This document shows positions 1 to 64,000 of a stretch of 64,000 nucleotides of DNA, piece by piece. A program made the position numbers and the translations under genes. Location: the NCBI RefSeq assembly GCF_004010195.1, contig NC_057754.1, positions 3,037,649 to 3,101,648 of the forward strand, given 5' to 3'. Each line of letters opens with the position of its first letter. Positions within the stretch are counted from its first letter, which is position 1. This stretch comes from Chiloscyllium plagiosum. Taxonomy: Eukaryota. The notes under the pieces were generated by a model. That model did not search any database and was not told where the DNA came from. It saw only the letters and a list, made by a program, of their open reading frames with translations.

Positions 1-128
1 TAACACTGGTGGGGACAGGTCTGTCCCTGTGTAACACTGGTGGGGACAGGTTTGTCCCTGTGTAACACTGGTGAATTGGACTTATGGGCGAACAGGTCTG
101 TTCCTGTAAATCACTGGTGGTGACAGGT
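1..128. repeat. 31-bp variant of the 44-bp satellite (TAACACTGGTGGGGACAGGTCTGTCCCTGTG)
   Basis: Direct tandem copies visible from base 1. Confidence 0.85.
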
Positions 129-904
129 TGTTGGCGGAAATGTGCCTTGTGCTGTTGAAAAAAAATGCAGCCTGGCGTCAACTCAGCTGGGAACTTTGCT
201 TCTTCCAATCTGGTGGTTTGAAACGAGACAACTCTGAGAATAATTTCATATTTGATCATGAAAGTAACAGCTGCTGAAGAGGCACGTAAGAAGCTCAAAT
301 TGTTTTATTTCAACACAAGCAGATCTCTCATTTACAAGCAATCTGAACAAGGCTGTAGCTCAGTACGTGTTGTCACTGCTACAATACGTATAGGAACAGC
401 TCTGCCCCAGATACACTGCGGGTTCTCAGAAACACACAGCACAGAAAAGGCCCTTTGGCCCATCAAGTCTGTCCCAAGTTGTAGGTGAAGTAATGTGAAC
501 TTAATCCCCTGTCTGCAGCTGGGCCAGAAAGGGAGTTAACAGTGTTCTGCAATTCTGTATGATCTATCCGTATAATCGACATCACGAAAAAAAAATTCCC
601 AGCATCCACACCCCATGACACTTTACCAAGTCTAATTTACCCCACATCCCCTACCCCAGCTTTGAGAATCCACGAGAAACCCCACAGACAGTGATCCCAG
701 CCCCCACAACCATAAAACACTTGCACCCTAATTGTTTGGGCTGGAGTTGAAAGAGATTCTCTTTGTGTCTCTTACAGAGTGTATGAAGTGGTTTGTGATC
801 TGCAAGTTTAGGGGACACCACTTGGGGTGACCTCTAAGTACGCCTTGTGCCCATGTCAGTGAGAGGCAAATATTGAGGTTTGAGTCAAGATTAAGGAAGA
901 ATTA

Positions 905-1530
905 TTTATTAGATCGGGACAACTGGTATCAAAAGAATCTGTTGAAGGGTTTAAAGGGGCAAACCTTAGAGGGATATCAGGAGGGCAAAAAGGGGATATT
1001 AGATAGCCTTGGCAGATAAGGTTAAGGATAATCCAAAGAGATTCTACAAGTACATAAAGAATAAGAGAGCAATTAGGGAGAGAATGGGGCCCCTTAAAGG
1101 TCAACAAGGTCATGTACGTGTTGAACCTCAGGAGATGGGAGAGATATTAAATGGATATTTTGGGTCAATTTTTACAGTGGAGAAAGACGTGGAGTCCAGA
1201 GAACGTGCGGAAATAAATACTGGTGTATTGAAAATAGTTCACATTACAGAAGAGGGATAACAGTGGATAAAACTCTCAAACCTAATCGAGTGTATCCCAG
1301 AACGTCGTGGGAAATTAGGGAAGAAATTGCGGAGCCCCGAGCAGAGAGATTTGTATCATCAATAAACACAGATGAGGTGCCAGAGGATTGGAATATTGCT
1401 AATGTTTTACCATTCTTCAAGAAAGGCTGTAAGGAGCAGCCTGGGATCTATAGTCTGTATGACATTGGTGGTGGGTAGGTTGTTGGACGTGATCTAAAGG
1501 ACAGGATTTATAAGCATTTAGAGAGGCACG
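905..1530 (+). mobile_element. Degenerate CR1/HER1 LINE ORF2 fragment
   Basis: ORFs read KDNPKRFYKYIKNKR, EMGEILNGYF, EVPEDWNIANVLPFFKKG, typical CR1 pre-RT segment; frameshifted. Confidence 0.9.
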
Positions 1531-1534
1531 AACA

Positions 1535-2435
1535 GATCTGTCACAGTACAATACGGCAGGATACAGCACTGGTGGGTTCAGGTCTGTCACTGTATAACAC
1601 TGGGGTACAGTACTAGTGGGGACAGGTCTGTCACTGTGTAACGCTGTGGTACAGTACTAGTGGGGACAGGTCTGTCACTGTATAACACGGGGTACAGTAC
1701 TGGTGGGGACAGGTCTGTCACTGTATAACACTGTGGTACAGTCCTGGTGGGGACAGGTCTGTCACTGTATAACACTGGGGTACAGTACTGGTGGGGACAG
1801 GTCTGTCACTGTATTAACTGGGGTACAGTACTGGTGGGGACAGGTCTGTCACTGTATAACACTGGGGTACAGTACTGGTGGGGACAGGTCTGTCACTGTA
1901 TAACACTGGGGTACAGTATTGGTGGGGACAGGTCTGTCACTGTATTAACTGGGGTACAGTGCTGGTGGGGACAGGTCTGTCAGTGTATTACACTGGGGTC
2001 CAGTACTGGTGGGGATAGGACTGTCCCTGTATTACACTGGGGTACAGTACTGGTGAGGACAGGTCTGTCACTGTGTAACACTGGGGTACAGTACTGGTGA
2101 GGATAGGACTGTCCCTGTATTACACTGGGGTACAGTACTGGTGAGGACAGGTCTGTCACTGTGTAACACTGGGGTACAGTACTGGTGGAGACAGGTCTGT
2201 CACTGTGTAACACTGAGGTACAGTACTGGTGGGGACAGGTCTGTAACTGTATTACACTGGGGTACAGCACTGGTGAGGACAGGACTGTCAGTGTGTAACA
2301 CTGGGATAAAGTATTGGTGGGAATAGGTCTGTCACTAGGGCAAATCTTACACGATATAACACCAGGGTACAAAACTGTAACCCAGTATCACACAGTGACA
2401 GACCTTTCCCTGCCAGTAGTGCACCCCAGTGTCAC
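1535..2435. repeat. 44-bp minisatellite (CAGTACTGGTGGGGACAGGTCTGTCACTGTATAACACTGGGGTA), ~18 copies plus an inverted copy at the right end
   Basis: Direct tandem periodicity read from sequence. Confidence 0.95.
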
Positions 2436-3299
2436 ACAGGATTAGACTTCTGAACCTCCTTAGTGGCCTGTTTTGCCCACTGACTAAATAATTGCAGATT
2501 TCTGCTGATGTGTGGACGCTGTTTGGACAGGGACGACAGCAGGGATCTGCAAGTTTGTGTCCAGTTTCCTCGACGAGCTGATTGTGACGAGTGCACAAGG
2601 CTTTTCTGCCCAGAATGTGGAATCATTTTTCTAAAGAAACAACATGCACTGCGCAATTTTTCTGCAAAGCAAAACACGCCTGACTGAAACAACCAGGAGT
2701 TAACCTCCTCAGAGTTTCGCCTTTCCTTGTCAAAAGCAAAATATTATCCATCCGCAGGAAATTTGCAATGGGAATAAAAGGTGTCGATTTGACAGTCACA
2801 TCACTGGCAAACACTTCCCGTTAATCTCTATTTCATTCACTTTCAAATAGTCAGGCCCCTTTTATAATGGAGACGAGCCATGTAAACCTGTCACGCTGCC
2901 AGAGGTGCAATTGCGCCACCACAGGCGGAAAGGTGTTATGACACATTTCCATGGGATACAGAGTCTTTCACAACTTAAAATGGTGACTGAGGCAAAAGTT
3001 GTACTCTTGACCCCAGTCTTTCAAGCCCCGCTTTCAACAAGAGGGGAGACAGATTAATTGTCGCTCATTGATCTTTTAAAAAAATAAGCTTATAAAATTC
3101 CTCAGTCGTGATCAACTTTAGTCCCAAGCTAAATAAATGCTACACTTCAGTACAAAAGATAAAAAATAAAAATTGTAACAAAATAGATATCTTTTTCAAA
3201 ACAAAAAAATATTCTTGGTCACAGGCTTGGTAGGTCCCCTTGACGGGGCCTGAGGTCAACATTTATCCCTTGGCAAACAGCACCTTTTTCTTCAAAAAA

Positions 3300-3450
3300 C
3301 AAAATAGCTGGTCATTACAGCATTGCTGTTTTGTGGGATCTTGCTGTGCACTGCCATGGTGCTGAGTTTCCTCCGTCGCAACAGCAGAAACGCCTCACGG
3401 TAGCGCGAGCGACGTCCTGAGGTTGTGACAGAAGGTGCTACGGAAAGGAG
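3300..3450 (+). mobile_element. DeuSINE (SacSINE1-like) 3' fragment
   Basis: CATTGCTGTTTTGTGGGATCTTGCTGTGC...GACGTCCTGAGGTTGTGA resembles the DeuSINE body as recalled; related copy on minus strand at ~26980-27120. Confidence 0.65.
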
Positions 3451-3794
3451 AGGCTGTTTTTTTGCTGTGCCATTCGATCGGTGTGGGGTTGGAGGGGAGG
3501 TGTTGGAGTGGGGAGGGGACAGGGTAGGCAAGAGGGAGAAATTGAGATGCTGGACAAAGAATAGATACTGCACAGGGGAGGAGGCCATTCCGCCCGTCAT
3601 GTCTACACTGGCTCTCTGAAGGAACTGTCCACCCACAGCCATTGCCTCAGCTCCTCCCCTTACTCTAACCTTTCAGATGATGATCCAATTCCCCTTTGAC
3701 AGCCTTGATTAAACCTGCCTCCACCACCCCCTCATTTAGTGCATTCCAGAGCCTAACCACTCATCGTGTGAAAGGTTTCTCCTCATGTCCCAGA

Positions 3795-4112
3795 ATCCCT
3801 AGTGTGGAAACAGGCCATCCGCCCCATCTTGACCTTCCAAAATGCAGCCCAGCCATACCCAACCCTGCCCTATCCCTGTAACTCTGCATTTCCCATGGCT
3901 AGTCCACCTAAACTGTACATCCCTGGACACAATGGGCAATTTAGTACAGCCAATCCACCGAACCCGCACATCTTTAGACTGTGGGAGGAAACCGGAGCAA
4001 ACACACACAGACACGGGGAGAATGTGCAAACCCCACAGAGACAGTCACCCGAGGGTGGAATCGTACCCAGGCCCCTGGAACGGTGAGGCAGTAGTGCTAA
4101 ACACTGAGCCGT
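3795..4112 (-). mobile_element. HE1-type (V-SINE) tRNA-derived SINE
   Basis: tRNA-like head, TGCTCCGGTTTCCTCCCACAGTC core and CR1-shared tail GCCTGTTTCCACACT. Confidence 0.9.
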
Positions 4113-4559
4113 AGACGCGGCTCCTTTTGCTGAATCTGTCTCTTCAGGTGCTCAATCCTTCCAGCAACGGGAACAGTTTCTACTCTAGCTTGAATGTTTA
4201 GGTTGTAAACTCCTTAATTAGATTCCTTCTCAGCTTTTTCTTCGACTAGGATTACAGCCCCAGCTTCTCTCTACAATCCACGTCACCAAGGCTCCTCAAT
4301 CCCTGGAACCATTCCCATGAATCTATTTTGCTCTTTCCCCCCCCACCCTAGTGTGGAAAGCTCCATCACCCTTCCGAATCAGCAGTGCACAGAAGTGCTT
4401 ACCATGCTTCAGACAAATACCCGACTAGTGTTTTGAAACAGTATTCCTGAAACAATTTAAACAGTTCTTTGACGTATCAGGAGATTTCACAAGAATTAAC
4501 AACATTTGATGCTGTATGAGAAGAGACTGCTGTTTAGCTGACAAGCAAACTCTGATTTG

Positions 4560-5200
4560 TACAGCTGCTGCCATGCAGAATGCACTTGTTTGATAACTGA
4601 CAGTCAACTGCCAAACTTTGTTTAAATTTAAACCAGGCAGATTGACTACGATTAGTCAATGGCTGTTGCCTATTTTTCACCTGTTCGATGATGACTGACA
4701 GTTAATTACCAAACATTGTTTAAATTTAAACCAGGCAGATTGACTATGATTGGTCAATGGCTGTTGCCTATTTTTCACCTGTTTGATGATGACTAACAGT
4801 TAATTACCGAACTTTGTTTAAATTTAAACCAGGCAGATTGACTACGATTGGTCAATCACTGTGGCCTATTTTGCACCTATTCGATGATGACTGAGAGTTA
4901 ATTGCCAAACATTGTTTAAATTTAAACCAGGCAGTTTGACTCCAATTGGTCAATCACTGTGGCCTATTTTGCACCTGTTTGATGGTGACTGACAGTTAAT
5001 TGCCAAACTTTGTTTAAATTTAAACCAGGCAGATTGACTCCAATTGGTCAAGGCATTGGTCAATGGCTGTTGCCTAATTTGCACCTGTTTGATGATGACT
5101 GACAGTTAATTGCCAAACATTGTCTAAATTTAAACCAGGCAGATTGACTGCAGTTGGTTAAGGCATTGGTCAATGGCTGTTGCCCATTTTGTTGAGTTGA
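4560..5200. repeat. ~98-bp tandem repeat, ~6 copies, each with the palindrome GTTTAAATTTAAAC
   Basis: TTTAAATTTAAACCAGGCAG recurs at ~4620, 4718, 4816, 4914, 5012 and (one mismatch) 5122. Confidence 0.9.
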
Positions 5201-6302
5201 AACAGGCACACTATGTGTTTATGCATTCCTTCTGACTGCAAAGTCCCTGAGCAATCAAACTCCACTTGTCAAATAATCAGCACCCTCTTCTCATAAAGTT
5301 TAAATTGTTGATCGCTCTGACTTAGTGGCATTCTTGTGAATGTCCTGATGAATGTAAGAATGGAAGCTTCAAGAATTTGTGACTTTCTCAGCAAGACTCA
5401 AACTCTATACAACTACTTCACTCAAAAGGTGTTGCATTTAAATTCAGACCAAGACTAGCAAGTTTACGTCTTGAATGAGTAGCCCACTTTGGAAGCCATT
5501 GTTTATAACTGACGTTTCATAGTAGGTGAACTAATAGAGATTTTCCCGGTGAACATTCAAAGTGGGTTATCGGAGGGACTGGTTGAGGAACAGGTTACCA
5601 GATCAAACACTCGCTGAGCTAGCACGCGACGGGCCAAATGGTTTCCGAATGATGGAAAAACAGAGTGGCACCAAGCCAGATATCCCAGAGGTGTCTACTG
5701 AGTCATGCAGTTTTATTCTGAAAGTGACCCTCGCCCTCCTTAAACAAACAGATTGGCAATGGGCTGCCCAAAGGTGGGGAAGACACTGGAGAGTTCTCCA
5801 GGAACACAGTGCCCTTATAACAGAACTGTGTTGGGGTAAAAAATCAGTAGGAACGCTTTAGCCTTTTCAAACAGGTTCACACCTCCGTGCACCCAGGGAC
5901 GGAGGGACCAAGTGGGAGTTAACTGTGCCTTCAAAGACCCAGAATCCACACAATGTTACTTGGTCAAAACGAGTAAAAAGAAGGCCCGAGCAAACCCAAG
6001 CCGTGAGGAACAGCTTTTGTCGTCAGTAATTTCTGATGAATCAAATTCGCTTTCCTATGGGGGAGAGGAGAGGTGGAGCTTGGTGAGAAAGAGAGGTTTC
6101 CTAAAGCAAGTCCTACACATCTTAAAGAAGCTATTTCGCCAAGTGGTGAGGTGTGGGAGGGGAACAAAGGGCGTTGAGGGAGGGAGAGACGGAGAGAGCC
6201 TTGGGTTTCTAAACGTGGCTCCCTCGATCTCACCCCAGAACACCCCCCCCCCCCACCCCACCCCCCCCCAAACACAGGACTGTTTCTAATGCTCCCAGCT
6301 CC

Positions 6303-6511
6303 TTATGCACCCTCCCTGTGCCACAGGCATTGCTGCTTCATTTCTTCACTGTCCAGCCTCAGTGCATGAGTCGAAGTCCAGTCTCGCTCGAACACTGCTT
6401 TCAGCTGGCTCTGCACCGTGCCAGGGTTGTCATGTGCCACGCCTGTCTGGTTTATGACGAGCCCCACTCCAGCCGTTCTCACAAAGTAATCCTCCGCCCA
6501 GTTAGATGTCC
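6303..6511 (-). CDS. PLD3/PLD4-family exonuclease (PLD3-like, possibly pld7), last coding exon
   Basis: ttgcag|GG ACA TCT AAC TGG: GTSNWAEDYFVRTAG...QLKAVFERDW...stop TAA at 6303-6305; phase 1 matches the upstream exon. Confidence 0.95.
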
Positions 6512-6589
6512 CTGCAAGCACAGAACACACATGGAATGGTGAAACCTTAACACAGCTCCATGCCCAGTGCTTTCCTCACAGTCGGCACA

Positions 6590-7140
6590 CACAACCCTAA
6601 TATGGATCAGCCAAGGACAGGTCAGAGGCTGGGAATCCCGCAGCAAGTAACGCAACTCCACAGAGCCTGTCCACTGTCTGCCAGGCACAAGTCAGGAGTC
6701 CGTTGGGATACTCCTCAGTTGCCCTGGATGGGGGCAGCTCCAACAACCCTCAAGACGCTCGACACCATCCAGGACAAAGCAACCCGCTTGATTGGCACCA
6801 GATCCACCCCCTCCACCAGCGACCCTCAGTCGCAGCAGTGTGTACCATCTGGACTACAGAAATTCACCAAAGTTCCTCAGACAGCACCTTCCAAACCCAT
6901 GAGCTCTGGCCTCAAATACAAAGACAACAGACAGATGGGAACGCCATCTCCTGCAGGTTCCCCTCCCAGCCCCTCACCATCCCGACTTGGAAATATATCG
7001 GCCGTTCCTTCAGTGTTGTTGGGTCAAAATGCTGGAATGCCCTCCCTAACAACACTGTGTGGGTGTCTCTACAACCACATGGACTGCAATCGTTCAACCA
7101 TCAGGAACAATTGGGCATGTACAATAAAAAGGGACGTTGC
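6590..7140 (+). mobile_element. Non-LTR retrotransposon RT C-terminal fragment (CR1/L2/RTEX group)
   Basis: WMGAAPTTLKTLDTIQDKATRLIG and FSVVGSKCWNALP; same family on minus strand at ~40620-40970. Confidence 0.8.
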
Positions 7141-7830
7141 CAATGACACTCTCAACTCACAGAGAAAGCCCTGGCCATACACAATTGACATTTACTTATT
7201 TATTAAACATATTAGTAATGCTACCGCTACAGCCACCTCCCTCCCATCAATATTTTGCCAACACCCAGAAATACAATGGGGAACTATTATGTAAACATGT
7301 CACATTGTAATTACGCCCACCCACCAGTAGGAGTGGTGGAGTTGCACAAGGAGGTGAGGCCAGTGGGGGCAATTTCCTGGAACATCCCACTTTGTTCCTA
7401 ATTTGCCCAACAAAGCGCGCTGCCTCACCAACAGGCTCTCTGCCTGTATTCCTGATGAAGGGCTTTTGCCCGAAACGTCGATTTTACTGCTCCCCGGATG
7501 CTGCCTGAACTGCTGTGCATTCCCAGCGCCACTCTAATCCACACCCCTTTTTGTTTGTCACATTCTCTGTCACCCTCTCTGCCCTCCCCACACTCCACTG
7601 TACTTTCCACTCTGGCAGTTAGACTAGGCATTGCTCTACCATGATCGCCTAGTTTGGACGCTCAACGTCCTTTCTCCCCCAGCACTCCGCGCCTCCACTT
7701 TAACGCTAGCCCCCTGCACACTTCACTTTAGCTTTGAGTCATCACAAGACGCCAGCTTGCTTTCTCTCCATGGTTGCTGCCTGACCCACTACGAGCTCCA
7801 GCATTGTTTTAGTTTCCAGTACCTACTTAC

Positions 7831-7930
7831 CAATGTAGGCAATGCGATCGGTGACCATGTATTTGTTGTGGTTGACCCTGCTGAACGGTATTTTTTTCTG
7901 TTGCTCTGTGGCTGGAACTTTGAAGATCTT
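7831..7930 (-). CDS. PLD3-like exon with second HKD motif
   Basis: cttgcag|[34 protein letters not shown]|gtaagt; 100 nt, phase 0 to 1. Confidence 0.95.
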
Positions 7931-8264
7931 CTGCAAGAGGAAAATGAGAGGGGCTGGGGACAGTCATGTGTTGGATGAAAGCGCAACAGATTCTCGTCAC
8001 CACGTGTTAACCATCGTAGAGAATGACATGGAGTTCCACAGCTGATGACTGCTCGTACAGTCACGCTGGCGTTAGTACAAAGAGTAGGAAGCCGGTCAGC
8101 TCAGTTGGTTGAGAGGCTGGCTTGTGATGCAGAGTCACACCAACGAGGTAGGCTTGAATCCGGCAGCGGGCTGAGATCCTGCCTTCTTGAGCTCACCCTT
8201 TAACCTGAGGCATGCTCTAATGAGAGAGAGTGGGACACCGACGACTGCTAACGGCGACTGTGGG

Positions 8265-8880
8265 GGTGGCACGGTGTCTCAGTGGTTAGCACTACTGACC
8301 CACAGCACCAGGGACCCGGGTTCGATTCCAGCCCCAGGTAACTGTCTGTGTGGAGTTTGCACGTTCTCCCCGTCTCTGCGTGGGGTTTCCTCCGTGTGCT
8401 CCGGTTTACTCCCACAGTCCAAATATGTGCAGGTTAGGGTGAATTGGGCATGGGAAATTGTCCCATAGTGCCCATGGGTGTGCAGGTTAGGGTGGATTGG
8501 CCGTGCTAAATTGTCCCGTAGTGCCCAGGGATGTGCAGGTTAGGGTAGATTGGCCGTGCTAAATTGCCCCATAATGTCCAAGGATGTGCAGGTTAGGGTG
8601 AATTGGCCGTGCTAAATTGCCCCATAATGTCCAGCGATGTGCAGGTTAGGGTGGATTGGCCATGCTAAATTGCCCCATAATGTCCAGGGATGTGCAGGTT
8701 AGGGTGGGTTGGCCATGCTAAATTGTCCCATAGTGCCCAGGGATGTGCAGGTTAGGTGCATTAGTCAGGGGTAAATATAGGATAACAGGGTAGGGGGATG
8801 GCTCCGCGTGGGTCACTCTCCGGAGGGTTGGTGTGGACTTGTTGGGCCGAAGGGCCTGTTTCCACACGGTAGGGATTCCA
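8265..8880 (+). mobile_element. HE1 SINE with internally amplified 53-bp unit
   Basis: Head GGTGGCACGGTG..CAGTGGTTAGC, ~6 tandem GGTTAGGGTGGATTGGCC..GATGTGCA units, CR1-like tail. Confidence 0.9.
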
Positions 8881-9042
8881 TAAAATAAAAATACCATTCC
8901 TCCGCCCTTCCTCCGATGGACCTTTCATCCGTCAGCCCTATGGGCAAGGTGGCCCCCCCTCTGTAATGGGCAGGGGGGTGCGTACTTAGAGTCGAATGGA
9001 AGCACAGGCAGTAAAATGGCTGCTGACAATCCAGTGACTCAC

Positions 9043-9208
9043 CACCTCGATATTGCAGTGCAGCGGCTGCTCAGCGAGGACACTCAGGGACTTCAGGTAG
9101 ACATACATCGGCCGATAAGAATGCTCCCAGCAGCTGATTAGCAGGCGGACTGACACTTTCCGCTGGCAAGCCGCTTCACGCAGACGATCGTCGATGGCGG
9201 ACCAGAAT
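9043..9208 (-). CDS. PLD3-like exon
   Basis: aag|(R)FWSAIDDRLREAACQRKVSVRLLISCWEHS...HCNIEV|gtgagt; 166 nt, phase 2 to 0. Confidence 0.95.
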
Positions 9209-9804
9209 CTTTGGGGGGGCGGGAGTGGAAAGCGGGCAATCGGCAAATGAACAAGTTAAAACATTGTAACAGATGCACCCCCTCACTTACCAATTGAGAC
9301 GATCTTTCCACCTCAGAACGTCACACGCACCCACCAAAACACCCTCTGAAGGGCAGCGATGCCTGATGGGCACACAGCAAGATCCCACGGGATTGGCGAC
9401 GCACCCAAGACCGTCCGATTTGTAGCGACACGGGTCGGGTTAAAGCATCAGTAAAGGTATCCACCCCCTACTCCACATCCTTCCCATAAACACTCCCCTG
9501 CCCCCAAACCACCTCTGCCTTCAAACGGTTACCAAGGAATGTCTCACACCCAGTCGAGGGGCTGGTGAGCTATCCTTGGCTCGGCCCCTCGACAGCAGCA
9601 GGGCCGGCCCGGCTATTTCCCCAGCTCGGGGTGGTGTGGGGGCAGCGGTGGGGCATCACGCCGGACACAGAGCTCAGAGGCAGCAGTCAGGGGATGCAGG
9701 GGGCAGGGACCGGCTCCAAGTGGTTGGGTAGATCTCCCAACCCTGCGCGCACCTCTCATCCCTGGCAAAACCTTCCTCACCTCTCAGGTCAGCAGCCCAC
9801 CTAC

Positions 9805-9944
9805 CTCGGAGGTTTGCAGTACTGGCAGAGGGGGACCAACTCCATGACTGAGATGAAGACATAAGCTTCCGCATCATCGATCACGCTCAGGATGGCGCTG
9901 AGGTCTGAAGTGCGACCAGAGGCGCAGAGGGAGGGCGGAGCGCT
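9805..9944 (-). CDS. PLD3-like exon
   Basis: ctgcag|SAPPSLCASGRTSDLSAILSVIDDAEAYVFISVMELVPLCQYCKPPR|gtaggt; 140 nt, phase 0 to 2. Confidence 0.95.
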
Positions 9945-10059
9945 CTGCAGGAGAGAGAGAGTCCAGTACAGTTGGTCGTACGGCCAGCCCGGGTCCTACG
10001 TTCACTCCCATCCCTCAGACTCAGAAGAGAAATCTAACATAGCTTACATCTCTACACAA

Positions 10060-10712
10060 GTGGGCAGCACGGTGGCTGTATGGTTAGCACTGCTGCCTCA
10101 CAGCGCCAGGGACCGGGATTCGATTCCAGCCTCGGGTGACTGTCTTTGTGTGGAGTTTGCACATTCTCCCTGTGTCTGCATGGGTTTCCTCCGGGTGCTC
10201 CGGTTTCCTCCCACAATCCAAAGATGCACAGGTTAGGGTGGATTGGCCGTGCTAAATTGTCCCATAGTGCCCAGGGATGTACAGGTTAGGGTGGATTGGC
10301 CTTGCTAAATTGTCCCATAGTGTCCAGGGATGTGCAGGTTAGGATGGATTGGCTGTGCCAAATTGTCCCATAGTGTCCAGGGATGTGCAGGTTAGGGTGA
10401 ATTGGCCGTGCTAAATTGTCCCATAGTGCCCAGGGATGTGCAGGTTAGGGTGGATTGACCGTGCTAAATTGTCCCATAGTGCCCAGGGATGCACAGGTTA
10501 GGGTGAATTGGCCGTGCTAAATTGTCCATAGTGCCCAGGGATGTGCAGGTTAGGGTGGATTGGCCATGGGAAATTGCCCCATAGTGCCCAGGGATGTGTA
10601 GTGTTGGGGCATGAGTCAGGGTTAATGTAGGGGAATGGGTCTGGGTGGGTTACTCTTCGGAGGGTCAGCGTGGACCTGTTGGGCCAAAGTGTTTCCACAC
10701 TGTAGGGATTCT
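10060..10712 (+). mobile_element. HE1 SINE with ~7 tandem 53-bp internal units
   Basis: Same structure as 8265-8880. Confidence 0.9.
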
Positions 10713-11004
10713 GGGATACAGTGCCACACTTGCAAGAGATCTATCAGAGTGTGTGCATTGTTCAAGCCCCCTTGTCTCAGGTAGGGTATACTTACCGTGG
10801 ATGGAAAACCGAGGAACTTCCTGACCTCCGACAGATGGTAGCATGAGGAGAGGTTGGGTAGGTTGGGCCTGTACCCATTGGAGCTTTGAAGAATGTGGGC
10901 AGGACTTATACAGTTAATGAGGTAAAAACAATGACTGCAGATGCTGGAAACCAGATTCTGGATTAGTGGTGCTGGAAGAGCACAGCAATTCAGGCAGCAT
11001 CCGA

Positions 11005-12515
11005 AGGTAAGGCCCTGGGGAGTGCTGTTGAACAGAGACCTAGGGGTCCAGGTGCATAGTTCCTTGAAAGTAGAGTAACAGGTAGACAGGATAGTGAAGA
11101 AGGTGTTTGGTATGCTTGCCTTCATTGGTCAGTGCATTGAGTACGGGAGTTGGGAGGTCATGTTGCGGCTGTACAGGATGTCAGTAAGTCACTTTTGGAA
11201 TACTGCGTTCAATTCTGGTCTCCCTGCTTTCGGAAGGATGTTGTGAAACTTGAAAGGGTTCAGAAGAGATTTACAAGGATGTTGGCAGGGCTGGAGGGTT
11301 TGAGCAACAGGGAGAGGCTGAATAGGACTATTTTCCCTAGAAAGTCAGAGGCTGAGGGGTGACCTTATAGAGGTTTATAAAATCATGAGGGGCATGGATA
11401 GGATAAATAGATAAGGTCTTTTCCTCAGGGTGTATGAGCCCAAACATAGAGGCCATAGGTTTAAGGTGAGAGGGGAAAGATATAAAAAGGACCCAAGGAG
11501 CAGGTTTTTCATTCAGAGCGTAGTGTGTGTATGGCAGGAGTTGCCAGAGGACGTCATGGAGTCATAGAGATGTACAGCATGGAAACAGACCCTTCGGTCC
11601 AACCCGTCCATGCCGACCAGATATCCCAACCCAATCTAGTCCCACCTGCCAGCACCCGGCCCATATCCCTCCAAACCCTTCCTATTCATATACCCATCCA
11701 AATGCCTTTTAAATGTTGTCACTGTACCAGCCTCCACCACATCCTCTGGCAGCTCATTCCACACACGTACCACCCTCTGCGTGAAAATGTTGCCCTTTTA
11801 GGTCCCTTTTATATCTTTCTCCTCTCACCCGAAACCTATGCCCTCTAGTTCTGCACTCCCCCCCCACTAGGGAAGAGACTTTGTCTATTTATCCTATCCA
11901 TGTCCCTCATGATTTTGTAAACCTCTATAAGGTCATCCCTCAGCCTCCGACACTCCAGGGAAAACAGCCCCAGCCTGTTCAGCCTCTCCCTGTAGCTCAA
12001 ACCCTCCAATCCTGGCAACATCCTTGTAAATCTTTTCTGAACCCTTTCAAGTTTCACAGGAGGCTGGTACAATTACAGCATTTAGAAGGCATCTAGATGG
12101 GTATATGAATAGGTAAAAACAATGGCTACAGATGCTGGAAGCCAGATTCTGGAATAGAGTGGTGCCGGAAAAGTGATGCTGCAGTTCAGGCAGCATCCGA
12201 GGAGCAGGAAAATCCGACGTTTCGGGCAAAAGCCCTTCATCAGGAATACGGAAGGGTTTAGAGGGATATGGGGAGAAAGTGAGGTCTGCAGATGCTGGAG
12301 ATCAGAGCTGGAAATGTGTTGCTGGAAAAGCGCAGCAGGTCAGGCAGCATCCAGGGAACAGGAGAATCGACGTTTCGGGCATAAGCCCTTCTTCTTTAGA
12401 GGGATATGGACCAAATGCTGGCAAGTGGGACTAGATTGGGTCGAAATATCCGGGCAGCATGGACGAGTTGGACCGAAGGGTCTGTTTCCGTGCTGTCCAC
12501 CTCTGTGACTCTGAC
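11005..12515. mobile_element. Nested CR1/HER1 3' ends (plus copy, inverted copy 11555-12056) with two short Penelope-derived insertions
   Basis: LEYCVQFWSP/KLERVQKRFTRML ORFs on both strands; insertions at ~12112-12243 and 12272-12394. Confidence 0.9.
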
Positions 12516-12634
12516 TCTAAATACAATCAAAATTCTCCCGCTCCCCGCTAGCAGCAGAGACCGGCCACCTATCCCTGTCTTCCCCACCCTCTGACTTTCA
12601 GCACAGCGACGCGGGAAAGGACTGGGAGACTCAC

Positions 12635-12835
12635 CGAGACGTACACGTCCGCTTCAATCCCGTTCAGTTTCAGCCTGAGCGGCTGCTCCTTGCTGGACAG
12701 GGCAGTGTACCTACCAGGCCACCGTCGGGGGAGAGCTGCCCCCTCCCCACCCAAGTACCAGTAGGTGCCGAAGATCCTGTCCATGTCACGTGCCAGGCAG
12801 CTACAGTTGGACAGCACCACCCCCAGCTCCTTGAC
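12635..12835 (-). CDS. PLD3-like exon
   Basis: gacag|VKELGVVLSNCSCLARDMDRIFGTYW...EADVYVS|gtgag; 201 nt, phase 0 to 0. Confidence 0.95.
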
Positions 12836-14779
12836 CTGTCAGCAGAACGCGAGGAGAGGGGAAATGTGAGCCACTGAAGAATTACATTACCCTGGCGCCT
12901 ACCTCTACTTCCCGAGCCAACGGATCCGCAACTCAAAACGCGTGCATAGTAGGATCCCAACAACCCACCTGGCCTGGTTTCCGTGACTGGGTACAAATAT
13001 CAAACCCGGGGCCCTGTGCAGGGCACAGCTGCCCGCGTTCCCCACACTTCTGACTTGCCCTTTACTTTTCAATCATTCCCGGGATGTGGGCATCTCTGGC
13101 CAGGCCAGCGCTTACTGCCCCATCCTAATTACCCAGAAGGCAACTGAGAGTCAACCACATTGCCGTGGGTCTGGAGTCACATTTAGGCCACATCGGGTAA
13201 GTTTGGCATTTTCCTTCCCTGAAGGGCATTAGTGAACCAGATGGGTTTTTCCAACAATCAGCAATTCACCCATGGTCATCGTTAGGCTCTTAATTCCAAA
13301 TTTTGTTTCATTTTGAAAATTAATTCAAGTTCCACCATGTTGGGATTTGAATAGGTCCCCAGCACATCACCAGGAGTCTCTGGATCAATAGCTTGGAGAT
13401 AACACCACTAGGCCATCACCTCTTCTTCCTGTTGGATCTTCCTTGTCTACCTTCAGGGATTGGTGAGGTGGGTTTACTATCCAGCCAATGGATAGGCACC
13501 TTCAACAATGCTCTCTGTTGGCCTGGATTTGCACTGGACCCCAGTGCAGGAACTTACAGCCCCACAACTTCCTAAGAAGAGTGGACAGAGCTGTTCCTCT
13601 GACAGGGCCACGACAGCAGACTAGAATCTCACCCACACCCTGAACACCTCCCAGCAGGTCACTGGAAAGTAATTACCTGATTAAAACCTTCTTCCCCAAC
13701 CCACACACAGAGGCACGACACAACTATTTGGTTACCATGACGCTTTGATCTAACGATAGCAATAACCGACATGAGTTGTCCTTCACTAACAGCCCCTCGG
13801 GCCATTACAGACGGTGATTAAGAGTTAACCCCCATTGCTGTGGGTCTGGAACCGTGTGTGCGTGTGGGCCAGACTGGGTAAGGATGGCAGATTTCCTTCC
13901 CTGAAGGGCGGTGGTGAAACGGATGGGTTTTTGTGACAATCTTTGATGGTCATTATCATGGAGAGGAGCTGGATGTTCCAGGTTTCACAGTGGCCTACTG
14001 CCTCACAGCACTAGGGACCTGGGTTTCTGGGTTTGATTCCACCCTCAGGCAACTGCGTGTGTGTGTGTGTGTGTGTATAAGGGGGGTTTCCTTTCAAAGA
14101 TGTGCAGGTTAGTGTGGATTGGCCATGCTACATTGCCCCATAGTGTGCAGGCTAGGTGGGTTAGCCATGGGAAATTGGTGGTTGGTCGCTTTTTGGTGTG
14201 GACTCATAGAGTCATAGAGATGTACAGCATGGAAACAGACCCTTTGGTCCAACCCTTCCATATATACCAACCCAATCTAGTCCCAATGGCCTGTTTCCAT
14301 ACTGCAAGGAATTCTATGAAGTTCCATCAGCAGCTGTGCCAAGATTTGAACCGGTGGCCTCATCATCAGAGTGGGCCTCTGGATTATCTAGCGCAGTGAC
14401 ATTACCATTACACCAGCCCCTCCTCCCACCAAAAGCAGGTCTCGAGTGGTTGGCCACCTCAGGGTGAATGAATAAGCTTTGCATTGGATGATCGCCCTTT
14501 GATGGTGGGCACCAGTTTGATGCCCATCTTTCACCGGACTTCGTGGAGATGAGGGGAACGAGAGAAGAGACTGAAGGAATCTCTGAAAAGTGGGGGAGGT
14601 GCAGAAAGTTGGAATTCAGGCCACAACTGGATCAGCCACTCCCTTGTGGAATGGAGAAGCAGGCTTGGAGGGACCGAATGGCCGCCCTTTGCTTAGGGTT
14701 GCGTCCTCTGAACCATCGGTGGTTGGTCTCCCCAGGGGCCTCTAAGCGCACACCACCGCCACCCCTCCCTGTTAGTTAC

Positions 14780-14907
14780 CTGGGTCAGTGAGCGCCAGTC
14801 CATGTTGGCGCTGCCGATGTAGACATGGCGTCCATCGACCACCCAGACCTTGGTGTGGACAATGCCACCCGTCAGGTTTTTCAGGAACACATGCCTCACC
14901 TCAGCAC
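14780..14907 (-). CDS. PLD3-like exon with first HKD motif
   Basis: tgcag|(G)[42 protein letters not shown]|gtaac; 128 nt, phase 1 to 0. Confidence 0.97.
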
Positions 14908-16109
14908 CTGCACCACAAAACAGCACAGTCAGACGAGAATCAGAGCGTGACTCAGAACATAGACTGACAACAGGAACTTACCGTGAGCAATAGATCTCCA
15001 GACCTTTGGAGTACTAAGGATATCCAGAACGATGCGCAGGAAGCAGAGTTGGTGGAGGACAGGAAGATTGCTACAATCCTTTCCTTAAAATTTTTAACCA
15101 AAGGATGTGGCTGGGCCTGCATTTATTGCCTGTTCCTAATTGCCCAGAGGGCAGTGAAGAGTCAACCACATCGCTGTGGGTCTGGGGTCACCAGTAGGCC
15201 CAGACCTCAGGCAAGGACAGTAGTTCCCTTTCCTGAAGGACATTATTGAACATGAGATGGATTTTTGCAACAATGGTTTCATGGTCATCATTGGTCTTGA
15301 TTCCAGATTCTTTTTACTGAATTCAAATAGCACCACATGCTGTCATGGGGTTCAAACACAGGTTTCCCAGGTCTCTGAGACCGTGGGCCTCTGGATTATT
15401 ACTCAGGGTAAAACCATTAGACCTTCACCTCCCCTCCAGGAGCTAGGAAGCTGTAGGGTCACCACTATTGAACATCCATGGTCTCATTCAATGGGGGGGG
15501 GGGTAGAAGAAGACTCAATGGGCTGAATGGCCTTCCCCCACTCCACTCCTATAGTCTTACGGTCTCGTGAACAGAACGGTGAGAGGGCGATTGACCTGAA
15601 GGCAGAAGAGATCAGATCGTTCCAAGTCGGGTATCCCGCAAGTTTGTTGCCAACGTTGGATTCATCAAATCTTAGTAGGAAGGGGGCAGGAAAATGCAAA
15701 AAGGAAGATAGAAATCTGGAATAAATGGCCTACTGGGGTAGGCTTCTGAAGCAAATGTATAAAGGGAATGAATTAAAACAATATGTGGTCGGCATGGACA
15801 GGTTGGACCAAAGGGTCTGTTTCCATGCTGTACATCTCTCTGACTCTATAAGAGGGCTTGACAGAGAGGGAGACAACACACAAATATTGTGGTCCAAAAA
15901 TTTCAAAGAACTTGAGGAAGCAGCAGTGTGCTTCCCCTGTGGCCGAATAGCCTGCCACCATTCACAGTGGCCAAGGGGCTACTAACAATCCTGGCAAGAA
16001 TTTGGGGTTATCCTGGTGGCGAATGTTGAGGGAGAGTTGGACGGGGGTGGTGGTCATACGGAGGGACAGGAACATAGAGGAGGCGGCAGTCAGTAAACAA
16101 GGGACTCAC

Positions 16110-16224
16110 CGCTTTTCGCCAGATCGCCTGTGTCTTTTTCAGACTGCTGGGGGCTGTTGACAGCGATCTTCAGGGTAATCCCTCGTGATTTCAAACCCGC
16201 CAGCTGCTTAAAGACCTGCTCACC
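16110..16224 (-). CDS. PLD3-like exon
   Basis: cgcag|GEQVFKQLAGLKSRGITLKIAVNSPQQSEKDTGDLAKSG|gtgagt; 115 nt, phase 0 to 1. Confidence 0.93.
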
Positions 16225-16297
16225 CTGCGCACAAACCACATCGCTAAAATTAGGGCGTGAGGCAACTCCACAGAATATCCCGTCACCGAGTCACCAC

Positions 16298-16832
16298 TTA
16301 GAGTCATAGAGATGTACAGCACGGAAACAGATCCTTCGGCCCAACCCGTCCATGCCGACCAGATCTCCCAACCCAATCCAGTCCCACCTGCCAGCACCCG
16401 GCCCATATCCCTCCAAACCCTTCCTATTCATATACCCATCCAAATGCCCCTTAAATGTTTCAATTGTACCAGCCTCCACCACTTCCTCTAGCAGCTCATT
16501 CCATACACGCACCACCCTCTGTGTGAAAAAGTTGCCTCTTGGATCTCTTTTATATCTTTCCCTTCTCACCCAAAACCTATGCCCCTCTAGTTCTGTACTC
16601 CCAGGGAAAAGACTTTGTCTATTTATCCTATCCATGCCCCTCATGATTTTGTAAACCTCTATAATGTCACCCCTCAGCCTCCGACGCTCCAGGGAAAACA
16701 GCCCCAGCCTGTTCAGCCTCTCCCTGTAGCTCAAACCCTCCAACCCTGGCAACATCCTTGTAAATCTTTTCTGAACCCTTTCAAGTTTCACAACATCTTT
16801 CAGATAGGAAGGAGACCAGAATTGCACACCAT
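16298..16832 (-). mobile_element. Young 5'-truncated CR1/HER1 LINE
   Basis: Open VQFWSP..KLERVQKRFTRMLPGLEGLSYRERL..NFFTQRVVRVWNEL and CTCTATGACTCTA tail. Confidence 0.95.
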
Positions 16833-17924
16833 AGCCTCTAATTGACACGGGGGGAGTCCTTGACCCCAGGAAGGCCCCCACTGGGCCAGCTCTCAGAGTG
16901 AACAGAACCTCTGACACTCCCCTGTTAATTTTCCTTTGGCCAGCTGGCTCAGAGTCAGCCCCCTGAACGGAGGAGATTCTAAATCTCCACTCAGGGTTAT
17001 TTCTTCTCTCTCTCTCTCTCTCTCTCTCTCCACCCCCACCCTACCGCCTAACATCGGTAGTGCTTATTCAGTCCCCAGCGCCCATGTCGCGCGTGTGTGT
17101 AGGTGTCGGACACAGTGAAGAATAACAAATACAGAAATTTTTATCCCTATTCCACCGCCAGGAAGAAAGGAAACACCCCAGTGGCCAGTGACAAGCAGTG
17201 CCCTTCTCGGAGGGCAATGCTGTGTGATCAAACAGTGAAGGGGAGGGCAGGGATTGCCTCAAAATAGAGTCGGAGGGGGAAATAAAACCCTCCACACCCT
17301 GCGGTGCCCACCTCTCCCTGAAAACCTCGAGGGTGCTGGTAGACACCGCGTGCTCCTTCTCTGGGGACACCTCTTCACCTGTTTATATCTGTCATCCCTG
17401 GTTGTACCAGGTTAACCTGATGAAGGGCTTTTGCCCGAAACGTCGATTTTCCTGCTCCTCGGATGCTGCCTGACCTGCTGTGCTTTTCCAGCACCACTCT
17501 AATCTAGACTCTGGTTTCCAGCATCTGCAGCCCTCACTTTTGCCAAGGTTAACAACCCCAAACAGGGAGCTCGCCTTCTATAAGGTTCACCTGGCTGACC
17601 TCATTATACAGCTTTAAACTAATCGAAGGAAGCCCAGTGTCTCTCAGAGAGCAAGTACAACTGGTTGGAAAATCTCATCCGTTTGGAAACGTTTGCCTGA
17701 AGGGAAGGCCAACACTTATTGCCCATCCCTAATTGTCCGAGGGACTAACTAGGGCCATTACAGAGGGCAGTTAGGAGACAAACCACATTGCTGTGGTTGT
17801 GGAGTCACATGCAGGCCAGACAGGGCCCAGATTTCGTTCCCAAAACCGGACGCTTTTCCCTGGCAGGTTTTAGCGATTGAAATTTTGATTAGTGATGGAG
17901 AAAGCATTACAGGAAGTGCAGGCT

Positions 17925-18974
17925 TGAAAGTGGAGTGACGGGTAGGCAGGATAGTGAAGAAGGCGTTTGGTATGGCTTGCCTTTATTGGTCAGTGCACTG
18001 ACTATGGGAGTTGGGAGGTCTGTACAGGACATTGGTCAGGCCACTTTTGGAATACTGCATTCAATTCCCTGCCACAAGCAGGAGGTTGTGAAACGTGAAA
18101 GGGTTGAGAAAAGATTTACAAGAATGTTGCCAGGGTTGGAGGGTTTGAGCTACAGGGAGAGGCTGACTACACCAGCACCGCTTTCCCTGGAGCGTTGGAG
18201 GCTGAGGGGTGACCTTATAGAGACTTATAAAATCATCAAACGCATGGATAGGCTAAATAGTCAAAGTCTTTTCCTCGGGGTAGGGGAGTTCAGCACTAGA
18301 GGGCTGAGGTTTAAGGTGAGAGGGAAAAGGTTTAAAAGGGATCAGAGGGGCTACTTTTTTCACACAGAGGGTGGTGTGTGTATGGAATGAGCTGCCAGGA
18401 GAAGTGGTGGAGGCTGGTACAATGACAACATTTAAAAGGCACCTGGATGGGTATGTGAATAGAATAGCCTTTAGTGTGAATGGTAGGGAATTAGAGTTTG
18501 CGATTTTTGTAAAGATTTGTAGCTCAGGGCTGAGGTTCAGGTTGTAAGTTTGCTCACTGAGCTGGAAGACTGGCTCTCAGACGTTTCGTCACCATGCTGG
18601 GTAACATCATCAGTGAGCCTCTGATGAAGCGCTGGTGTTGTGTCTCGCTTTCTATTGGTGTGTCTAGGTCTAAACAAAAAGACAGAACGCGCCCAGAGAC
18701 TCTAGCCACATTACCACACATTAAAGGCATCTCGGAGATGGCAACCAGACTACTCCAGCCCCTTGGCATCGTGGTAGCCCATAAACCTACCAACACACTG
18801 AAAGAGCTCTTGATGAACCTAAAGGACCCTGTACCAACAACCAGCAGAATTAATGTCATTTACAAAATACCCTGCAAGGCCTGCGACAAAATACATCAGA
18901 CAGACGAGCAGGAAACTAGCTACCAGGATACATGAGCACCAACTGGCCACCAAAGGACACGACCAACTATCACT

Positions 18975-19005
<31 letters not shown>

Positions 19006-19412
19006 GATGAGGGGTACCAGTCCGACTGGGATAATACATCCATCCTAGACAATGCACGGGAATCCTTACAGGCCTGGCACTCAAACCGAAACTCCATCAA
19101 CAAACACATCGATTTGAACCCCATTTACCAAACTCTCAGAAACACAACCTGAAGTGATAACACCCACCACATCACGAGACACATCAATAGAAAGCGAGAC
19201 ACAACACCAGCGCTTCATCAGAGGCTCACTGATGATGTTACCCAGCATGGTGACGAAACGTCCGAGAACAAGTCTTCCAGCTCACCGAGCAAACTCACAG
19301 CCCGGATTTGGAGGGATATGGGCCAAATGCTGGCAGATTAATTTGGGATATCTGGTCGGCACGGACAAGGTGGGTTGAAGGGTCCGTTTGCGTGCTGTAC
19401 ATCTCTGTGACT
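17925..19412 (+). mobile_element. CR1/HER1 3' fragment interrupted by a Penelope element
   Basis: CR1 ORF to ~18460; tail resumes at ~19304 (GGATTTGGAGGGATATGGG). Confidence 0.9.
18500..19303 (+). mobile_element. Penelope-like element: GIY-YIG endonuclease remnant between inverted terminal repeats
   Basis: TLPHIKGISE..LLQPLGI..HKPTNTL..NVIYKIPCKAC..QTSRKLATRIHEH..SINKHIDL; ~18545-18660 is the reverse complement of ~19180-19295. Confidence 0.92.
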
Positions 19413-19466
19413 CCAGGACTCTTACGTGTGTATAAGCCAGGCAAGGATTGAGAAAGCACTGTTCAC

Positions 19467-19650
19467 CTGAGAGGCTGAAGGATCCCCTTGGCTCAGGTCA
19501 CCGCCCCGCAATGTGAAGTAAAAGGCTGCGATTTCCACAGTGTGGTTGGCCTGATCGAGGAGATCCATCCAGCCGTTGTAGATGGAGACATGGTGAGGGG
19601 CACCTTTGGAGAACGAAAGTCCGATCGGAATACTCTCCACCAGAGTCAAC
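19467..19650 (-). CDS. PLD3-like exon (start of the catalytic domain)
   Basis: tttgcag|(x)LTLVESIPIGLSF...WMDLLDQANHTVEIAAFYFTLRG...SASQ|gtgaac; 184 nt, phase 2 to 0. Confidence 0.95.
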
Positions 19651-21399
19651 CTGCAAACCAAACAATACTCACACGGATCTCTCCCGGGATTTAAATGTCC
19701 CAGAAGCAGCCAGGGTGCCTCCGTGCCGATCTCCCGTTCCCTGGACATCTCCGCTACTGCCTCATGTGCCAACTCACTTGCTGTGCTCGCTTACCCTCAC
19801 TGGTGGCCAGTCAATTCTTACTCTGTAACCTCCTCCCTGCACCTACTCCTACACCCCCTCCCTGTCTCTGTCACCCCCTCCAGCCCCTACACCCCTCCCT
19901 ATCTCTGTCACCCNNNNNNNNNNNNNNNNNNNNNNNNNNNNNNNNNNNNNNNNNNNNNNNNNNNNNNNNNNNNNNNNNNNNNNNNNNNNNNNNNNNNNNN
20001 NNNNNNNNNNNNNNNNNNNNNNNNNNNNNNNNNNNNNNNNNNNNNNNNNNNNNNNNNNNNNNNNNNNNNNNNNNNNNNNNNNNNNNNNNNNNNNNNNNNN
20101 NNNNNNNNNNNNNNNNNNNNNNNNNNNNNNNNNNNNNNNNNNNNNNNNNNNNNNNNNNNNNNNNNNNNNNNNNNNNNNNNNNNNNNNNNNNNNNNNNNNN
20201 NNNNNNNNNNNNNNNNNNNNNNNNNNNNNNNNNNNNNNNNNNNNNNNNNNNNNNNNNNNNNNNNNNNNNNNNNNNNNNNNNNNNNNNNNNNNNNNNNNNN
20301 NNNNNNNNNNNNNNNNNNNNNNNNNNNNNNNNNNNNNNNNNNNNNNNNNNNNNNNNNNNNNNNNNNNNNNNNNNNNNNNNNNNNNNNNNNNNNNNNNNNN
20401 NNNNNNNNNNNNNNNNNNNNNNNNNNNNNNNNNNNNNNNNNNNNNNNNNNNNNNNNNNNNNNNNNNNNNNNNNNNNNNNNNNNNNNNNNNNNNNNNNNNN
20501 NNNNNNNNNNNNNNNNNNNNNNNNNNNNNNNNNNNNNNNNNNNNNNNNNNNNNNNNNNNNNNNNNNNNNNNNNNNNNNNNNNNNNNNNNNNNNNNNNNNN
20601 NNNNNNNNNNNNNNNNNNNNNNNNNNNNNNNNNNNNNNNNNNNNNNNNNNNNNNNNNNNNNNNNNNNNNNNNNNNNNNNNNNNNNNNNNNNNNNNNNNNN
20701 NNNNNNNNNNNNNNNNNNNNNNGGAGGAGGGTGAGAGGGGGGGGGGGGGGGGGGGGGGGGAGAGGGAGGGGGAGAGAGAGAGAGATATAGAGAGGGAGGG
20801 GGAGAGAGGGAGATGGGGGTGGAAGAGATGGAGAGACAGGGAGGGAGAGAGACGGAGAGAGACAGAGAGAGAGAGAGAGACGGGGGTGGGGGAACAAAAC
20901 AGGCAATCACCAAGAGTGGCAAGCATTGAGAGCACCTTCCTATTGCTGAAGCCACCCACGGTCGAATAGCTAGCCCAGACTCACAAGGTTGGCTCCATGG
21001 GCAGAATGTGACAGATCTGCTCAAATCACCACCCCGTACGCCGTCACAGGTCAGAGGGCATTTCCACCATGTGAGGCATCACAGTACATTCCGATGCTAT
21101 GCCCCCTCCCTGCAATGCACAAGTGTGAATGTGCGGGGGTGGGGGGGGGGGTTAGGGGGAATGACCAGGCTGGACAGGGCTTAGACAGAAAAGGACCTGA
21201 TTCCAATCCCTGTGTCCTGAACGTATCCACCTCCCCACCACCCCCCACCAACCACCCACCCCACCCCCGGCGACCATTGCTCATTCCCCATACCCTCCGA
21301 CCTCGCATCCAAGGACAGCAGAGGCCATTTGAAAATGAGGGGTGTGTGTGACGAGAAAGTCCCTCATCACTCATGTCTCATCATTACCATCACCTCCAT

Positions 21400-21800
21400 A
21401 CCGTGCTGACCCTGTCCTGGGGAGTGTTTGATGGGGGGACAGTGTAGAGGGAGCTTTACTCTGTATCTAACCCCGTGCTGTCCCTGTCCTGGGAGTGTTT
21501 GATGGGGGACAGTGTAGAGGGAGCTTTACTCTGTATCTAACCCCGTGCTGTCCCTGTCCCTGCAAGTGTTTGATGGGGGACAGGGCAGAGGGAGCTTTAC
21601 CCTGTATCTAACCCCGTGCTGTCCCTGTCCTGGGAGTGTTTGATGGGGGACAGTGTAGAGGGAGCTTTACCCTGTATCTTACCCCGTGCTGTCCCCTGTC
21701 CTGGGAGTGTTTGATGGGGGACAGTGTAGAGGGAGCTTTACTCTGTATCTAACCCCGTGCTGTCCCTGTCCCTGCAAGTGTTTGATGGGGGACAGGGCAG
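21400..21800. repeat. ~70-bp shark satellite (CCCTGTCCTGGGAGTGTTTGATGGGGGACAGTGTAGAGGGAGCTTTACTCTGTATCTAACCCCGTGCTGT)
   Basis: ~5.5 tandem copies; another array at 32036-32625. Confidence 0.95.
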
Positions 21801-23390
21801 ATGGGGTTAGGAAGAGGGTGAAGGGCTGGAGGAGGTGTATGGGGTTAGGAAGAGGGTGAAGGGCTGGAGGAGGTGTATGGGGTTAGGAAGAGGGTGAAGG
21901 GCTGGAGGAGGTGTATGGGGTTAGGAAGAGGGTGAAGGGCTGGAGGAGGTGTATGGGGTTAGGAAGAGGGTGAAGGGCTGGAGGAGGTGTATGGGGTTAG
22001 GAAGAGGGTGAAGGGCTGGAGGAGGTGTATGGGGTTAGGAAGAGGGTGAAGGGCTGGAGGAGGTGTATGGGGTTAGGAAGAGGGTGAAGGGCTGGAGGAG
22101 GTGTATGGGGTTAGGAAGAGGGTGAAGGGCTGGAGGAGGTGTATGGGGTTAGGAAGAGGGTGAAGGGCTGGAGGAGGTGTATGGGGTTAGGAAGAGGGTG
22201 AAGGGCTGGAGGAGGTGTATGGGGTTAGGAAGAGGGTGAAGGGCTGGAGGAGGTGTATGGGGTTAGGAAGAGGGTGAAGGGCTGGAGGAGGTGTATGGGG
22301 TTAGGAAGAGGGTGAAGGGCTGGAGGAGGTGTATGGGGTTAGGAAGAGGGTGAAGGGCTGGAGGAGGTGTATGGGGTTAGGAAGAGGGTGAAGGGCTGGA
22401 GGAGGTGTATGGGGTTAGGAAGAGGGTGAAGGGCTGGAGGAGGTGTATGGGGTTAGGAAGAGGGTGAAGGGCTGGAGGAGGTGTATGGGGTTAGGAAGAG
22501 GGTGAAGGGCTGGAGGAGGTGTATGGGGTTAGGAAGAGGGTGAAGGGCTGGAGGAGGTGTATGGGGTTAGGAAGAGGGTGAAGGGCTGGAGGAGGTGTAT
22601 GGGGTTAGGAAGAGGGTGAAGGGCTGGAGGAGGTGTATGGGGTTAGGAAGAGGGTGAAGGGCTGGAGGAGGTGTATGGGGTTAGGAAGAGGGTGAAGGGC
22701 TGGAGGAGGTGTATGGGGTTAGGAAGAGGGTGAAGGGCTGGAGGAGGTGTATGGGGTTAGGAAGAGGGTGAAGGGCTGGAGGAGGTGTATGGGGTTAGGA
22801 AGAGGGTGAAGGGCTGGAGGAGGTGTATGGGGTTAGGAAGAGGGTGAAGGGCTGGAGGAGGTGTATGGGGTTAGGAAGAGGGTGAAGGGCTGGAGGAGGT
22901 GTATGGGGTTAGGAAGAGGGTGAAGGGCTGGAGGAGGTGTATGGGGTTAGGAAGAGGGTGAAGGGCTGGAGGAGGTGTATGGGGTTAGGAAGAGGGTGAA
23001 GGGCTGGAGGAGGTGTATGGGGTTAGGAAGAGGGTGAAGGGCTGGAGGAGGTGTATGGGGTTAGGAAGAGGGTGAAGGGCTGGAGGAGGTGTATGGGGTT
23101 AGGAAGAGGGTGAAGGGCTGGAGGAGGTGTATGGGGTTAGGAAGAGGGTGAAGGGCTGGAGGAGGTGTATGGGGTTAGGAAGAGGGTGAAGGGCTGGAGG
23201 AGGTGTATGGGGTTAGGAAGAGGGTGAAGGGCTGGAGGAGGTGTATGGGGTTAGGAAGAGGGTGAAGGGCTGGAGGAGGTGTATGGGGTTAGGAAGAGGG
23301 TGAAGGGCTGGAGGAGGTGTATGGGGTTAGGGAGAGGGTGTAGGGGCTGGAGGAGGTGTATGGGGTTAGGAGGAGGGTGTAGGGGCTGGA
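21801..23390. repeat. 38-bp G-rich minisatellite (ATGGGGTTAGGAAGAGGGTGAAGGGCTGGAGGAGGTGT), ~41 copies
   Basis: Essentially identical tandem copies, degenerate only at the right end. Confidence 0.97.
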
Positions 23391-23570
23391 AGTGGTGACA
23401 GAGATAGGGAGGGATTTCAAAACAAGCAGCCGGACCCTTGTCAAATTGAAATATTTTCCTAACAGCAATCTCTGTGGGATTCCTCAGATCGCAGGTCTTC
23501 TCACATTCACCAACCATCTCCTGCAGTGACCAGCAGCTGACCTTCAAGCCCAGACCATTGTAATACTGAC

Positions 23571-23798
23571 CTTGACCACAGGAGGGACCATGATGCTCCT
23601 GGGGGTCTCCTGGTGCTCAGTTCCATCCTCCTCTTCCTCCTTCTGTTCTTCCTCCCCTTCCTCCTTCTTCATCCTCCTTTGCTTCAAATCTAAGTCTGCC
23701 TTCACCTTCTGCAGAACAACCTGAAGTGGTTTCAAATTAACCTGATGGAACATGACCCACTCTGAAATTAGGCGCTGGCGCAGTGCTTTCACCGTGCG
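23571..23798 (-). CDS. Candidate N-terminal exon of the PLD3-like gene (charged, E/K-rich)
   Basis: Pyrimidine tract + cacag|RTVKALRQRLISEW...KKEEGEEEQKEEEED...PPVVK|gtcagt; 228 nt, open, phase 0 to 0. Confidence 0.6.
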
Positions 23799-24169
23799 CT
23801 GTGATATCACACAAGAGAGAGATACAGGAGAGGGTAGACATGTCTAACTGGTTCCTCAATGCCCTGTCCATTCTGGGACAGAAAGGACACCCTACCTCCA
23901 AAACGAAGCACTTTGTAAAACATACTTTTTGTGTGTACAACTCCCATACACAGCAATGTGAGCATGATCCAGATCATTTGATTTTGGTGTTGTTGGTTGA
24001 GGGATAAATATTTGCCCCCAGGACTCCAGAGAGAACACCCTCTCGCTCATTTACCAATAGTAGCCACTCGATTCTCTTACACACATAATCAGACCCACAG
24101 TCATCTATACGTACAACCTTGACCCTTCGAGAGGGCAGGGGTAGCTCAGCAATTAATGTCTCATCTGAA

Positions 24170-25550
24170 AGATAACACACCCGACAGCATGGCACTCCCT
24201 CAGTACTGACCCCCCCGACAGTGCGGCGCTCCCTCAGTACTGACCCCCCGACAGTGCGGCGCTCCCTCAGTACTGACCCCCCCGACAGCATGGCGCTCCC
24301 TCAGTACTGGCCCCCCAACAGCATGGCGCTCCCTCAGTACTGACCCCCCNNNNNNNNNNNNNNNNNNNNNNNNNNNNNNNNNNNNNNNNNNNNNNNNNNN
24401 NNNNNNNNNNNNNNNNNNNNNNNNNNNNNNNNNNNNNNNNNNNNNNNNNNNNNNNNNNNNNNNNNNNNNNNNNNNNNNNNNNNNNNNNNNNNNNNNNNNN
24501 NNNNNNNNNNNNNNNNNNNNNNNNNNNNNNNNNNNNNNNNNNNNNNNNNNNNNNNNNNNNNNNNNNNNNNNNNNNNNNNNNNNNNNNNNNNNNNNNNNNN
24601 NNNNNNNNNNNNNNNNNNNNNNNNNNNNNNNNNNNNNNNNNNNNNNNNNNNNNNNNNNNNNNNNNNNNNNNNNNNNNNNNNNNNNNNNNNNNNNNNNNNN
24701 NNNNNNNNNNNNNNNNNNNNNNNNNNNNNNNNNNNNNNNNNNNNNNNNNNNNNNNNNNNNNNNNNNNNNNNNNNNNNNNNNNNNNNNNNNNNNNNNNNNN
24801 NNNNNNNNNNNNNNNNNNNNNNNNNNNNNNNNNNNNNNNNNNNNNNNNNNNNNNNNNNNNNNNNNNNNNNNNNNNNNNNNNNNNNNNNNNNNNNNNNNNN
24901 NNNNNNNNNNNNNNNNNNNNNNNNNNNNNNNNNNNNNNNNNNNNNNNNNNNNNNNNNNNNNNNNNNNNNNNNNNNNNNNNNNNNNNNNNNNNNNNNNNNN
25001 NNNNNNNNNNNNNNNNNNNNNNNNNNNNNNNNNNNNNNNNNNNNNNNNNNNNNNNNNNNNNNNNNNNNNNNNNNNNNNNNNNNNNNNNNNNNTGCAGTGC
25101 TCTCAGAGTACAGAGCCTCAGACAGTGCGGCATTCCCTCTGGACTGAACGTCTGACAGCATGGTGCTCCCTCAGTACTGACCCTCCGACAGCATGGTGCT
25201 CCCTCAGCACTGACCCTCCGTCAGTGCCCACTCCCTCAGCACTGACCCTCCCACAGTGCCCACTCCCTCCGTACTGACCCTCCGACAGCACAGTGCTGCC
25301 TCAGCCTTGACCCTCCGACAGTGTAGCACTCCCTCAGCATTGACCTTCCCACAGTGCGGCACTCCATCAACACTGGCCCTCTGACAGCGCGGCACGCCCT
25401 CAGCCTTGACCCTCCAAAAGCACAGCGCTCCCTCAGCACTGACCCTCCCACTGTGCCTGCTCCCTCAGCACTGACCCTTCGACAGTGCCCACTCCCTCAG
25501 CACTGACCCTCCGACAGTGCCCACTCCCTCAGCACTGACCCTCCGGCTGC
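24170..25550 (-). repeat. 33-bp minisatellite apparently derived from a DeuSINE internal segment, spanning an N gap (24350-25092)
   Basis: Reverse complement of GTCAGTGCTGAGGGAGCGCCGCACTGTCGGAGG; followed by SINE-like TCTTTCAGATGAGACATTAA. Confidence 0.85.
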
Positions 25551-28138
25551 ATTGAACTCTTCCCACTCTGGCACTGGGAGTATGAGCAAAAGTGTCGAGA
25601 GTGAATACTCGATTCCCTTTTCGTGAGAAAAACCATGACTAACAGCTGGGAATGAGGTGGCTGGCCCATTGGCTCGGACAGAGAGAGATAAAAACAGAGT
25701 CGCAGAGTGAGGCGCTGGAAAAGCACAGCAGGTCAGGCAGCATCCGAGGAGCAGGAGAGTCAACATTTCAGGAATGGCTTATTCTGCTCCTGGGATGCTG
25801 CCTGACCTGCTGTGCTTTTCCAGCAACACACTCTTCAAATCTGATCTCCAGTGCTCACTTTCTCCCAGAAATAAAGACAGACAGAGACTGAGAGAGAGAG
25901 ACTGACAAAGAGACCGAGAGAGACAGAGTGAAAAAGATACAGAGAGAAAGAGAGAGAAGGGGTTAGATGGCAGAGCTGTTGGGTAAGAATAGCAGAGACT
26001 CTTCTCGTGAAAGGATAACACCTCCACACACCAGGAGAGGGCACTATCTGCACATACCACAGACTGTGTCTGAGTTGCTTCCCTCCATAGGAACAGTAAC
26101 AGTAACAATACTGAGGTACAGTATCAGAACCAAAACTCTCTACCTGCGATACAAAGTACCTGCAGTGACTCACAGCGATACACCAAAGTGGAACACAACT
26201 AGGGGAGGTTGTAGAACGAGATCGGGTGTGAGGAAGGAAGGAGATGTGAAGTACAGCCAACAACAATGTGCATTCCTGTAGCGCCTTTACGTGACATACC
26301 ATCCTCCTGGCAGTATAACCCAACAGGTTTTGACCCTGAGCCACATTATTAGGGGCAGACTCGTCCAAAGAATTTGCTTTAATGAGGGTCTTGGAGGAGC
26401 GAAAGGGAGAGAGAGAGAGAGAGACAGCAAGGTTTAGGGAAGGGAAATCCAGAGCTTAAGAGTCCCAGGAAGCTGAAGGAATGGTCACTAATGCTGAATG
26501 ATGGGAATTGGGGGATGCTCAAGGGGCCCGGAATCGGAGCACAGATGTAGGGCTGGAGGGGGTGACAGAGATAGGGAGGGGGTGTAGGGCTGGAAGCGTG
26601 ATAGAGATAGGGAGGGGGTGTAGGGGGTTACAGAGATAGGGAAGGGGGTGTAGGAGCCAGAGGAGGTTACAGGGATAGGGAGGGGTGCAGGGGATGGGAG
26701 AGATTACAGAGGTAGGGGAGGGGACTTGGGGCTGGAGGAAATGACTGAGCTAGGGAGGGGATCTTGGGGGCGTCTGAGTTGTATGTCCCGTTATAACACA
26801 CCAACTGCAGCGCAATACATCAGGCAGACAGCTCCCCTCTCCAACCTGCCCAAAAGCTTTATCCGAATCCTCTACCCCAACCTTTAAAAGCTTGTGGTCC
26901 CACTGTCCCTCTGGCTGGAGACTGAGATACCATCTGGATGACAGGACCTGTTAACAGCTCCCTCTCTATGTAAAAACAATGCAAGTGCATTTGCATAGCA
27001 CCTATCACAACCTCAGGATGTCTCAATGCCTGTTCACAGCCAAATGTCAGCACTGTCAGCAATGCAGGAAATGCACTGGCCATGCACAGCAGGATCCCAC
27101 ATACAGCGACTAACCAGCAAATCATCTGCCTTTGGGAAGTTAGTCGGAAGTAAAGAGGTTTCGTAATTTATTTACAAAACTGAAAACCCCTGGGGGAGGT
27201 GCTGGAGGTCAGAAAAAACGAAACAGGCTGGAAACACTCTGAGGGACAGGGAGTGGGGGGGACACTGAAACAGTTAGCGATCCATTCCTAGGACCCTTCA
27301 CCAGAACTGGGAAGGAGAGTGAGATGTGAATGGGGGTGTTAGTGCCAAGCAGAACGAGATGACAAAGGGATGGAAGACATGTGTAGAGGAGGTGTGAACG
27401 GTAGCAGAAGGCAGAGGGATGATGGTCATCTCACTGGACTAGTGGTGGGGGGGGTCATTTGATTATAAGACCAAAAGACATAGGAGTGGAAGTAAGGCTA
27501 TTCGGCCCATCGGGTCCACTCCACCATGGCTGGTGGCCATTTCAATGCCACTTACCCACACACTCCCCATATCCCTTAATTGCTTGCACGATTAAGAATT
27601 TATCAATCCCTGCCTTGAAGACACGTAACGTCCCAGTCTCCACTGCGCTCCATGACAATGAATTCCACAGGCCCACCACTCTCTAGCTGAAGGAATGTCT
27701 CCTCATTTCCGTTTTAAATTGACCCCCTCCAATTCCAAGGCTGTGCCCACGGGTCCCAGTCTCCCCGCCTGACGGAAACACATTCCCAGCATCCACTCTT
27801 TCTAAGCCATGCATTATTTTGTAAGTTTCTATTAGATCTCTCCTCAATGTTCTAAACTCTCATGAATGCCATCCCAGGATCTTCAGCCGTTCATCATATG
27901 TTAGGCCTAGCCTTGGTGAGACTTAAATCCCACCCCTAAAACAGGGTGGGGTGAGGCTGGGGAGAGAACAATGGGTGAATGGGGGAGGGGGTGGAGGTGA
28001 TCCGAGGAGCAGGAAAATCAAAAAGCCCTCTTGCTGATTTCTCAATCCCCTGCTGAATTCCCTGTGTCCTTTTCTCAGTCCAACCCATCAATTTGATTGA
28101 AATACCTGATGTTAACATTGCCCCCCCCCCATACTCAC

Positions 28139-28297
28139 CGGCTCAGCCTCCTCCTCCTCTATCCTTGCTGTCGCACTGCTCCTCAGGGTTCTGGAGCTCC
28201 CACGGATAGGATTCCTGGGCGTCAGGACCAGCATTTCGCTGGACCGGGAATCTGCTTGCTCCTGGCTCTCGGTTTCCGTCTCTCCCTCTTCTTGAAC
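28139..28297 (-). CDS. Candidate N-terminal exon of the PLD3-like gene
   Basis: gagcag|VQEEGETETESQEQADSRSSEMLVLTPRNPIRGSSRTLRSSATARIEEEEAEP|gtgagt; 159 nt, phase 0 to 0. Confidence 0.55.
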
Positions 28298-28392
28298 CTG
28301 CTCCCAGGACAGGAAACACAGCACATCGCTGACTCCGTGGTAAAACGATTCCCCAGCTCCAGGCTTCCCAGTGCAACCTCCTCCCAGAATGT

Positions 28393-29370
28393 AGGCACAG
28401 CAGAGTGGCTTTAGTGGTTAGCACTTCTGCCTCACAGCTCCAGGCACCTGGGTTCGATTCCACCCTCGGGTGACTGCACAGGGTTTGTACATCCCCCCCG
28501 CCCCCCCAACCATGTCGGCGTGGATTTCCTCCAGGTGCGCTGGTTTCCTCCCACAGTCCAAAAATGTGTAGGTTAGGGTGGATTGGCCATGGGAAATTGT
28601 CCCATAGCGCCCAGGGATATGCAGGTTAGGGTGGATTGGCCATGCTAAATTGTCCCATAGTGCCCAGGGATGTGCAGGTTAGGGTGGGTTGGCCGCGCTA
28701 AATTGTCCCATAGTGCCCAGGGATGTGCAGGTTAGGGTGGATTGGCCATGCTAAATTGCCCCATAGTGCCCAGGGATGNNNNNNNNNNNNNNNNNNNNNN
28801 NNNNNNNNNNNNNNNNNNNNNNNNNNNNNNNNNNNNNNNNNNNNNNNNNNNNNNNNNNNNNNNNNNNNNNNNNNNNNNNNNNNNNNNNNNNNNNNNNNNN
28901 NNNNNNNNNNNNNNNNNNNNNNNNNNNNNNNNNNNNNNNNNNNNNNNNNNNNNNNNNNNNNNNNNNNNNNNNNNNNNNNNNNNNNNNNNNNNNNNNNNNN
29001 NNNNNNNNNNNNNNNNNNNNNNNNNNNNNNNNNNNNNNNNNNNNNNNNNNNNNNNNNNNNNNNNNNNNNNNNNNNNNNNNNNNNNNNNNTGGCCATGCTA
29101 ACTTGTCCCATAGTGCCCAGCGATGTGTAGGTTAGGGTGGATTGGCCACGCTAAATTGTCCCATAGCGCCCAGGGATTTGCAGGTTAGGGTGGATTGGCC
29201 ATGCTAAATTGTCCCATAGTGCCCAGGGATGTGCAGGTTAGGGTGGATTGGCCATGGGAAATTGTCCCATAGTGTCCAGGGATGTGTAGGTTAGAGTGGA
29301 TTAGCCATGGGAAATGTAAGGTTTTGGGGAAAGATTGGGGTGCTCCTCAGAGGGTCAGTGTAGACTTTTA
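28393..29370 (+). mobile_element. HE1 SINE with large 53-bp tandem expansion across an N gap
   Basis: Head at ~28393; units on both sides of gap 28779-29089. Confidence 0.88.
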
Positions 29371-30875
29371 GATTAGATTAGATTACAGTGTGGAAACAGG
29401 CCCTTCGGCCCAACAAGTCCACACCGACCCGCCGAAGCGTAACCCACCCATACCCCTACATTTACCCCTTACCTAACACTACGGGCAATTTAGCATGGCC
29501 AAGACTTGGTGTCTCCTTTCTGCACAGAATCCCCCACACTCTGGGAAGATGCCATTTCAGCCCATCGTGTCCCGGACTAGCTCTCTCTAACCACCCCTTA
29601 AATATCCAAATAATCATGCAATGCTCAGCTGAACCTGCCCCCCCACCACCACCACCACCACATTTCCAGGCGATACCTTTCAGACTGTAACCTCTCCCTG
29701 GGTGGGGGAGAAAAATAAAATTGCTTCCCACAGCGTCTTTGTTTCGTTTCCAACACAATTTAAAACGTGTGATCTCTGAATTCTGAATGCTTTCCCGCAT
29801 CTTTGCCCAGGCCCCTCACTTCATCCCGCAGACCCGGTAATGTCTGCTGACAATTTCAGGGCTGCTTTTCGAGTTGTTCCTTTGCAATTGAGAATGGGGG
29901 CAATTAATTTTCCACTCACGTCTCTCTGGGGGGGGGGGGGGTTGGTTTCTTTCTTTGGCGCCAAAAGTGATCAGAAACTGAAACAGTGAAAGAAATTGCT
30001 GCGTCCACTTCCGGGAATGCTTTGTGGAGAAATAAGTTTTGAAAAATGCAACATTTCGTTTAATCTTAATGCGGTGCACATGAAGGGATGGAGGTGAATC
30101 CCCAACTCTCTCCGTCCCTGTCACGTTTGAATATAAGTGCTTTAGGGGGAACTTGTCAGCTTTGGAAATTGATACAGTTAAAAATGTTGCAATAAGGCGT
30201 TGATATCGACAAAATAAAACACAGGAATGCACATTTAACTTCTGTTACCATCCTAGGGTCAGCACACACACACACAGACATCATAGTCGAAGGTCCTAGA
30301 CAAGGGGATGCCAATTACATTAAGTTTCACTGGCTAATTTCACGAATGCTGGAGATTTCAGGGAGGACCACAAATTTGGTCACGGTTTTTAAAGCGTGCA
30401 GTCGAATCGGTCCCCAGTAGTTTTACAAAATGGTATCACTTTACGTCTCTCTCTCTCTCTCTCGAAGATGCACAAACCTGCCCTTTCAGTCGCTTCGACT
30501 TCCTCCGTTGCACCTCGACCCTCCTTGGCATTGCAAAGCGAGACGAAATCTTTGCCCCCACTCCCCACTGAAACAAAACTTTGTTTTAAAAGACTTCTTC
30601 AAAGTCACTGCTGGCCACTTGCTTTGTTGGGGTTTTTGTTGTTGTTGTTGTTTGCAGTGACGTTTTTAGGAAACGGGCGATAACCACCTTCTGGCCAGCA
30701 AAGCAACAGCCAGCTCCCACAACAGAGACTTTCAAATTTAAACCGGTTTGTCAGTTAGAGCGGGGATTTTTTTTTAAAAAAAATATATCTTTCCTGTTCC
30801 GTCCCTCAGGCAGCAATAAGGCTGCCCTCCAGTGGTCCCACAGCCAACTTTCATGTCACTGAAGTTGTCTCTCAC

Positions 30876-30932
30876 CTCCCCCTGGGACTCTTGTATCTCG
30901 GGCAATCGACCCTCCTGCTCCTCGGATGCTGC
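30876..30932 (-). CDS. Candidate 57-nt exon of the PLD3-like gene
   Basis: ctttgtttctcacag|AASEEQEGRLPEIQESQGE|gtgaga; phase 0 to 0. Confidence 0.45.
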
Positions 30933-32035
30933 CTGTGAGAAACAAAGCTCACACACTTCAATAATTGCAGTCCGAGACAAAATCTGAACCAGTAGTGTCC
31001 TTTATTGCAAGTGGGTGTGATGTCCAGTGCCAGGCAAGGCAGAGGACATACACACACCCAAAATCTGAATCAGTAGTGTCCTTTATTTTTACACTTGCAA
31101 GTGGGTGTGATGTCCAGTGCCAGGCAAGGCAGAGGGCATACACACATCAAATTCAACAAACTCTTGATATTTATATATATATATCTTTTCTTATTTCATT
31201 GTTTCCCCCCCTGTTTCCATCCTCCACTTCCCTAAGACTGGTCCCACCACTCCTGCTTATCTCTTGCCTTAGCCGGCCTTGTCTGTGACAAAATGCTTAT
31301 ATCTGGCCTCACAAGGCCGTTTGACCTCATCCCGCTGCAGGTCATTGTTAGGCATATTCTTTCTTCATCAGTATCTACTCTTTCCATCTGGGCTCCTCCC
31401 GAAGCCACTCTGATCCCTATGACCTCCTTAATTAGGGTTAGTTCCTGTGTCTCTGTAAAAGTGGGAAACAGTACCTACTGTTTGAACAGGCGTATCTAGC
31501 CTAACTTCATCCCCTCACGACATCTTATCTATTTGCCCATAATATCTACCATTGTTTTGCAGTCACGTTTCATGCTGGCATACAATTTTAGCTAATACAA
31601 AAACAATTATGTATTTCCTCCACATAGTTTCCATTCTTGTTGACTCAGCTCTTGGCTGAAACAATTACACACTGGTGTGAGTTCATTTACTTTGTATCAG
31701 GAATTATAATTGCAGAATTGCAGAAGTAACATTAATTTACCTATATCCCACACTGCCTGACCTGCTGTGCTTTTCCAGCACCACACTCTCCACTCTGATC
31801 TCCAGCCTCTGCAGGCCTCACTTTCTCCTCTATTTAGGATTTGGAGATGCCGGTGTTGGACTGGGGTGTACAAAGTTAAAAATCACACAACACCAGGTTA
31901 TAGTCCAACAGGTTTAATTGGAAGCACTAGCTTACGGAGCGCTGCTCCTCCACAACCACCTGATGAAGGACGTCACTCCAAAAGCTAGTGTGCTTCCAAT
32001 TAAACCTGTTGGACTATAACCTGGTCCTCTATTTA

Positions 32036-32625
32036 ACCCCATACTGTCCCTGTCCTAGGAGTGTTTGATGGGGAGGACAGTGTAGTGGGAGCTTTACTCT
32101 GTATCTAACCCTGTGCTGTCCCTGTCCTGGGAGTGTTTGATGGGGGACAGTGTAGTGGGAGCTTTACTCTGTATCTAACCCTGTGCTGTCCCTGTCCTGG
32201 GGAGTGTTTGATGGGGAGGACAGTGTAGTGGGAGCTTTACTCTGTATCTAACCCCGTGCTCTCCCTGTCCCTGGGAGTGTTTGATGGGGCGACAGTGTGG
32301 AGGGAGCTTTACTCTGTATCTAACCCCGTGCTCTCCCTGTCCTGGGAGTGTTTGATGGGGGACAGTGTAGAGGGAGCTTTACCCTGTATCTAACCCCGTG
32401 CTCTCCCTGTCCTGGGAGTGTTTGATGGGGGGACAGTGTAGTGGGAGCTTTACTCTGTATCTAACCCCGTGCTGTCCCTGTCCCTGGCGAGTGTTTGATG
32501 GGGGACAGTGTAGAGGGAGCTTTACTCTGTATCTAACCCCGTGCTGTCCCTGTCCTGGGAGTGTTAATGTGGGACAGTGTGGAGGGAGCTTTACCCTGTA
32601 TCTAACCCCCGTGCTGTCCCTGTCT
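32036..32625. repeat. ~70-bp shark satellite array, ~8 copies
   Basis: Same unit as 21400-21800. Confidence 0.95.
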
Positions 32626-32659
32626 GTAAATGTTCCTTCCCCTGTTGTGTTCTTCAACA

Positions 32660-32975
32660 GATTAGATTCCCTACAGTGTGGAAACAGGCCCTTCGGCCCA
32701 ACAAGTTCACACCGACACTCAGAAGAGGGACCATCCCTGAACAGTTCCCCTACATTTACCCCAGCACCTAACACTACAGGCAATTTAGCACGGTCAATTC
32801 ACCCTGACCTGCACATCTTTGGACTGTGGGAGGAAACCGGAGCACCCGAAGGAAACCCACGCAGACACGGGGAGAACGTGCAAACTCCACACAGTCAGTC
32901 GCCTGAGGCGGGAATTGAACCCCGGTCTCTGGCGCTGTGAGGCAGCAGTGCTAACCACTGTGCCACCGTGTCGCC
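32660..32975 (-). mobile_element. HE1 SINE
   Basis: Full head-to-tail copy ending GGGAATCTAATCT. Confidence 0.92.
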
Positions 32976-33411
32976 CTTATTGGCCACAATTGTTTCCTTG
33001 CAATATTCACGTCCTCTGCTTAATTCTGAGCTGAAGGTGAGCTGGATTTTGGCAATGCACCAGCCTCAGGCACACTCCAGTTACAACTGATCAGTGCCTG
33101 AGGGTGGTATTGTGCAGGCTGTCACCTAGTGGCCACCACAGGAATAGCGGGTGGCCATTCAGCCCGTCAAACCTGTTCCTCCATGCAGCAAGATCCGCCC
33201 TGCCCCCATATCCCTGAAGTAATTTGATTAGCAAAAATCGATCCACCTCATATTTAAATTGTTGAACTTATCGAATATCAGTTTCAGTTTGTGGATGAAT
33301 ATTCCAAACGTTTTCCGTCCTTGGTGCGGAGAAACTAATTTCACTCCTGAAAGATCTTGGGCTCTCCTTTTTAAATCCTGCTCCTTCCTGAACCAGAGGA
33401 GACAATAATAC

Positions 33412-33449
33412 CTTGGAGTCCAGGCCGTGTCCCGATGGATCTGGAATTC
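33412..33449 (-). CDS. Candidate 38-nt upstream exon (coding or 5' UTR) of the PLD3-like gene
   Basis: ttcctggcacag|GAATTCC...TCCAAG|gtatta; open as xIPDPSGHGLDSK, ending in phase 0. Confidence 0.3.
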
Positions 33450-33578
33450 CTGTGCCAGGAACACAGTATTATCACAAGATGGAGCTCTCTTTGAACACCA
33501 GTAGACAGCTGACACTGACAGTGATACTCTGGTCTGGTTCACACCTTAATTGCTAGCCCACGGTGGGTGTCTGAGCAT

Positions 33579-34243
33579 TGTGAGTACTACTCTATCAAGC
33601 ATATGGACCAGAGCAGACCCCCTCAAAATATATTAAGAAGGTAACCTAGACCCCAACTTGTTCTTATTTAAAAGGTCACTGTGTTTCAGATGTGATGTGA
33701 CTACTAGACGTGAAGCAAAACGCAATTTATTTAAACTCTGTAGTTAAAATACAAACAAACAACAGAGGAATTTAGAACAACTTAACTATTGCAAAACTTA
33801 ACCGAATAATAGGTACGGTACCTATTACTAATTTGCTGTTCCAATATTGTAATATCACATAAACACACCCCTTGGCACAAAAGGCAAATTCAGACACAGA
33901 TTCTGATATGCAGTTTTCCAGTACAGGAGGGAAAAACAAAACATCAAGAGGGATTTCGGAGAAAGTTGCAGCTAGGAATCATTCACTGAAGCCCCCAGCT
34001 CTTCTGAGATCCCCCAACAGTTTCTGACTGTTACAGCTGACAAAATACTCAATAGCCTGGTCTGTGAGAGTTGGCCACACCCATTCAGGCTGCTTTCCAA
34101 CTTTATTAAACAAAACCTAAAAGCCTCGCACATTGTTTCTCAAGCAGGCCCCAGTAGCCAGTTCGGCACCTCTGCCTTTACAACCTCTTTTCATAAAAGA
34201 AACCTGCGACAAAATAACCTTTTAAAGTGACATTATCGTCACA
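33579..34243. mobile_element. Probable solo LTR
   Basis: TGTGA...TCACA inverted termini, ~665 bp, AT-rich and non-coding; no clean TSD seen. Confidence 0.45.
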
Positions 34244-34994
34244 AGTCCCGCATGGGTCTGTCTTGAGTTCCCAACTTTCTCATATTTACATCAATGACTT
34301 ACGAGAGGAATGAAGGAATGGGAGCGAAATTTGCAGATGACCCAAAAATAGGCCGGAATGTATGTTATAACAGGGGTTTAAAATCACAGGCTTCACCTGA
34401 CGAAGGAAGAGCGCTCTGAGAGCTTGTGATTTCCTGTGGACCTGTTGGTTTATAACCTGGTGTCCTGTGCCTTCTGCCCTTGTCCATCCCAGCACCTCCA
34501 CATCATGGCTATCTGCAAAGCCCTGTGGATGTTGGCCTTTGTTGGTCGGCATGTAGTATCCCACAATGGTCAAATAGTCTATGGACAATATAACTGTATC
34601 TCGGTATCATCGTCTTTGGGTACGTAGGTCATAGAACTGGGAAGCTTCGACATGCCTGAATTGATTGGAAGGAGCAGAGTAGGAAATTGCCTTTGCTGTG
34701 ATTAATTTGGGAAGAATTGTGTCTACTTTGGCCAAACCAGCTTAATGATTGCCGTCTGAATCCCTGGATGAGATTTTTAATGTAACAACTTATACATGTT
34801 CCTGTGATGTTTGGATTGTAGATATTTCCATTGCGAGGCCTGTTGGTCATGGATGTCTCTTTTTATTACTTTTCTGCTTGTTTATCATGGGTGCTGCCAT
34901 TAGCTGGTTCCTCATGACACTCTACTCATTACATTAAAGAGGAATTCGGTCTGCATAGGATTTCCACACTCTCTACATTATAATCATAATGGGG

Positions 34995-35310
34995 TGGGGT
35001 GGCACAGTGGTTGAGTGGTTAGCACTGCTGCCTCACGGTGCCAGGTACCTGGGTTCGGTTCCACCCTCGGGTCTCTGTCTGTGTGGAGTTTGCACATTCT
35101 CCCCGTGTCTGCGTGGGTTTCCTCTGGGTGCTCCGGTTTCCCCCCACAGTCCAAATGATGTGCAGGTCAGGTGGATCGGCCGTCTAAATTGCCCGCAGTG
35201 TTAGGTGCATTAGTCAGAGGGAAATGGGTCTGGGTGGGTTACTCTTCGGAGGGTCAGTGTGGACTTGTTGGGCTGAAGGGCCTGTTTCCACACCGTAGGG
35301 AATCTAAACT
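34995..35310 (+). mobile_element. HE1 SINE
   Basis: Head, core and tail all present. Confidence 0.9.
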
Positions 35311-36139
35311 GACCAAAGAAATACAAAAATACAGTGGGCTTAGAGAGTTGAATTATGAGGAAATGTTGCATGAACTTGGGTTGTCTTACCTGAGTTTAAA
35401 GGATTAAAGAGCGATCAGATAAAGAAGCATTAAATGTCAGATAGGTACAGAGGCACGACTTTCTCTAGTGTACGACAAGAATATGTAGACTCCCTTCTCA
35501 GGAGCTCGGCCAACCAAAACATTTATCAAACAATAAATCCAATCTTGGCCGATATTTGCAGCTTTTGAGATTGAGACTGATAGGCCTTTGTTAAGTTCAC
35601 CTACCCTGGGATAGGTTACCTCGCAAATATGGCTAAGTGGAACTCAGGTACAGATCACTGATGATCTAACTGACTGGCGAAGCAGTCAGTTTATGCTATA
35701 GTTTCTTTTTGGGGGGGTGGAAAAAGAGAGATGAAGGGTGTTAGCGGAGGAAACATGTTGATAGTTCAGATTAAGTAGCAATGATGTGTCTCCTGCCAGA
35801 CTTGAAAAGAGCCTCCGATGCTCCAGGGAAAACAGCCCCAGCCTGTTCAGCCTCTCCCTGTAGCTCAGTTCCTCCAACCCTGGCAACATCCTTGTAAATC
35901 TTTTCTGAACCCTTTCAAGGGTTAAATGGCTGACTCCTGATCCTAATACTCCTACATAATGTATCCACTCCTCCGCAATAAATCTAACATTGGTTAGTCC
36001 CTGATTGCAAGCCACAGACTATCCCAGCTGTAACCTTTTCTAACCTTGTAGTTGGAAGTTCCGTTTACGGCAGCTGAGATACTTTTTAAAAACAATGTAT
36101 ATATTTAATCATCCTCAACATTGGATAAGAACGTTTTGC

Positions 36140-36345
36140 TTGTACAAAGTTAAAAATTCACACAACACCAGGTTATAGTCCAACAGGTTTAATTGGAAGC
36201 ACTAGCTTTCGGAGCGACGCTCCTTCATCAGGTGGTAGTCGCTTCGAAAGCTAGTGCTTCCAATTAAACCTGTTGGACTATAACCTGGTGTTGTGTGAAT
36301 TTTAACTTTGTACACCCCAGTCCAACACCGGCACCTCCAAATCAT
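36140..36345. mobile_element. Fold-back (inverted) Penelope terminal-repeat element with hammerhead core
   Basis: 36141-36211 is the reverse complement of ~36245-36314; hammerhead core on minus strand at 36200-36234. Confidence 0.85.
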
Positions 36346-36479
36346 GACTGCTTGTTTAAGTCCATGACATTCATTCCGTACACTGTAAATTCCTGGCCTT
36401 GCTCCTTCTGTATCTGAGATGTACCTGGATGCTCTAAGATAAAAACTCAGCAGGTCTTGACTTTATAGAGGTTTGTAAG

Positions 36480-37281
36480 ATCATAGGGTGAAAAGGCTAG
36501 GTCTTTTCCTTGGGTTTGCAGAGTCTGGAACTCGAGGGCATAGGTTTAGGATGAGAGGGGTAAGATTTAAAAGGGACCGAAGGGGCATCTTTGTCACACA
36601 GAGGGTGGTACGTGTATGGAATGAGCTGCTAGAGGATGTGGTGGAGGTTGGTACAATGATAACATTTAAAAGGCATCTGGATGGGTACATGAATAGGAAG
36701 GGTTTGGAGGGATATTGGCAGGTGGGACTAGATTGGGTTGGGATATCTAGGTCAGCATGGACGAGTTGGGCCGAAGGGTCTGTTTCTATGCTGTACATCT
36801 CTATGACCCTATGAAGACGTATATGGATAGGTTAAGCAATTGCGCAAAAATTGGGCATATGACGTGGGAAAGGATAAAGTCATTCACTTTGGCAGGAAGA
36901 ATAAAAAAAATCGGAGTATTATTTAAATAGAGATTAGCGACAGCGTTCAGCTTGCAGAGTGTTTCATGTGTTTGAGCACCGGAATCACAAAATGTGAGTC
37001 ATAGAGTCATAGAGATGTACAGCATGGAAACAGACCCTTCCGCCCAACCCATCCATGCCAACCAGATATCCCAACCCAATCTAGTCCCACCTGCCAGCAC
37101 CCGGCCCATATCCCTCCAAACCCTTCCTATTCATATACCCATCCAAATGCCTTTTAAATGTTGTAATTGTACCAGCCTCCACCACTTCCTCTGGCAGCTC
37201 ATTCCATACACATACCACCCTCTGGGTGAAAAGGTTGCCCCTTAGGTCTCTTTTATATCTTTCCCCTCTCACCCTAAACCT
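36480..37281. mobile_element. Two CR1/HER1 3' ends (plus 36480-36812, minus 36999-37281)
   Basis: TQRVVRVWNEL...FKRHLDGYMNRKG ORFs with CTCTATGAC tails. Confidence 0.92.
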
Positions 37282-38275
37282 NNNNNNNNNNNNNNNNNNN
37301 NNNNNNNNNNNNNNNNNNNNNNNNNNNNNNNNNNNNNNNNNNNNNNNNNNNNNNNNNNNNNNNNNNNNNNNNNNNNNNNNNNNNNNNNNNNNNNNNNNNN
37401 NNNNNNNNNNNNNNNNNNNNNNNNNNNNNNNNNNNNNNNNNNNNNNNNNNNNNNNNNNNNNNNNNNNNNNNNNNNNNNNNNNNNNNNNNNNNNNNNNNNN
37501 NNNNNNNNNNNNNNNNNNNNNNNNNNNNNNNNNNNNNNNNNNNNNNNNNNNNNNNNNNNNNNNNNNNNNNNNNNNNNNNNNNNNNNNNNNNNNNNNNNNN
37601 NNNNNNNNNNNNNNNNNNNNNNNNNNNNNNNNNNNNNNNNNNNNNNNNNNNNNNNNNNNNNNNNNNNNNNNNNNNNNNNNNNNNNNNNNNNNNNNNNNNN
37701 NNNNNNNNNNNNNNNNNNNNNNNNNNNNNNNNNNNNNNNNNNNNNNNNNNNNNNNNNNNNNNNNNNNNNNNNNNNNNNNNNNNNNNNNNNNNNNNNNNNN
37801 NNNNNNNNNNNNNNNNNNNNNNNNNNNNNNNNNNNNNNNNNNNNNNNNNNNNNNNNNNNNNNNNNNNNNNNNNNNNNNNNNNNNNNNNNNNNNNNNNNNN
37901 NNNNNNNNNNNNNNNNNNNNNNNNNNNNNNNNNNNNNNNNNNNNNNNNNNNNNNNNNNNNNNNNNNNNNNNNNNNNNNNNNNNNNNNNNNNNNNNNNNNN
38001 NNNNNNNNNNNNNNNNNNNNNNNNNNNNNNNNNNNNNNNNNNNNNNNNNNNNNNNNNNNNNNNNNNNNNNNNNNNNNNNNNNNNNNNNNNNNNNNNNNNN
38101 NNNNNNNNNNNNNNNNNNNNNNNNNNNNNNNNNNNNNNNNNNNNNNNNNNNNNNNNNNNNNNNNNNNNNNNNNNNNNNNNNNNNNNNNNNNNNNNNNNNN
38201 NNNNNNNNNNNNNNNNNNNNNNNNNNNNNNNNNNNNNNNNNNNNNNNNNNNNNNNNNNNNNNNNNNNNNNNNNNN

Positions 38276-38955
38276 GACTGAGACAAGGTGGGGGGAGGGT
38301 AAATGAGGAAACTAGAGAACTCTGAGTTCATCCCTTGTGGTTGGAGGGTTCCTCGGCGGAAGATGAGGCGCTCTTCCTCCAGCCATCGTGTTGCTATGTT
38401 CTGGCGATGGAGGAGTCCAAGGACCTGCTTGTCCTTGGTGGAGTGGGAGGGGGAGTTAAAGTGTTGGGCTACGGGGTGGTTGGGTTGGTTGGTCCGGGTG
38501 TCCCAGAGGTGTTCTCTGAAACGTTCCGCAAGTAGGCGGCCTGTCTCCCCAATATAGAGGAGGCCACATCGGGTGCAGCGGATGCAGTAAATGATGTGTG
38601 TGGAGGTGCAGTGAATTTGTGGTGGATATGGAAGGATCCCTTGGGGCCTTGGAGGGAAGTAAGGGGGGACGTGTGGGCGCAAGTTTTGCATTTCTTGCGG
38701 TTGCAGGGGAAGGTGCCGGTAGTGGAGGTTGGGTTGGTGTGGGGTGTGGACCTGACGAGGGAGTCACGGAGGGAGTGGTCTTTTCGGAACGCTGATAGGG
38801 GAGGGGAGGGAAATATATCCCTGGTGGTGGGGTCCGTTTGGAGGTGGCGGAAATGACGACGGATGATACGATGTATATGGAGGTTGGTGGGGTGGTAGGT
38901 GAGGACCAGTGGGGTTCTGTCCTGGTGGCGATTGGAGGGGCGGGGCTCAAGGGTC
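38276..38955 (-). mobile_element. Penelope-like element, GIY-YIG endonuclease region
   Basis: PLVLTYHP...PCNRKKCKTC then HIIYCIRCTRCGLLYIGETGRLLAERFREH...VAQHFNSPSH...GTLQPQGMN. Confidence 0.95.
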
Positions 38956-40269
38956 TGGAACCACACGTAGACCAGACCAAATAAGGGTGGCAGATCTCCT
39001 TTCCTAAAGGGTATGTCTGACAATCAAACAATGGATTCATTAGCCTCTTAATTCCAGATTTCTTTTGAATTAAAATTCCTCCATCTGCCATGGCAGGATT
39101 CAAATCAAGGTCCCCCTGGGTGTCTGGACTAACAGTCCAGAGATAATACCAGTAGGCGTCACCTCCCCTCAATGTAAATGAGTTTGAGACAGTTAAGAGG
39201 ATGTTTCTTGGAATGACTGGGTTGTCTTATTCTGAAAGGTTGGACAGACTGGGTTAGTTTCCACTGGAATTCAGAAGAACAAGGGACGATTTGATTGAAG
39301 TCTATAAGACTCACAAGGTAACACAACCCATTGTTATTCACTAACAATCCCTACTAACAGCTACCCACTCCTTTATCTGTCCGACTGCTCTTCTCTCACT
39401 GGGCTCTATCCCCATCTACCATTTATTCCTCACCACCCTACCTTCTGCATAAAAACCAACATTTTCCGTGCTACCATCAGTTCTGAGGAAGCATCACCGG
39501 ACCTGAAACGCTAACTCTGATTTCTCTCCACAGATTCTGCCAGACCTGCTGAACCTTTGCAGCAACTTCTGATTTTGTTTCGGATTCTGCAGTTCTGTTG
39601 GTGTTTGTAAGATCCTGAATAGTCCTGACAATGTGAATGTGGGAAAGATGTTTGAGTCAGTCCAGAACCAGGGGGCACTGTTTTAACATTTTGGGGAAGT
39701 GGCGGGGGGGGGTGGGTGGGTGGTGTGGCTGGGTCACTGAGTCAAGACAAAGATGAGGAGAATTATTTTCTCTAAGAAAAGTTTAACAATTTTGGAGTTC
39801 CTACTCAGAAGACATTAGAGGCAGAAACATTTGATACTTTTAAGGTGGAAGTAAATATGTTCTTAATGGCAGGGGATCAAGAATTAATGGGGGGACGGGG
39901 CAATAGGCAAGGGAAATGTGAAACAAGTAGAGTTGAAGAGCAAAATGGTCCTAGATCATAGATTTATACGATATATATGCCTGAATAAACAAGACTAAAA
40001 CTGGTGATCTGGGTCATTTACAACTATGGGAGCTTGCTAGATGTGAAATGGGCTGCTATGGTTCACATAGAAACCATATTTCAAAAGAAGGAAGAAGGGA
40101 ATCCAATGACTGTAAAATTCTGTCAAATCTCTGGAGGAAGTGAGAGATGCTATCGCAATGAATAACCTGTCTGGATCATCCATCGTACCATTTTGCTAAC
40201 GATAGTGGATAGTAAAATGCTTGCTTTGTTGCTACTCCTGGGGTCATTTCATATTGTGCGATTTTCTTA

Positions 40270-40568
40270 TATGATTAGATTCTCTACAGTGTGGAAAGAG
40301 GCCCATTCAGCCCAACCAGTCCACACTGACCCGCCAGGGAGTAACCCACCCAGACCCGTTTCCCTCTGAATGAAGCACCTAACACTACGGGCAATTTAGC
40401 ACAGGCAACCGACCGACCTGCACATCTTTGGATTGTGGGAGGAAACTGGAGCACCCGGAGGAAACCCACACAGACACGGGGAGAATGTGCAAACTCCACA
40501 CAGACAGTCGCCCGAACCTGGGACCCTGGTGAGGCACCCATGGTAACCACTGAGCCACCGTGCCACCC
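40270..40568 (-). mobile_element. HE1 SINE
   Basis: Head, core and tail recognisable. Confidence 0.9.
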
Positions 40569-41063
40569 TTATGTGAGACCGAACGAGAATGGGAACTACT
40601 GCATTATTATCAGAACTGATGGTATATCTGTTGCCCTTTCCCTGCTCCATGGTAGAGGACTTGGGTTTTGGAAGGTACTGCCTGAGGATCTTTGGTGAGT
40701 TTCTGCAGTGTATCTTGTTGATGGTATACACTGTTGCTACTGAGCGTCGGGGGGGGGGGGTGGTGGATGTTTCTGGATGTGGTGCCAATCGAGCGGGGGC
40801 TGCTTTGTCCCTGGACGGTGTCGAGCTTCTTGAGTGTTGTTGGAGCTGCCCCCATCCAGGGGCAAGTGGGGAGTGTTCCCTCACCCTCCTGACTCGTGCC
40901 TTTGTAGATGGTGGGACGGGCTTTCGGGAGTCAGGAGGTGAGTTACTCGCTTCTGGCCAATGGTAAATGGGGTAAGGGACTTAAAGAGGATGATAACGGA
41001 GTCCTCCTTGAACAGTGTGCTAAGGGGTGGTGGGAAGATGAAATCTGGGAGTTTGTGAAAGAC

Positions 41064-41392
41064 AGTCCTCCCAGCCTCCAGGTGGCGACAGTAGGACGGT
41101 GGAGCGTCTGGGAAGAAATGAGAGTGCATGTGAAGTAGTCCTCCCAGCCTCCAGGTGGCGACAAGTAGGACGGTGGAGCTTCTGAGAAGAAATGAGAGTG
41201 CATGTGAAGTAGTCCTCCCAGCCTCCAGGTGGCGACAGTAGGACGGTGGAGCTTCTGGGAAGAAATGAGAGTGCATGTGAAGTAGTCCTCCCAGCCTCCA
41301 GGTGGCGCGGTGGTGGGGGGGGAGCTCAGTGCAACTCTGGGAATAAAGGAAGTTGCATGCGAGAGAGTCCTCCCAGCCTCCAGGTGGCAATA
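41064..41392 (+). repeat. 73-bp tandem repeat, 5 units, each with a CTCF-like motif GCCTCCAGGTGGC(G/A)
   Basis: Motif starts at 41074, 41147, 41221, 41294 and 41376. Confidence 0.85.
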
Positions 41393-41399
41393 GGGGGAA

Positions 41400-42060
41400 C
41401 TTGTTTGTTCAGGCGTCAAACGTCCTTGGCGTTGCCATGGCAAAAGCGGCGCGAATCTCGCGAGACAGGGTGGCATTTCCGGTCCGGCCGCGGGGGGAAG
41501 AGAGCGTGGTCTGCGCCTGCGCATCGGCTCGTGGTGGGGGTGTGCGGGTGAACGGAACCAAAGGCGACGCTGCGTTTAGAAGGTTTTTTTTTCTCTGGAG
41601 AAGAAGGGGCGCCTCTTCGGGCTGTACTGAGTGAGACCGTGTGGGGCGGAGAGAAGGAGAAGCGGGTCCGGGACCTCGGGTGAACTGGGCCTTTCGCCGC
41701 CCGCCTCTTTTCGGTTTTTTTTTGTGTGTGTGTGTCACCCCGGCAGCGGTTCGCGGGGAACAGCCAATGGCAGGGCAGCCGGAGCATTGAGTGACGGCCG
41801 GTCTGACCAATCGGCAGTAGGATCACCGCCATGTGTGACAGTTAGATCAGCCAATCAACAGCCGGGTGCAGGTTGAGTGACGGCACATCCAGCCAATCGG
41901 AGGCTGTCGCGGACTGAGTGACGGTCGGATTGGCCAATCTACAGCGGGGCTGGGTCTGTGTGGCCGCCTGCCCCTCAAGGGGACGGTGATCATTGGCAGG
42001 TTGGCTATGAGTCTCCAGCCAATCAGCGAATTGAGTGAGTGGGTCTTTCTTAATTGTTTT
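41400..42060. promoter_or_regulatory. CpG-island promoter, probably shared by the divergent PLD3-like (-) and ZBTB3 (+) genes
   Basis: CpG-dense; RFX X-box GTTGCCATGGCAA 41431, E2F GGCGCGAA 41448, TCTCGCGAGA 41456, ETS ATTTCCGG 41475, NRF1 TGCGCCTGCGCA 41512, ~7 CCAAT/ATTGG boxes 41760-42025. Confidence 0.85.
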
Positions 42061-42079
42061 CGAGCCTCCAATAGAGAGA

Positions 42080-42870
42080 GGGGTAACTAACTGGCCAATC
42101 AGGCTCTCTCAGGGGGTAACTAACTGGCCAATCAGGCTCTCTCAGGGGGTAACTAACTGGCCAATCAGGCTCTCTCAGGGGGTAACTAACTGGCCAATCA
42201 GGCTCTCTCAGGGGTAACTAACTGGCCAATCAGGCTCTCTCAGGGGGTAACTAACTGGCCAATCAGGCTCTCTCGGGGGTAACTAACTGGCCAATCAGGC
42301 TCTCTCGGGGGTAACTAACTGGCCAATCAGCCTCTCTCTCAGGGTAACTAACTGGCCAATCAGGCTCTCTCGGGGGTAACTAACTGGCCAATCAGGCTCT
42401 CTCAGGGGTAACTAACTGGCCAATCAGGCTCTCTCAGGGGGTAACTAACTGGCCAATCAGGCTCTCTCAGGTGTAACTAACTGGCCAATCAGCCTCTCTC
42501 TCAGGGTAACTAACTGGCCAATCAGGCTCTCTCTCGGGGTAACTAACTGGCCAATCAGGCTCTCTCGGGGGTAACTAACTGGCCAATCAGCCTCTCTCAG
42601 GGGGTAACTAACTGGCCGATCAGCCCCTCTCAGGGGGTAACTAACTGGCCGATCAGCCCCTCTCAGGGGGCTACTGACTGACCAATCACTTCTTCCCAGG
42701 AGGTAAGGAGCTAGCCAATCCATTCCTCCGGGGGGAGGGTAGCTAACTGGCCAATCAACCCCTCTCATGGGGGAACTAACTGACTAATCACTTCTTCCTA
42801 GGGGGATAATTAACTGGCCAATCAGTTCCTCTCAAAGGATAACTAAGTAATTGGCCAATCAGTTCATTCA
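42080..42870 (+). repeat. 32-33-bp tandem array GGGGGTAACTAACTGGCCAATCAGGCTCTCTCA, ~24 units
   Basis: ~16 near-perfect units followed by progressively degenerate ones. Confidence 0.95.
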
Positions 42871-42871
42871 G

Positions 42872-43075
42872 AGCTGAAAAATGTGTTGCTGGAAAAGCGC
42901 AGTAGGTCAGGCAGCATCCAAGGAGCAGGGGAATCGACGTTTCGGGCATAAGCCCTTCTTCAGGAATCTGCCCGAAACATTGATTCTCCTGCTCCTTGGA
43001 CGCTGCCTGACCTGCGCTTTTCCACCAACACATTTTTCAGCTCTGATCTCCAGCATCTGCAGTCCTCACTTTCTC
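42872..43075. mobile_element. Palindromic Penelope-derived short element with 17-bp TSD
   Basis: TSD CCAATCAGTTCATTCAG at 42855-42871 and 43076-43092; two inverted arms. Confidence 0.88.
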
Positions 43076-46000
43076 CCAATCAGTTCATTCAGTCAATAGG
43101 TAAAAGCTGGCCAATCAGCTCCTCTGAGCTAGCCTCCTCTCTGGGGAAGTGAGCCCCACAGAGATAGCAACCTCTGAGTCAGAAAGTTCCTCCCATGTCT
43201 TAAATGTGGGAGATCTTTTATTTAAACTGAGCCCTGTAGTTAGTGTCTCTGGCAGAACGGGATACATCATCTCAGCATCCACCTTGTCTAATTTCCTCAG
43301 GATCCTTTACGTCTTAATAGGATCAACTAATGGATCATGACCACATCTTTGGGTACCAGTTGAGGAAACCTCTTCTGATTGAGAAGAGGCAGTCCCAAAC
43401 TGAAGTGGTCCGGTCTCAAATGAGTTAAACAAAGTGAGAGACCATGGGAGCTAAACTCTGATGAAACACAAAATCAAATCTGGAATCTTTGACTCGGTCG
43501 GTAAAGGCATCAGGTTAAAAAGCATAAACACTGGTTGGTTCCCCAGCTAGCTCCTGTACCTTTGGAAGGATTTCAGGGCCTTGCAGAGGGTGAGGAGGAG
43601 TTTTACTGGAACTGGACCAGGGATGAGGGACTTTGATTCATACGGGAGACTGGAGATACTGGGATCATTCCCCACAGAGCAGAAAAGGTTTGGGGGAGAT
43701 TGAATTGAGGTGTTCAAAATCAGGAAGGTGTTTTGGTTGAGTGAATGAGGGAGAAACGGACACAGACTGAAGAGACTAGAGAAAATAACTCAAGGAGAAG
43801 ATGAGAATAATCTATTGTCACATATATCCAGGGAGATATGATAAAAAGTATTCTTTCACCGCAATCTGGCGCTGTTTTGAAGTAATAAAAGAATAAAAAG
43901 AAAGTAGAGTTCATCTTCATCTACTGGTGTCCCAAACACAGCTTCAGGACTTCTGCATAGTCCTGCTCCAGTCCTACCACATCCAGGAGTCCCCGCTTTA
44001 GGCACCAACTCTACCGAATGTATCCAGGCTCCAGGCCTACTGCAGCCAAGAGACCCTGCTTCTCCATCGCCATAGCCAATGCCCCATTACCATTCCAGGA
44101 GTTCACACATCAGGCTGATGAGCCAGGAGTCACTACTGACACTGCTCCAGCCAACCCGACTCCTGTGAAACAACCTTGAAGAAGAGGGTTGTTGTGATCT
44201 GGAACGGGTGCCGGGAGCAGATTCAACAGGGACTTTCGAAAGGGGAAGTCAGACAAATACATGAAAAAGACAGATCTATCAGGACTATGGGGCTGAGTGG
44301 GTTTAATTGGACAGATCTGTCAAAGAGCTAAAGGGCTCTTTTCTAACCTATATTTATTGTCTCTGGGGTGTAGTGTTCAGCCATCAATGTCAGACAGTCA
44401 TGATAAAAGCAATTGGGAATCCGGGAGAAACCTCACCCAGACAATGGAGGAGTTGAGGCAAATTGAACTGACATATTTAAGGAGGAAGCTGTATAAACAA
44501 CATGAGACTGGAGGAATAGGTTAGGATGATGGGGGGGGGGGGATGGTGATTCTGGAGTTGAAGAGGGCTGGGAGGAGGCTGTTGTTTAGCAGGAATACCA
44601 GCATGGAAGATGGGTTTGGAAAGGATTAAATTCCAAGAATGAGTTGCACAGATTGAGCTTATGTTTTCTTGAGCGTAGAAGATTTAGGAGGCCATACAGT
44701 AACACAGCATGGAAACAGACCCTTCAGCCCAACTCGTCCATGCTGACCAGTTCTCCTAAACCGAATTAGTCCCATTTGCCTACGTTTGGCCCCTTATCCC
44801 TCTAAACCTTTCCTATTCATGCAGCTGTCCAAATGTCTTTTAAATGTAGTACCCAGATCTTATCACTTCTTTCTTCAATTGGGTCAAGCTACTTGAGGAT
44901 TTTAAGATGATTAAAGCATTCAATGAGGTTGATAGAAATTATTTCCGAAGGTGGAGAAGAGCCATCAAATTCAGACAAACATATGAACGAGGACAAGTCA
45001 TCAGTTTAGCCCCTCGAGCACGTTCATAATTCAATAAGATCACAGCTGACCTGATTGTAACCTCAAATCTACATTAACCCCTGACCCTGATAACCTTTCA
45101 ACCCAATGCTGATTAAGATCTAATTGCATAGCTGTTGAAATTGTTCAAGGACTCTGCTTCCGCCACCTACTCTGAAATCCAAAGGTGTGCAGGTTAGGTG
45201 GATTGGCCATGGGAAATGCAAGGTTACAGGGACAGGTTGGGGGGTGGGGGGTTGGTGGGATGCTCTTTGGAGGGTCAATGTGGACTCGAGGGCCGAATGG
45301 CCTGCTCCCGCACTGTAGGGGTGATTCTATGATATTCAGGAATTGACTGCCAAAGAATCTCAATCCTCTGAGAGAAAAGAATTTTGCCCCTCCTCTCTTT
45401 TAAATGTATGACTGCTGATTTTTAAAATAATAACCCTCCGTTCTACATTCTCCCATGAGAGGAAACATCCCCTCCACCTCCATCCTGTCAAAACACCTCA
45501 GGCTCTTACATGTTTCAATCAATTTGCCTCTTACTCTTCTCAACTTCAATAGATATGAGCCTAACCTGTTCAACCTTGTCTTATAAAAAAAGAACCTGCC
45601 TATTCCCAGTATTAATTGAGTAAATGTCTGAAATGCCTCCAATACATTGTCATCCATCATTAAATAAGGAGACCAGTATTGTACACGGTATCCCAGGTGT
45701 GGTCTCTCCAATGCTCTGTACAGCTGAACAAAACCCCTCTATTTTTGTCACAATAAATGATAATGTTTTATTAGCTTTCTGAATTACTTGCTATCCCTGG
45801 ATACTTCTAAGATTCATGCACTGGACACCCAGATCCCTCTGCATCTCAAAGCATCCATCTTTGTTTCTTCAACAAATTTAGTATCAATACCTTAGGTCTC
45901 TTCATCAAAGTCATTATGTGGGTTCTAAATAGTTGAAGTCCCAATGATGACTCCTGCAGCACACAATTTGCTTCATCTTGCCGATCTGAAAAAAACCCAG

Positions 46001-46154
46001 TTATGCCTACTGTATTCTGCCTTCCAGCCACTTCTGTCTCCATGCTGAAATATTACCCCAATACCATGAACTTGTATTATCATCAAACATTTTTGATTTG
46101 ACACATCACCAGCTGCCTTCTGGAAATCCTCTTCATCCATAGCACATATTTCCT

Positions 46155-48970
46155 CCTTCAACTTCCCCAGTATTGACTGGGAATACTATAGTTCAAGTAG
46201 TTAGATGGGTCAGTTTTTGTTCAACGTGTGCAGGAGGGTTTTCTGACACCATATGTAGACAGGCCAACAAGGGGAGATATCATATTGGATTTGGTACTGG
46301 GGAATGAACCCAGTCAGGTGTTAGATTTGGAGGTAGGTGAGCACTTTGGTGATAGTGACCACAATTCGGTTATGTTTACAATAGCAATGGGCAGGGTTAG
46401 GTATAAACCGTAGGGAAAGAGGTATAACTGGGGGAAAGGCAATTATGAAGCGAGGAGGCAAGATTTAAGATGCATAGGATGGGGATGGACACTGCAGGGG
46501 ATGGACACTCTTGAAATGTGGAGCTTATTCAAGGAACAACTACTGCGGGTCCTTGATAAGTATATACCTATCAGGCAGGGAGGTAGCTGTTGAGAGAGGG
46601 AGCCATGTTTTACTGAAGACATTAAAGCTCTTGTCAAGAGGAAGACTCATATGAGGATGAGGTGAGACTTATAGGTTAGCCAGAAAAGACCTAAAGAGAG
46701 CGCTAAGAAGAGCCAGGAGGAGACATGAGAAGTTGTTGGCGGAAAACCCTAAGGCCTTCTATAGGTGTATCAGGAATAAAAGAATGACTAGAGTAAGATT
46801 AGGTCCAATCAAAGATAGTTGTGGAAGTTATGTGTAGAATCTGAGGACATAGGGGAAGTGCTTAATGAATACTTTTTGTCAGGATTCACATTGGAAAAGG
46901 GCAATGTTAGTGAGAATCCGGAGATACAGGCGACAGGATTAGATGGGATTGAGGTCGACAAAGAAGAGGTTTTAGCAATTTTGGAAGATCTGAAAATAGG
47001 TAAGTCCCCAGGGCCAGATGGGATTTATCCTCGGATTCTCTGGGAAGCCAGGGAGGAAATTGCCGAGCCTTTGGCTTCGATCTTTATATCATCATTGTTA
47101 ACAGGAGTAGTGCCGGAAGACTGGAGGATAGCAAATGTTGTTCCCTTGTTTGGGAAGGGGAGTCGGGACAACCCTGGGAATTATAGGCCAGTCAGCTTTC
47201 CTTAAGTTGTGGGTAAGGTGTTGGAAAAGATTATAAGAGATAGGATGTATAATCATCTGGAAAGGAATAATTTGATTAGGGATAGTCAACACGGTTTTGT
47301 GAAGGGTAAGCCATGCCTCACTAACCTTTATTGAGTTCTTTGAGAAGATGACAAAACAAGTGGATGAAGGTAAGCTGGTTGATGTGACGTATATGGACTT
47401 CAGTAAGGTGTTTGATAAGGTTCCACACAATAGGCTATCACACAAAATACAGAGTTTTGGGATTGAAGGCGATCTAGCGGTTTGGATCAGAAATTGGCTA
47501 GCTGAGAGAGGACAGAGGGGGTGGTTGATGGGAAATGTTCATTCTGGAGCTCAGTTACCAGTGGTATGCCGCAAGCATCTGTTTTGAGACCACTGCTGTT
47601 TGTCATTTTTATAAATGATCCGGAGGTGAGTGTAGAAGGGTGGGTTGATAAATTTGCGGATGACTCTAAGGTAGGCAGAGTTGTAGATAGTGCTGAAGGA
47701 TGTTATGGGTTACGCAGGACATAGATAAGATGCAGAGCTGGGCAGAGAAATGGCAAATAGAGTTTAATGTGGAAAAGTGTGAGGTAGTTCACTTCAGAAG
47801 AAGTAACAGAAATGTAGAGTACTGGGCTAATGGTAAAACTCTTGGCAGTGTAGATGAACAGAGAGATCTCTGTGTCCAGCTGCATAAGTCCCTGAAAGTT
47901 GCCACCCGGGTTGACAGGGTTGTTAAGAAGGTATGTGGTGTGTTGGTGTTTTTTGGTAGGGAGATTTGAGTTTCCGAGCCACGAGGTCATGGTTCAGCTG
48001 TACAAGATGCTGATAAGGCCCCATCTGGAGTATTGCGTGCAGTTCTGGTCAACGCATTATAGGAAGGATGTGGAAGCTTGGGAAAGGGTTCAGAGGAGAT
48101 TTACTGGGATGTTGCCTGGTATGGAGGGAAGGCTGTATGAGGAAAGGCTGAGGGAACTGAGGCTGTTTTCGTTATAGAGAAGAACATTGAGAGGTGACTT
48201 AATTGTTGTGGTTCTGTTCGCCGAGCTGGAAGTTTTTGTTGCAAACGTTTCGTCCCCTGGCTAGGCGACATCATCAGTGCTTGGGAGCCTCCTGCGAAGC
48301 GCTTCTTTGATGTTTCCTCCGATGTTTATAGTGGTCTGTCCCTGCCGCTTCCGGTTGACGCACGCAGACAACAAGAACATGAATTCGACTGGGACAACAC
48401 TACCATCATAGGGCAAGCCAGACAGAGAAAACCCAGGGAATTCCTAAAGGCATGGCAACCACCCACAAACTCCATCAACAAACACATAGACCTGGACCCA
48501 ATATACCAACCACGACAGGTTATGAGTCCTAGGGGTCGCAGTAGTCTGGCTGTCAGTTCCGAGATGCTCCTGATGTATGGTAGTGTGGCTAGTCCTTTTA
48601 GTTGTGGTTGTGCTACAAATCTTCGCACAAACCTTGAGGTGACTTAATTGATACGTCAGATAGGGTGGACAGTGAGAGCCTTTTTTCTTGGATGGTGAAG
48701 GCTAACACGAGGGGACAGAGCATTAAAATGAGGGGTGATAGATTTAGGACAGATATCAGGGGTAGTTTTTTTTTACCCAGAGTAGCAGAGACGTAGAACA
48801 AACTGCCTGCAACAGTAGTAGACTCACCGATGTTGAGGGCATTTAAATGGGCATTGAACATACATATAGATAATAATGGAATGGAGTAGGTTAGATGGGC
48901 ATCGGATTAATTTTGTAGGTCGGTGCAGCAGCGAGGGCCAAAGGGCCTGTACTGAGCTGTAGCGCTCTGT
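46155..48970 (+). mobile_element. Long degenerate CR1 LINE ORF2 (endonuclease C-term, RT, 3' tail)
   Basis: LDLVLGNE, SDHN, KSPGPDGIYPRIL, NYRPVS, YMDFSKVFDKVPH, FADD, HLEYCVQFWS; many frameshifts. Confidence 0.95.
48206..48635. mobile_element. Rearranged Penelope fragment inserted in CR1 with 15-bp TSD
   Basis: TSD GAGGTGACTTAATTG at 48191-48205 and 48636-48650; ATLPYIRSISELTARLLRPLG (-) and SINKHIDL (+). Confidence 0.9.
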
Positions 48971-49324
48971 GTAAATAACTCTAATGGTGTGGTTGAACGT
49001 GATTTCCTTTCACAAAACTGTGTTGACTCTGCCTGATTATCTTCAGTTTACCTAAGTGCCCTACTAAACCTTTTGTTTGGTAGCTTCTAACATTTTCTCT
49101 ACAGCAAGTCTAACTGGCCTGTAGTTTCCTGCTTTCTGTCTCCCTTCCTTTCTGAATAAAGGAATTACACACGTTACTTTGCAATCTAATGGGAATTTTG
49201 GAAATTTAAAACCAATGCCTGAACTATCTCACATGCCAATTCTTTTAAGACCTTAGGTTGAAGTCCATTAGGACTTGGGCATTTTCACTCTGTTGCTCCA
49301 ACAATTTACTCAGTACCACATCTC

Positions 49325-51030
49325 TGGTCATATAGCCACATAGCACGAAACAGACCCTTCGATCCCATCAGGAGAAATTGAGGACTGCAGATGCTGGAGA
49401 GCAGAGTCAAGAGTGTAGTGCTGGAAAAGCACAGCAGGTCAGGCAGCATCTGAGGAGCTGGAGAATTGACGTTTCGGGCATAAGCCATTCCTGCTGAAGG
49501 GCTTATGCCTGAAGTACTGATTCTCCTGCCCCTTGGATGCTGCCTGACCTGCTGTGCTTTTCCAGCACCACACTCTCGACTCTAATCCAACTAGTCCGTG
49601 CCGAACATAATTCTGAACTAAACTAGTCCCACCTGTCTGCTCCTGGAGCATATCCCTACAAACCCTTTCCTATTCATGTCCTTATCCAAGTTTCTTTTAA
49701 ATGTTGTAACTGTGCCCGCATCCACCACTTTCTCTGGAAGTTCATTTCAAATGCGAGTCACCCTCTTTGTTAAAAAAAATTGCCCCCATGTCTTTTAATC
49801 TCTCTCCTCTCACCTTAAAAATATGCTCTATAGTCTTGAAATCCCTGACCCTACAGAAAAGGCGCCTACCATTAACCCGATCTATATCCCTCATGATTTT
49901 ATAAATCTCTATAAGGTCACCCTTTAACCTCCTATGCTCCAGTAAAAAAAGGCCTGTCCAGCTTTGCTTTATAACTCAAACCTTCCATACCTGGCAACAT
50001 CCTGGTAAGTCTCTTCTGAACCCTCTCCAGCTTAATCATATCCTTCCTATAACAGGGCGACCAGAACTGGATACAATACTCCAGAGAAGAGGCCTCATCA
50101 ATGTCCTGTCCAACCCTAAGTTCGGTACCCATAGGGAGGGCCTCAACCGGGACCTTGGGTTCATGTCACATTACAGGTGATCACCATTGCACTACACACA
50201 CACACAGATATTCCTACACACACACACACACACACACTCTCACATACACACGGACACAGATACACACAGACACCCACACACACCCTTATGGACACACACA
50301 CACTCCCACACATGCACACCCTCACAGACTTAAGACAGTCTGCACTCACTATACACACGCACACTCACAACCCCCACCTCAGACAGACACATTCACACAC
50401 AGACAGACAAAGACCCACATGCACACCTATATTTTGTGTGCTGAATTTGTACTTGCAGAGTTACATTGCACTATGCTCAAAAACTGCATACATTCATGTA
50501 GAACTCTGNNNNNNNNNNNNNNNNNNNNNNNNNNNNNNNNNNNNNNNNNNNNNNNNNNNNNNNNNNNNNNNNNNNNNNNNNNNNNNNNNNNNNNNNNNNN
50601 NNNNNNNNNNNNNNNNNNNNNNNNNNNNNNNNNNNNNNNNNNNNNNNNCACTAGCCTCCACAATCACCTGATGAAGGAGCGTCGCTCCGAAAGCTAGTGC
50701 TTCCAATTAAACCTGTTGGACTATAACCTGGTGTTGTGTGATTTTTAACTTTGTACACCCCAGTCCAACACCGGCATCTCCAAATCCTGTCCAACCCTCA
50801 ACATGATGTCCCAACTCCTACACTCAAAGGACTGAGTAATGAAGGCAAGGGCGCTAAACATCTTTCTATATGTGACACAAACTTCAAAGAGTTACGTACA
50901 TGGTCCCTCTGTTCTACAACACCACCAATTTTGGTGTCATCTGCAAACTTACTAACCATGCCTTCTATATTCTCATTTATATAAATGATAAACAAAAGAG
51001 GACTCAGAATTGATCCCTGTGAGACACCGC
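49325..51030 (-). mobile_element. CR1 fragment carrying nested Penelope-derived insertions (49371-49582; 50118-50784)
   Basis: LEYCIQFWSP and SGVSQGSILSPLLF..FADD ORFs; TSD TCCTGTCCAACCCT at 50104-50117 and 50785-50798. Confidence 0.88.
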
Positions 51031-52934
51031 TGGTCATGGGTCTCCAGTCTGAGAGCGATTTTGCTTTTCCTGAATGCTTCCCTCCCTCTCATTTCCTTAT
51101 TTATAACTGCTTCAGGGATGTTTTTGGAATCATGTACAGTGAACATCAGTGTAAGATATCTGTTCGATTCATCTACCACCTCCTTATTTTTCATTATTAA
51201 TTTGGAGTGTTGTGTTCAGCTCTGAGCACCTTAATTAATGAATAATGTTAAAGCCCTGGAGAGAATGTAAAGGAGATTTACCAAAGATGTGCAGGTCAGG
51301 TAAACTGGCCGTGCTAAATTGCCCCATAGTGTCAGGTGCATTAGTCAGAGGGAAATGGGTCTGGGTGGGTTATGCTTGAGAGGGTCGGTGTGGACTGGTA
51401 GGGCCGAAGGGCCTGTTTCCACACTGTAGGGAATCTTAAAAAAATGATAACAGGAATGTGGGATTTTAGTACCCAGGAGACTGGAGAGAAATTGGGCATA
51501 TTCTCCTTGGATCATAGAAGATTAGGAGGTTGAGATGTTCAAAATTATGAACAATTTTGAAAGGGTGAACAAAGATATTCTGTTTCCATTCGTTGGTATG
51601 TCAGTAACTAGGGGGTCAGATTGTCAGTGAGATGAGGAGGAACTTCTTTACTCAGCAAATGTTGTTAGAATTTCGAATGCACTGCCAGAAAGAGTGATGC
51701 AGGTAGAGTCCACACAAGGCTTGAAAAGGGAGCTGGGTATGTGTTTGAAAGTGATGAGGTTAGAGGGCTATGGAGATAAGGCTGGAGAATGGGACTAGGT
51801 GGCACCACCTTCGGGAGCTGGTAGAGACACAATGGGTCAAATAGCATCCTTCTGCACTGGAAAATTCTGTGATTCTATAATTTTCCAGGAGTCGCTTTCT
51901 AAAAGACCAATGCTCACTTTTTTTAACTCGTTCCTTTATAAAAATACTTGTAGAAATTCTTACCAACTGTCTTAATGTTTCTAGCTAGGTTTCTCTCTCG
52001 CTCCGATTTTTCTCTCCTTATCTTTGCGATCTTTTATGTTTTTCTAATCATATAATGCCACTTGTCAGTACACAATTATGTTACTTTTCTAACATTTAGA
52101 TACTGTTTTTAAGATGGGTGTTTGGTACAATTGGGCAGTGAGTCTCTCACTTGGAATGTATTGTACTCCTGAAAAGTACCTCTTCTGTGTATTATTAAAT
52201 AGCTACTTAACTTAAGTCTCTTATTGACCCATCCTTTAATATAATACAATTTAGCCAGTGCAGCTTTCATGGCCCTCAAAATTCCCCTTATTTAAATTTG
52301 TTTTATAAAACAATACTCTCTGACTCAGCCCTCTCTCCCTCAAACAGAATCTGAAATTCAGATACGTTAAGGTTGCTGAATGCCTGGAGTTGCTTTTACT
52401 ATGAGATCATTCATTAACTCTATTAAGCCAGACCACTCAGGATTGATGGGGCAATTCTTCACATAAAAAGGGGGGAGAGGAAATCTGGAACTTCTGTTTT
52501 GTTCTCTCACCCACCCCCTCTCCCGCTTACCCTCCCTCCCTCCTTCTCTCTCTTTCCATATATAAGCCTGGACATTAATCCCAGTTTTGTCGCTTGTAAA
52601 TAGGAGTTAAGGAAGCAAGGAGGGAATAAATGGAGTTAGGAAAGAGATTGGCTTTAATTGAATTGGATGATGGGACAAGCTCAAGTGGCTGAGTGACCTC
52701 TTCCCGGTTCCAATGTAATATAAATACTGGTTAAAATATAAGCACTGCCGCAGTTAGGCAGTAGTGTGGGGGTGTAAAAAAAAAATGCTGATTATTGGTG
52801 TTAATATGACTATCCCTTTCAGTGGTTAAGTAGTCATTCGATGGGTATCAGTCTCAGGACTGAGTAATGAGGAAGTGTGTTCCTGCCTCACTCCAGAGAT
52901 CTCAGCACAGAAAATTAGGTTGATGCTCCCAGGG

Positions 52935-53260
52935 TTAATGCTGAGGGAGTGCTGCACTCTCGTAGAGTCAGTGCTGAGGGAGCGCCGCACTGTCGGAGGG
53001 TCAGTGCTGAGGGAGCGCCGCACTGTCGGAGGGTCAGTGCTGATCCAAAGCCGCACTGTCGGAGGGTCTGTGCTAAGGGAGCACCGCACTGTCGGAGGGT
53101 CAGTGCTGAGGGAGCGCCACACTGTCGGAGGGTCTGTGCTGAGGGAGCACCGCACTGTCGGAGGGTCAGTGCTGAGGGAGCGCCACACTGTCGGAGGGTC
53201 TGTGCTGAGGGAGCACCGCACTGTCGGAGGGTCAGTGCTGAGGGAGCGCCGCACTGTTGT
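52935..53260 (+). repeat. 33-bp DeuSINE-derived minisatellite, ~9 copies
   Basis: GTCAGTGCTGAGGGAGCGCCGCACTGTCGGAGG tandem units. Confidence 0.9.
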
Positions 53261-53571
53261 TTCTCTGAGGAACATCCAAAGACGGTGAAAGTTATCCGAT
53301 AAATATGGAAGCTGCTTGCGTATTGGGGTTGAGGTTGAGGCTGTGGAGCAGGCCATTCAGCCCATCGAGCCCCTTGCTGTGTTTGTGGTAGACCAGTTGC
53401 CCGTCCAGTGTCACTCAATGATCCTTCTCCACTCTCTCTCTTTTCTCTTCCAGGATGAGCGAGGCCTGGGGATTCCTGTGAGTCTGACACCATCCCTGAT
53501 TCTCCCCCACCCCCCACCCCCCCCCACTCCCGACACACGGTTCACACCTCCTCTTCTCCCCCCCCCCCCCG

Positions 53572-55146
53572 ATGGAGTTCCCTGACCATGGTCGTTTGCT
53601 GCTGCAGAGCCTGCGGGACCAGAGACACCAGGGCTTCCTGTGTGACTGCACGGTGCTGGTGGGGGCGGTGCAGTTCCAGGCCCACCGGGCCGTGCTCGCC
53701 TCCTTCAGCACCTACTTCCACATGTTCTACAAGGAGGAGGCGGTAGGCCGCAGGGACGTAGTGGGCCTGGACGACGAGATAGTGACGGCGCCGGCCTTCT
53801 CCCTGCTGCTGGAGTTCATGTACGAGGGCCGGCTCCGCTTCAGCGGTGCGCCCACCGAGGATGTGCTGGCTGCGGCCAGCTTCCTGCACATGAACGACAT
53901 CGTCAAGGTGTGCAAGGGCCGGCTGAAGGCCCGGGCCCTGGCGGAGGCTGACAGCACCCGCAAGGAGGATGAGGCCCAGCAGCAACCGGGAGCAGGGGGA
54001 GGGCTCGGCCTATCCGCCTCCTACCGGGGGGTCGTGCCTCCCCCACCCGTCCCTCCCCTGCAGCCCCCACCGCCCTCTCGGAGACAGCCCCCGGCGCCAG
54101 CGGAGCTGCCCTACGCCTCGGGGGGCGAGGAGGACAGGGCCGGAGCCTCCCTCCTGCTGCTGCAGCCCCCCGAGGCACCGGCCCCCGGTCGCTGGCCCCC
54201 CGAGCCGGCCGACACCACCACCAGCAGCCAGGCCAGCATGGAGACCGAGGCCTACCCCAGCAGGCCGGCCGGCAACGTCCTGGCCAGCCCTTCCTCCTCC
54301 ACGGCGGAGGCCCCCTGCCCTCGCTGGGCCGGGCTGTCGGGCAGCAGGAGGAGGCCCCACCAGGAGGAGGAGGAGGAGGGTGGGGAGGAGGAGGCAGGGG
54401 ACGGGGACACTGAGGACGACGGCGATCTGATCACGGTCAAGGTGGAGGACGACCTGTTCTCCGAGGAGGAGGCCGGAGAGGAACCGCCTGAGGGCGATGC
54501 TCCCGAGGAGGTGGAGGCCGCTGCTGCCTCCTGCTGCCCGCAGCTCGATGACCTCTTCCAGCAGCCACCGGCGGAGTTAGCCCAGGCCCAGACCCCGGCC
54601 TTGGCCTGTGGAGGGGGAGGGGGCCACATCGTCATCTCGGACGAGGATGAGATGCCGTCGGAGGATGACGCGTTCCCGGCTCCTGGCCTCTACCACCACC
54701 GGGGTCTCCCACCCCCCGCCCCACAGGCCTCTCCGGGAGACTTGGGCTCCCCTGCCGCCTTGGGCCTTTCGGCCAAGCTCTACTTCCAGGACCTGCCGCC
54801 AGGGCCAGGGCCAGGGCCTGGGCCGGGCCCAGCCGGCTCAGAGGATGAGCTGCCGACCTGCGGGGCCTGCGGCAAGACTTTCTCCTGTGCCTACAGCCTG
54901 AAGCGGCACGCCCTGGTGCACACCCGCGAGAGGCCCCATAGCTGCCGCTTCTGTCTCCGTCGCTACTCACAGTCCGGGGACCTGTACCGCCACATGCGCA
55001 AGTACCACAACGCCCACGTCTCGTCGTCATCCCCTGGACCAGGCCCCGGACCAGGCCCTGGTCCCGGACCCAGCCCCGGCCGACAGGACTCCTCCAACGG
55101 TGGCTGGAAGTGGATGGACAAGCCTCCTTCAGAACAGTGGAAATGA
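53572..55146 (+). CDS. ZBTB3: Zinc finger and BTB domain-containing protein 3 (524 aa, BTB plus two C2H2 fingers), single coding exon; acceptor at 53453
   Basis: [43 protein letters not shown]; fingers [50 protein letters not shown]; two fingers and the [12 protein letters not shown] pattern fit ZBTB3 rather than four-finger ZBTB18/42. Confidence 0.93.
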
Positions 55147-57284
55147 GATCCATTCCCTTTCCCTGACCTCTCCTCCACCCTCGACCCTTCCCCCTCTCTA
55201 TCCTCAGTTCAATTCTTACCCCTCTTTTACCCTCAACCCTTCCCCCACCCTCCACTACCTTNNNNNNNNNNNNNNNNNNNNNNNNNNNNNNNNNNNNNNN
55301 NNNNNNNNNNNNNNNNNNNNNNNNNNNNNNNNNNNNNNNNNNNNNNNNNNNNNNNNNNNNNNNNNNNNNNNNNNNNNNNNNNNNNNNNNNNNTCCCTCCC
55401 GACTATCCTCAACTGAACTCTTCCCCCTCTATCCCCAACTCTTCCACCCCCATTAGCCTCATCTCTTCCTGCCCCATCATTAACCCCTACCCCTCCCCTT
55501 CTGTGCCCTGAAGTGACAGTGGACAGTTTTCGATGCTGCAAGAGTTCTGACATTTGGAGGAAAAAAACCCCACAAAATTGCAACAAACAAAATCTTTTAT
55601 ATATAAATATATATATCTCCACACCAGCCATCCTGTAAAATGACTTTAAATTAAATTCATCCCCAGGAGCAGTTGAGTAAAAGCTGTACATTTGAGGAAT
55701 GGTCTTTGTTTCTAATTAATTTCTTTGTTTTTTTTCTCTCTCTCTGGGTCAAATGGGTATGTTTTAACAGCATTCAATTTGTTACATATATTAAAACAAT
55801 CTTGGACCAGTTTGCTGCACTCACCTCACTGCTGTGTGATAATCCTGTTGACTATGTTTGTGATGGTAATTTGTTAATGTAAACGTGTCACATTGTGAAG
55901 ACTGCCATTTTAGCCAGGGGGCACCCGCTGGGCAGGAGGAGGAGTGGGGGGCAGATGTGGTTACAGGGACAGTTTTTAAAGTGAGGGTCTATGGTAATTG
56001 TGTATGTCCTATCAACAGACTACTCTGGTCTCATTTTCCAGCACTTGGCCTTTAGCCTTTTGATGACTTTCTGATAAAGCTGTTCAGAGATGTTATTACA
56101 GTACTCTGGGACTCATACCCAGGTCTGCTGTCTCACTGGTAAGAGCCCCCTCACATAACCTTATATGCTACGCTGATCGAAACGATCATCTGAATCTCAG
56201 ATGTCTTGGTGTTTCCCAACTCTTCGTTTTAGGCAGAATTCCAGATACCCACCACGTTTTGGGTGAAAACAAATCCTGCCTTAAATCCCCTCTAAACCTC
56301 CCGCTCTTCACCTTAAATCTATGCTTCCCCCACCCTCCCTCTACTAAGGAAAAATGTTTCTCACTGTCTGTGCCTCTCTGTTGTACACCTCAGCCTTCTC
56401 TACTTGAAGGAAAACAACACATCTATCCAGTCTCTTCACTGCTGAAACACTCCAGCCCTGGCAACTCCCTGCTGAATCTCTGTACGCCCTCTTAACTGCA
56501 ACCACATGCTTCCTGTCAGAACTAGGAGCAGGGGCCAGATGGCCTCCACCTGTTCCATCAGTAAGATCACGACTGACCTCTTCATGGACTCAGCTCCACC
56601 TACCCGCTCACACACCACAACCCTTAATTCCTTTGGCGAGGCAACCGGTACGGTGCACAGTAATCCAGCTGTGGCCGAACTAATGCTGTACACCACTTCA
56701 GCATAATCTCTCTACCCAATGCTTTTATTAGTGAAGACGTTGAATACAAGTATCCCATATGCCTTTGGAAAATTTTCCCTTGGAAATTGTTTGTTCGTGC
56801 TCCCGAACTCTTAAGCTACAGGCCGATGCTACGTTCTGGAGTCACTATGTGCTGACCCAATTGCTTCTCCACCCAGTTTCATTTATCCAGTAGCCTCTAG
56901 ATAAGACAAAGGAACAGAAGTATGACTGATTCAGTCCCATTTAAAGAGCTATTGGCTGATCCGATAACCTTCAACTCCTTCCCCATAACTCAATTCTCTT
57001 ACCAGTTAAAAATCCGTCTGTCTTAAGACTAAATTACCCAGCCTCAACAGTTAAAATTTCCACAGATAAACTAGCCTCAGGGAAGAAATCCCTCATCTCA
57101 GTCTTTAAATGTGCGGATCCCCCCCCCCCCCTACTCTGATGTAGAGGTGCCAGTGTTGGCCTGCTTCCACAGTGAAGATAGGAGGGAAGGGGCTAGGACC
57201 AGAAGGTGTAATCTCAGACCTCACCTGATGAAGGAGCAGTGCTCTGAAAGCTTATGATTTAAATAAACCTGGTGTCATATTGTG

Positions 57285-57553
57285 CATCAAGTCCACACTG
57301 ACCCCTCAAAAAGCATCCAGACTTACTCCCCTACCCTATCCCTGTAACCCTGCATTTCCCATAGCTAACCCACCTAGCCTGCACATCCATGTACACTATA
57401 GAATGGCCAGTCCACCTAACCTGCATATCTTTGGACTGTAGGAGGAACTGGAGCAGCTGGAAGAAACCCACACAGATAGCTGCCAGAGGCTGGAATCAAA
57501 CCCAGGTCCCTGGCACTGAGGCAGCAGTGAGCTATCCACTGAGCCATCATGTC
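57285..57553 (-). mobile_element. Degenerate HE1 SINE immediately downstream of a tRNA-Cys copy
   Basis: GATGGCTCAGTGGATAGC..CACTGCTGCCTCA head, TCCTACAGTCCAAAGATATGCAGG core. Confidence 0.85.
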
Positions 57554-57562
57554 ACACAAAGT

Positions 57563-57634
57563 AGGGGATACCCAGATTTGAACTGGGGACCTTTTGATTT
57601 GCAATCAAACGTCCTGCCCCTGAGCTGAACCCCC
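57563..57634 (-). pseudogene. tRNA-Cys(GCA) pseudogene or degenerate tRNA gene
   Basis: GGGGGTTCAGCTCAGGGGCAGGACGTTTGATTGCAAATCAAAAGGTCCCCAGTTCAAATCTGGGTATCCCCT; anticodon and T arms pair, D stem (GCTC/GGAC) is broken. Confidence 0.85.
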
Positions 57635-60600
57635 AAAGATGGAGTGTTTCCATAAGGTTATCTTATTCTTCAATATTCCAATGAGTACAGACACAAAGCT
57701 ATTCAAAGACAGTCTTTCTATACCCTGAATTAACACGATTAATCTTCTCTGGACTGCTTCCCATGTCAGTATATCTTTCCTTAGATAAGGGGCCCAAAAC
57801 TGTTCAGAGTTTTCCAGCTGTAGTCTGACAAGTGCCTTGTATCATTTTAGCAACCCCCCCTCCCCACCCCTACTTTTACACTCCCGTTGAAATAACAGCC
57901 AATATTGCATTTACCTTCCCTATCACCTGCTGAAATTTGCTTTTTTTGTGTGATTCACAGACAAGGACACCCAAACCCCTCTCCTGTGGCTTCCTGCAGT
58001 CTTTCCCCATTTAAATAATATTCTTGGATAATCCAGTGATGTTCTACTGTTTTAAAATAGTCAGGTGCCAAAATAAAACCAGCATCAATGTGCCCTGGGG
58101 GGCCCCGACAGCAGGAGAAAATAAAAATGGTTTTAAAACAATTTAATGTGTATCAAAAGTCCTAATGACAAAGGAATGTGTCAAAATATCATTTCAGGGA
58201 GGTGCCCCCACTCCAGTGCCCACAGGCTGTGGATCTCTCCCCCCCACCCCGATGTGGAGGGGGGGGGGGGGGAATGTGACCATGAAAGAGCATCCACCAA
58301 CATTCTGTTATTTTAAGCAAACACTATTTGGACAATTACGCTGTCAGGGGTTCGAGAATAAGAATCCTACAGCAACGTTCCGACAAATTCATTCTAAGCT
58401 AGTCTTCCTTCCTCAGGTTTGGGGCTGGCATTAAACAGTATCAGAGAAACCTCACCAAACAATGAGGCCATTCTGCCCATTGAGCCTGTGTCAGGTCTTT
58501 GAAGGAGCCAGCCAGTTACTTCTGGACCCCACCAACCCAAAATGTTAGTTTGTCTGTAGTTGCTGCCTGATCTGGGCTTTTTTCCAGCACTGCTAACCAC
58601 ACAGTGCCCCCAACCTTAAGCAAATGTGTCCTTTTCAAGTATTTCACCCCTGCCCGCACCCCCCCCCCCCAAAATCCTTTGAAAGTTCCTCGTGAGCCTG
58701 CTTCCCTCCCATCCCTGAACCTTCTTTGCTCTGAGGAGAACGATCCCAGCTCCTTCTGTTCGAAACTGGAACGATTTCCTCAAACTATGCAAAGTCTAGG
58801 AAAGAATTTTCACCCAGAGACTGAGCTGATCAAACACAAACAGGGGCAGGCAAGGCCGAAGGGTGTGGAATCCTTTGATTCCATAACCTCTTCCCAACTA
58901 CATTAACAAACCTGCATAAAGTAGGGGAGAACTGGCTTGGTAAACAAGGGAGGCAATTGACCATTCAGTTAAGATTGCACACACTTGCATGTTATTCTTT
59001 GGGGGTGGGGGAGGATTCAACAAAGGCGAGTGCAGCTCCTCAAGTTGGATTGGGGGGTAGAGAAGGGAATGGACAATGGGGCCTCACCACAAACACACAC
59101 CACTTCCCCGGCTCATCCTTTAGCAGCTCTTCCACCCCCAAGTGTCATAGAGTCATACAGCACAGAAACAGCGCCCTTCGGTCCAACCAGTCCACGTGTG
59201 TCTCACCTTCAACGTTGAGGCCAATGCTTATCTTTCTGAAATTTGCCAATTGGCCATTTGAGCCAGAATAAATTTGAGCCATAACTCCTCATTGCGAAAA
59301 GACCAGGGGAGATCGACATACTCTCTATTGGCACTGTGTACAGTTTTGGTTTCCTTAAGGACTTGACTAAGAAGCAGTTCAGAGGTCTCCTCTGTCATTC
59401 TGGGAGGAGGAGAGGTCTGTCCCAAGGGAACAGGCTGGATTCCTTTTCCTCACTCTCCCTCCACCCTTATCTCTGGCTTACCAAAGCCTCAAACCAACTC
59501 AATCCAGAACGCTCTGGCTGTTCACAACACCTACCCTGCGGTGAAGCCAGTGCCCGCAGTGGGTTTTTGTCAGTCATCTCAAACCAAGCTCTATCGGGAT
59601 GATCGTCCTCCAACTCACCAAGAGATACAAAGAGGGAAAAGTGTAAAATAGCAATTCAGAAGGGCATTGCTCCCAATGGTAGTGTCCCTACCTCTGAACC
59701 AAGAATCCAGAGTTCAAGCCACACCTGGTCCGGAAGTATGTGATAACATCACTTAGCGGGCTGATTAGGAAATAGATTAGATTCCCTACAGTATGGAAAC
59801 AGGCCCTTCAGCCCAACAAGTCCACATGGACCCTCAAAGAGTAACCCACCCAAACCCATTCCCCCACCCTATATTTACTTGGCAATTTAGTATGGCCAAT
59901 GCACCTGGCCTGCAATCTTTTGGATAGCTACAAAAACAATTCAGAACTTTAAGCCCAGATAAAAATGATAATAAGTCTTCAGGGAAAAAAAATAGGTCTT
60001 GGAAGCTGAGCAGGTGTGGCACCATCTGTAGAGAGAAAGAGTGAACATTTCAAGTCCAGTGATCCTTCTTCAGATCCTGATAGGACAGATGCTGAAAGAA
60101 CGTTCTCTTTCATGGGAGAAACTAACGCCAGGGCACAATTTAAGACTAAGACGGAGATGAGCAAGTTCTTCTCAGGTGGTCAAAGAGGAGGCTGTGAAAT
60201 GGGACCGGCTCATAGAATATATTGTGCTAAATGGCCCTTTGAGCAACAAAACATTTGAAATGCAACTCCTCATTGCGAAAAGACTGGGGGAGGGGGGGGG
60301 GGGCACACACACACACTATTTGTACTGTGTATAGTTTTGGTCTCCTTAAAGACTTCACTAAGAAGCAGTTCAGAGGTTTCTTCAGGTGGAGGGGTCTGTC
60401 TGGAGAGGACAGACTGACTGGATTTCTGATCAATGAGGGAATTGAGGGGTTTTTTTTGGGAGATAGAAGTTATCCATGAGGTATAGCAGAGTCTAATGAT
60501 CCGCTGCGGCTCTGCTAATTCCTACATCCTTCCTCTTCCAGAGGAGATCAAGTAGATCCGTCACCGCAATGTCATCTTTCCACCCAATCAAAATCCAAAC

Positions 60601-60719
60601 ATCTGACTCCCAGGATCTGAAATGGCCAAGGGGCTGCTGGTGATCCCCAATATCACTGGCTGGTCTGAGTCACGTATCTGATCAATAAAGAGCTACGGAG
60701 CAGTTTAAAATGGAAGCAA

Positions 60720-60735
60720 ATATTTTATTTTATTC
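60720..60735 (-). terminator. Candidate minus-strand poly(A) signal (overlapping AATAAA) downstream of the ADSS-like gene
   Basis: Plus strand TATTTTATTTTATT reads AATAAAATAAAATA on minus. Confidence 0.35.
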
Positions 60736-62820
60736 CATCCAAGTGCATAGATAAAAGTTACAGGAGTGTCATAAACAGACATTAGTACAATACAAACCAT
60801 CCTCATGAGTCTCACTCACCTATGGAACTATCTTAATGCCAAAGCATTATCATTTTGTTCAAAAATAACACTACAGCGTAAGGATAATCTCAGAGAACAT
60901 GCCGCCTTAAGAGGCACATGATCATATATCCACTTCGGATTTCACGTCTCATTTTGGCAATTACAAACCCAAAGGAGCTTTTCAGCAACCTCAAAATTCC
61001 CCCTCTACCCCTTTTCAAGGTGTTGCTTGAAACCCTGCTGTTTGACAGAGCTCTCCGTCGCCTGTCCATACGTGATACCCCACCTCAGCTTTGTCATGTA
61101 CTTGGCCATTTGGGGGTGTTTCATCACAGCTAAGACGCTACGTAAGTGCAAGTAGTTGACAACATCTGATCAAAGCAGCCCGATACACGTTGGTTTGGTT
61201 CCTACTAAGTCCAGTGACCAAGGTGGATGGTGGGGTGGGGTATGGATTCTAAAGACAAGCATGGGGACAGAGGGAGACATGGAGGCGGTTTTTTTGTTTC
61301 AGGCTGCCATAACTCAACCTCCCTAAACAGTGAGGCTGAAACAGTGGAATCCAGGTGCATTTTTGGTTGAAGTTAGTAATCGAGGATTGAAATGATAATA
61401 CTGTTGTTATTTATTGCTTGTGACACAGTGTTGCCAGACAGCAGCAAAGTCTTTTAGTAATGCTTTCAAAGCAAGTATTGATTTTAATGCCGTTCCGAAA
61501 GCTCATGTGTGTTTAACACCTGGGGTGGTGGTGGGGGAGGGGGTAGTTATGTTCACCCAGCCCACATGTACATGGATACACATCAACATTCGCTTCATAG
61601 AGAAGCTGCCAGGCTGGAACTATGTACAGTTGTCAAGGTGGGTGGGGGGGGTGGTGAGAAGAGAGCTTTCTTTGGGGTGGTGTTGGGGAGAGGAGGCCAT
61701 AAGAAATGGCCGACTTTGGCCTTTGGGCTCAACATGAGAGCAGCCTTTAGGTGTAAAAGAAAAACCCATTTACTGTGCCCCCTCACCCCTCCTCAATGGT
61801 TTTTATTCTGGTGCTGTTGTGAATCATTGGCAACTCGGGATGGTTACCTGGAGGAAGGTACATGGGCTGTGGTGCTGGCAGAGGGGTCTGTTGTGGACAA
61901 GCAGCCCAACTATGCCAGTGTGGTGCACGTATCCCACAGCAACAGATGCCCTCACACCCAGAATCTAGAGCACAAACGAACTTTGTTCCTCTCGCACCTC
62001 TCCGGAAAGATGGAGAATTACTTTGAGTTTTCCCAGACAGGAAGAGACGAGGTTTGGTTGCCCTATTCTCCACCTGCTCAGAGCGAGGCCAGCGGCGAGT
62101 CTCCAGGCAACAGTACACACCTCCCTCCCATCCATCGCCCGACATCAGGGCAGGGACACCCTGAGGACCACTCAGTCGCCTTCCCCTGACATCGATGGTG
62201 ACACCGAGGCCCACAGCAGCTCCCACACTCATTGTAATGAGCTGGCGATGGTCTAAATGGTATTAATCACTGGACTGTTATTCCAGAGATGAACAGCGTG
62301 GTGCTGGAAAAGCACAGCCGGTCAGGCAGCATCCGAGGACCTGGAGAATCGACATTTCTGGCATTAGCCCTTCACCAGCTTGAAATGTCGATTCTCCTGC
62401 TCCTTGGATGCTGCCTGACCGGCTGTGCTTTTCCAGCATCACACTTTTCGGACTCTGATCTCCAGCGCTCACTTTCTCCCTGTCAGTCCAGAGACCCAGG
62501 TAACGTCCCAGGGACCCAGGTTCAAATCCTGTCACTGCAGGTGGTGGAATTTTAATATTACATGTGACTCCAGACCCCCAGTGACGTGGGTGACTCAAAT
62601 GCCTTCTGGGCAATAAATGCCAGCCTAGCCAACTATGTCCATGTCATACAAAATGACTTTTTTTTAAAAAATGCTGGAGCAGCAGGAGCACTGACAGGTT
62701 AATTCTCTCCGCACCAGGGGCGGAGAGTAAATAAAGGTGATTCCACCTGAACTGGGCAGAGGTATCAAAGAAATACAATGCGTCAAAGGAGCCCCCAAGA
62801 GCACTTACCTCAGATATCCT

Positions 62821-62855
<35 letters not shown>

Positions 62856-63195
62856 TGAATACAAAATTTTTGCAGATAATACTTGCCTCGATGATTGCAT
62901 TAAAAAAATGCAAGAATGAAAACACAGGTAAGGGATTCACTCTACACTGGACAAGAACTGGGACTGCAAAGCAGATAACTGGCAGATTGTGGAACTTTCG
63001 GAGGAATTTGGCGGATGGTTCAGAGGTAGTACTGTAGCGTATTCAGGAAGAGCCCCGAAATGGGGAAATCCATGTTTTGGTCAGTGTTGGTTGGCAAGCC
63101 GGTGGTCCTCGGGGAGTATGAGTATCGAACAGTGAGGAATAGGCCAGTTGGATGTCCTGTCTCTTTCTCTCTCCCTCTCTGGGTCACATTCATCC

Positions 63196-63249
63196 TCAGA
63201 AGAGCTGGATCATGGATTCCCGGGCCTGGCCTATTCCAATCCATTTAAA
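63196..63249 (-). pseudogene. ADSS: Adenylosuccinate synthetase-like, final exon with +1 frameshift
   Basis: ctgacag|TTTAAATGGATTGGA...: KWIGIGQARESMIQLF* matches the vertebrate ADSS C-terminus, but an extra T makes the spliced frame ATT TAA. Confidence 0.88.
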
Positions 63250-63580
63250 CTGTCAGGGTAAAAGAGGGGACGGAGGTTAAAACGGGGTTGGGGTAAACAC
63301 ACACAATTCTTCTGACACCAGAGCGAAAATGAGTGGAGAGCGAACCCATGCCCAACAACTCAAACTAATCACCTCAAACACAAGAGAAATCCACATTCTC
63401 AAACTGCTTCCCCTCACCACACCCCACAAATCTCTGTAACCAGAAAGAATGCCAGTTAGTGTCTCTCCTTGGTCTCAGAACAGATTGGTGTAACTCAGGC
63501 CCCCGGTGAGTCAGAGTGTTGGGGGGGAAAAAAAAAAATCAATCACTCCCTCAGCCCGCACACTCCACCCCGAAACTCAC

Positions 63581-63730
63581 TCGGCACCCCGACATGCTCC
63601 TCGATGAAGTGCACGTAACCCCTGGCGTTCTCAGGCAGCTCAGTGAAACTCCCCGCCTCCTTCGGGCTGCTCTTCCACCCGGCCAGGGTCACATACTCAA
63701 CCTGCACTTAGTGCAGCACCTCCTGGTTGG
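63581..63730 (-). pseudogene. ADSS: Adenylosuccinate synthetase-like, penultimate exon with in-frame TAA
   Basis: ttttctctccgcag|ANQEVLH*VQVEYVTLAGWKSSPKEAGSFTELPENARGYVHFIEEHVGVP|gtgagt; TAA at 63708-63710. Confidence 0.9.
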
Positions 63731-63809
63731 CTGCGGAGAGAAAAACAAGGTGGGAGGTCAGGGAGAGAGCAGCTCAGAGCTTCAGCCAGAAAGAGGACAG
63801 TCTCACAGA

Positions 63810-63986
63810 CATCGGTTTCCTCCCACAGTCCAAAGATGTGCAGGTCAGGGTGAATTGGCCATGCTAAATTGCCCGTAGTGTTAGGTAAGGGGTAAATGTA
63901 GGGGTATGGGTGGGTTGCGCTTCGGCAGGTCAGTGTGGACTTGTTGGGCCGAAGGGCCTGTTTCCACACTGTAATGTAATCTAATC
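63810..63986 (+). mobile_element. 5'-truncated HE1 SINE
   Basis: Core plus GAAGGGCCTGTTTCCACACTGTAATGTAATCTAAT tail. Confidence 0.88.
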
Positions 63987-64000
63987 GCACATAAATACGG

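Follow-up and report, generated by a model that had tools for sequence, protein, structure and literature searches.

Minimal hammerheads of Penelope-like elements are known from earlier work (PMC4209133) and are reportedly also the subject of Lunse et al. 2016. According to the literature, two tandem copies of a parent element would join through a 4-nt palindrome and exchange stem I strands, each core then cutting its partner, probably assisted by the element's protein. A minimal hammerhead failed to cut as a monomer, and cutting by dimers was weak (PMC4209133). The hammerhead of the anole Poseidon element cut only with the element's protein, with no RNA-seq reads ending at the site (PMC11167929). 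Penelope insertions have been described as fold-backs with a one-sided tail (PMC8557442), and non-LTR retrozymes have been reported in one chondrichthyan genome (bioRxiv 10.64898/2026.07.22.740005). Here we analysed 64,000 nucleotides of the genome of the shark Chiloscyllium plagiosum (the window), which contain a PLD3-like gene and several families of hammerhead motifs. These motifs are very likely solitary or fold-back relics of Penelope hammerheads that are inert in the PLD pre-mRNA.

Hammerhead motifs and their cores

All nine copies named as intact in the preliminary description were found in the places and on the strands described there, and its three "decayed" family B copies were present as well, with core nucleotide C3 at 31960, 34397 and 57225 (Table 1). 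A strict descriptor search of the kind suggested there (CUGANGA, stem II of at least 4 bp, GAAA, a 2-nt palindromic centre, UH and stem I of at least 2 bp) yielded six matches on both strands of the window, far above the mean of 0.007 in 300 local dinucleotide shuffles (maximum 1; any match in 2/300), which rules out chance motifs. The core was scored at 12 positions (C3 U4 G5 A6 N7 G8 A9, G12 A13 A14 A15.1, U16.1 H17) and was complete in 11 of the 16 copies examined, among them all nine named as intact; such retention speaks against inert relics, although the copies are highly identical and their young age can account for it. Core-complete copies with stem II numbered 10 in 60,872 called bases, a density of about 1 per 6 kb in this one window.

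Table 1. Hammerhead copies, element remnants and host gene, with positions in the window
Feature	Position	Strand	Details
PLD3-like (pld7-type) host gene, coding span	6306..30531	-	tblastn with shark PLD3-like proteins
C1, family C minimal hammerhead	7448..7483	+	core 12/12; H17 at 7479; antisense to PLD, last intron
C3, family C minimal hammerhead	12212..12247	-	core 12/12; 4-bp stem I; H17 at 12216; sense to PLD
Core-less family C copy, absent from the preliminary description	12272..12394	-	sense to PLD, ~150 nt upstream of C3; 5'-truncated within core (C3, U4 lost); cleavage strand intact, H17 at 12369; 15-bp target duplication
C2, family C copy	17416..17448	+	core 12/12; stem I 5' strand lost; antisense to PLD
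A1, family A minimal hammerhead	18576..18617	-	core 12/12; stem II 6 bp; stem I 4 bp; H17 at 18580; sense to PLD; inverted arm of Penelope fragment
Poseidon-type GIY-YIG ORF remnant, frameshifted, between A1 and A2	18663..19152	+	
A2, family A minimal hammerhead	19225..19266	+	core 12/12; first stem I pair mismatched; antisense to PLD
Decayed family B copy	31957..31991	+	G12 lost, stem II broken; outside PLD coding span; fold-back insert 31836-32025, 11-bp target duplication
Decayed B-variant copy	34394..34428	+	core 11/12
B1, family B minimal hammerhead	36200..36234	-	core 12/12; outside PLD coding span; 176-nt fold-back (36141-36314) with 32-nt one-sided tail
Neptune-type Penelope ORF remnant (Zn-finger linker + GIY-YIG)	38314..38954	-	PF01541, E 4e-5
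C4, family C minimal hammerhead	42932..42967	-	core 12/12; fold-back 42868-43046, 17-bp target duplication
A3, minimal hammerhead	48241..48280	-	core 12/12; GUU site; 15-bp target duplication
GIY-YIG ORF C-terminal remnant	50118..50174	+	68% over 19 aa to L019 ORF end, tblastx E 4e-4
B2, family B minimal hammerhead	50665..50699	+	core 12/12; H17 at 50696
B-variant copy	57222..57256	+	core 12/12; first stem I pair mismatched

One unpaired base follows A9, after which stem II is closed by G10.1-C11.1; this closing pair was G-C in 16 of 17 aligned rows and G-U in the remaining one. Stem III is loop-free and palindromic, as in the dimer type, and reads ACGU in A, A3 and C and AGCU in B; a B copy matches A or C at only two of four stem III pairs. 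Stem I in family C consists of two pairs and a U.U mismatch, copy C3 being the exception with four pairs via an extra G. Further details emerged beyond the first description, namely that the mismatched first stem I pair of A2 is A.C and that C2 retains only one stem I pair.

The earlier observation that stems differ between families yet keep pairing was borne out, with 89.3% of cells paired compared with 65.3 +/- 2.7 after shuffling. The stem covariation alignment had 17 rows, nine of them window copies and eight chosen by hand out of 64 metagenome matches to a search pattern biased towards a paired stem II; in this alignment seven of nine pairs had changed on both sides, a count reached by 53 of 500 shuffles. 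Selection acting on the parent elements, rather than on the PLD locus, accounts for the changes between families.

A covariance model (R1) returned 13 matches over the window at E up to 0.05, comprising the nine training copies and four copies already seen, and three more at E 0.2-0.96 that were taken as chance. An Rfam scan of the window gave eight matches at E up to 1, none to a hammerhead family. The miRNA-like matches among them (36181-36275) fell below gathering scores and correspond to the B1 fold-back of an element tail, and a miRNA precursor was thereby ruled out.

Insertion layout and parent elements

Target duplications were measured over 13 sites and were 11-17 bp long at five, 7-8 bp at three and absent at five. 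Fold-back arms were found in all seven regions tested, which had been picked from earlier BLAST matches, and the fold-backs carry a one-sided extension of ~25-55 nt. The insertions thus have the layout of EN+ Penelope insertions, with a 5'-truncated copy in inverted orientation, a tail on one side and a target duplication, and for A, A3 and B the motif lies in a terminal repeat downstream of a GIY-YIG ORF, although the in-window remnant for B is only 19 aa long. Judged from sequence, the motifs of A, A3 and B are the known tail signature of Penelope-like elements, scattered in a shark genome.

Family A is of Poseidon type. The remnant between A1 and A2 is 60% identical to P0121 over 149 aa (sum E 1.6e-61), the relative P0124 carries RVT_1, and A2 lies 72 nt downstream of the stop of this remnant on the same strand; furthermore, the shark proteins P0121 and P0122 read on into the A and A3 motifs. 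A3 represents a second Poseidon-type subfamily (73% to A) and is set in a rearranged GIY-YIG fragment.

For family B, B2 lies in one insert (~50118-50784) with the GIY-YIG C-terminal remnant, which stands at the insert's start, and the insert is bounded by a 14-bp target duplication. The B2 motif is identical at 34 of 36 nt to that in L012, where it stands beside an inverted RT fragment, and in the marine contig L019, where it lies downstream of a Zn-linker GIY-YIG ORF. Apart from this motif, the flanks in that marine contig do not match the window at the DNA level, which suggests that the motif is strongly constrained in the parent elements. The CX2-5CxxC linker before GIY-YIG, a feature of the Neptune/Nematis clade to which the family B parent may belong, was seen in L019 and is not preserved in the B insert of the window. 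The Neptune-type remnant is 72-79% identical to P0127 and P0128 and runs into an assembly gap, with no terminal repeat visible.

The preliminary description had called all of the motifs Penelope-derived minimal type-I hammerheads, and the ORF remnants uphold this for A and B; for family C, Penelope derivation is likely by inference from the layout of fold-back, tail and target duplication. Alternatively, family C could have no Penelope origin and be a short repeat in its own right, SINE-like or retrozyme-like, that bears a hammerhead. In the window, none of the family C copies has an ORF remnant next to it, a candidate parent fragment breaks off at an assembly gap, and searches for a link to an ORF were empty: viral contigs gave 0 matches, the 64 metagenome matches included no family C copy, and the translated C4 frame had one match among 1.84 billion proteins, to an unrelated repeat protein. 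The fold-back, one-sided tail and target duplication are nevertheless those of A and B, and the copies form no tandem arrays, unlike non-LTR retrozymes (bioRxiv 10.64898/2026.07.22.740005), which makes a separate origin unlikely.

The PLD gene and prospects for cutting

With shark PLD3-like proteins as tblastn queries, the PLD coding span was placed on the minus strand from 30531 (or 29800) to 6306. Eleven exons were mapped, with ~110 residues not located; identity was 74-100% in 10 segments, and the first exon at 30531 is a weak match (E 0.005). A POLR2G neighbour, an idea derived from a fused snake gene model, was not found within the window. The coding span holds five of the 12 listed hammerhead copies and no family B copy. 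Contrary to the earlier statement that several are sense to the PLD pre-mRNA, only two of these five core-complete copies are sense (A1 and C3) and three are antisense (C1, C2 and A2), with no sense excess. B1 would also be sense if the PLD transcript begins at a promoter-like region near 41.5 kb.

The A, A3, B and C copies would have been left as separate 5'-truncated or fold-back insertions. Because they are solitary, of mixed family and orientation, truncated, or paired with their own inverted arm, an active dimer is predicted not to form. In folding predictions, the cleavage strands of B1 and C4 pair with their own inverted arms with probabilities of 1.00 and 0.91, respectively. A1 is predicted to be sequestered in a duplex with the antisense A2 arm, which would be transcribed earlier; this duplex spans 126 bp at 94%, has an arm pairing probability of 1.00 and would cost 36.5 kcal/mol to free stem II of A1. 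The energy model has no hammerhead core terms and rates same-family dimers as unfavourable too (+1.5 to +18 kcal/mol), so folding alone cannot exclude activity. For the PLD locus, we infer absence of cleavage and the in vivo folding.

Copy C3 might act as an enzyme on the core-less copy upstream of it, so that slow nicking would occur in the PLD intron at position 12369, with the mRNA likely unaffected. The two are both sense and have the ACGU palindrome in common, and with the complete core of C3 their junction would show the usual family C stem I pattern (2 pairs, U.U, 1 pair). When forced, however, this junction lies 10.4 kcal/mol above the best fold, with an ensemble share of ~4e-9 in the model without core terms, and the second junction has no core. 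Antisense copies can also pair with the C3 region, namely C2 from 5.2 kb upstream (-212 kcal/mol) or C1 from 4.6 kb downstream (-167 kcal/mol), and introns that a slower hammerhead cut were nevertheless spliced in vivo, as cited in PMC2995048. We therefore regard such a local nick as quite improbable.

It is very unlikely that nascent host introns of sharks are nicked at dense intact Penelope hammerheads, whether by a near neighbour or in trans with Penelope protein; if true, host-intron nicking would be a genome-wide layer of cleavage with influence on pre-mRNA processing and on the orientation of insertions. Given the great abundance of the families (10 core-complete copies with stem II in the called bases of the window), a same-family copy on a separate RNA could cut a sense copy such as C3, or such a copy could be cut wherever Penelope protein occurs, the germ line being an example; protein-assisted cutting has been demonstrated for one Poseidon element (PMC11167929). 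Only ~4 + 4 + 4 bp would join the two RNAs, however, antisense copies are equally common and pair far more strongly, and anole RNA-seq had no ends at the Poseidon hammerhead site (PMC11167929); for PLD, we hold cutting in trans to be exceedingly unlikely.

The earlier proposal that several intronic copies dimerise in one PLD transcript, cut co-transcriptionally and regulate the gene could draw on two core-complete sense copies, A1 and C3, both with ACGU, and on the conserved intronic ribozymes of amniotes (PMC6155905), but it is scarcely credible, as the coding span has no two core-complete sense copies of one family, A1 and C3 lie 6329 nt and three exons apart, each of their junctions has a mismatch in the first pair of stem I, they score worst of eight pairs tested (+26.6 kcal/mol, model without core terms), A1 is predicted to be sequestered, sense copies are not in excess, and family B has no copy within the coding span and fits A or C poorly in stem III. 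If true, host-intron cutting would be a new, widespread form of pre-mRNA processing, for which no support was found here.

Comparison with known systems

As inert Penelope relics, the copies are ordinary as they stand and add shark members to a class of RNA known since 2014. The high density in the window (10 core-complete copies with stem II in 61 kb) makes shark genomes good material for testing cutting in vivo, and they are also suited to asking whether sense-intronic copies are selected against.

The copies share with the published minimal hammerheads of Penelope-like elements (Cervera and De la Pena 2014, PMC4209133) the type I form, the CUGANGAH core, G10.1-C11.1, the extra base before stem II, the palindromic 15.2-16.2 positions, the loop-free stem III and the short stem I. 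As in the pseudo-LTRs of metazoan Penelope-like elements, several families occur per genome, mostly as solitary copies, and opposite-strand pairs 100-700 bp apart have their counterpart in A1/A2. Family B and a motif of the shrimp Marsupenaeus (PMC4209133, Fig. S3) have the CAC...CUA GUGCU frame in common. The families described here are from a shark, whereas part of the alignment and one supplement file of that paper contain no shark entry. Coelacanth and Xenopus have 4,000 and 9,000 copies per genome; the local density here looks higher, in one window only.

A terminal-repeat hammerhead is likewise found in Anolis Poseidon PAc (Frangieh et al. 2024, PMC11167929) and the EN+ layout (Craig et al. 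2021, PMC8557442), which also combine an RT with a C-terminal GIY-YIG domain, an inverted 5'-truncated copy and a one-sided tail; compared with Poseidon PAc, the window has short dead fragments only, without a full ORF or tandem unit. Non-LTR retrozymes (Li et al. 2026, bioRxiv 10.64898/2026.07.22.740005) also have a type I hammerhead from Penelope terminal repeats, but consist of head-to-tail tandem units with a hammerhead in each, whereas the copies here are dispersed or inverted. A retrozyme array was ruled out, as there are no tandem units and the tandem arrays of the window do not overlap hammerhead copies. Finally, the intronic ribozymes of amniotes (the RECK and DTNB hammerheads and the HDV-like CPEB3 ribozyme) resemble the present copies in that a protein-coding gene carries a ribozyme motif in an intron; the amniote ribozymes sit at single, conserved loci (PMC6155905), whereas the motifs here are multi-copy tails of mobile elements in both orientations.

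Hammerhead motifs and their conservation

The preliminary description had named nine hammerhead copies of three families (A, B and C) in the window, together with three decayed family B copies near 31957, 34395 and 57222; all nine matched their description and all three decayed copies were present. A strict descriptor, composed after the motifs had been seen yet modelled on the published consensus, retrieved six motifs in the window (C1, C3, C4, A1, B1 and B2), compared with a mean of 0.007 and a maximum of 1 in shuffled sequence (n = 300, 2-kb blocks). A covariance model trained on the nine window copies and eight metagenome motifs gave 13 matches at E <= 0.05, and at that threshold no further intact copy was found in the window. 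All 12 core positions were intact in 11 of the 16 copies examined; A2, C2 and the 57225 copy fall short in stem I. Rfam returned eight matches in the window, none of them a hammerhead. The motifs are real and belong to a known class, of which they are new members for shark. Separately, a tRNA-like sequence at 57563-57634 (minus), possibly a SINE head, exceeded the Rfam gathering score.

Across 17 aligned rows, 89.3% of cells were paired, versus 65.3 ± 2.7% in shuffled and 25-48% in slid controls, the lowest pairing being that of stem I (76.5%); changes on both sides occurred at seven of nine pairs, a count reached by 53 of 500 shuffles. The claim that stems vary between families while pairing is kept thus stands as a constraint between families, the extent to which the support is limited by hand-picked rows, a metagenome pattern biased to stem II pairing and one misaligned family C pair.

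Coordinates of hammerhead copies and associated features (window positions unless a contig is named)
Feature	Position	Strand	Remarks
A1	18576-18617	minus	
A2	19225-19266	plus	
A3	48241-48280	minus	
B1	36200-36234	minus	
B2	50665-50699	plus	
C1	7448-7483	plus	
C2	17416-17448	plus	
C3	12212-12247	minus	
C4	42932-42967	minus	
Core-less family C copy	12272-12394	sense to PLD	lacks core C3 and U4, cleavage strand retained
Frameshifted GIY-YIG remnant	18663-19152	plus	60% over 149 residues to P0121
Neptune-type fragment	38314-38954		enters assembly gap where terminal repeat would be
PLD coding exons	30531-6306 (weak match at 30531; 29800 is the other candidate start)	minus	tblastn, 74-100% identity to Chiloscyllium protein
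BTB and two-zinc-finger gene	53500-55146	plus	single ORF
B motif, contig L012	966-1001		34/36 nt; beside inverted RT fragment
B motif, contig L019	1330-1365		34/36 nt; downstream of GIY-YIG ORF with Zn linker

Links of the families to Penelope elements

A2 lies 72 nt downstream of the stop of the GIY-YIG remnant, and A1 forms an inverted arm at the opposite end of the remnant (126 nt, 94%, 511 nt apart). The ORFs of two protein database matches, P0121 and P0122, continue into A and A3 motifs, A3 being a member of a second Poseidon-type subfamily, and a third, P0124, has an RT domain fused to the same endonuclease (RVT_1 E 3e-6, under the curated cut-off). No CX2-5CxxC linker was found in these three proteins, which is consistent with the Penelope/Poseidon clade as described in PMC8557442. 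P0121-P0126 are public shark gene models (MAP3K7, CUEDC2 and WBP2-like isoforms), several with a Penelope GIY-YIG at the end and three extending into the hammerhead region; gene models ending in Penelope sequence are probably annotation artefacts or exonised fragments.

The B2 insert is bounded by a 14-bp target duplication and starts with the 19-residue end of a GIY-YIG ORF. A metagenome scan gave 64 loci, two of which (the marine contigs L012 and L019) carry the closely matching family B motif. A third marine contig, L017 (882-953), carries it with one altered stem I pair (74% over 78 nt, tail included), and the flanks of all three had no DNA-level match to the window. Many more metagenome loci, L001, L003 and L004 among them, form a large hammerhead-like set from a few marine samples with an extra A after GAAA, whose source is probably host animal DNA.

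No ORF remnant adjoins any family C copy in the window, and no link from family C to an ORF was found among metagenome loci, viral contigs or protein matches to translated C4. From the layout common to A and B (fold-back arms, one-sided extension, target duplications) we infer that family C is Penelope-derived; a different origin, a question apart from cleavage, seems improbable. Target duplications across 13 sites measured 11-17 bp at five and 7-8 bp at three, with none at five. Judged by these duplications, two C inserts (12394, 17417) start at or within the core; C1 and C3 inserts start a few bases ahead of it. Family C has three further fold-back inserts, at 49371-49583, 62284-62487 and 25695-25867, in which the core is damaged or absent, and core-less tails at 10935-11004, 30913-30935 and 31750-31828. 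Two decayed copies of another hammerhead-bearing family, D, at 39479-39516 (plus) and 60040-60077 (minus), are 80% alike with stem II broken, and across 34-39 nt their tail shows ~80% similarity to the family C tail.

Host gene and prospects for cleavage of its transcript

The exon with the PLD active-site motif matched shark PLD3-like proteins best, Chiloscyllium and Stegostoma first, and its teleost matches carry the name pld7. By tblastn, no exon in the window matched PLD residues ~126-235; gaps (3,128 of the 64,000 bases are N) and a 38-bp array may conceal the missing exons. The array, near 21.8-23.5 kb (entry 21649-23500), is perfect. A supposed 827-nt inverted repeat (19914-20740 / 37263-38089) was discarded as two N runs. 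Elsewhere lie a CpG-rich, promoter-like stretch (41400-42050, observed/expected 0.74) with numerous CCAAT boxes, a 33-bp tandem repeat after it (42080-42770), also with CCAAT, and the BTB gene, which may be ZBTB3-like.

Each core of a type I double hammerhead receives its cleavage site and stem I 3' strand from the partner copy (PMC4209133). Because these are swapped, dimer partners need matching stem I. Several copies had been described as sense to PLD; five of the 12 lie in the coding span, where this held for A1 and C3 but not for C1, C2 and A2, which are antisense. A1 and C3 are separated by 6329 nt and three exons, their mixed dimer is mismatched at the first stem I pair of both junctions, and its folding energy scored worst among eight pairs tested. 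The antisense A2 arm is transcribed before A1 and is predicted to pair with it with a probability of 1.00, likewise with the chain stopped right after A1; enforcing A1 stem II would cost a predicted 36.5 kcal/mol. Outside the gene, the cleavage strand is predicted to pair with its own inverted arm in B1 (1.00), C4 (0.91) and the 31957 copy (0.66). Stem III pairing of family B with A or C is limited to two of the four pairs. On this modelling the window hammerheads are very probably inert relics, although the energy model lacks hammerhead core terms and penalises even same-family dimers, by 1.5-18 kcal/mol.

A one-sided local nick, in which C3 could cleave the core-less copy at 12369, appears unlikely on the same modelling: that copy, overlooked in the preliminary description, retains its cleavage strand and lies 150 nt upstream of C3 in the same family and on the sense strand, but enforcing the junction would cost a predicted 10.4 kcal/mol, and C2 and C1 are predicted to be far stronger antisense partners for the C3 region. 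Cleavage in trans or with protein assistance is more doubtful still. The anole Poseidon hammerhead (PMC11167929) cleaves only with protein, is dispensable for insertion in vitro and has zero RNA-seq reads ending at its site. The proposal that intronic copies dimerise and cut the PLD transcript in a regulatory manner is scarcely credible, given the mismatched A1-C3 junctions and the predicted pairing of A1 with the A2 arm.

Comparison with known hammerheads

No paper on shark Penelope hammerheads emerged from a screen of titles and opening lines of abstracts; such reports may exist in the subscription literature, in Repbase or in supplements. Minimal hammerheads in Penelope terminal repeats are mostly solitary (~4,000 in coelacanth, ~9,000 in Xenopus), with no activity as monomers and weak activity as dimers and trimers (PMC4209133); hammerhead rates are low even when dimeric (PMC6765202), and Penelope insertions have an inverted copy and a 30-40-bp tail (PMC8557442). 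Tandem retrozymes were found in one chondrichthyan, and in Xenopus the intron overlap of 42-44% is a depletion once normalised (bioRxiv 10.64898/2026.07.22.740005), a pattern compatible with some selection acting against copies inside genes. Amniotes have conserved intronic hammerheads (PMC6155905), and splicing, as reported second-hand in PMC2995048, persisted with a slower intronic hammerhead but was lost with a fast HDV ribozyme.

What the first reader, a model, noticed from the sequence alone, without database searches (positions are those of the whole stretch)
41064..41392. Tandem array of five co-oriented CTCF motifs on the left edge of the promoter
Seen: AGTCCTCCCAGCCTCCAGGTGGC occurs five times (spacing 73, 74, 73, 82 bp). 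The spacer before copy 5 is strongly diverged while this 23-mer is invariant, which suggests selection on the motif. Known: CC(A/T)CCAGGTGGCG closely matches the CTCF core, and clustered co-oriented sites make strong loop anchors. Inference: an insulator or boundary that protects the island from repeat-dense flanks, or a directional loop anchor pointing toward ZBTB3.
Basis: partly seen in the sequence, partly recalled or inferred. Interest (0 to 1): 0.7.

Follow-up and report, generated by a model that had tools for sequence, protein, structure and literature searches.

The report
CTCF-motif minisatellite at shark promoter edge
A short tandem repeat at the edge of a shark gene promoter carries five identical, same-direction matches to the binding motif of the genome-folding protein CTCF, which makes it a likely but untested one-way boundary element of a kind already known from mammals.

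Summary
In detail: five exact 23-mers at 41064, 41137, 41211, 41284, 41366, none elsewhere in the window. Each scores 17.6-17.8 bits (p about 6e-7) on a recalled CTCF matrix; 0 of 16 other minisatellites exceed 6.6 bits. The five copies are not five independent witnesses: spacers 1-3 are 96-98% identical (a recent triplication). Three older units remain, whose spacers are about 70% alike while the 23-mer is unchanged (neutral chance about 1e-4), and a sixth, decayed copy at 41000 has lost the core. The upstream motif typical of strong insulator sites is absent. The array ends 40 bp left of a CpG-island promoter between a PLD3-like gene (minus strand) and a ZBTB3-like gene (plus strand); a reverse CTCF motif at 33117 makes a divergent pair with it. 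Best reading: a CTCF-bound, rightward-facing barrier at the promoter's left edge, grown by local repeat expansion, like mouse DXPas34. Occupancy, transcription start and cross-species conservation could not be tested. New member of a known kind; modest interest.

The parts
41064..41086 (+). 23-mer copy 1; CTCF core starts at 41075
   Evidence: (17.8 bits)
41137..41159 (+). 23-mer copy 2; core at 41148
   Evidence: (17.8 bits)
41211..41233 (+). 23-mer copy 3; core at 41222
   Evidence: (17.8 bits)
41284..41306 (+). 23-mer copy 4; core at 41295
   Evidence: (17.7 bits)
41366..41388 (+). 23-mer copy 5; core at 41377, ending 40 bp left of the first promoter motif
   Evidence: (17.6 bits)
41064..41307 (+). 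recent 73-bp tandem expansion (3.3 copies) holding copies 1-4
41307..41365 (+). older diverged spacer (59 nt), about 70% like spacers 1-3
41000..41063 (+). decayed unit 0: first 8 bases of the 23-mer kept, core lost, then a 41-nt spacer alignable with spacer 4 (shuffle p 0.003; not significant against spacers 1-3)
41389..42079 (.). CpG island with promoter-type motifs (names recalled): RFX 41431, BANP 41456, ETS 41475, NRF1 41513, Sp 41643, CCAAT boxes; inferred promoter of the ZBTB3-like gene
   Evidence: CpG o/e 1.13 and 0.76
33117..33135 (-). single reverse-oriented CTCF motif (18.9 bits) with 7 of 10 upstream-motif match at the 5-bp linker; divergent to the array
53572..55146 (+). ZBTB3-like coding sequence (BTB + C2H2), acceptor-like site at 53453
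6306..29800 (-). PLD3-like gene, coding exons; 5' end faces the array from 11 kb to the left

Best explanation
The array is a locally expanded minisatellite whose every intact unit carries a forward CTCF core motif, and it likely binds CTCF and would then act as a one-way barrier at the left edge of the CpG-island promoter that likely drives the ZBTB3-like gene. Shown: the motif, its orientation, its place at the island edge, the repeat history (older units of 64, 73 and 82 bp, one of them recently triplicated) and the divergent motif at 33117. Inferred: selection kept the 23-mer while spacers drifted; bound CTCF halts cohesin arriving from the ZBTB3 side and damps leftward (antisense) transcription from the island towards the PLD3-like gene; the extra recent copies are probably a tolerated by-product of repeat slippage that adds redundancy.
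For: Matrix score 17.6-17.8 bits, p 5.5-6.4e-7 (matrix recalled); about 0.08 chance hits of that strength are expected in the window (arithmetic); 0 of 16 other minisatellites exceed 6.6 bits and 6 of 20000 shuffled units reach 17.5. Three old units share 23 of 23 bases while spacers are about 70% alike: simulated neutral chance 1e-4 at 70% identity (1e-5 to 7e-3 for 66-80%). Copies 4 and 5 first differ just 3' of the 12-bp core, at matrix position 16 by G or A, its two common bases (matrix recalled). Core position 2 is not a CpG, the position at which methylation blocks binding (PMC10484683; PMC6600276). CpG o/e is 0.29-0.44 in the array and 1.13 just right of it. Reverse-forward divergent pairs mark boundaries (PMC7087399), and skate boundaries show this orientation code (PMC10115646); the lamprey motif is nearly identical to the mammalian one (PMC5504073). 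CTCF bound some way upstream of a start site represses antisense transcription in mouse cells (PMC12695661), and a CTCF site at +25 strongly cuts initiation (PMC11269187).
Against: No binding data. Upstream (ZF9-11) motif absent: best 5 of 10, reached by 55% of random positions, whereas characterised insulators typically carry it (PMC12885311). Two disfavoured bases in copies 1-3 (T at matrix position 6, frequency 0.10; A at 17, 0.09). The kept block runs 8 bases beyond the matrix, and those 8 bases survive in unit 0, which lost the core: CTCF-core selection does not explain that. The window holds 17 arrays of period 30 or more, so multiplication needs no selection. The null ignores gene conversion and assumes a star tree; the left spacer aligns significantly with only 1 of 4 spacers. 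The start site is unmapped: no donor-like site with 7 of 9 consensus bases lies in the island on either strand. No strong convergent partner to the right within the window.
Confidence: 0.55

Rival explanations
1. A largely neutral minisatellite: one CTCF-like site (or a chance match) was multiplied by slippage and homogenised by conversion, and the array as such does nothing.
For: Minisatellite-rich window; spacers 1-3 are 96-98% identical; unit 0 lost the core; the 8-base 5' block is kept without a known binding reason.
Against: Identity starts at the same base in copies 1, 4 and 5 and stops at almost the same base; neutral chance about 1e-4; the kept block coincides with a p about 6e-7 motif beside a promoter.
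Confidence: 0.2
2. CTCF binds but works mainly as a direct, loop-independent activator of a housekeeping-type ZBTB3 promoter, through the copy nearest the start site.
For: Forward motifs just upstream of start sites activate broadly expressed genes (median about 79 bp; PMC12695661); the copy-5 core ends 40-122 bp left of the RFX/BANP/ETS/NRF1-type motifs.
Against: If the start lies right of the NRF1-type motif (inferred from PMC11269187), copy 5 is more than 120 bp and copy 1 more than 430 bp upstream, beyond the typical activating window; only one copy would be needed.
Confidence: 0.15
3. The selected unit is the whole 23-mer as the site of another zinc-finger protein (or CTCF plus a partner on the 5' 8 bases).
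For: The 8 bases 5' of the matrix are identical in 6 of 6 units (chance about 0.003-0.014 at 70% identity) and match no spacing of the upstream motif. At ICCE and DXZ4, conservation also runs beyond the core and was suggested to reflect other proteins (PMC6125249).
Against: No candidate factor was identified; no motif library was available, only a few recalled consensus patterns.
Confidence: 0.1

Closest known systems
DXPas34 minisatellite at mouse Tsix (PMC3149622, passages)
   Same: Minisatellite near a promoter with one CTCF site per monomer; monomer length varies (30-70 bp across rodents) while a short motif is conserved.
   Different: DXPas34 is CpG-rich and tied to X inactivation; this array is CpG-poor, has 5 intact units, sits beside an ordinary protein-coding gene's island, and has no binding data.
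Tandem co-oriented CTCF sites at Pcdh and Igh clusters (PMC7087399, passages)
   Same: Several same-direction sites; a reverse-forward divergent pair as boundary signature.
   Different: Those arrays are experimentally shown insulators spread over gene clusters; here five motifs lie in 325 bp and arose by repeat slippage.
ICCE / DXZ4 macrosatellites (PMC6125249, passages)
   Same: Tandem repeat in which the CTCF motif, plus some bases beyond it, is kept while the rest diverges.
   Different: Units of 3-5 kb anchoring inactive-X superloops; here units of 64-82 bp.
Promoter-proximal CTCF sites that block upstream antisense transcription or activate housekeeping genes (PMC12695661, passages)
   Same: Forward motif upstream of a CpG-island promoter.
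   Different: Described for CTCF peaks within 400 bp of mapped start sites in mouse cells; the start site here is unmapped and the site is repeated five times.

Membership tests
CTCF binding site | Strong match to the 12-15 bp core read by ZF3-7 | tested here: met
   17.6-17.8 bits, p about 6e-7, with a recalled MA0139.1 matrix; the skate study used a score threshold of 8 with this matrix
CTCF binding site | Occupied by CTCF in vivo or in vitro | not testable with these tools
   no run could be laid on the stretch
Upstream-motif (ZF9-11) insulator-class CTCF site | 10-bp upstream motif 2-7 bp (typically 5) before the extended core | tested here: not met
   best 5 of 10 in each copy; 55% of 20000 random positions reach 5; definition from PMC12885311
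CTCF-site minisatellite (DXPas34-like) | Tandem units each carrying a motif | tested here: met
   5 of 6 units carry it
CTCF-site minisatellite (DXPas34-like) | Motif better conserved than spacers among units | tested here: met
   23 of 23 against 35 of 49, p = 0.002; three-unit null about 1e-4
CTCF-site minisatellite (DXPas34-like) | Motif conserved across species, copy number variable | not testable with these tools
   no genome held for the window; no look-alike windows in earlier findings
Domain boundary / loop anchor | Reverse-forward divergent motif pair | tested here: met
   reverse 18.9-bit motif at 33117, forward array 8 kb to its right
Domain boundary / loop anchor | Convergent partner and insulation in Hi-C | tested here: inconclusive
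   no strong reverse motif to the right in 22 kb (best 15.1 bits in coding DNA); partners may lie beyond the window; Hi-C not available
Promoter-proximal activating CTCF site | Forward motif about 80 bp upstream of the start site | tested here: inconclusive
   orientation fits if the island drives ZBTB3-like; start site unmapped

The most novel reading that the evidence does not exclude
Cartilaginous fishes routinely build promoter-edge CTCF barriers by local minisatellite expansion, so that boundary strength is a copy-number trait, and this array's 23-bp footprint includes a non-canonical 8-base 5' element read by CTCF's outer fingers or by a partner protein.
Probability: 0.15. Interest if true: 0.6.

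Novelty: new member of a known kind. Interest (0 to 1): 0.3.

Why it matters
If bound, it is a compact natural example of a CTCF cluster born by repeat slippage rather than by transposon spread, in a lineage with little regulatory data, and its possible copy-number variation would allow a direct test of whether more co-oriented sites make a stronger barrier. It does not change what is known of CTCF.

Tried and rejected
Search of public runs with the library word ChIP: none was listed; this is no evidence, and no reads were laid. Own-genome search: no genome is held. Earlier findings by place, relatives, sequence and genome-wide 'CTCF': nothing. Upstream CTCF motif at linkers 2-7: not above chance. 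Origin from an interspersed repeat: no match better than E = 0.098 elsewhere in the window (window only). Coding: unit lengths 73, 74 and 82 are not multiples of three and the three ORFs over the array that were scanned in full or in part gave no Pfam hit above cut-off (one sub-threshold NS3_helicase_C hit, E 0.0013, rejected). Structured RNA: 1 Rfam match in the window, far away. ZNF143- or STAT-like sites in the spacers (recalled patterns): only a short TCTGGGA is shared and it is changed in spacer 2; not pursued. Analogy to the TERRA 61-bp repeats, recalled as CTCF-bound: the paper read places the CTCF sites about 300 bp downstream of the 29-bp repeats (PMC6600276), so dropped. Two papers were not held; PMC7932699, PMC10832218 and PMC8896466 (passages) added nothing decisive.

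Full report
Observation. The 23-mer lies at 41064, 41137, 41211, 41284 and 41366 on the + strand, exact in all five places, with no other match within 6 mismatches anywhere in the window. Spacing is 73, 74, 73, 82. Tandem Repeats Finder calls 41064-41307 a 73-bp array of 3.3 copies at 97%.

Repeat history. Spacers 1-3 match each other at 48-49 of 50 bases; spacer 4 matches them at 32-35 of 49-50 and has a 9-base insertion; the 41 bases left of copy 1 align with spacer 4 (shuffle p 0.003) but not significantly with spacers 1-3 (p 0.13-0.23). At 41000 the first 8 bases of the 23-mer recur (the only other + strand occurrence of that 8-mer in the window) but the rest has decayed and the best CTCF score there is -5 bits. 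So the array is best read as an older repeat with units of 64, 73 and 82 bp, one of which was recently triplicated. However the triplication is phased, copy 1 against copy 4 and copy 4 against copy 5 still compare old units (inference). With spacers about 70% alike, a run of 23 bases identical in three units arose in 1e-4 of 2 million simulations (1.3e-5 at 66%, 7e-3 at 80%; star tree, no conversion).

Motif. With a CTCF matrix recalled from JASPAR MA0139.1 (no motif library was available), each copy scores 17.6-17.8 bits, p 5.5-6.4e-7, ranks 2-6 in the window; the result holds under three backgrounds (14.9-17.8 bits). None of the 16 other arrays of period 30 or more exceeds 6.6 bits, and 6 of 20000 shuffled units reach 17.5. 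In the numbering of PMC10484683 (passages and section 14) the core has C at 1, 2 and 12 and G at 11, T instead of the usual A at 3, and no CpG at the methylation-sensitive position 2. The upstream motif (definition from PMC12885311, passages and section 5; consensus letters partly recalled) is not there: at most 5 of 10 over linkers 2-7, which 55% of random positions reach. Unexplained: the 8 bases 5' of the matrix are invariant in 6 of 6 units, including the one without a core.

Setting. I scanned 448 of the 456 stop-free ORFs of 40 aa or more listed outside 41.5-55.1 kb, and none of the 118 between 41.5 and 53.5 kb: 4 ORFs hit PLD domains, 1 hit adenylosuccinate synthetase, and 3 gave hits below cut-off. 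The PLD exons belong to a PLD3-like gene on the minus strand, coding from 29800 to 6306; its best named relative is a bamboo-shark protein at 93% over the exon searched. The ORF at 53572-55146 has BTB and C2H2 domains and its best relatives are shark and ray ZBTB3-like proteins. CpG o/e rises from 0.29-0.44 in the array to 1.13 at 41389-41700. The window's only matches to recalled RFX, BANP and NRF1 patterns lie there, 40-122 bp right of the copy-5 core. The other CpG-rich patches between 29 and 53.4 kb are at 38.5-39.0, 48.1-48.5 and 53.0-53.3 kb and look like repeat sequence (my reading). That the island drives the ZBTB3-like gene is therefore inferred, not shown; the PLD3-like gene may start near 30.0 kb (ETS-like match and raised CpG) or share the island. 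The best motif of the window is a reverse site at 33117 (18.9 bits) in window-unique DNA, with 7 of 10 upstream-motif bases at the typical 5-bp linker (1.5% of random positions). It faces the PLD3-like gene while the array faces ZBTB3-like: a divergent pair. No comparable reverse site lies to the right inside the window.

Mechanism. Most likely (0.55) CTCF binds the array and forms a rightward-facing barrier at the island's left edge: a cohesin stop for loops over the ZBTB3 side and a block to leftward transcription out of the island. The supporting biology is from papers, not from this locus: divergent pairs at boundaries (PMC7087399, passages), the same orientation code in skate (PMC10115646, passages), the same motif in lamprey (PMC5504073, passages), antisense repression by sites further upstream of a start (PMC12695661, passages), strong repression by a site at +25 (PMC11269187, passages). 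Rivals: neutral minisatellite around one site (0.2), direct activator (0.15), another factor on the whole 23-mer (0.1).

Comparison and novelty. It works like DXPas34 (PMC3149622, passages) and, at a smaller scale, like ICCE/DXZ4 (PMC6125249, passages): a tandem repeat that keeps its CTCF motif. It fails the test for the upstream-motif insulator class. Searches for this locus or kind in sharks found nothing relevant: 'ZBTB3 + shark + CTCF' listed 6 of 8 papers, none on topic by title and abstract start; 'elasmobranch + CTCF + tandem repeat' found 0; the library lacks most subscription papers, including the 2018 shark genome paper. No supplements were read.

Verdict. A real, non-random feature and a plausible CTCF cluster, but a new member of a known kind whose occupancy and function are untested. 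Interest 0.3.

Noticed in passing
window:42080-42846: 33-bp minisatellite of 23 copies on the island's right edge, each unit carrying a forward CCAAT box; with the CTCF array, the promoter is flanked on both sides by expanded motif repeats. A donor-like site lies near its end, at 42700.
   Followed up: partly
window:41788-41944: Three copies of a TGAGTGACGG element each followed 8-9 bases later by CCAAT; resembles the PBX-PREP plus NF-Y composite promoter element (recalled, untested).
   Followed up: no
window:33117-33135 (- strand): Best CTCF motif of the window, with an upstream-motif match at the typical linker; a better candidate for a classical insulator site than the array.
   Followed up: partly
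window:6306-29800, 53572-55146, 63546-63707: Gene order PLD3-like, ZBTB3-like, ADSS-like. In 3 species (Pristis, Leucoraja, Heptranchias) the PLD3-like and ZBTB3-like hits list the same longest-contig length, hinting at kept linkage. It echoes the human PLD4-ZBTB42-ADSS1 and PLD5-ZBTB18-ADSS2 blocks (recalled), so it may be a further copy of that paralogon.
   Followed up: partly
window:19655-23571: Residues about 126-235 of the closest PLD3-like protein have no match in the window; the exons may lie in the assembly gap at 19914-20722.
   Followed up: no
window:41064-41307: The 73-74 bp period equals 7.0 helical turns at 10.5 bp, so copies 1-4 would face the same side of the DNA; the 64 and 82 bp units give 6.1 and 7.8 turns. 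Probably incidental.
   Followed up: no
window:41391-41404 and 30143-30156: An exact 14-mer is shared between the base of the CpG island and the region 5' of the PLD3-like gene (E = 0.098); not significant.
   Followed up: no
window:57563-57634 (- strand): Only Rfam match in the window, tRNA family at 43.8 bits; possibly a tRNA-derived SINE head.
   Followed up: no

What the first reader, a model, noticed from the sequence alone, without database searches (positions are those of the whole stretch)
42080..42870. ~24-unit array of composite MYB + CCAAT (NF-Y) sites at 32-33-bp pitch abutting the CpG island
Seen: each intact unit has TAACTG (MYB YAACKG) overlapping TGGCCAATCAG (a near-optimal NF-Y box), all in one orientation and about three helical turns apart. 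CCAAT persists in several degenerate units whose spacers have diverged (~42682, 42715, 42751, 42818, 42855), and the array continues a run of CCAAT boxes inside the island. Known: tandem CCAAT boxes ~32-33 bp apart are the functional geometry in cyclin B-type cell-cycle promoters, usually with 2-3 boxes. Inference: a minisatellite built from phased TF sites could act as a copy-number-tunable promoter/enhancer or a nucleosome-exclusion track for ZBTB3/PLD, possibly in proliferating or germ cells.
Basis: partly seen in the sequence, partly recalled or inferred. Interest (0 to 1): 0.75.

Follow-up and report, generated by a model that had tools for sequence, protein, structure and literature searches.

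The report
Intronic NF-Y-box minisatellite in bamboo shark
A 24-copy, 33-base repeat whose units carry textbook CCAAT boxes sits just inside the first intron of a shark ZBTB3 gene, where it likely binds the factor NF-Y as a promoter-side enhancer, a kind of element already described at the human ABO gene and in ERV-9 repeats.

Summary
The array is real: 24 units at 32-37 bp pitch (42080-42871), 21 with CCAAT, 20 fitting the NF-Y consensus RRCCAATSR against 7 of 128 CCAATs elsewhere in the window. Contigs from 3 of 3 assembled runs splice 42034 to 53454, so the array starts 45 bp inside intron 1 of ZBTB3. It has no canonical CHR and drifts about 39 degrees per unit, so it is not a cyclin-B-type promoter. 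The MYB hexamer is weak (3 of 7 old units, 5% by chance). The array is polar: 18 young units, then degenerate ones, the last split by a 204-bp insertion with a 17-bp target duplication; a 25th unit lies beyond. CCAAT is better kept than other columns in old units (p 0.01-0.05 on the stricter tests, with ascertainment bias). The island holds a separate, stronger feature: four TALE/NF-Y (DECA-11-CCAAT) composites. Best reading: a locus-specific minisatellite amplified from an older intronic NF-Y cluster, like the ABO and LTR12 arrays. Binding, copy-number variation and effect on expression are untested.

The parts
42080..42871 (+). 33-bp minisatellite, 24 units, 21 CCAAT boxes (20 RRCCAATSR), in ZBTB3 intron 1
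42080..42666 (+). young homogeneous part: 18 units, 88-100% identical to the modal unit; the last two carry CCGAT
42667..42871 (+). old degenerate part: 6 units, 61-85% identical to the modal unit, CCAAT kept in 5
42872..43075 (.). 204-bp palindromic fragment of a dispersed repeat inserted in unit 24, between identical 17-bp direct repeats (42855-42871 and 43076-43092) that duplicate one CCAAT
   Evidence: related pieces at about 10 other places of the window; a Penelope-type origin is recalled, not shown
43093..43128 (+). orphan 25th unit beyond the insertion (CCAAT at 43111, 35 bp after the duplicated box)
41301..42080 (.). CpG island (GC 0.60, 57 CpG, o/e 0.86)
41789..41938 (+). four DECA-11bp-CCAAT composites (three GAnnGAC, one GTnnGAC) at 41-44 bp pitch, inside the spliced ZBTB3 leader
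   Evidence: definition
41431..41523 (.). single RFX-, BANP-, ETS- and NRF1-like motifs (labels recalled), each unique in the window
41495..42034 (+). ZBTB3 non-coding exon 1 (5' end not determined); donor GT at 42035
53454..55146 (+). ZBTB3 exon 2 with the coding frame (ATG 53572; BTB and C2H2 fingers)
6306..30531 (-). PLD3-like gene, coding exons; its first non-coding exon was not located

Best explanation
The array is a 33-bp minisatellite that starts 45 bp inside intron 1 of ZBTB3, and it likely grew by slippage or unequal crossover from an older cluster of CCAAT boxes that likely binds NF-Y and would extend the open, NF-Y-rich zone of the neighbouring CpG-island promoter. Shown: position, polarity, consensus boxes, the insertion that dates the 3' end as older, and no second copy in the window. 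Inferred: NF-Y occupancy (consensus fit; a 32-33 bp pitch leaves room for the ~30-bp footprint), selection on the old boxes, and an enhancer-like or island-border role for ZBTB3. The young 18 units are read as run-on amplification whose extra boxes may add little, since the island already holds 5 consensus boxes. MYB is treated as incidental.
For: Splice 42034 to 53454 in contigs of X1, X8 and X10, 3 of 3 assembled runs laid. 20 of 21 boxes fit RRCCAATSR against 7 of 128 elsewhere; the review says this logo points to NF-Y (PMC11802806). Old units: 1 mismatch in 35 CCAAT cells against 61 of 196 other cells (Fisher p 1.4e-4) and 17 of 77 non-slippery cells (p 0.011); counted as distinct derived letters, 2 against 6.4 expected (P 0.048). 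No second copy of the unit in 64 kb. Young-to-old gradient and a 17-bp target duplication. Precedents: ABO 43-bp units and LTR12 41-bp units bind NF-Y.
Against: No binding, chromatin or expression data. Units were cut with CCAAT as anchor and unit 25 was recognised by it, so retention is partly ascertained; units share descent. A CCGAT variant was amplified to two units and one old unit lost its box. CCAAT is typically at -60/-100, not downstream of a donor. 32-33 bp is not among the genome-wide double-CCAAT peaks of 19, 24-28, 35-37 and 43 bp (PMC4889920). The 98-bp and 53-bp arrays of the window also carry CCAAT without an island. The in vivo effect of the ABO array is disputed.
Confidence: 0.5

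Rival explanations
1. Neutral minisatellite: slippage happened to catch one CCAAT box next to a promoter; the array has no selected role, whether or not NF-Y samples it.
For: TRF lists 16 arrays of period 30 or more in 64 kb that I scanned, and 6 besides this one hold some CCAAT. Variation sits in the G and CT runs, as slippage gives. Broken boxes were amplified. The island already has 5 consensus boxes. Retention is borderline once counted as events (P 0.048).
Against: Consensus fit in 20 of 21 boxes, including 5 of 7 old units with diverged spacers; 1 of 35 against 61 of 196 mismatches; position right at the island edge.
Confidence: 0.3
2. One reading: a phased MYB plus NF-Y composite that works as a copy-number-tuned, cell-cycle or germ-cell promoter/enhancer for ZBTB3 or PLD.
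For: TAACTG in 21 of 24 units; ~33 bp is the conserved cyclin B2 spacing; NF-Y leaves the major groove open; CCAAT is enriched in male germ-cell open chromatin.
Against: Intronic position; no TTTGAA/TTCAAA in 41001-43300; MYB kept in 3 of 7 old units, arises in 5.3% of shuffled units and 7 times in the unrelated 98-bp array; 39 degrees of drift per unit; no PLD-side splice seen.
Confidence: 0.07
3. RNA-level element: on the sense pre-mRNA each unit offers ACUAAC (SF1/QKI branch-point-like), a G run and a short pyrimidine-AG, so the array could tune splicing of intron 1.
For: 20 ACTAAY in 0.79 kb against 3 in the next 10.6 kb of the intron; it starts 45 nt after the donor; unspliced contigs enter the array in X1 and X10; SF1 and QKI compete for ACUAA (PMC13004596, abstract start only).
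Against: ACTAAY is kept in 1 of 7 old units against CCAAT in 6 of 7; no joint from the exon 1 donor into unit 1 was listed (contigs drop rare forms); any amplified unit enriches whatever word it holds.
Confidence: 0.07
4. Piece of a dispersed element (LTR U3-type repeat or dispersed satellite) that landed beside the island.
For: LTR12 U3 regions have 5-17 CCAAT-bearing tandem units; other window minisatellites recur at several places.
Against: No second copy of the unit or of the island in the window; 0 exact matches of the 21-base core in viral contigs; no look-alike among earlier windows of the scan. These are weak tests, since the genome was not held.
Confidence: 0.06

Closest known systems
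ABO CBF/NF-Y minisatellite enhancer (human; PMC7187371, passages)
   Same: Gene-linked tandem units with a CCAAT motif near a CpG-island promoter.
   Different: ABO has four 43-bp units 3.7-3.9 kb upstream, with shown NF-Y binding and allele differences, and a disputed in vivo effect. Here 24-25 units of 33 bp lie in intron 1, and nothing is shown functionally.
LTR12/ERV-9 U3 enhancer (PMC11853044, passages)
   Same: Many oriented CCAAT boxes in tandem units; the model for NF-Y-dependent chromatin opening by an array.
   Different: 5-17 units of ~41 nt inside a dispersed LTR family with GATA and MZF1 sites; here no second copy was found in 64 kb.
Cyclin B2 CCAAT/CHR promoter (PMC3287175, passages)
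   Same: ~33-bp distance between neighbouring CCAAT boxes.
   Different: Three boxes plus a CHR in a ~200-bp minimal promoter, conserved in mammals, with B-Myb recruited through the CHR. Here 21 boxes downstream of a splice donor and no canonical CHR.
DECA-CCAAT TALE/NF-Y/Sp2 composite (10.64898/2026.02.16.706105, passages and section 16)
   Same: The island's four composites have the canonical 11-bp gap; the mouse Sp2 promoter has two at 11 bp and one at 10.
   Different: Applies to 41789-41938, not to the 33-bp array, whose units have no DECA word; here the composites lie in a transcribed leader.

Membership tests
Minisatellite | Head-to-tail units of 10-100 bp at one locus | tested here: met
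   tandem joint 'goes back 33' in 3 of 3 assembled runs
Minisatellite (VNTR) | Copy number varies between individuals | not testable with these tools
   Only unit 1 was laid and contigs collapse repeats
NF-Y minisatellite enhancer (ABO type) | Unit carries the extended NF-Y logo RRCCAATSR | tested here: met
   20 of 21 boxes
NF-Y minisatellite enhancer (ABO type) | NF-Y binds the array and it raises transcription | not testable with these tools
   No chromatin or reporter data
Cyclin B-type CCAAT/CHR promoter | Neighbouring CCAAT boxes ~33 bp apart | tested here: met
   20 of 23 intervals are 32-33 bp; reference
Cyclin B-type CCAAT/CHR promoter | Boxes within ~200 bp upstream of the start site | tested here: not met
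   Array lies after the exon 1 donor of ZBTB3; a PLD start site was not located
Cyclin B-type CCAAT/CHR promoter | CHR element beside the boxes | tested here: not met
   No TTTGAA/TTCAAA in 41001-43300; only scattered variant hexamers at 41007, 42795, 43221 (hexamer list recalled)
Cyclin B-type CCAAT/CHR promoter | Boxes and spacing conserved across species | not testable with these tools
   No other shark genome held; organism B differs at only 2 of 541 island letters
LTR12/ERV U3 array | Part of a dispersed LTR family | tested here: inconclusive
   No second copy in 64 kb, 0 in viral contigs; genome not held
DECA-CCAAT composite | GAnnGAC 11 bp before CCAAT in the array units | tested here: not met
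   No hit in 42080-43128
DECA-CCAAT composite | GAnnGAC 11 bp before CCAAT in the island | tested here: met
   3 exact and 1 GTnnGAC, all at 11 bp; at most 1 hit, in 28 of 5000 base shuffles
MYB response element | YAACKG kept better than its surroundings | tested here: inconclusive
   3 of 7 old units intact; 7 mismatches in 42 cells against 61 of 196 for all non-CCAAT columns

The most novel reading that the evidence does not exclude
About 20 NF-Y trimers tile the array end to end (pitch 32-33 bp, footprint ~30 bp, 80-degree bend each), forming a 0.8-kb histone-fold filament of about four units per turn that replaces nucleosomes at the start of intron 1. Its length varies between sharks and sets ZBTB3 output. 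It would be a natural, promoter-born NF-Y array longer than the ABO (4 units) and LTR12 (5-17 units) arrays, and a ready substrate for testing homotypic NF-Y packing.
Probability: 0.12. Interest if true: 0.65.

Novelty: new member of a known kind. Interest (0 to 1): 0.3.

Why it matters
If bound, it is an unusually long natural run of consensus NF-Y sites at about footprint pitch, useful for asking how densely NF-Y packs and whether copy number tunes a gene. It also records a plausible path from a short, older CCAAT cluster to a minisatellite, with an insertion that orders the two ends in time. The concept itself is established (ABO, LTR12), the evidence here is sequence only, and the shark gene has no known phenotype in anything I read, so the value is moderate. 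The four DECA-CCAAT composites in the island are the better-supported regulatory feature of the locus.

Tried and rejected
No whole genome is held, so dispersal was tested only in 64 kb. Earlier findings by sequence and by one word set gave nothing; a looser word set gave unrelated fungal, bacterial and viral notes. Rfam: 0 matches in 40000-45000. Viral contigs: 0 exact matches of the core. Raw single-cell run X21 gave 1 read in about 2% of the run (41615-41666), which says nothing on start sites. A PLD first exon in the island was sought: no minus-side loose end and only two donor-like minus-strand sites, at 40946 and 40884; left open. Descent of the unit from the island boxes was rejected (4-12 of 31 flank identities). 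A link of the 204-bp insertion to the window's GIY-YIG frame (1 of 5 frames hit Pfam) could not be shown. Paper searches without a hit: NF-Y + CCAAT boxes + 33 bp + cyclin B2, VNTR + NF-Y + CCAAT + first intron + copy number, ZBTB3 + pld7; none of the 10 listed papers of 18 mentions Chiloscyllium. The library lacks most subscription papers, so this does not show the locus is unpublished.

Full report
Observation. TRF reports 42080-42846, period 33, 23.3 copies. Cutting by hand gives 24 units to 42871 with the modal unit GGGGTAACTAACTGGCCAATCAGGCTCTCTCAG: 21 CCAAT, 2 CCGAT and 1 CTAAT, all on the + strand. Of 23 intervals, 20 are 32-33 bp. The 21-base core occurs 20 times at up to 3 mismatches, all inside the array, and never in 100 shuffles. 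Twenty of the 21 boxes fit RRCCAATSR, the extended NF-Y logo given in PMC11802806 (introduction read), against 7 of 128 CCAAT pentamers outside 41301-43200. The CpG island is 41301-42080 (o/e 0.86); the array has o/e 0.14.

Genes and position. The window is shark DNA, most likely Chiloscyllium plagiosum: a RefSeq PLD3 model of that species matches the window's last exon at 69 of 69 residues and shares an N-terminus read from the window's intron. A PLD3-like gene runs on the minus strand with coding exons from 30531 to 6306; ZBTB3 has its ATG at 53572 on +. The run search listed 24 runs, 20 holding part of 41380-42870. I laid 4 of them on 41320-42112, which covers the island and unit 1 only. 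In all three assembled runs (X1, X8, X10) the main contig leaves the window at 42035 and continues with 30 letters identical to 53455-53484. This is a GT-AG intron of 11,419 bp, 42035-53453. These runs are not on record as RNA; the spliced joint is what shows RNA origin, and a processed copy is not formally excluded. The array therefore begins 45 bp inside ZBTB3 intron 1, and the island is largely exon 1. The start site is unresolved: X10's contig begins at 41495, those of X1 and X8 run past 41320, and contigs have no strand. The raw run X21 gave 1 read. No minus-side splice towards PLD was seen, although the PLD ATG exon has an acceptor-like site just upstream, so a shared promoter is neither shown nor excluded.

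Independent support for the array. All three assembled runs show a joint that goes back 33 bases; X1 and X10 hold the CCGAT unit and an unspliced branch from exon 1 into unit 1; X1 holds the tail of unit 23. X10 carries a second organism label but differs at only 2 of 541 island letters, so it does not show conservation between distant species. The window has six N gaps, so the unit count may be an assembly estimate.

History. Units 1-18 are 88-100% identical to the modal unit, with differences mostly in the G and CT runs; units 19-24 are 61-85% identical. Unit 24 is split by a 204-bp palindromic piece of a dispersed repeat (42872-43075) flanked by identical 17-bp direct repeats, and a 25th unit follows at 43111. 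Related pieces occur at about 10 other places in the window (21 BLAST rows). The 3' end is thus the older part and the 5' end a later expansion (inference).

Are the motifs selected? In the 7 old units (including the 25th), CCAAT columns have 1 mismatch in 35 cells; all other columns 61 in 196 (p 1.4e-4); the non-slippery columns 17 in 77 (p 0.011). Counted as distinct derived letters over all units, the figures are 2 against 6.4 expected (P 0.048) or 7.7 (P 0.018). This favours retention, but units were cut with CCAAT as anchor and share descent, so the signal is modest. Against it, a CCGAT variant was duplicated. TAACTG is in 21 of 24 units but in 3 of 7 old ones, arises in 5.3% of shuffled units, and occurs 7 times in an unrelated 98-bp array that also holds CCAAT and has no island. 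Of 16 arrays of period 30 or more scanned, 6 besides this one hold some CCAAT, with weaker flanks. NF-Y leaves the major groove open, so MYB co-binding is not excluded sterically; the closest partners I read of sit 10-12 bp away, and TAACTG sits 1 bp away.

Geometry. The mean pitch of 32.6 bp is 3.11 turns, a drift of about 39 degrees per unit. Cyclin B2 does keep ~33 bp between its three boxes, but with a CHR in a ~200-bp promoter, and B-Myb is recruited through the CHR (PMC3287175, passages). No canonical CHR hexamer lies in 41001-43300. Genome-wide, double CCAAT boxes peak at 19, 24-28, 35-37 and 43 bp (PMC4889920, section 14), not 32-33. With a ~30-bp footprint and 80-degree bend, full occupancy would give an open coil of about 4 units per turn in a crude model without local untwisting; this is a prediction only.

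The island run is a different element. Its boxes are 41-44 bp apart, share 4-12 of 31 flank letters with the unit, and four are preceded by G[AT]nnGAC at exactly 11 bp, the DECA-CCAAT composite of TALE/NF-Y/Sp2 (bioRxiv 10.64898/2026.02.16.706105, passages and section 16). Base shuffles of the island gave one such hit in 28 of 5000 and never two. Three other loose hits lie elsewhere in the window, at gaps of 9 and 12. The array units have no DECA word.

Mechanism. Most likely (0.5): an older cluster of several CCAAT boxes just after exon 1 was kept as an NF-Y-bound extension of the island, and one unit then amplified. NF-Y binding, enhancer action and selection are inferred.

Known relatives and novelty. 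Tandem CCAAT units bound by NF-Y are described at ABO (four 43-bp units, in vivo effect disputed; PMC7187371, passages) and in LTR12 U3 (5-17 units of ~41 nt; PMC11853044, passages); a four-box array drives the bidirectional Mrps12/Sars2 promoter (PMC1802594, passages). The shark array has the anatomy of these but is not shown to work as one, and it fails two defining tests for cyclin B-type promoters. Searches found no paper on this locus; no supplements were read. What is unusual is the number of consensus boxes and their near-footprint pitch. Verdict: real, new member of a known kind, function untested; interest 0.3.

Noticed in passing
window 41789-41938: Four DECA-11bp-CCAAT composites at 41-44 bp pitch inside the spliced ZBTB3 leader; 43 bp is a known double-CCAAT class whose partner factor was left open in PMC4889920.
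   Followed up: partly
window 42855-43092: 204-bp palindromic repeat fragment with a perfect 17-bp target duplication, splitting the last array unit.
   Followed up: partly
window 4591-5191: 98-bp tandem array downstream of the PLD3-like stop codon with CCAAT boxes, 7 MYB-type hexamers and a TGACTGACAG word, without a CpG island; no second copy in the window.
   Followed up: partly
window 41064-41398: 73-bp tandem repeat (5 copies, two degenerate) on the other edge of the island, so the island is bracketed by two minisatellites; X1 and X8 contigs reach into it.
   Followed up: no
window 19422-19790 and 19914-25092: The RefSeq C. plagiosum PLD3 model (P0137) starts in intron sequence; the window lacks matches for residues about 126-235 of the relatives, which probably fall in N gaps.
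   Followed up: partly
window 6306-55146: PLD3-like and ZBTB3 hits of five lizards share the same longest-contig length, hinting at old linkage; the name PLD7 for this paralogue is recalled, not tested.
   Followed up: no
window 41495-42034 and 53454-53571: The spliced ZBTB3 leader (at least 658 nt) holds four short upstream frames of 4-10 codons.
   Followed up: no
window 42059 and 42072: One X1 contig (depth 5) differs at both places; the second change removes the weak CCAAT at 42068 just before the array.
   Followed up: no
window 38278-38763 (-): Frame with a GIY-YIG endonuclease match (E 5.6e-05), as in Penelope-type retroelements (family label recalled).
   Followed up: partly

What the first reader, a model, noticed from the sequence alone, without database searches (positions are those of the whole stretch)
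63196..63730. Intron-containing ADSS copy with two disabling lesions: a decaying extra adenylosuccinate synthetase ohnolog
Seen: two exons with intact splice sites encode the ADSS C-terminus but carry TAA at 63708-63710 (a Lys position in ADSS2) and an extra T at the start of the last exon, plus changes at conserved residues (PGW to AGW, VRF to VHF). Known: mammals have ADSS1 beside ZBTB42 and ADSS2 beside ZBTB18. Inference: ADSS beside ZBTB3 is a further whole-genome-duplication paralog recently pseudogenised in this lineage (unitary, not processed).
Basis: partly seen in the sequence, partly recalled or inferred. Interest (0 to 1): 0.7.

Follow-up and report, generated by a model that had tools for sequence, protein, structure and literature searches.

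The report
Dying third AMP-synthesis gene in shark
This white-spotted bamboo shark still transcribes, but has broken with a stop codon, a frameshift and exon skipping, a third copy of the AMP-making enzyme gene ADSS that stays intact in a sister species and in many fishes, amphibians and reptiles, so it is likely an ancient genome-duplication copy lost within the last 20 million years or so.

Summary
Two minus-strand exons (63730-63581, 63249-63196) encode the end of an adenylosuccinate synthetase, with an in-frame TAA and one extra T. In spliced contigs from three public runs the extra T is present in 3 of 3. The TAA is on both haplotypes of the one run that resolves it. Two runs also skip the preceding 98-nt exon (TKLD motif). 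All four junction types that join ADSS coding exons end in an early stop.

The fragment belongs to neither ADSS1 nor ADSS2. It falls in a third jawed-vertebrate clade that databases call 'adssl' or 'ADSS2-like', beside ZBTB3 and a pld7-type gene. That gene is intact in Chiloscyllium punctatum, whale and zebra sharks, rays, chimaera, lungfish, bichir, newts, turtle and squamates. The neighbouring PLD gene matches C. plagiosum 409/409.

Verdict: a young, transcribed unitary pseudogene of a database-known ADSS copy that I found in no paper, likely an ohnolog. An ordinary kind of event, but a clean case of late loss with an intact sister species.

The parts
63581..63730 (-). Penultimate coding exon of the ADSS-like (adssl) pseudogene, 150 bp; matches residues 396-445 of the intact C. 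punctatum protein
   Evidence: both borders match splice joints in RNA-type contigs
63708..63710 (-). In-frame TAA at a Lys/Arg column (residue 403 of 462); 127 nt upstream of the last exon junction
   Evidence: present on both haplotypes of run X6
63250..63580 (-). Last intron, 331 bp, GT..AG, spliced out in RNA
   Evidence: joint 63249/63581 'CT..AC' in 3 of 3 contig runs
63245..63249 (-). Frameshift: TTT where the phase-1 junction needs TT; puts a TAA (63247..63245) in frame right after the junction
   Evidence: no indel in the junction contigs of X1, X6 and X13
63196..63249 (-). Coding part of the last exon; out-of-frame KWIGIGQARESMIQLF-stop, 16/16 identical to the three intact carpet-shark orthologs
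62860..63195 (-). Transcribed 3' untranslated region (laid part only; it runs on beyond 62860). Cryptic AG at 63109-63108 is used by an unknown upstream exon in X1. Untested poly(A)-like signals at 62551, 61802, 61410 and 60724
63635..63694 (-). Three segregating sites in the exon, all amino-acid changing: 63635 (P>S, column P in 66/66), 63665 (P>T, T is the ancestral state), 63694 (Y>C, column Y in 65/66)
53569..55146 (+). ZBTB3 open reading frame (BTB domain plus two C2H2 fingers), tail-to-tail neighbour
   Evidence: top 9 named hits are cartilaginous-fish ZBTB3-like; no tree made
6303..29800 (-). pld7-type PLD3/PLD4-family gene, synteny and species marker; at least 11 exons mapped
   Evidence: 409/409 to the C. 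plagiosum model, 394/409 to C. punctatum, 390/409 to H. ocellatum

Best explanation
This is the 3' end of a third jawed-vertebrate adenylosuccinate synthetase gene (adssl, beside ZBTB3 and a pld7-type gene) that is still transcribed and spliced but carries a stop codon, a one-base frameshift and exon skipping, so it likely makes no working enzyme and was likely lost by neutral decay after the white-spotted bamboo shark split from the brownbanded one. Step 1 (inferred): whole-genome duplication in early vertebrates copied the block PLD-ZBTB-ADSS, giving ADSS1, ADSS2 and adssl. Step 2 (shown at protein level): adssl kept all catalytic motifs in most non-mammalian lineages but evolved faster than ADSS2 in carpet sharks. 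Step 3 (shown): in this lineage it gained the +1 T, the TAA and skipping of the 98-nt TKLD exon; each is predicted to remove parts of the GTP site. Step 4 (inferred): ADSS2 and ADSS1 cover IMP-to-AMP conversion, so the loss drifted. Promoter and splice sites still work because the loss is young. Step 5 (inferred): transcripts whose stop lies 116-127 nt before the last junction are nonsense-mediated decay targets. Forms spliced straight into the last exon escape, which would explain why skipped forms are so common.
For: Lesions in reads: extra T in 3 of 3 contig runs from 3 studies; TAA on both X6 haplotypes. Four junction types between ADSS coding exons (canonical; GFTA exon to penultimate exon in X1 and X6; GFTA exon to last exon in X13; DIDF exon to last exon in X1) all end in an early stop. 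No intact allele or second copy at 88% or more likeness appears in X6. Orthology: the fragment is sister to C. punctatum ADSS2-like (95/90) within a third clade (99/98); AU p=3.4e-5 against ADSS2. The upstream tags read YACMINGFT (found only in 11 C. punctatum adssl rows) and ANATLLDIDF. Synteny: C. punctatum adssl (XP_072407184-197) and PLD3-like (XP_072407200-202) have near-consecutive accessions on one contig. adssl and ZBTB3 records share a contig length in 11 of 13 species where both were printed. ADSS2 and ZBTB18 have adjacent locus tags in Albula and Megalops. Relaxed constraint: 3 of 3 listed exon polymorphisms change amino acids, two at near-invariant columns. Core identity C. punctatum-Stegostoma is 93.7% for adssl against 97.0% for ADSS2. 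Age: the last exon is 16/16 intact, and the split from C. punctatum is put at 20.9 Ma (PMC7677710, passage).
Against: The TAA is resolved in only one of three contig runs, and X1 has 3 unlisted differences near it, so the stop may be polymorphic. The 5' three quarters of the gene lie outside the window and no genome was held, so why the TKLD exon is skipped is unseen. Contigs drop rare forms. No dN/dS was possible, and 3 of 3 polymorphisms is a small count. An intact full-length ADSS2 of C. plagiosum was not seen: only a 93-aa first-exon model, so redundancy in this species is assumed. Two species (Cetorhinus, Mobula birostris) did not share contig lengths; their ZBTB3 records sit on short scaffolds. 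Same-chromosome evidence is weak for the very large amphibian chromosomes. The tree has no invertebrate root and no shark ADSS1 row.
Confidence: 0.88

Rival explanations
1. The lesions are assembly errors and the gene is intact.
For: The assembly is gapped (6 N-runs), and the extra T lies in a short homopolymer.
Against: Spliced contigs from 3 runs of 3 studies carry the extra T; X6 carries the TAA on both haplotypes; exon skipping is independent of the assembly.
Confidence: 0.02
3. The locus is kept for a new role: a regulatory RNA (tail-to-tail with ZBTB3) or a truncated N-terminal ADSS peptide from forms that escape decay.
For: RNA-type contigs are deep over the last exon and 3' region in X1 and X6. 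An unknown exon splices into a cryptic AG at 63109-63108. Opposed poly(A)-like signals lie 40 bp apart at 60684 (+) and 60724 (-).
Against: The splice forms differ between runs, and amino-acid-changing variants segregate at near-invariant columns, as expected from drift. No conservation of a new function was tested or seen.
Confidence: 0.04
4. A recent duplicate or retrocopy of ADSS2 or ADSS1 that decayed.
For: Sources name its relatives 'isozyme 2-like'.
Against: It has a spliced intron at the ancestral position, sits at the same locus as the intact C. punctatum gene, and differs from shark ADSS2 at 22-24 of 50 residues against 7 of 50 for C. punctatum adssl. AU p=3.4e-5 against ADSS2. The ADSS1 grouping was not AU-tested, but ADSS1 is a separate 100/100 clade.
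Confidence: 0.01

Closest known systems
adssl / 'adenylosuccinate synthetase isozyme 2-like' of Chiloscyllium punctatum (XP_072407184.1, P0058) and of Rhincodon, Stegostoma, Carcharodon, rays, Callorhinchus, Protopterus, Acipenser, Polypterus, newts, turtle and squamates
   Same: Same clade, same locus (PLD3-like and ZBTB3 neighbours), 43/50 and 16/16 residues identical to C. punctatum in the two exons, same intron position.
   Different: Those models are full length with GDEGKG, NAGHT, TKLD and the C-terminal W-x-G-x-G motif intact in 24 of 24 clade rows. This copy has a stop, a frameshift and exon skipping.
ADSS2 (acidic, de novo AMP synthesis) and ADSS1 (basic, purine nucleotide cycle) of mammals; roles from a passage of PMC6215684
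   Same: Same enzyme family (Pfam PF00709) and the same C-terminal exon layout. ADSS2 sits next to ZBTB18 as this gene sits next to ZBTB3.
   Different: Separate clades. An N-terminal KR-x-R/K motif is in 22 of 24 adssl rows and 5 of 5 scorable ADSS1 rows but 0 of 35 ADSS2 rows; that part of this gene lies outside the window.
Late, lineage-specific ohnolog pseudogenisation, e.g. sox15 in amniotes (PMC8244163, listing and start of abstract only); 'elusive' genes on ancestral microchromosomes (PMC10208646, passages)
   Same: An old duplicate lost long after the duplication. The region lies on a contig of about 14 Mb in the named C. plagiosum record and shows high polymorphism.
   Different: A metabolic enzyme rather than a transcription factor; very young, still transcribed, with an intact sister species. 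ADSS is not mentioned in the main text of PMC10208646.

Membership tests
Adenylosuccinate synthetase family (PF00709) | Sequence match above the curated cut-off | tested here: met
   40.3 bits against cut-off 27, E=2.2e-10
Adenylosuccinate synthetase family (PF00709) | Complete reading frame with the GTP-binding elements (TKLD and the C-terminal loop; roles recalled, Asp333 seen only as a reference title) | tested here: not met
   Stop at residue 403, frameshift at 446, TKLD exon skipped in X1, X6 and X13. It derives from the family but is not a working member.
adssl (third jawed-vertebrate ADSS clade) | Groups with adssl proteins, apart from ADSS1 and ADSS2 | tested here: met
   95/90 with C. 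punctatum, 100/100 with carpet sharks, clade 99/98; AU rejects ADSS2
adssl (third jawed-vertebrate ADSS clade) | Linked to ZBTB3 and a pld7-type gene | tested here: met
   Both lie in the window; shared contig lengths in 11 of 13 species for ZBTB3 and near-consecutive accessions for PLD in C. punctatum
Whole-genome-duplication ohnolog | Duplication older than the shark/bony-fish split, with paralogous neighbours | tested here: met
   adssl and ADSS2 clades each hold cartilaginous and bony vertebrates; ADSS2-ZBTB18 adjacent locus tags. ADSS1-ZBTB42 linkage is recalled, not tested.
Whole-genome-duplication ohnolog | Single invertebrate ortholog and placement in the reconstructed 1R/2R paralogon | not tested
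   No invertebrate row was fetched; the tree is unrooted and the hagfish row is long-branched
Unitary pseudogene | Disabled at the ancestral locus, introns kept, intact ortholog in relatives | tested here: met
Unitary pseudogene | No working copy elsewhere in the genome, lesion fixed in the species | tested here: inconclusive
   No genome held; no intact form in 3 contig runs; no C. plagiosum adssl among the 12 members of the ortholog cluster; few animals sampled
Processed pseudogene | Introns absent, new location | tested here: not met
   331-bp intron present and spliced; ancestral locus

The most novel reading that the evidence does not exclude
Jawed vertebrates have a third, undescribed ADSS isozyme with a conserved NLS-like N-terminal motif (likely nucleus-directed). 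It was kept for over 400 million years from chimaeras to turtles, is absent from mammals, and is dying repeatedly in bamboo sharks (broken here, no model found in the epaulette shark, mostly incomplete isoform models in C. punctatum). The white-spotted/brownbanded pair would be a natural knockout for its function and for watching an ohnolog die.
Probability: 0.3. Interest if true: 0.55.

Novelty: new member of a known kind. Interest (0 to 1): 0.33.

Why it matters
The papers I read list two ADSS isozymes, for mammals. Databases hold a third lineage under misleading 'isozyme 2' or '2-like' names, and my literature searches found no paper describing it. This window shows that lineage being lost in one shark within about 21 million years while a congener keeps an intact frame. 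That gives a dated, still-transcribed example of an ancient duplicate dying long after the duplication, and a species pair in which to ask what the third enzyme does. It also warns that RNA abundance at this locus does not mean function. The event itself, loss of a redundant paralog, is ordinary.

Tried and rejected
Whole genome: none held, so the upstream exons, ADSS1 and ADSS2 of this assembly could not be read.

Raw single-cell RNA run X21: 1 read in about 2% of the run, in the 3' region only; uninformative on level or lesions. One search listed no holder on record as RNA; I read X1, X6 and X13 as RNA from their splice joints and exon-biased depth. Only 4 of 24 listed runs could be laid.

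AGW and VHF as signs of decay: rejected. A compensating splice site: none among the joints. Retrocopy or ADSS2 duplicate: rejected.

A Pfam scan of 25-50 kb for lost neighbours such as an AKT paralog gave no result, so that interval is unexamined. Two unexplained contig ends are not in the window.

The 66-row careful tree did not finish and its quick version is used. The 42-row tree finished. Rows were hand-picked from the ADSS hits, and the turtle row was labelled adssl. The Anolis ADSS1 row could not be scored for the N-terminal motif and is dropped (the script printed 6/6; 5/5 is the valid count).

Literature: searches found no paper on a third vertebrate ADSS or on this pseudogene; subscription journals and supplements were not searched. 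A direct source for TKLD in ADSS was not found: concerns an SRP GTPase and one search gave only a reference title on Asp333. Earlier scan notes held nothing on this locus.

Full report
Observation. The minus strand holds a 150-bp exon at 63730..63581, a 331-bp GT..AG intron and a last exon from 63249. The first exon matches Pfam Adenylsucc_synt at E=2e-10 and human ADSS2 residues 393-442 in the PDB. It has TAA at 63710..63708, at a column that is K in 57 and R in 8 of 66 aligned proteins. The last exon starts with three T where two are needed. The spliced frame reads I-stop and the conserved 16-residue tail is out of frame. The real lineage changes are T>P, E>K and R>G (R or K in 66 of 66 rows).

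Are the lesions real? One search listed 24 runs, and four were laid on 62860-63800. X1, X6 and X13 (three studies; X13 bears another organism label) behave as RNA: they show the joint 63249/63581, and depth is low or absent in introns. All three junction contigs fit without an indel, so the extra T is real. In X6, contigs 15, 16 and 17 cover the TAA and all their differences are listed elsewhere, so both haplotypes carry it. X13 ends five bases short. The X1 contig has four differences of which one is listed, so X1 is undetermined for the stop. The raw single-cell run gave one read, in the 3' region.

More damage shows in the RNA. Loose ends translate to YACMINGFT and ANATLLDIDF, upstream ADSS exons. 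In X1 and X6 the exon ending GFTA joins the penultimate exon directly. This skips the 32 residues LALTKLD...HFP of the C. punctatum protein (98 nt), shifts the frame and stops at 63699..63697. X13 joins the GFTA exon to the last exon, and X1 also joins the DIDF exon to it; both stop within a few codons. All four junction types between coding exons are dead ends. By the recalled 50-55 nt rule, stops 116-127 nt before the last junction should trigger nonsense-mediated decay while stops in the last exon should not. That would enrich skipped forms (inference). Three listed exon polymorphisms all change amino acids, two at columns with P in 66/66 and Y in 65/66.

Which gene? The best hits are 'isozyme 2-like' proteins of Chiloscyllium punctatum (86%) and whale shark. 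The 12-member cluster holds C. punctatum, Rhincodon and Stegostoma, with no C. plagiosum or Hemiscyllium entry. Trees of hand-picked rows (66 rows quick; 42 rows careful) give three groups: ADSS1 (100/100), ADSS2 (90/79) and a third clade (99/98). The third clade holds chimaera, sharks, rays, lungfish, bichir, sturgeon, salamanders, a caecilian, a turtle and squamates, plus one teleost. Sources name some members 'adenylosuccinate synthase, like'. No mammal or bird row of my sample falls in it; birds and frogs were not searched for it. The fragment, with X at both breaks, is sister to C. punctatum (95/90), and holding it with ADSS2 is rejected (p-AU 3.4e-5). All 24 clade rows keep the motifs scanned.

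Synteny and species. The ORF at 53569-55146 is ZBTB3 by its nearest named hits. A PLD3/PLD4-family gene runs from 29800 to about 6303; its relatives include records named pld7. Over eight exons it matches the C. plagiosum model at 409/409, C. punctatum at 394/409 and H. ocellatum at 390/409, so the window is from the white-spotted bamboo shark. In C. punctatum the adssl and PLD models have near-consecutive accessions on one contig. adssl and ZBTB3 records share a contig length in 11 of 13 species: Heterodontus, Pristis, Rhinatrema, Liasis, Lissotriton, Ambystoma, Hemicordylus, Candoia, Zootoca, Varanus and Elgaria. The two misses, Cetorhinus and Mobula birostris, have ZBTB3 on short scaffolds. 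ADSS2 and ZBTB18 carry adjacent locus tags in two teleosts. A block duplicated before the shark/bony-fish split is therefore shown; whole-genome duplication is the likely cause, but the tree is unrooted.

Timing and mechanism. The sister species has a full-length model and the last exon is still 16/16 identical, so the loss postdates their split, given as 20.9 Ma (PMC7677710, passage; that main text does not mention ADSS). Constraint may have eased earlier. The carpet-shark stem is 0.14 for adssl against 0.033 for ADSS2. Core identity C. punctatum-Stegostoma is 93.7% against 97.0%. Only 1 of 10 C. punctatum isoform models is full length. The simplest account is redundancy with ADSS1 and ADSS2 in a fast-mutating region. 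Gene loss is enriched on ancestral microchromosomes (PMC10208646, passages), but I did not place this locus on one. An intact ADSS2 was not seen for this species, only a first-exon model.

What is known. Mammals have two isozymes, and fish ADSS genes were called uncharacterised in 2018 (PMC6215684, passages; PMC10912719, passages). Seven searches found no paper on a third vertebrate ADSS or on this pseudogene; subscription journals and supplements were not seen. Earlier scan notes report other unitary pseudogenes in this genome, which I did not test.

Verdict. A real, young, transcribed unitary pseudogene of a database-known but apparently unpublished third ADSS lineage. It is a new member of a known kind; interest 0.33.

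Noticed in passing
window 6303-29800 (-): The PLD gene is nearer PLD4 than PLD3 in two exons and clusters with long 'PLD3-like'/pld7 proteins of fishes, coelacanth, newt and gecko. RefSeq names the C. plagiosum and H. ocellatum models 'PLD3', likely a misnomer for another paralog of the same duplicated block.
   Followed up: partly
proteins of the adssl clade (P0058, P0089, P0049, P0092 and others), outside the window: N-terminal KR-x-R/K motif, NLS-like, in 22 of 24 adssl rows and 5 of 5 scorable ADSS1 rows but 0 of 35 ADSS2 rows; often SPKR in sharks.
   Followed up: partly
No adssl protein of Hemiscyllium ocellatum or Scyliorhinus canicula appeared among the hits, although their pld7-type or ZBTB3 neighbours are annotated: possible further losses or assembly gaps.
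   Followed up: no
window 63107-63109 (-): A run X1 contig joins 159 unknown letters to a cryptic AG in the 3' region; the first 30 letters are not in the window and do not look like ADSS coding sequence.
   Followed up: partly
window 62860-63730: High polymorphism: 9 substitution rows and 4 indel rows in 941 bp among three runs. The run labelled organism B is identical to the window over 281 bp, while runs labelled organism A differ: a label difference, population structure or a very close relative sharing the frameshift.
   Followed up: no
window 60684 (+) and 60724 (-): Opposed AATAAA signals 40 bp apart between ZBTB3 and the pseudogene; possibly abutting 3' ends of convergent transcripts.
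   Followed up: no
P0140 (Chelonia mydas) and P0334 (Zootoca vivipara): Named plain 'isozyme 2' by the source but belong to the adssl group by tree or cluster: mis-annotation that hides the third gene.
   Followed up: partly
window 59260-59400 and 60250-60400: Two similar stretches of about 140 bp, 1 kb apart, seen by eye; probably a small repeat element.
   Followed up: no
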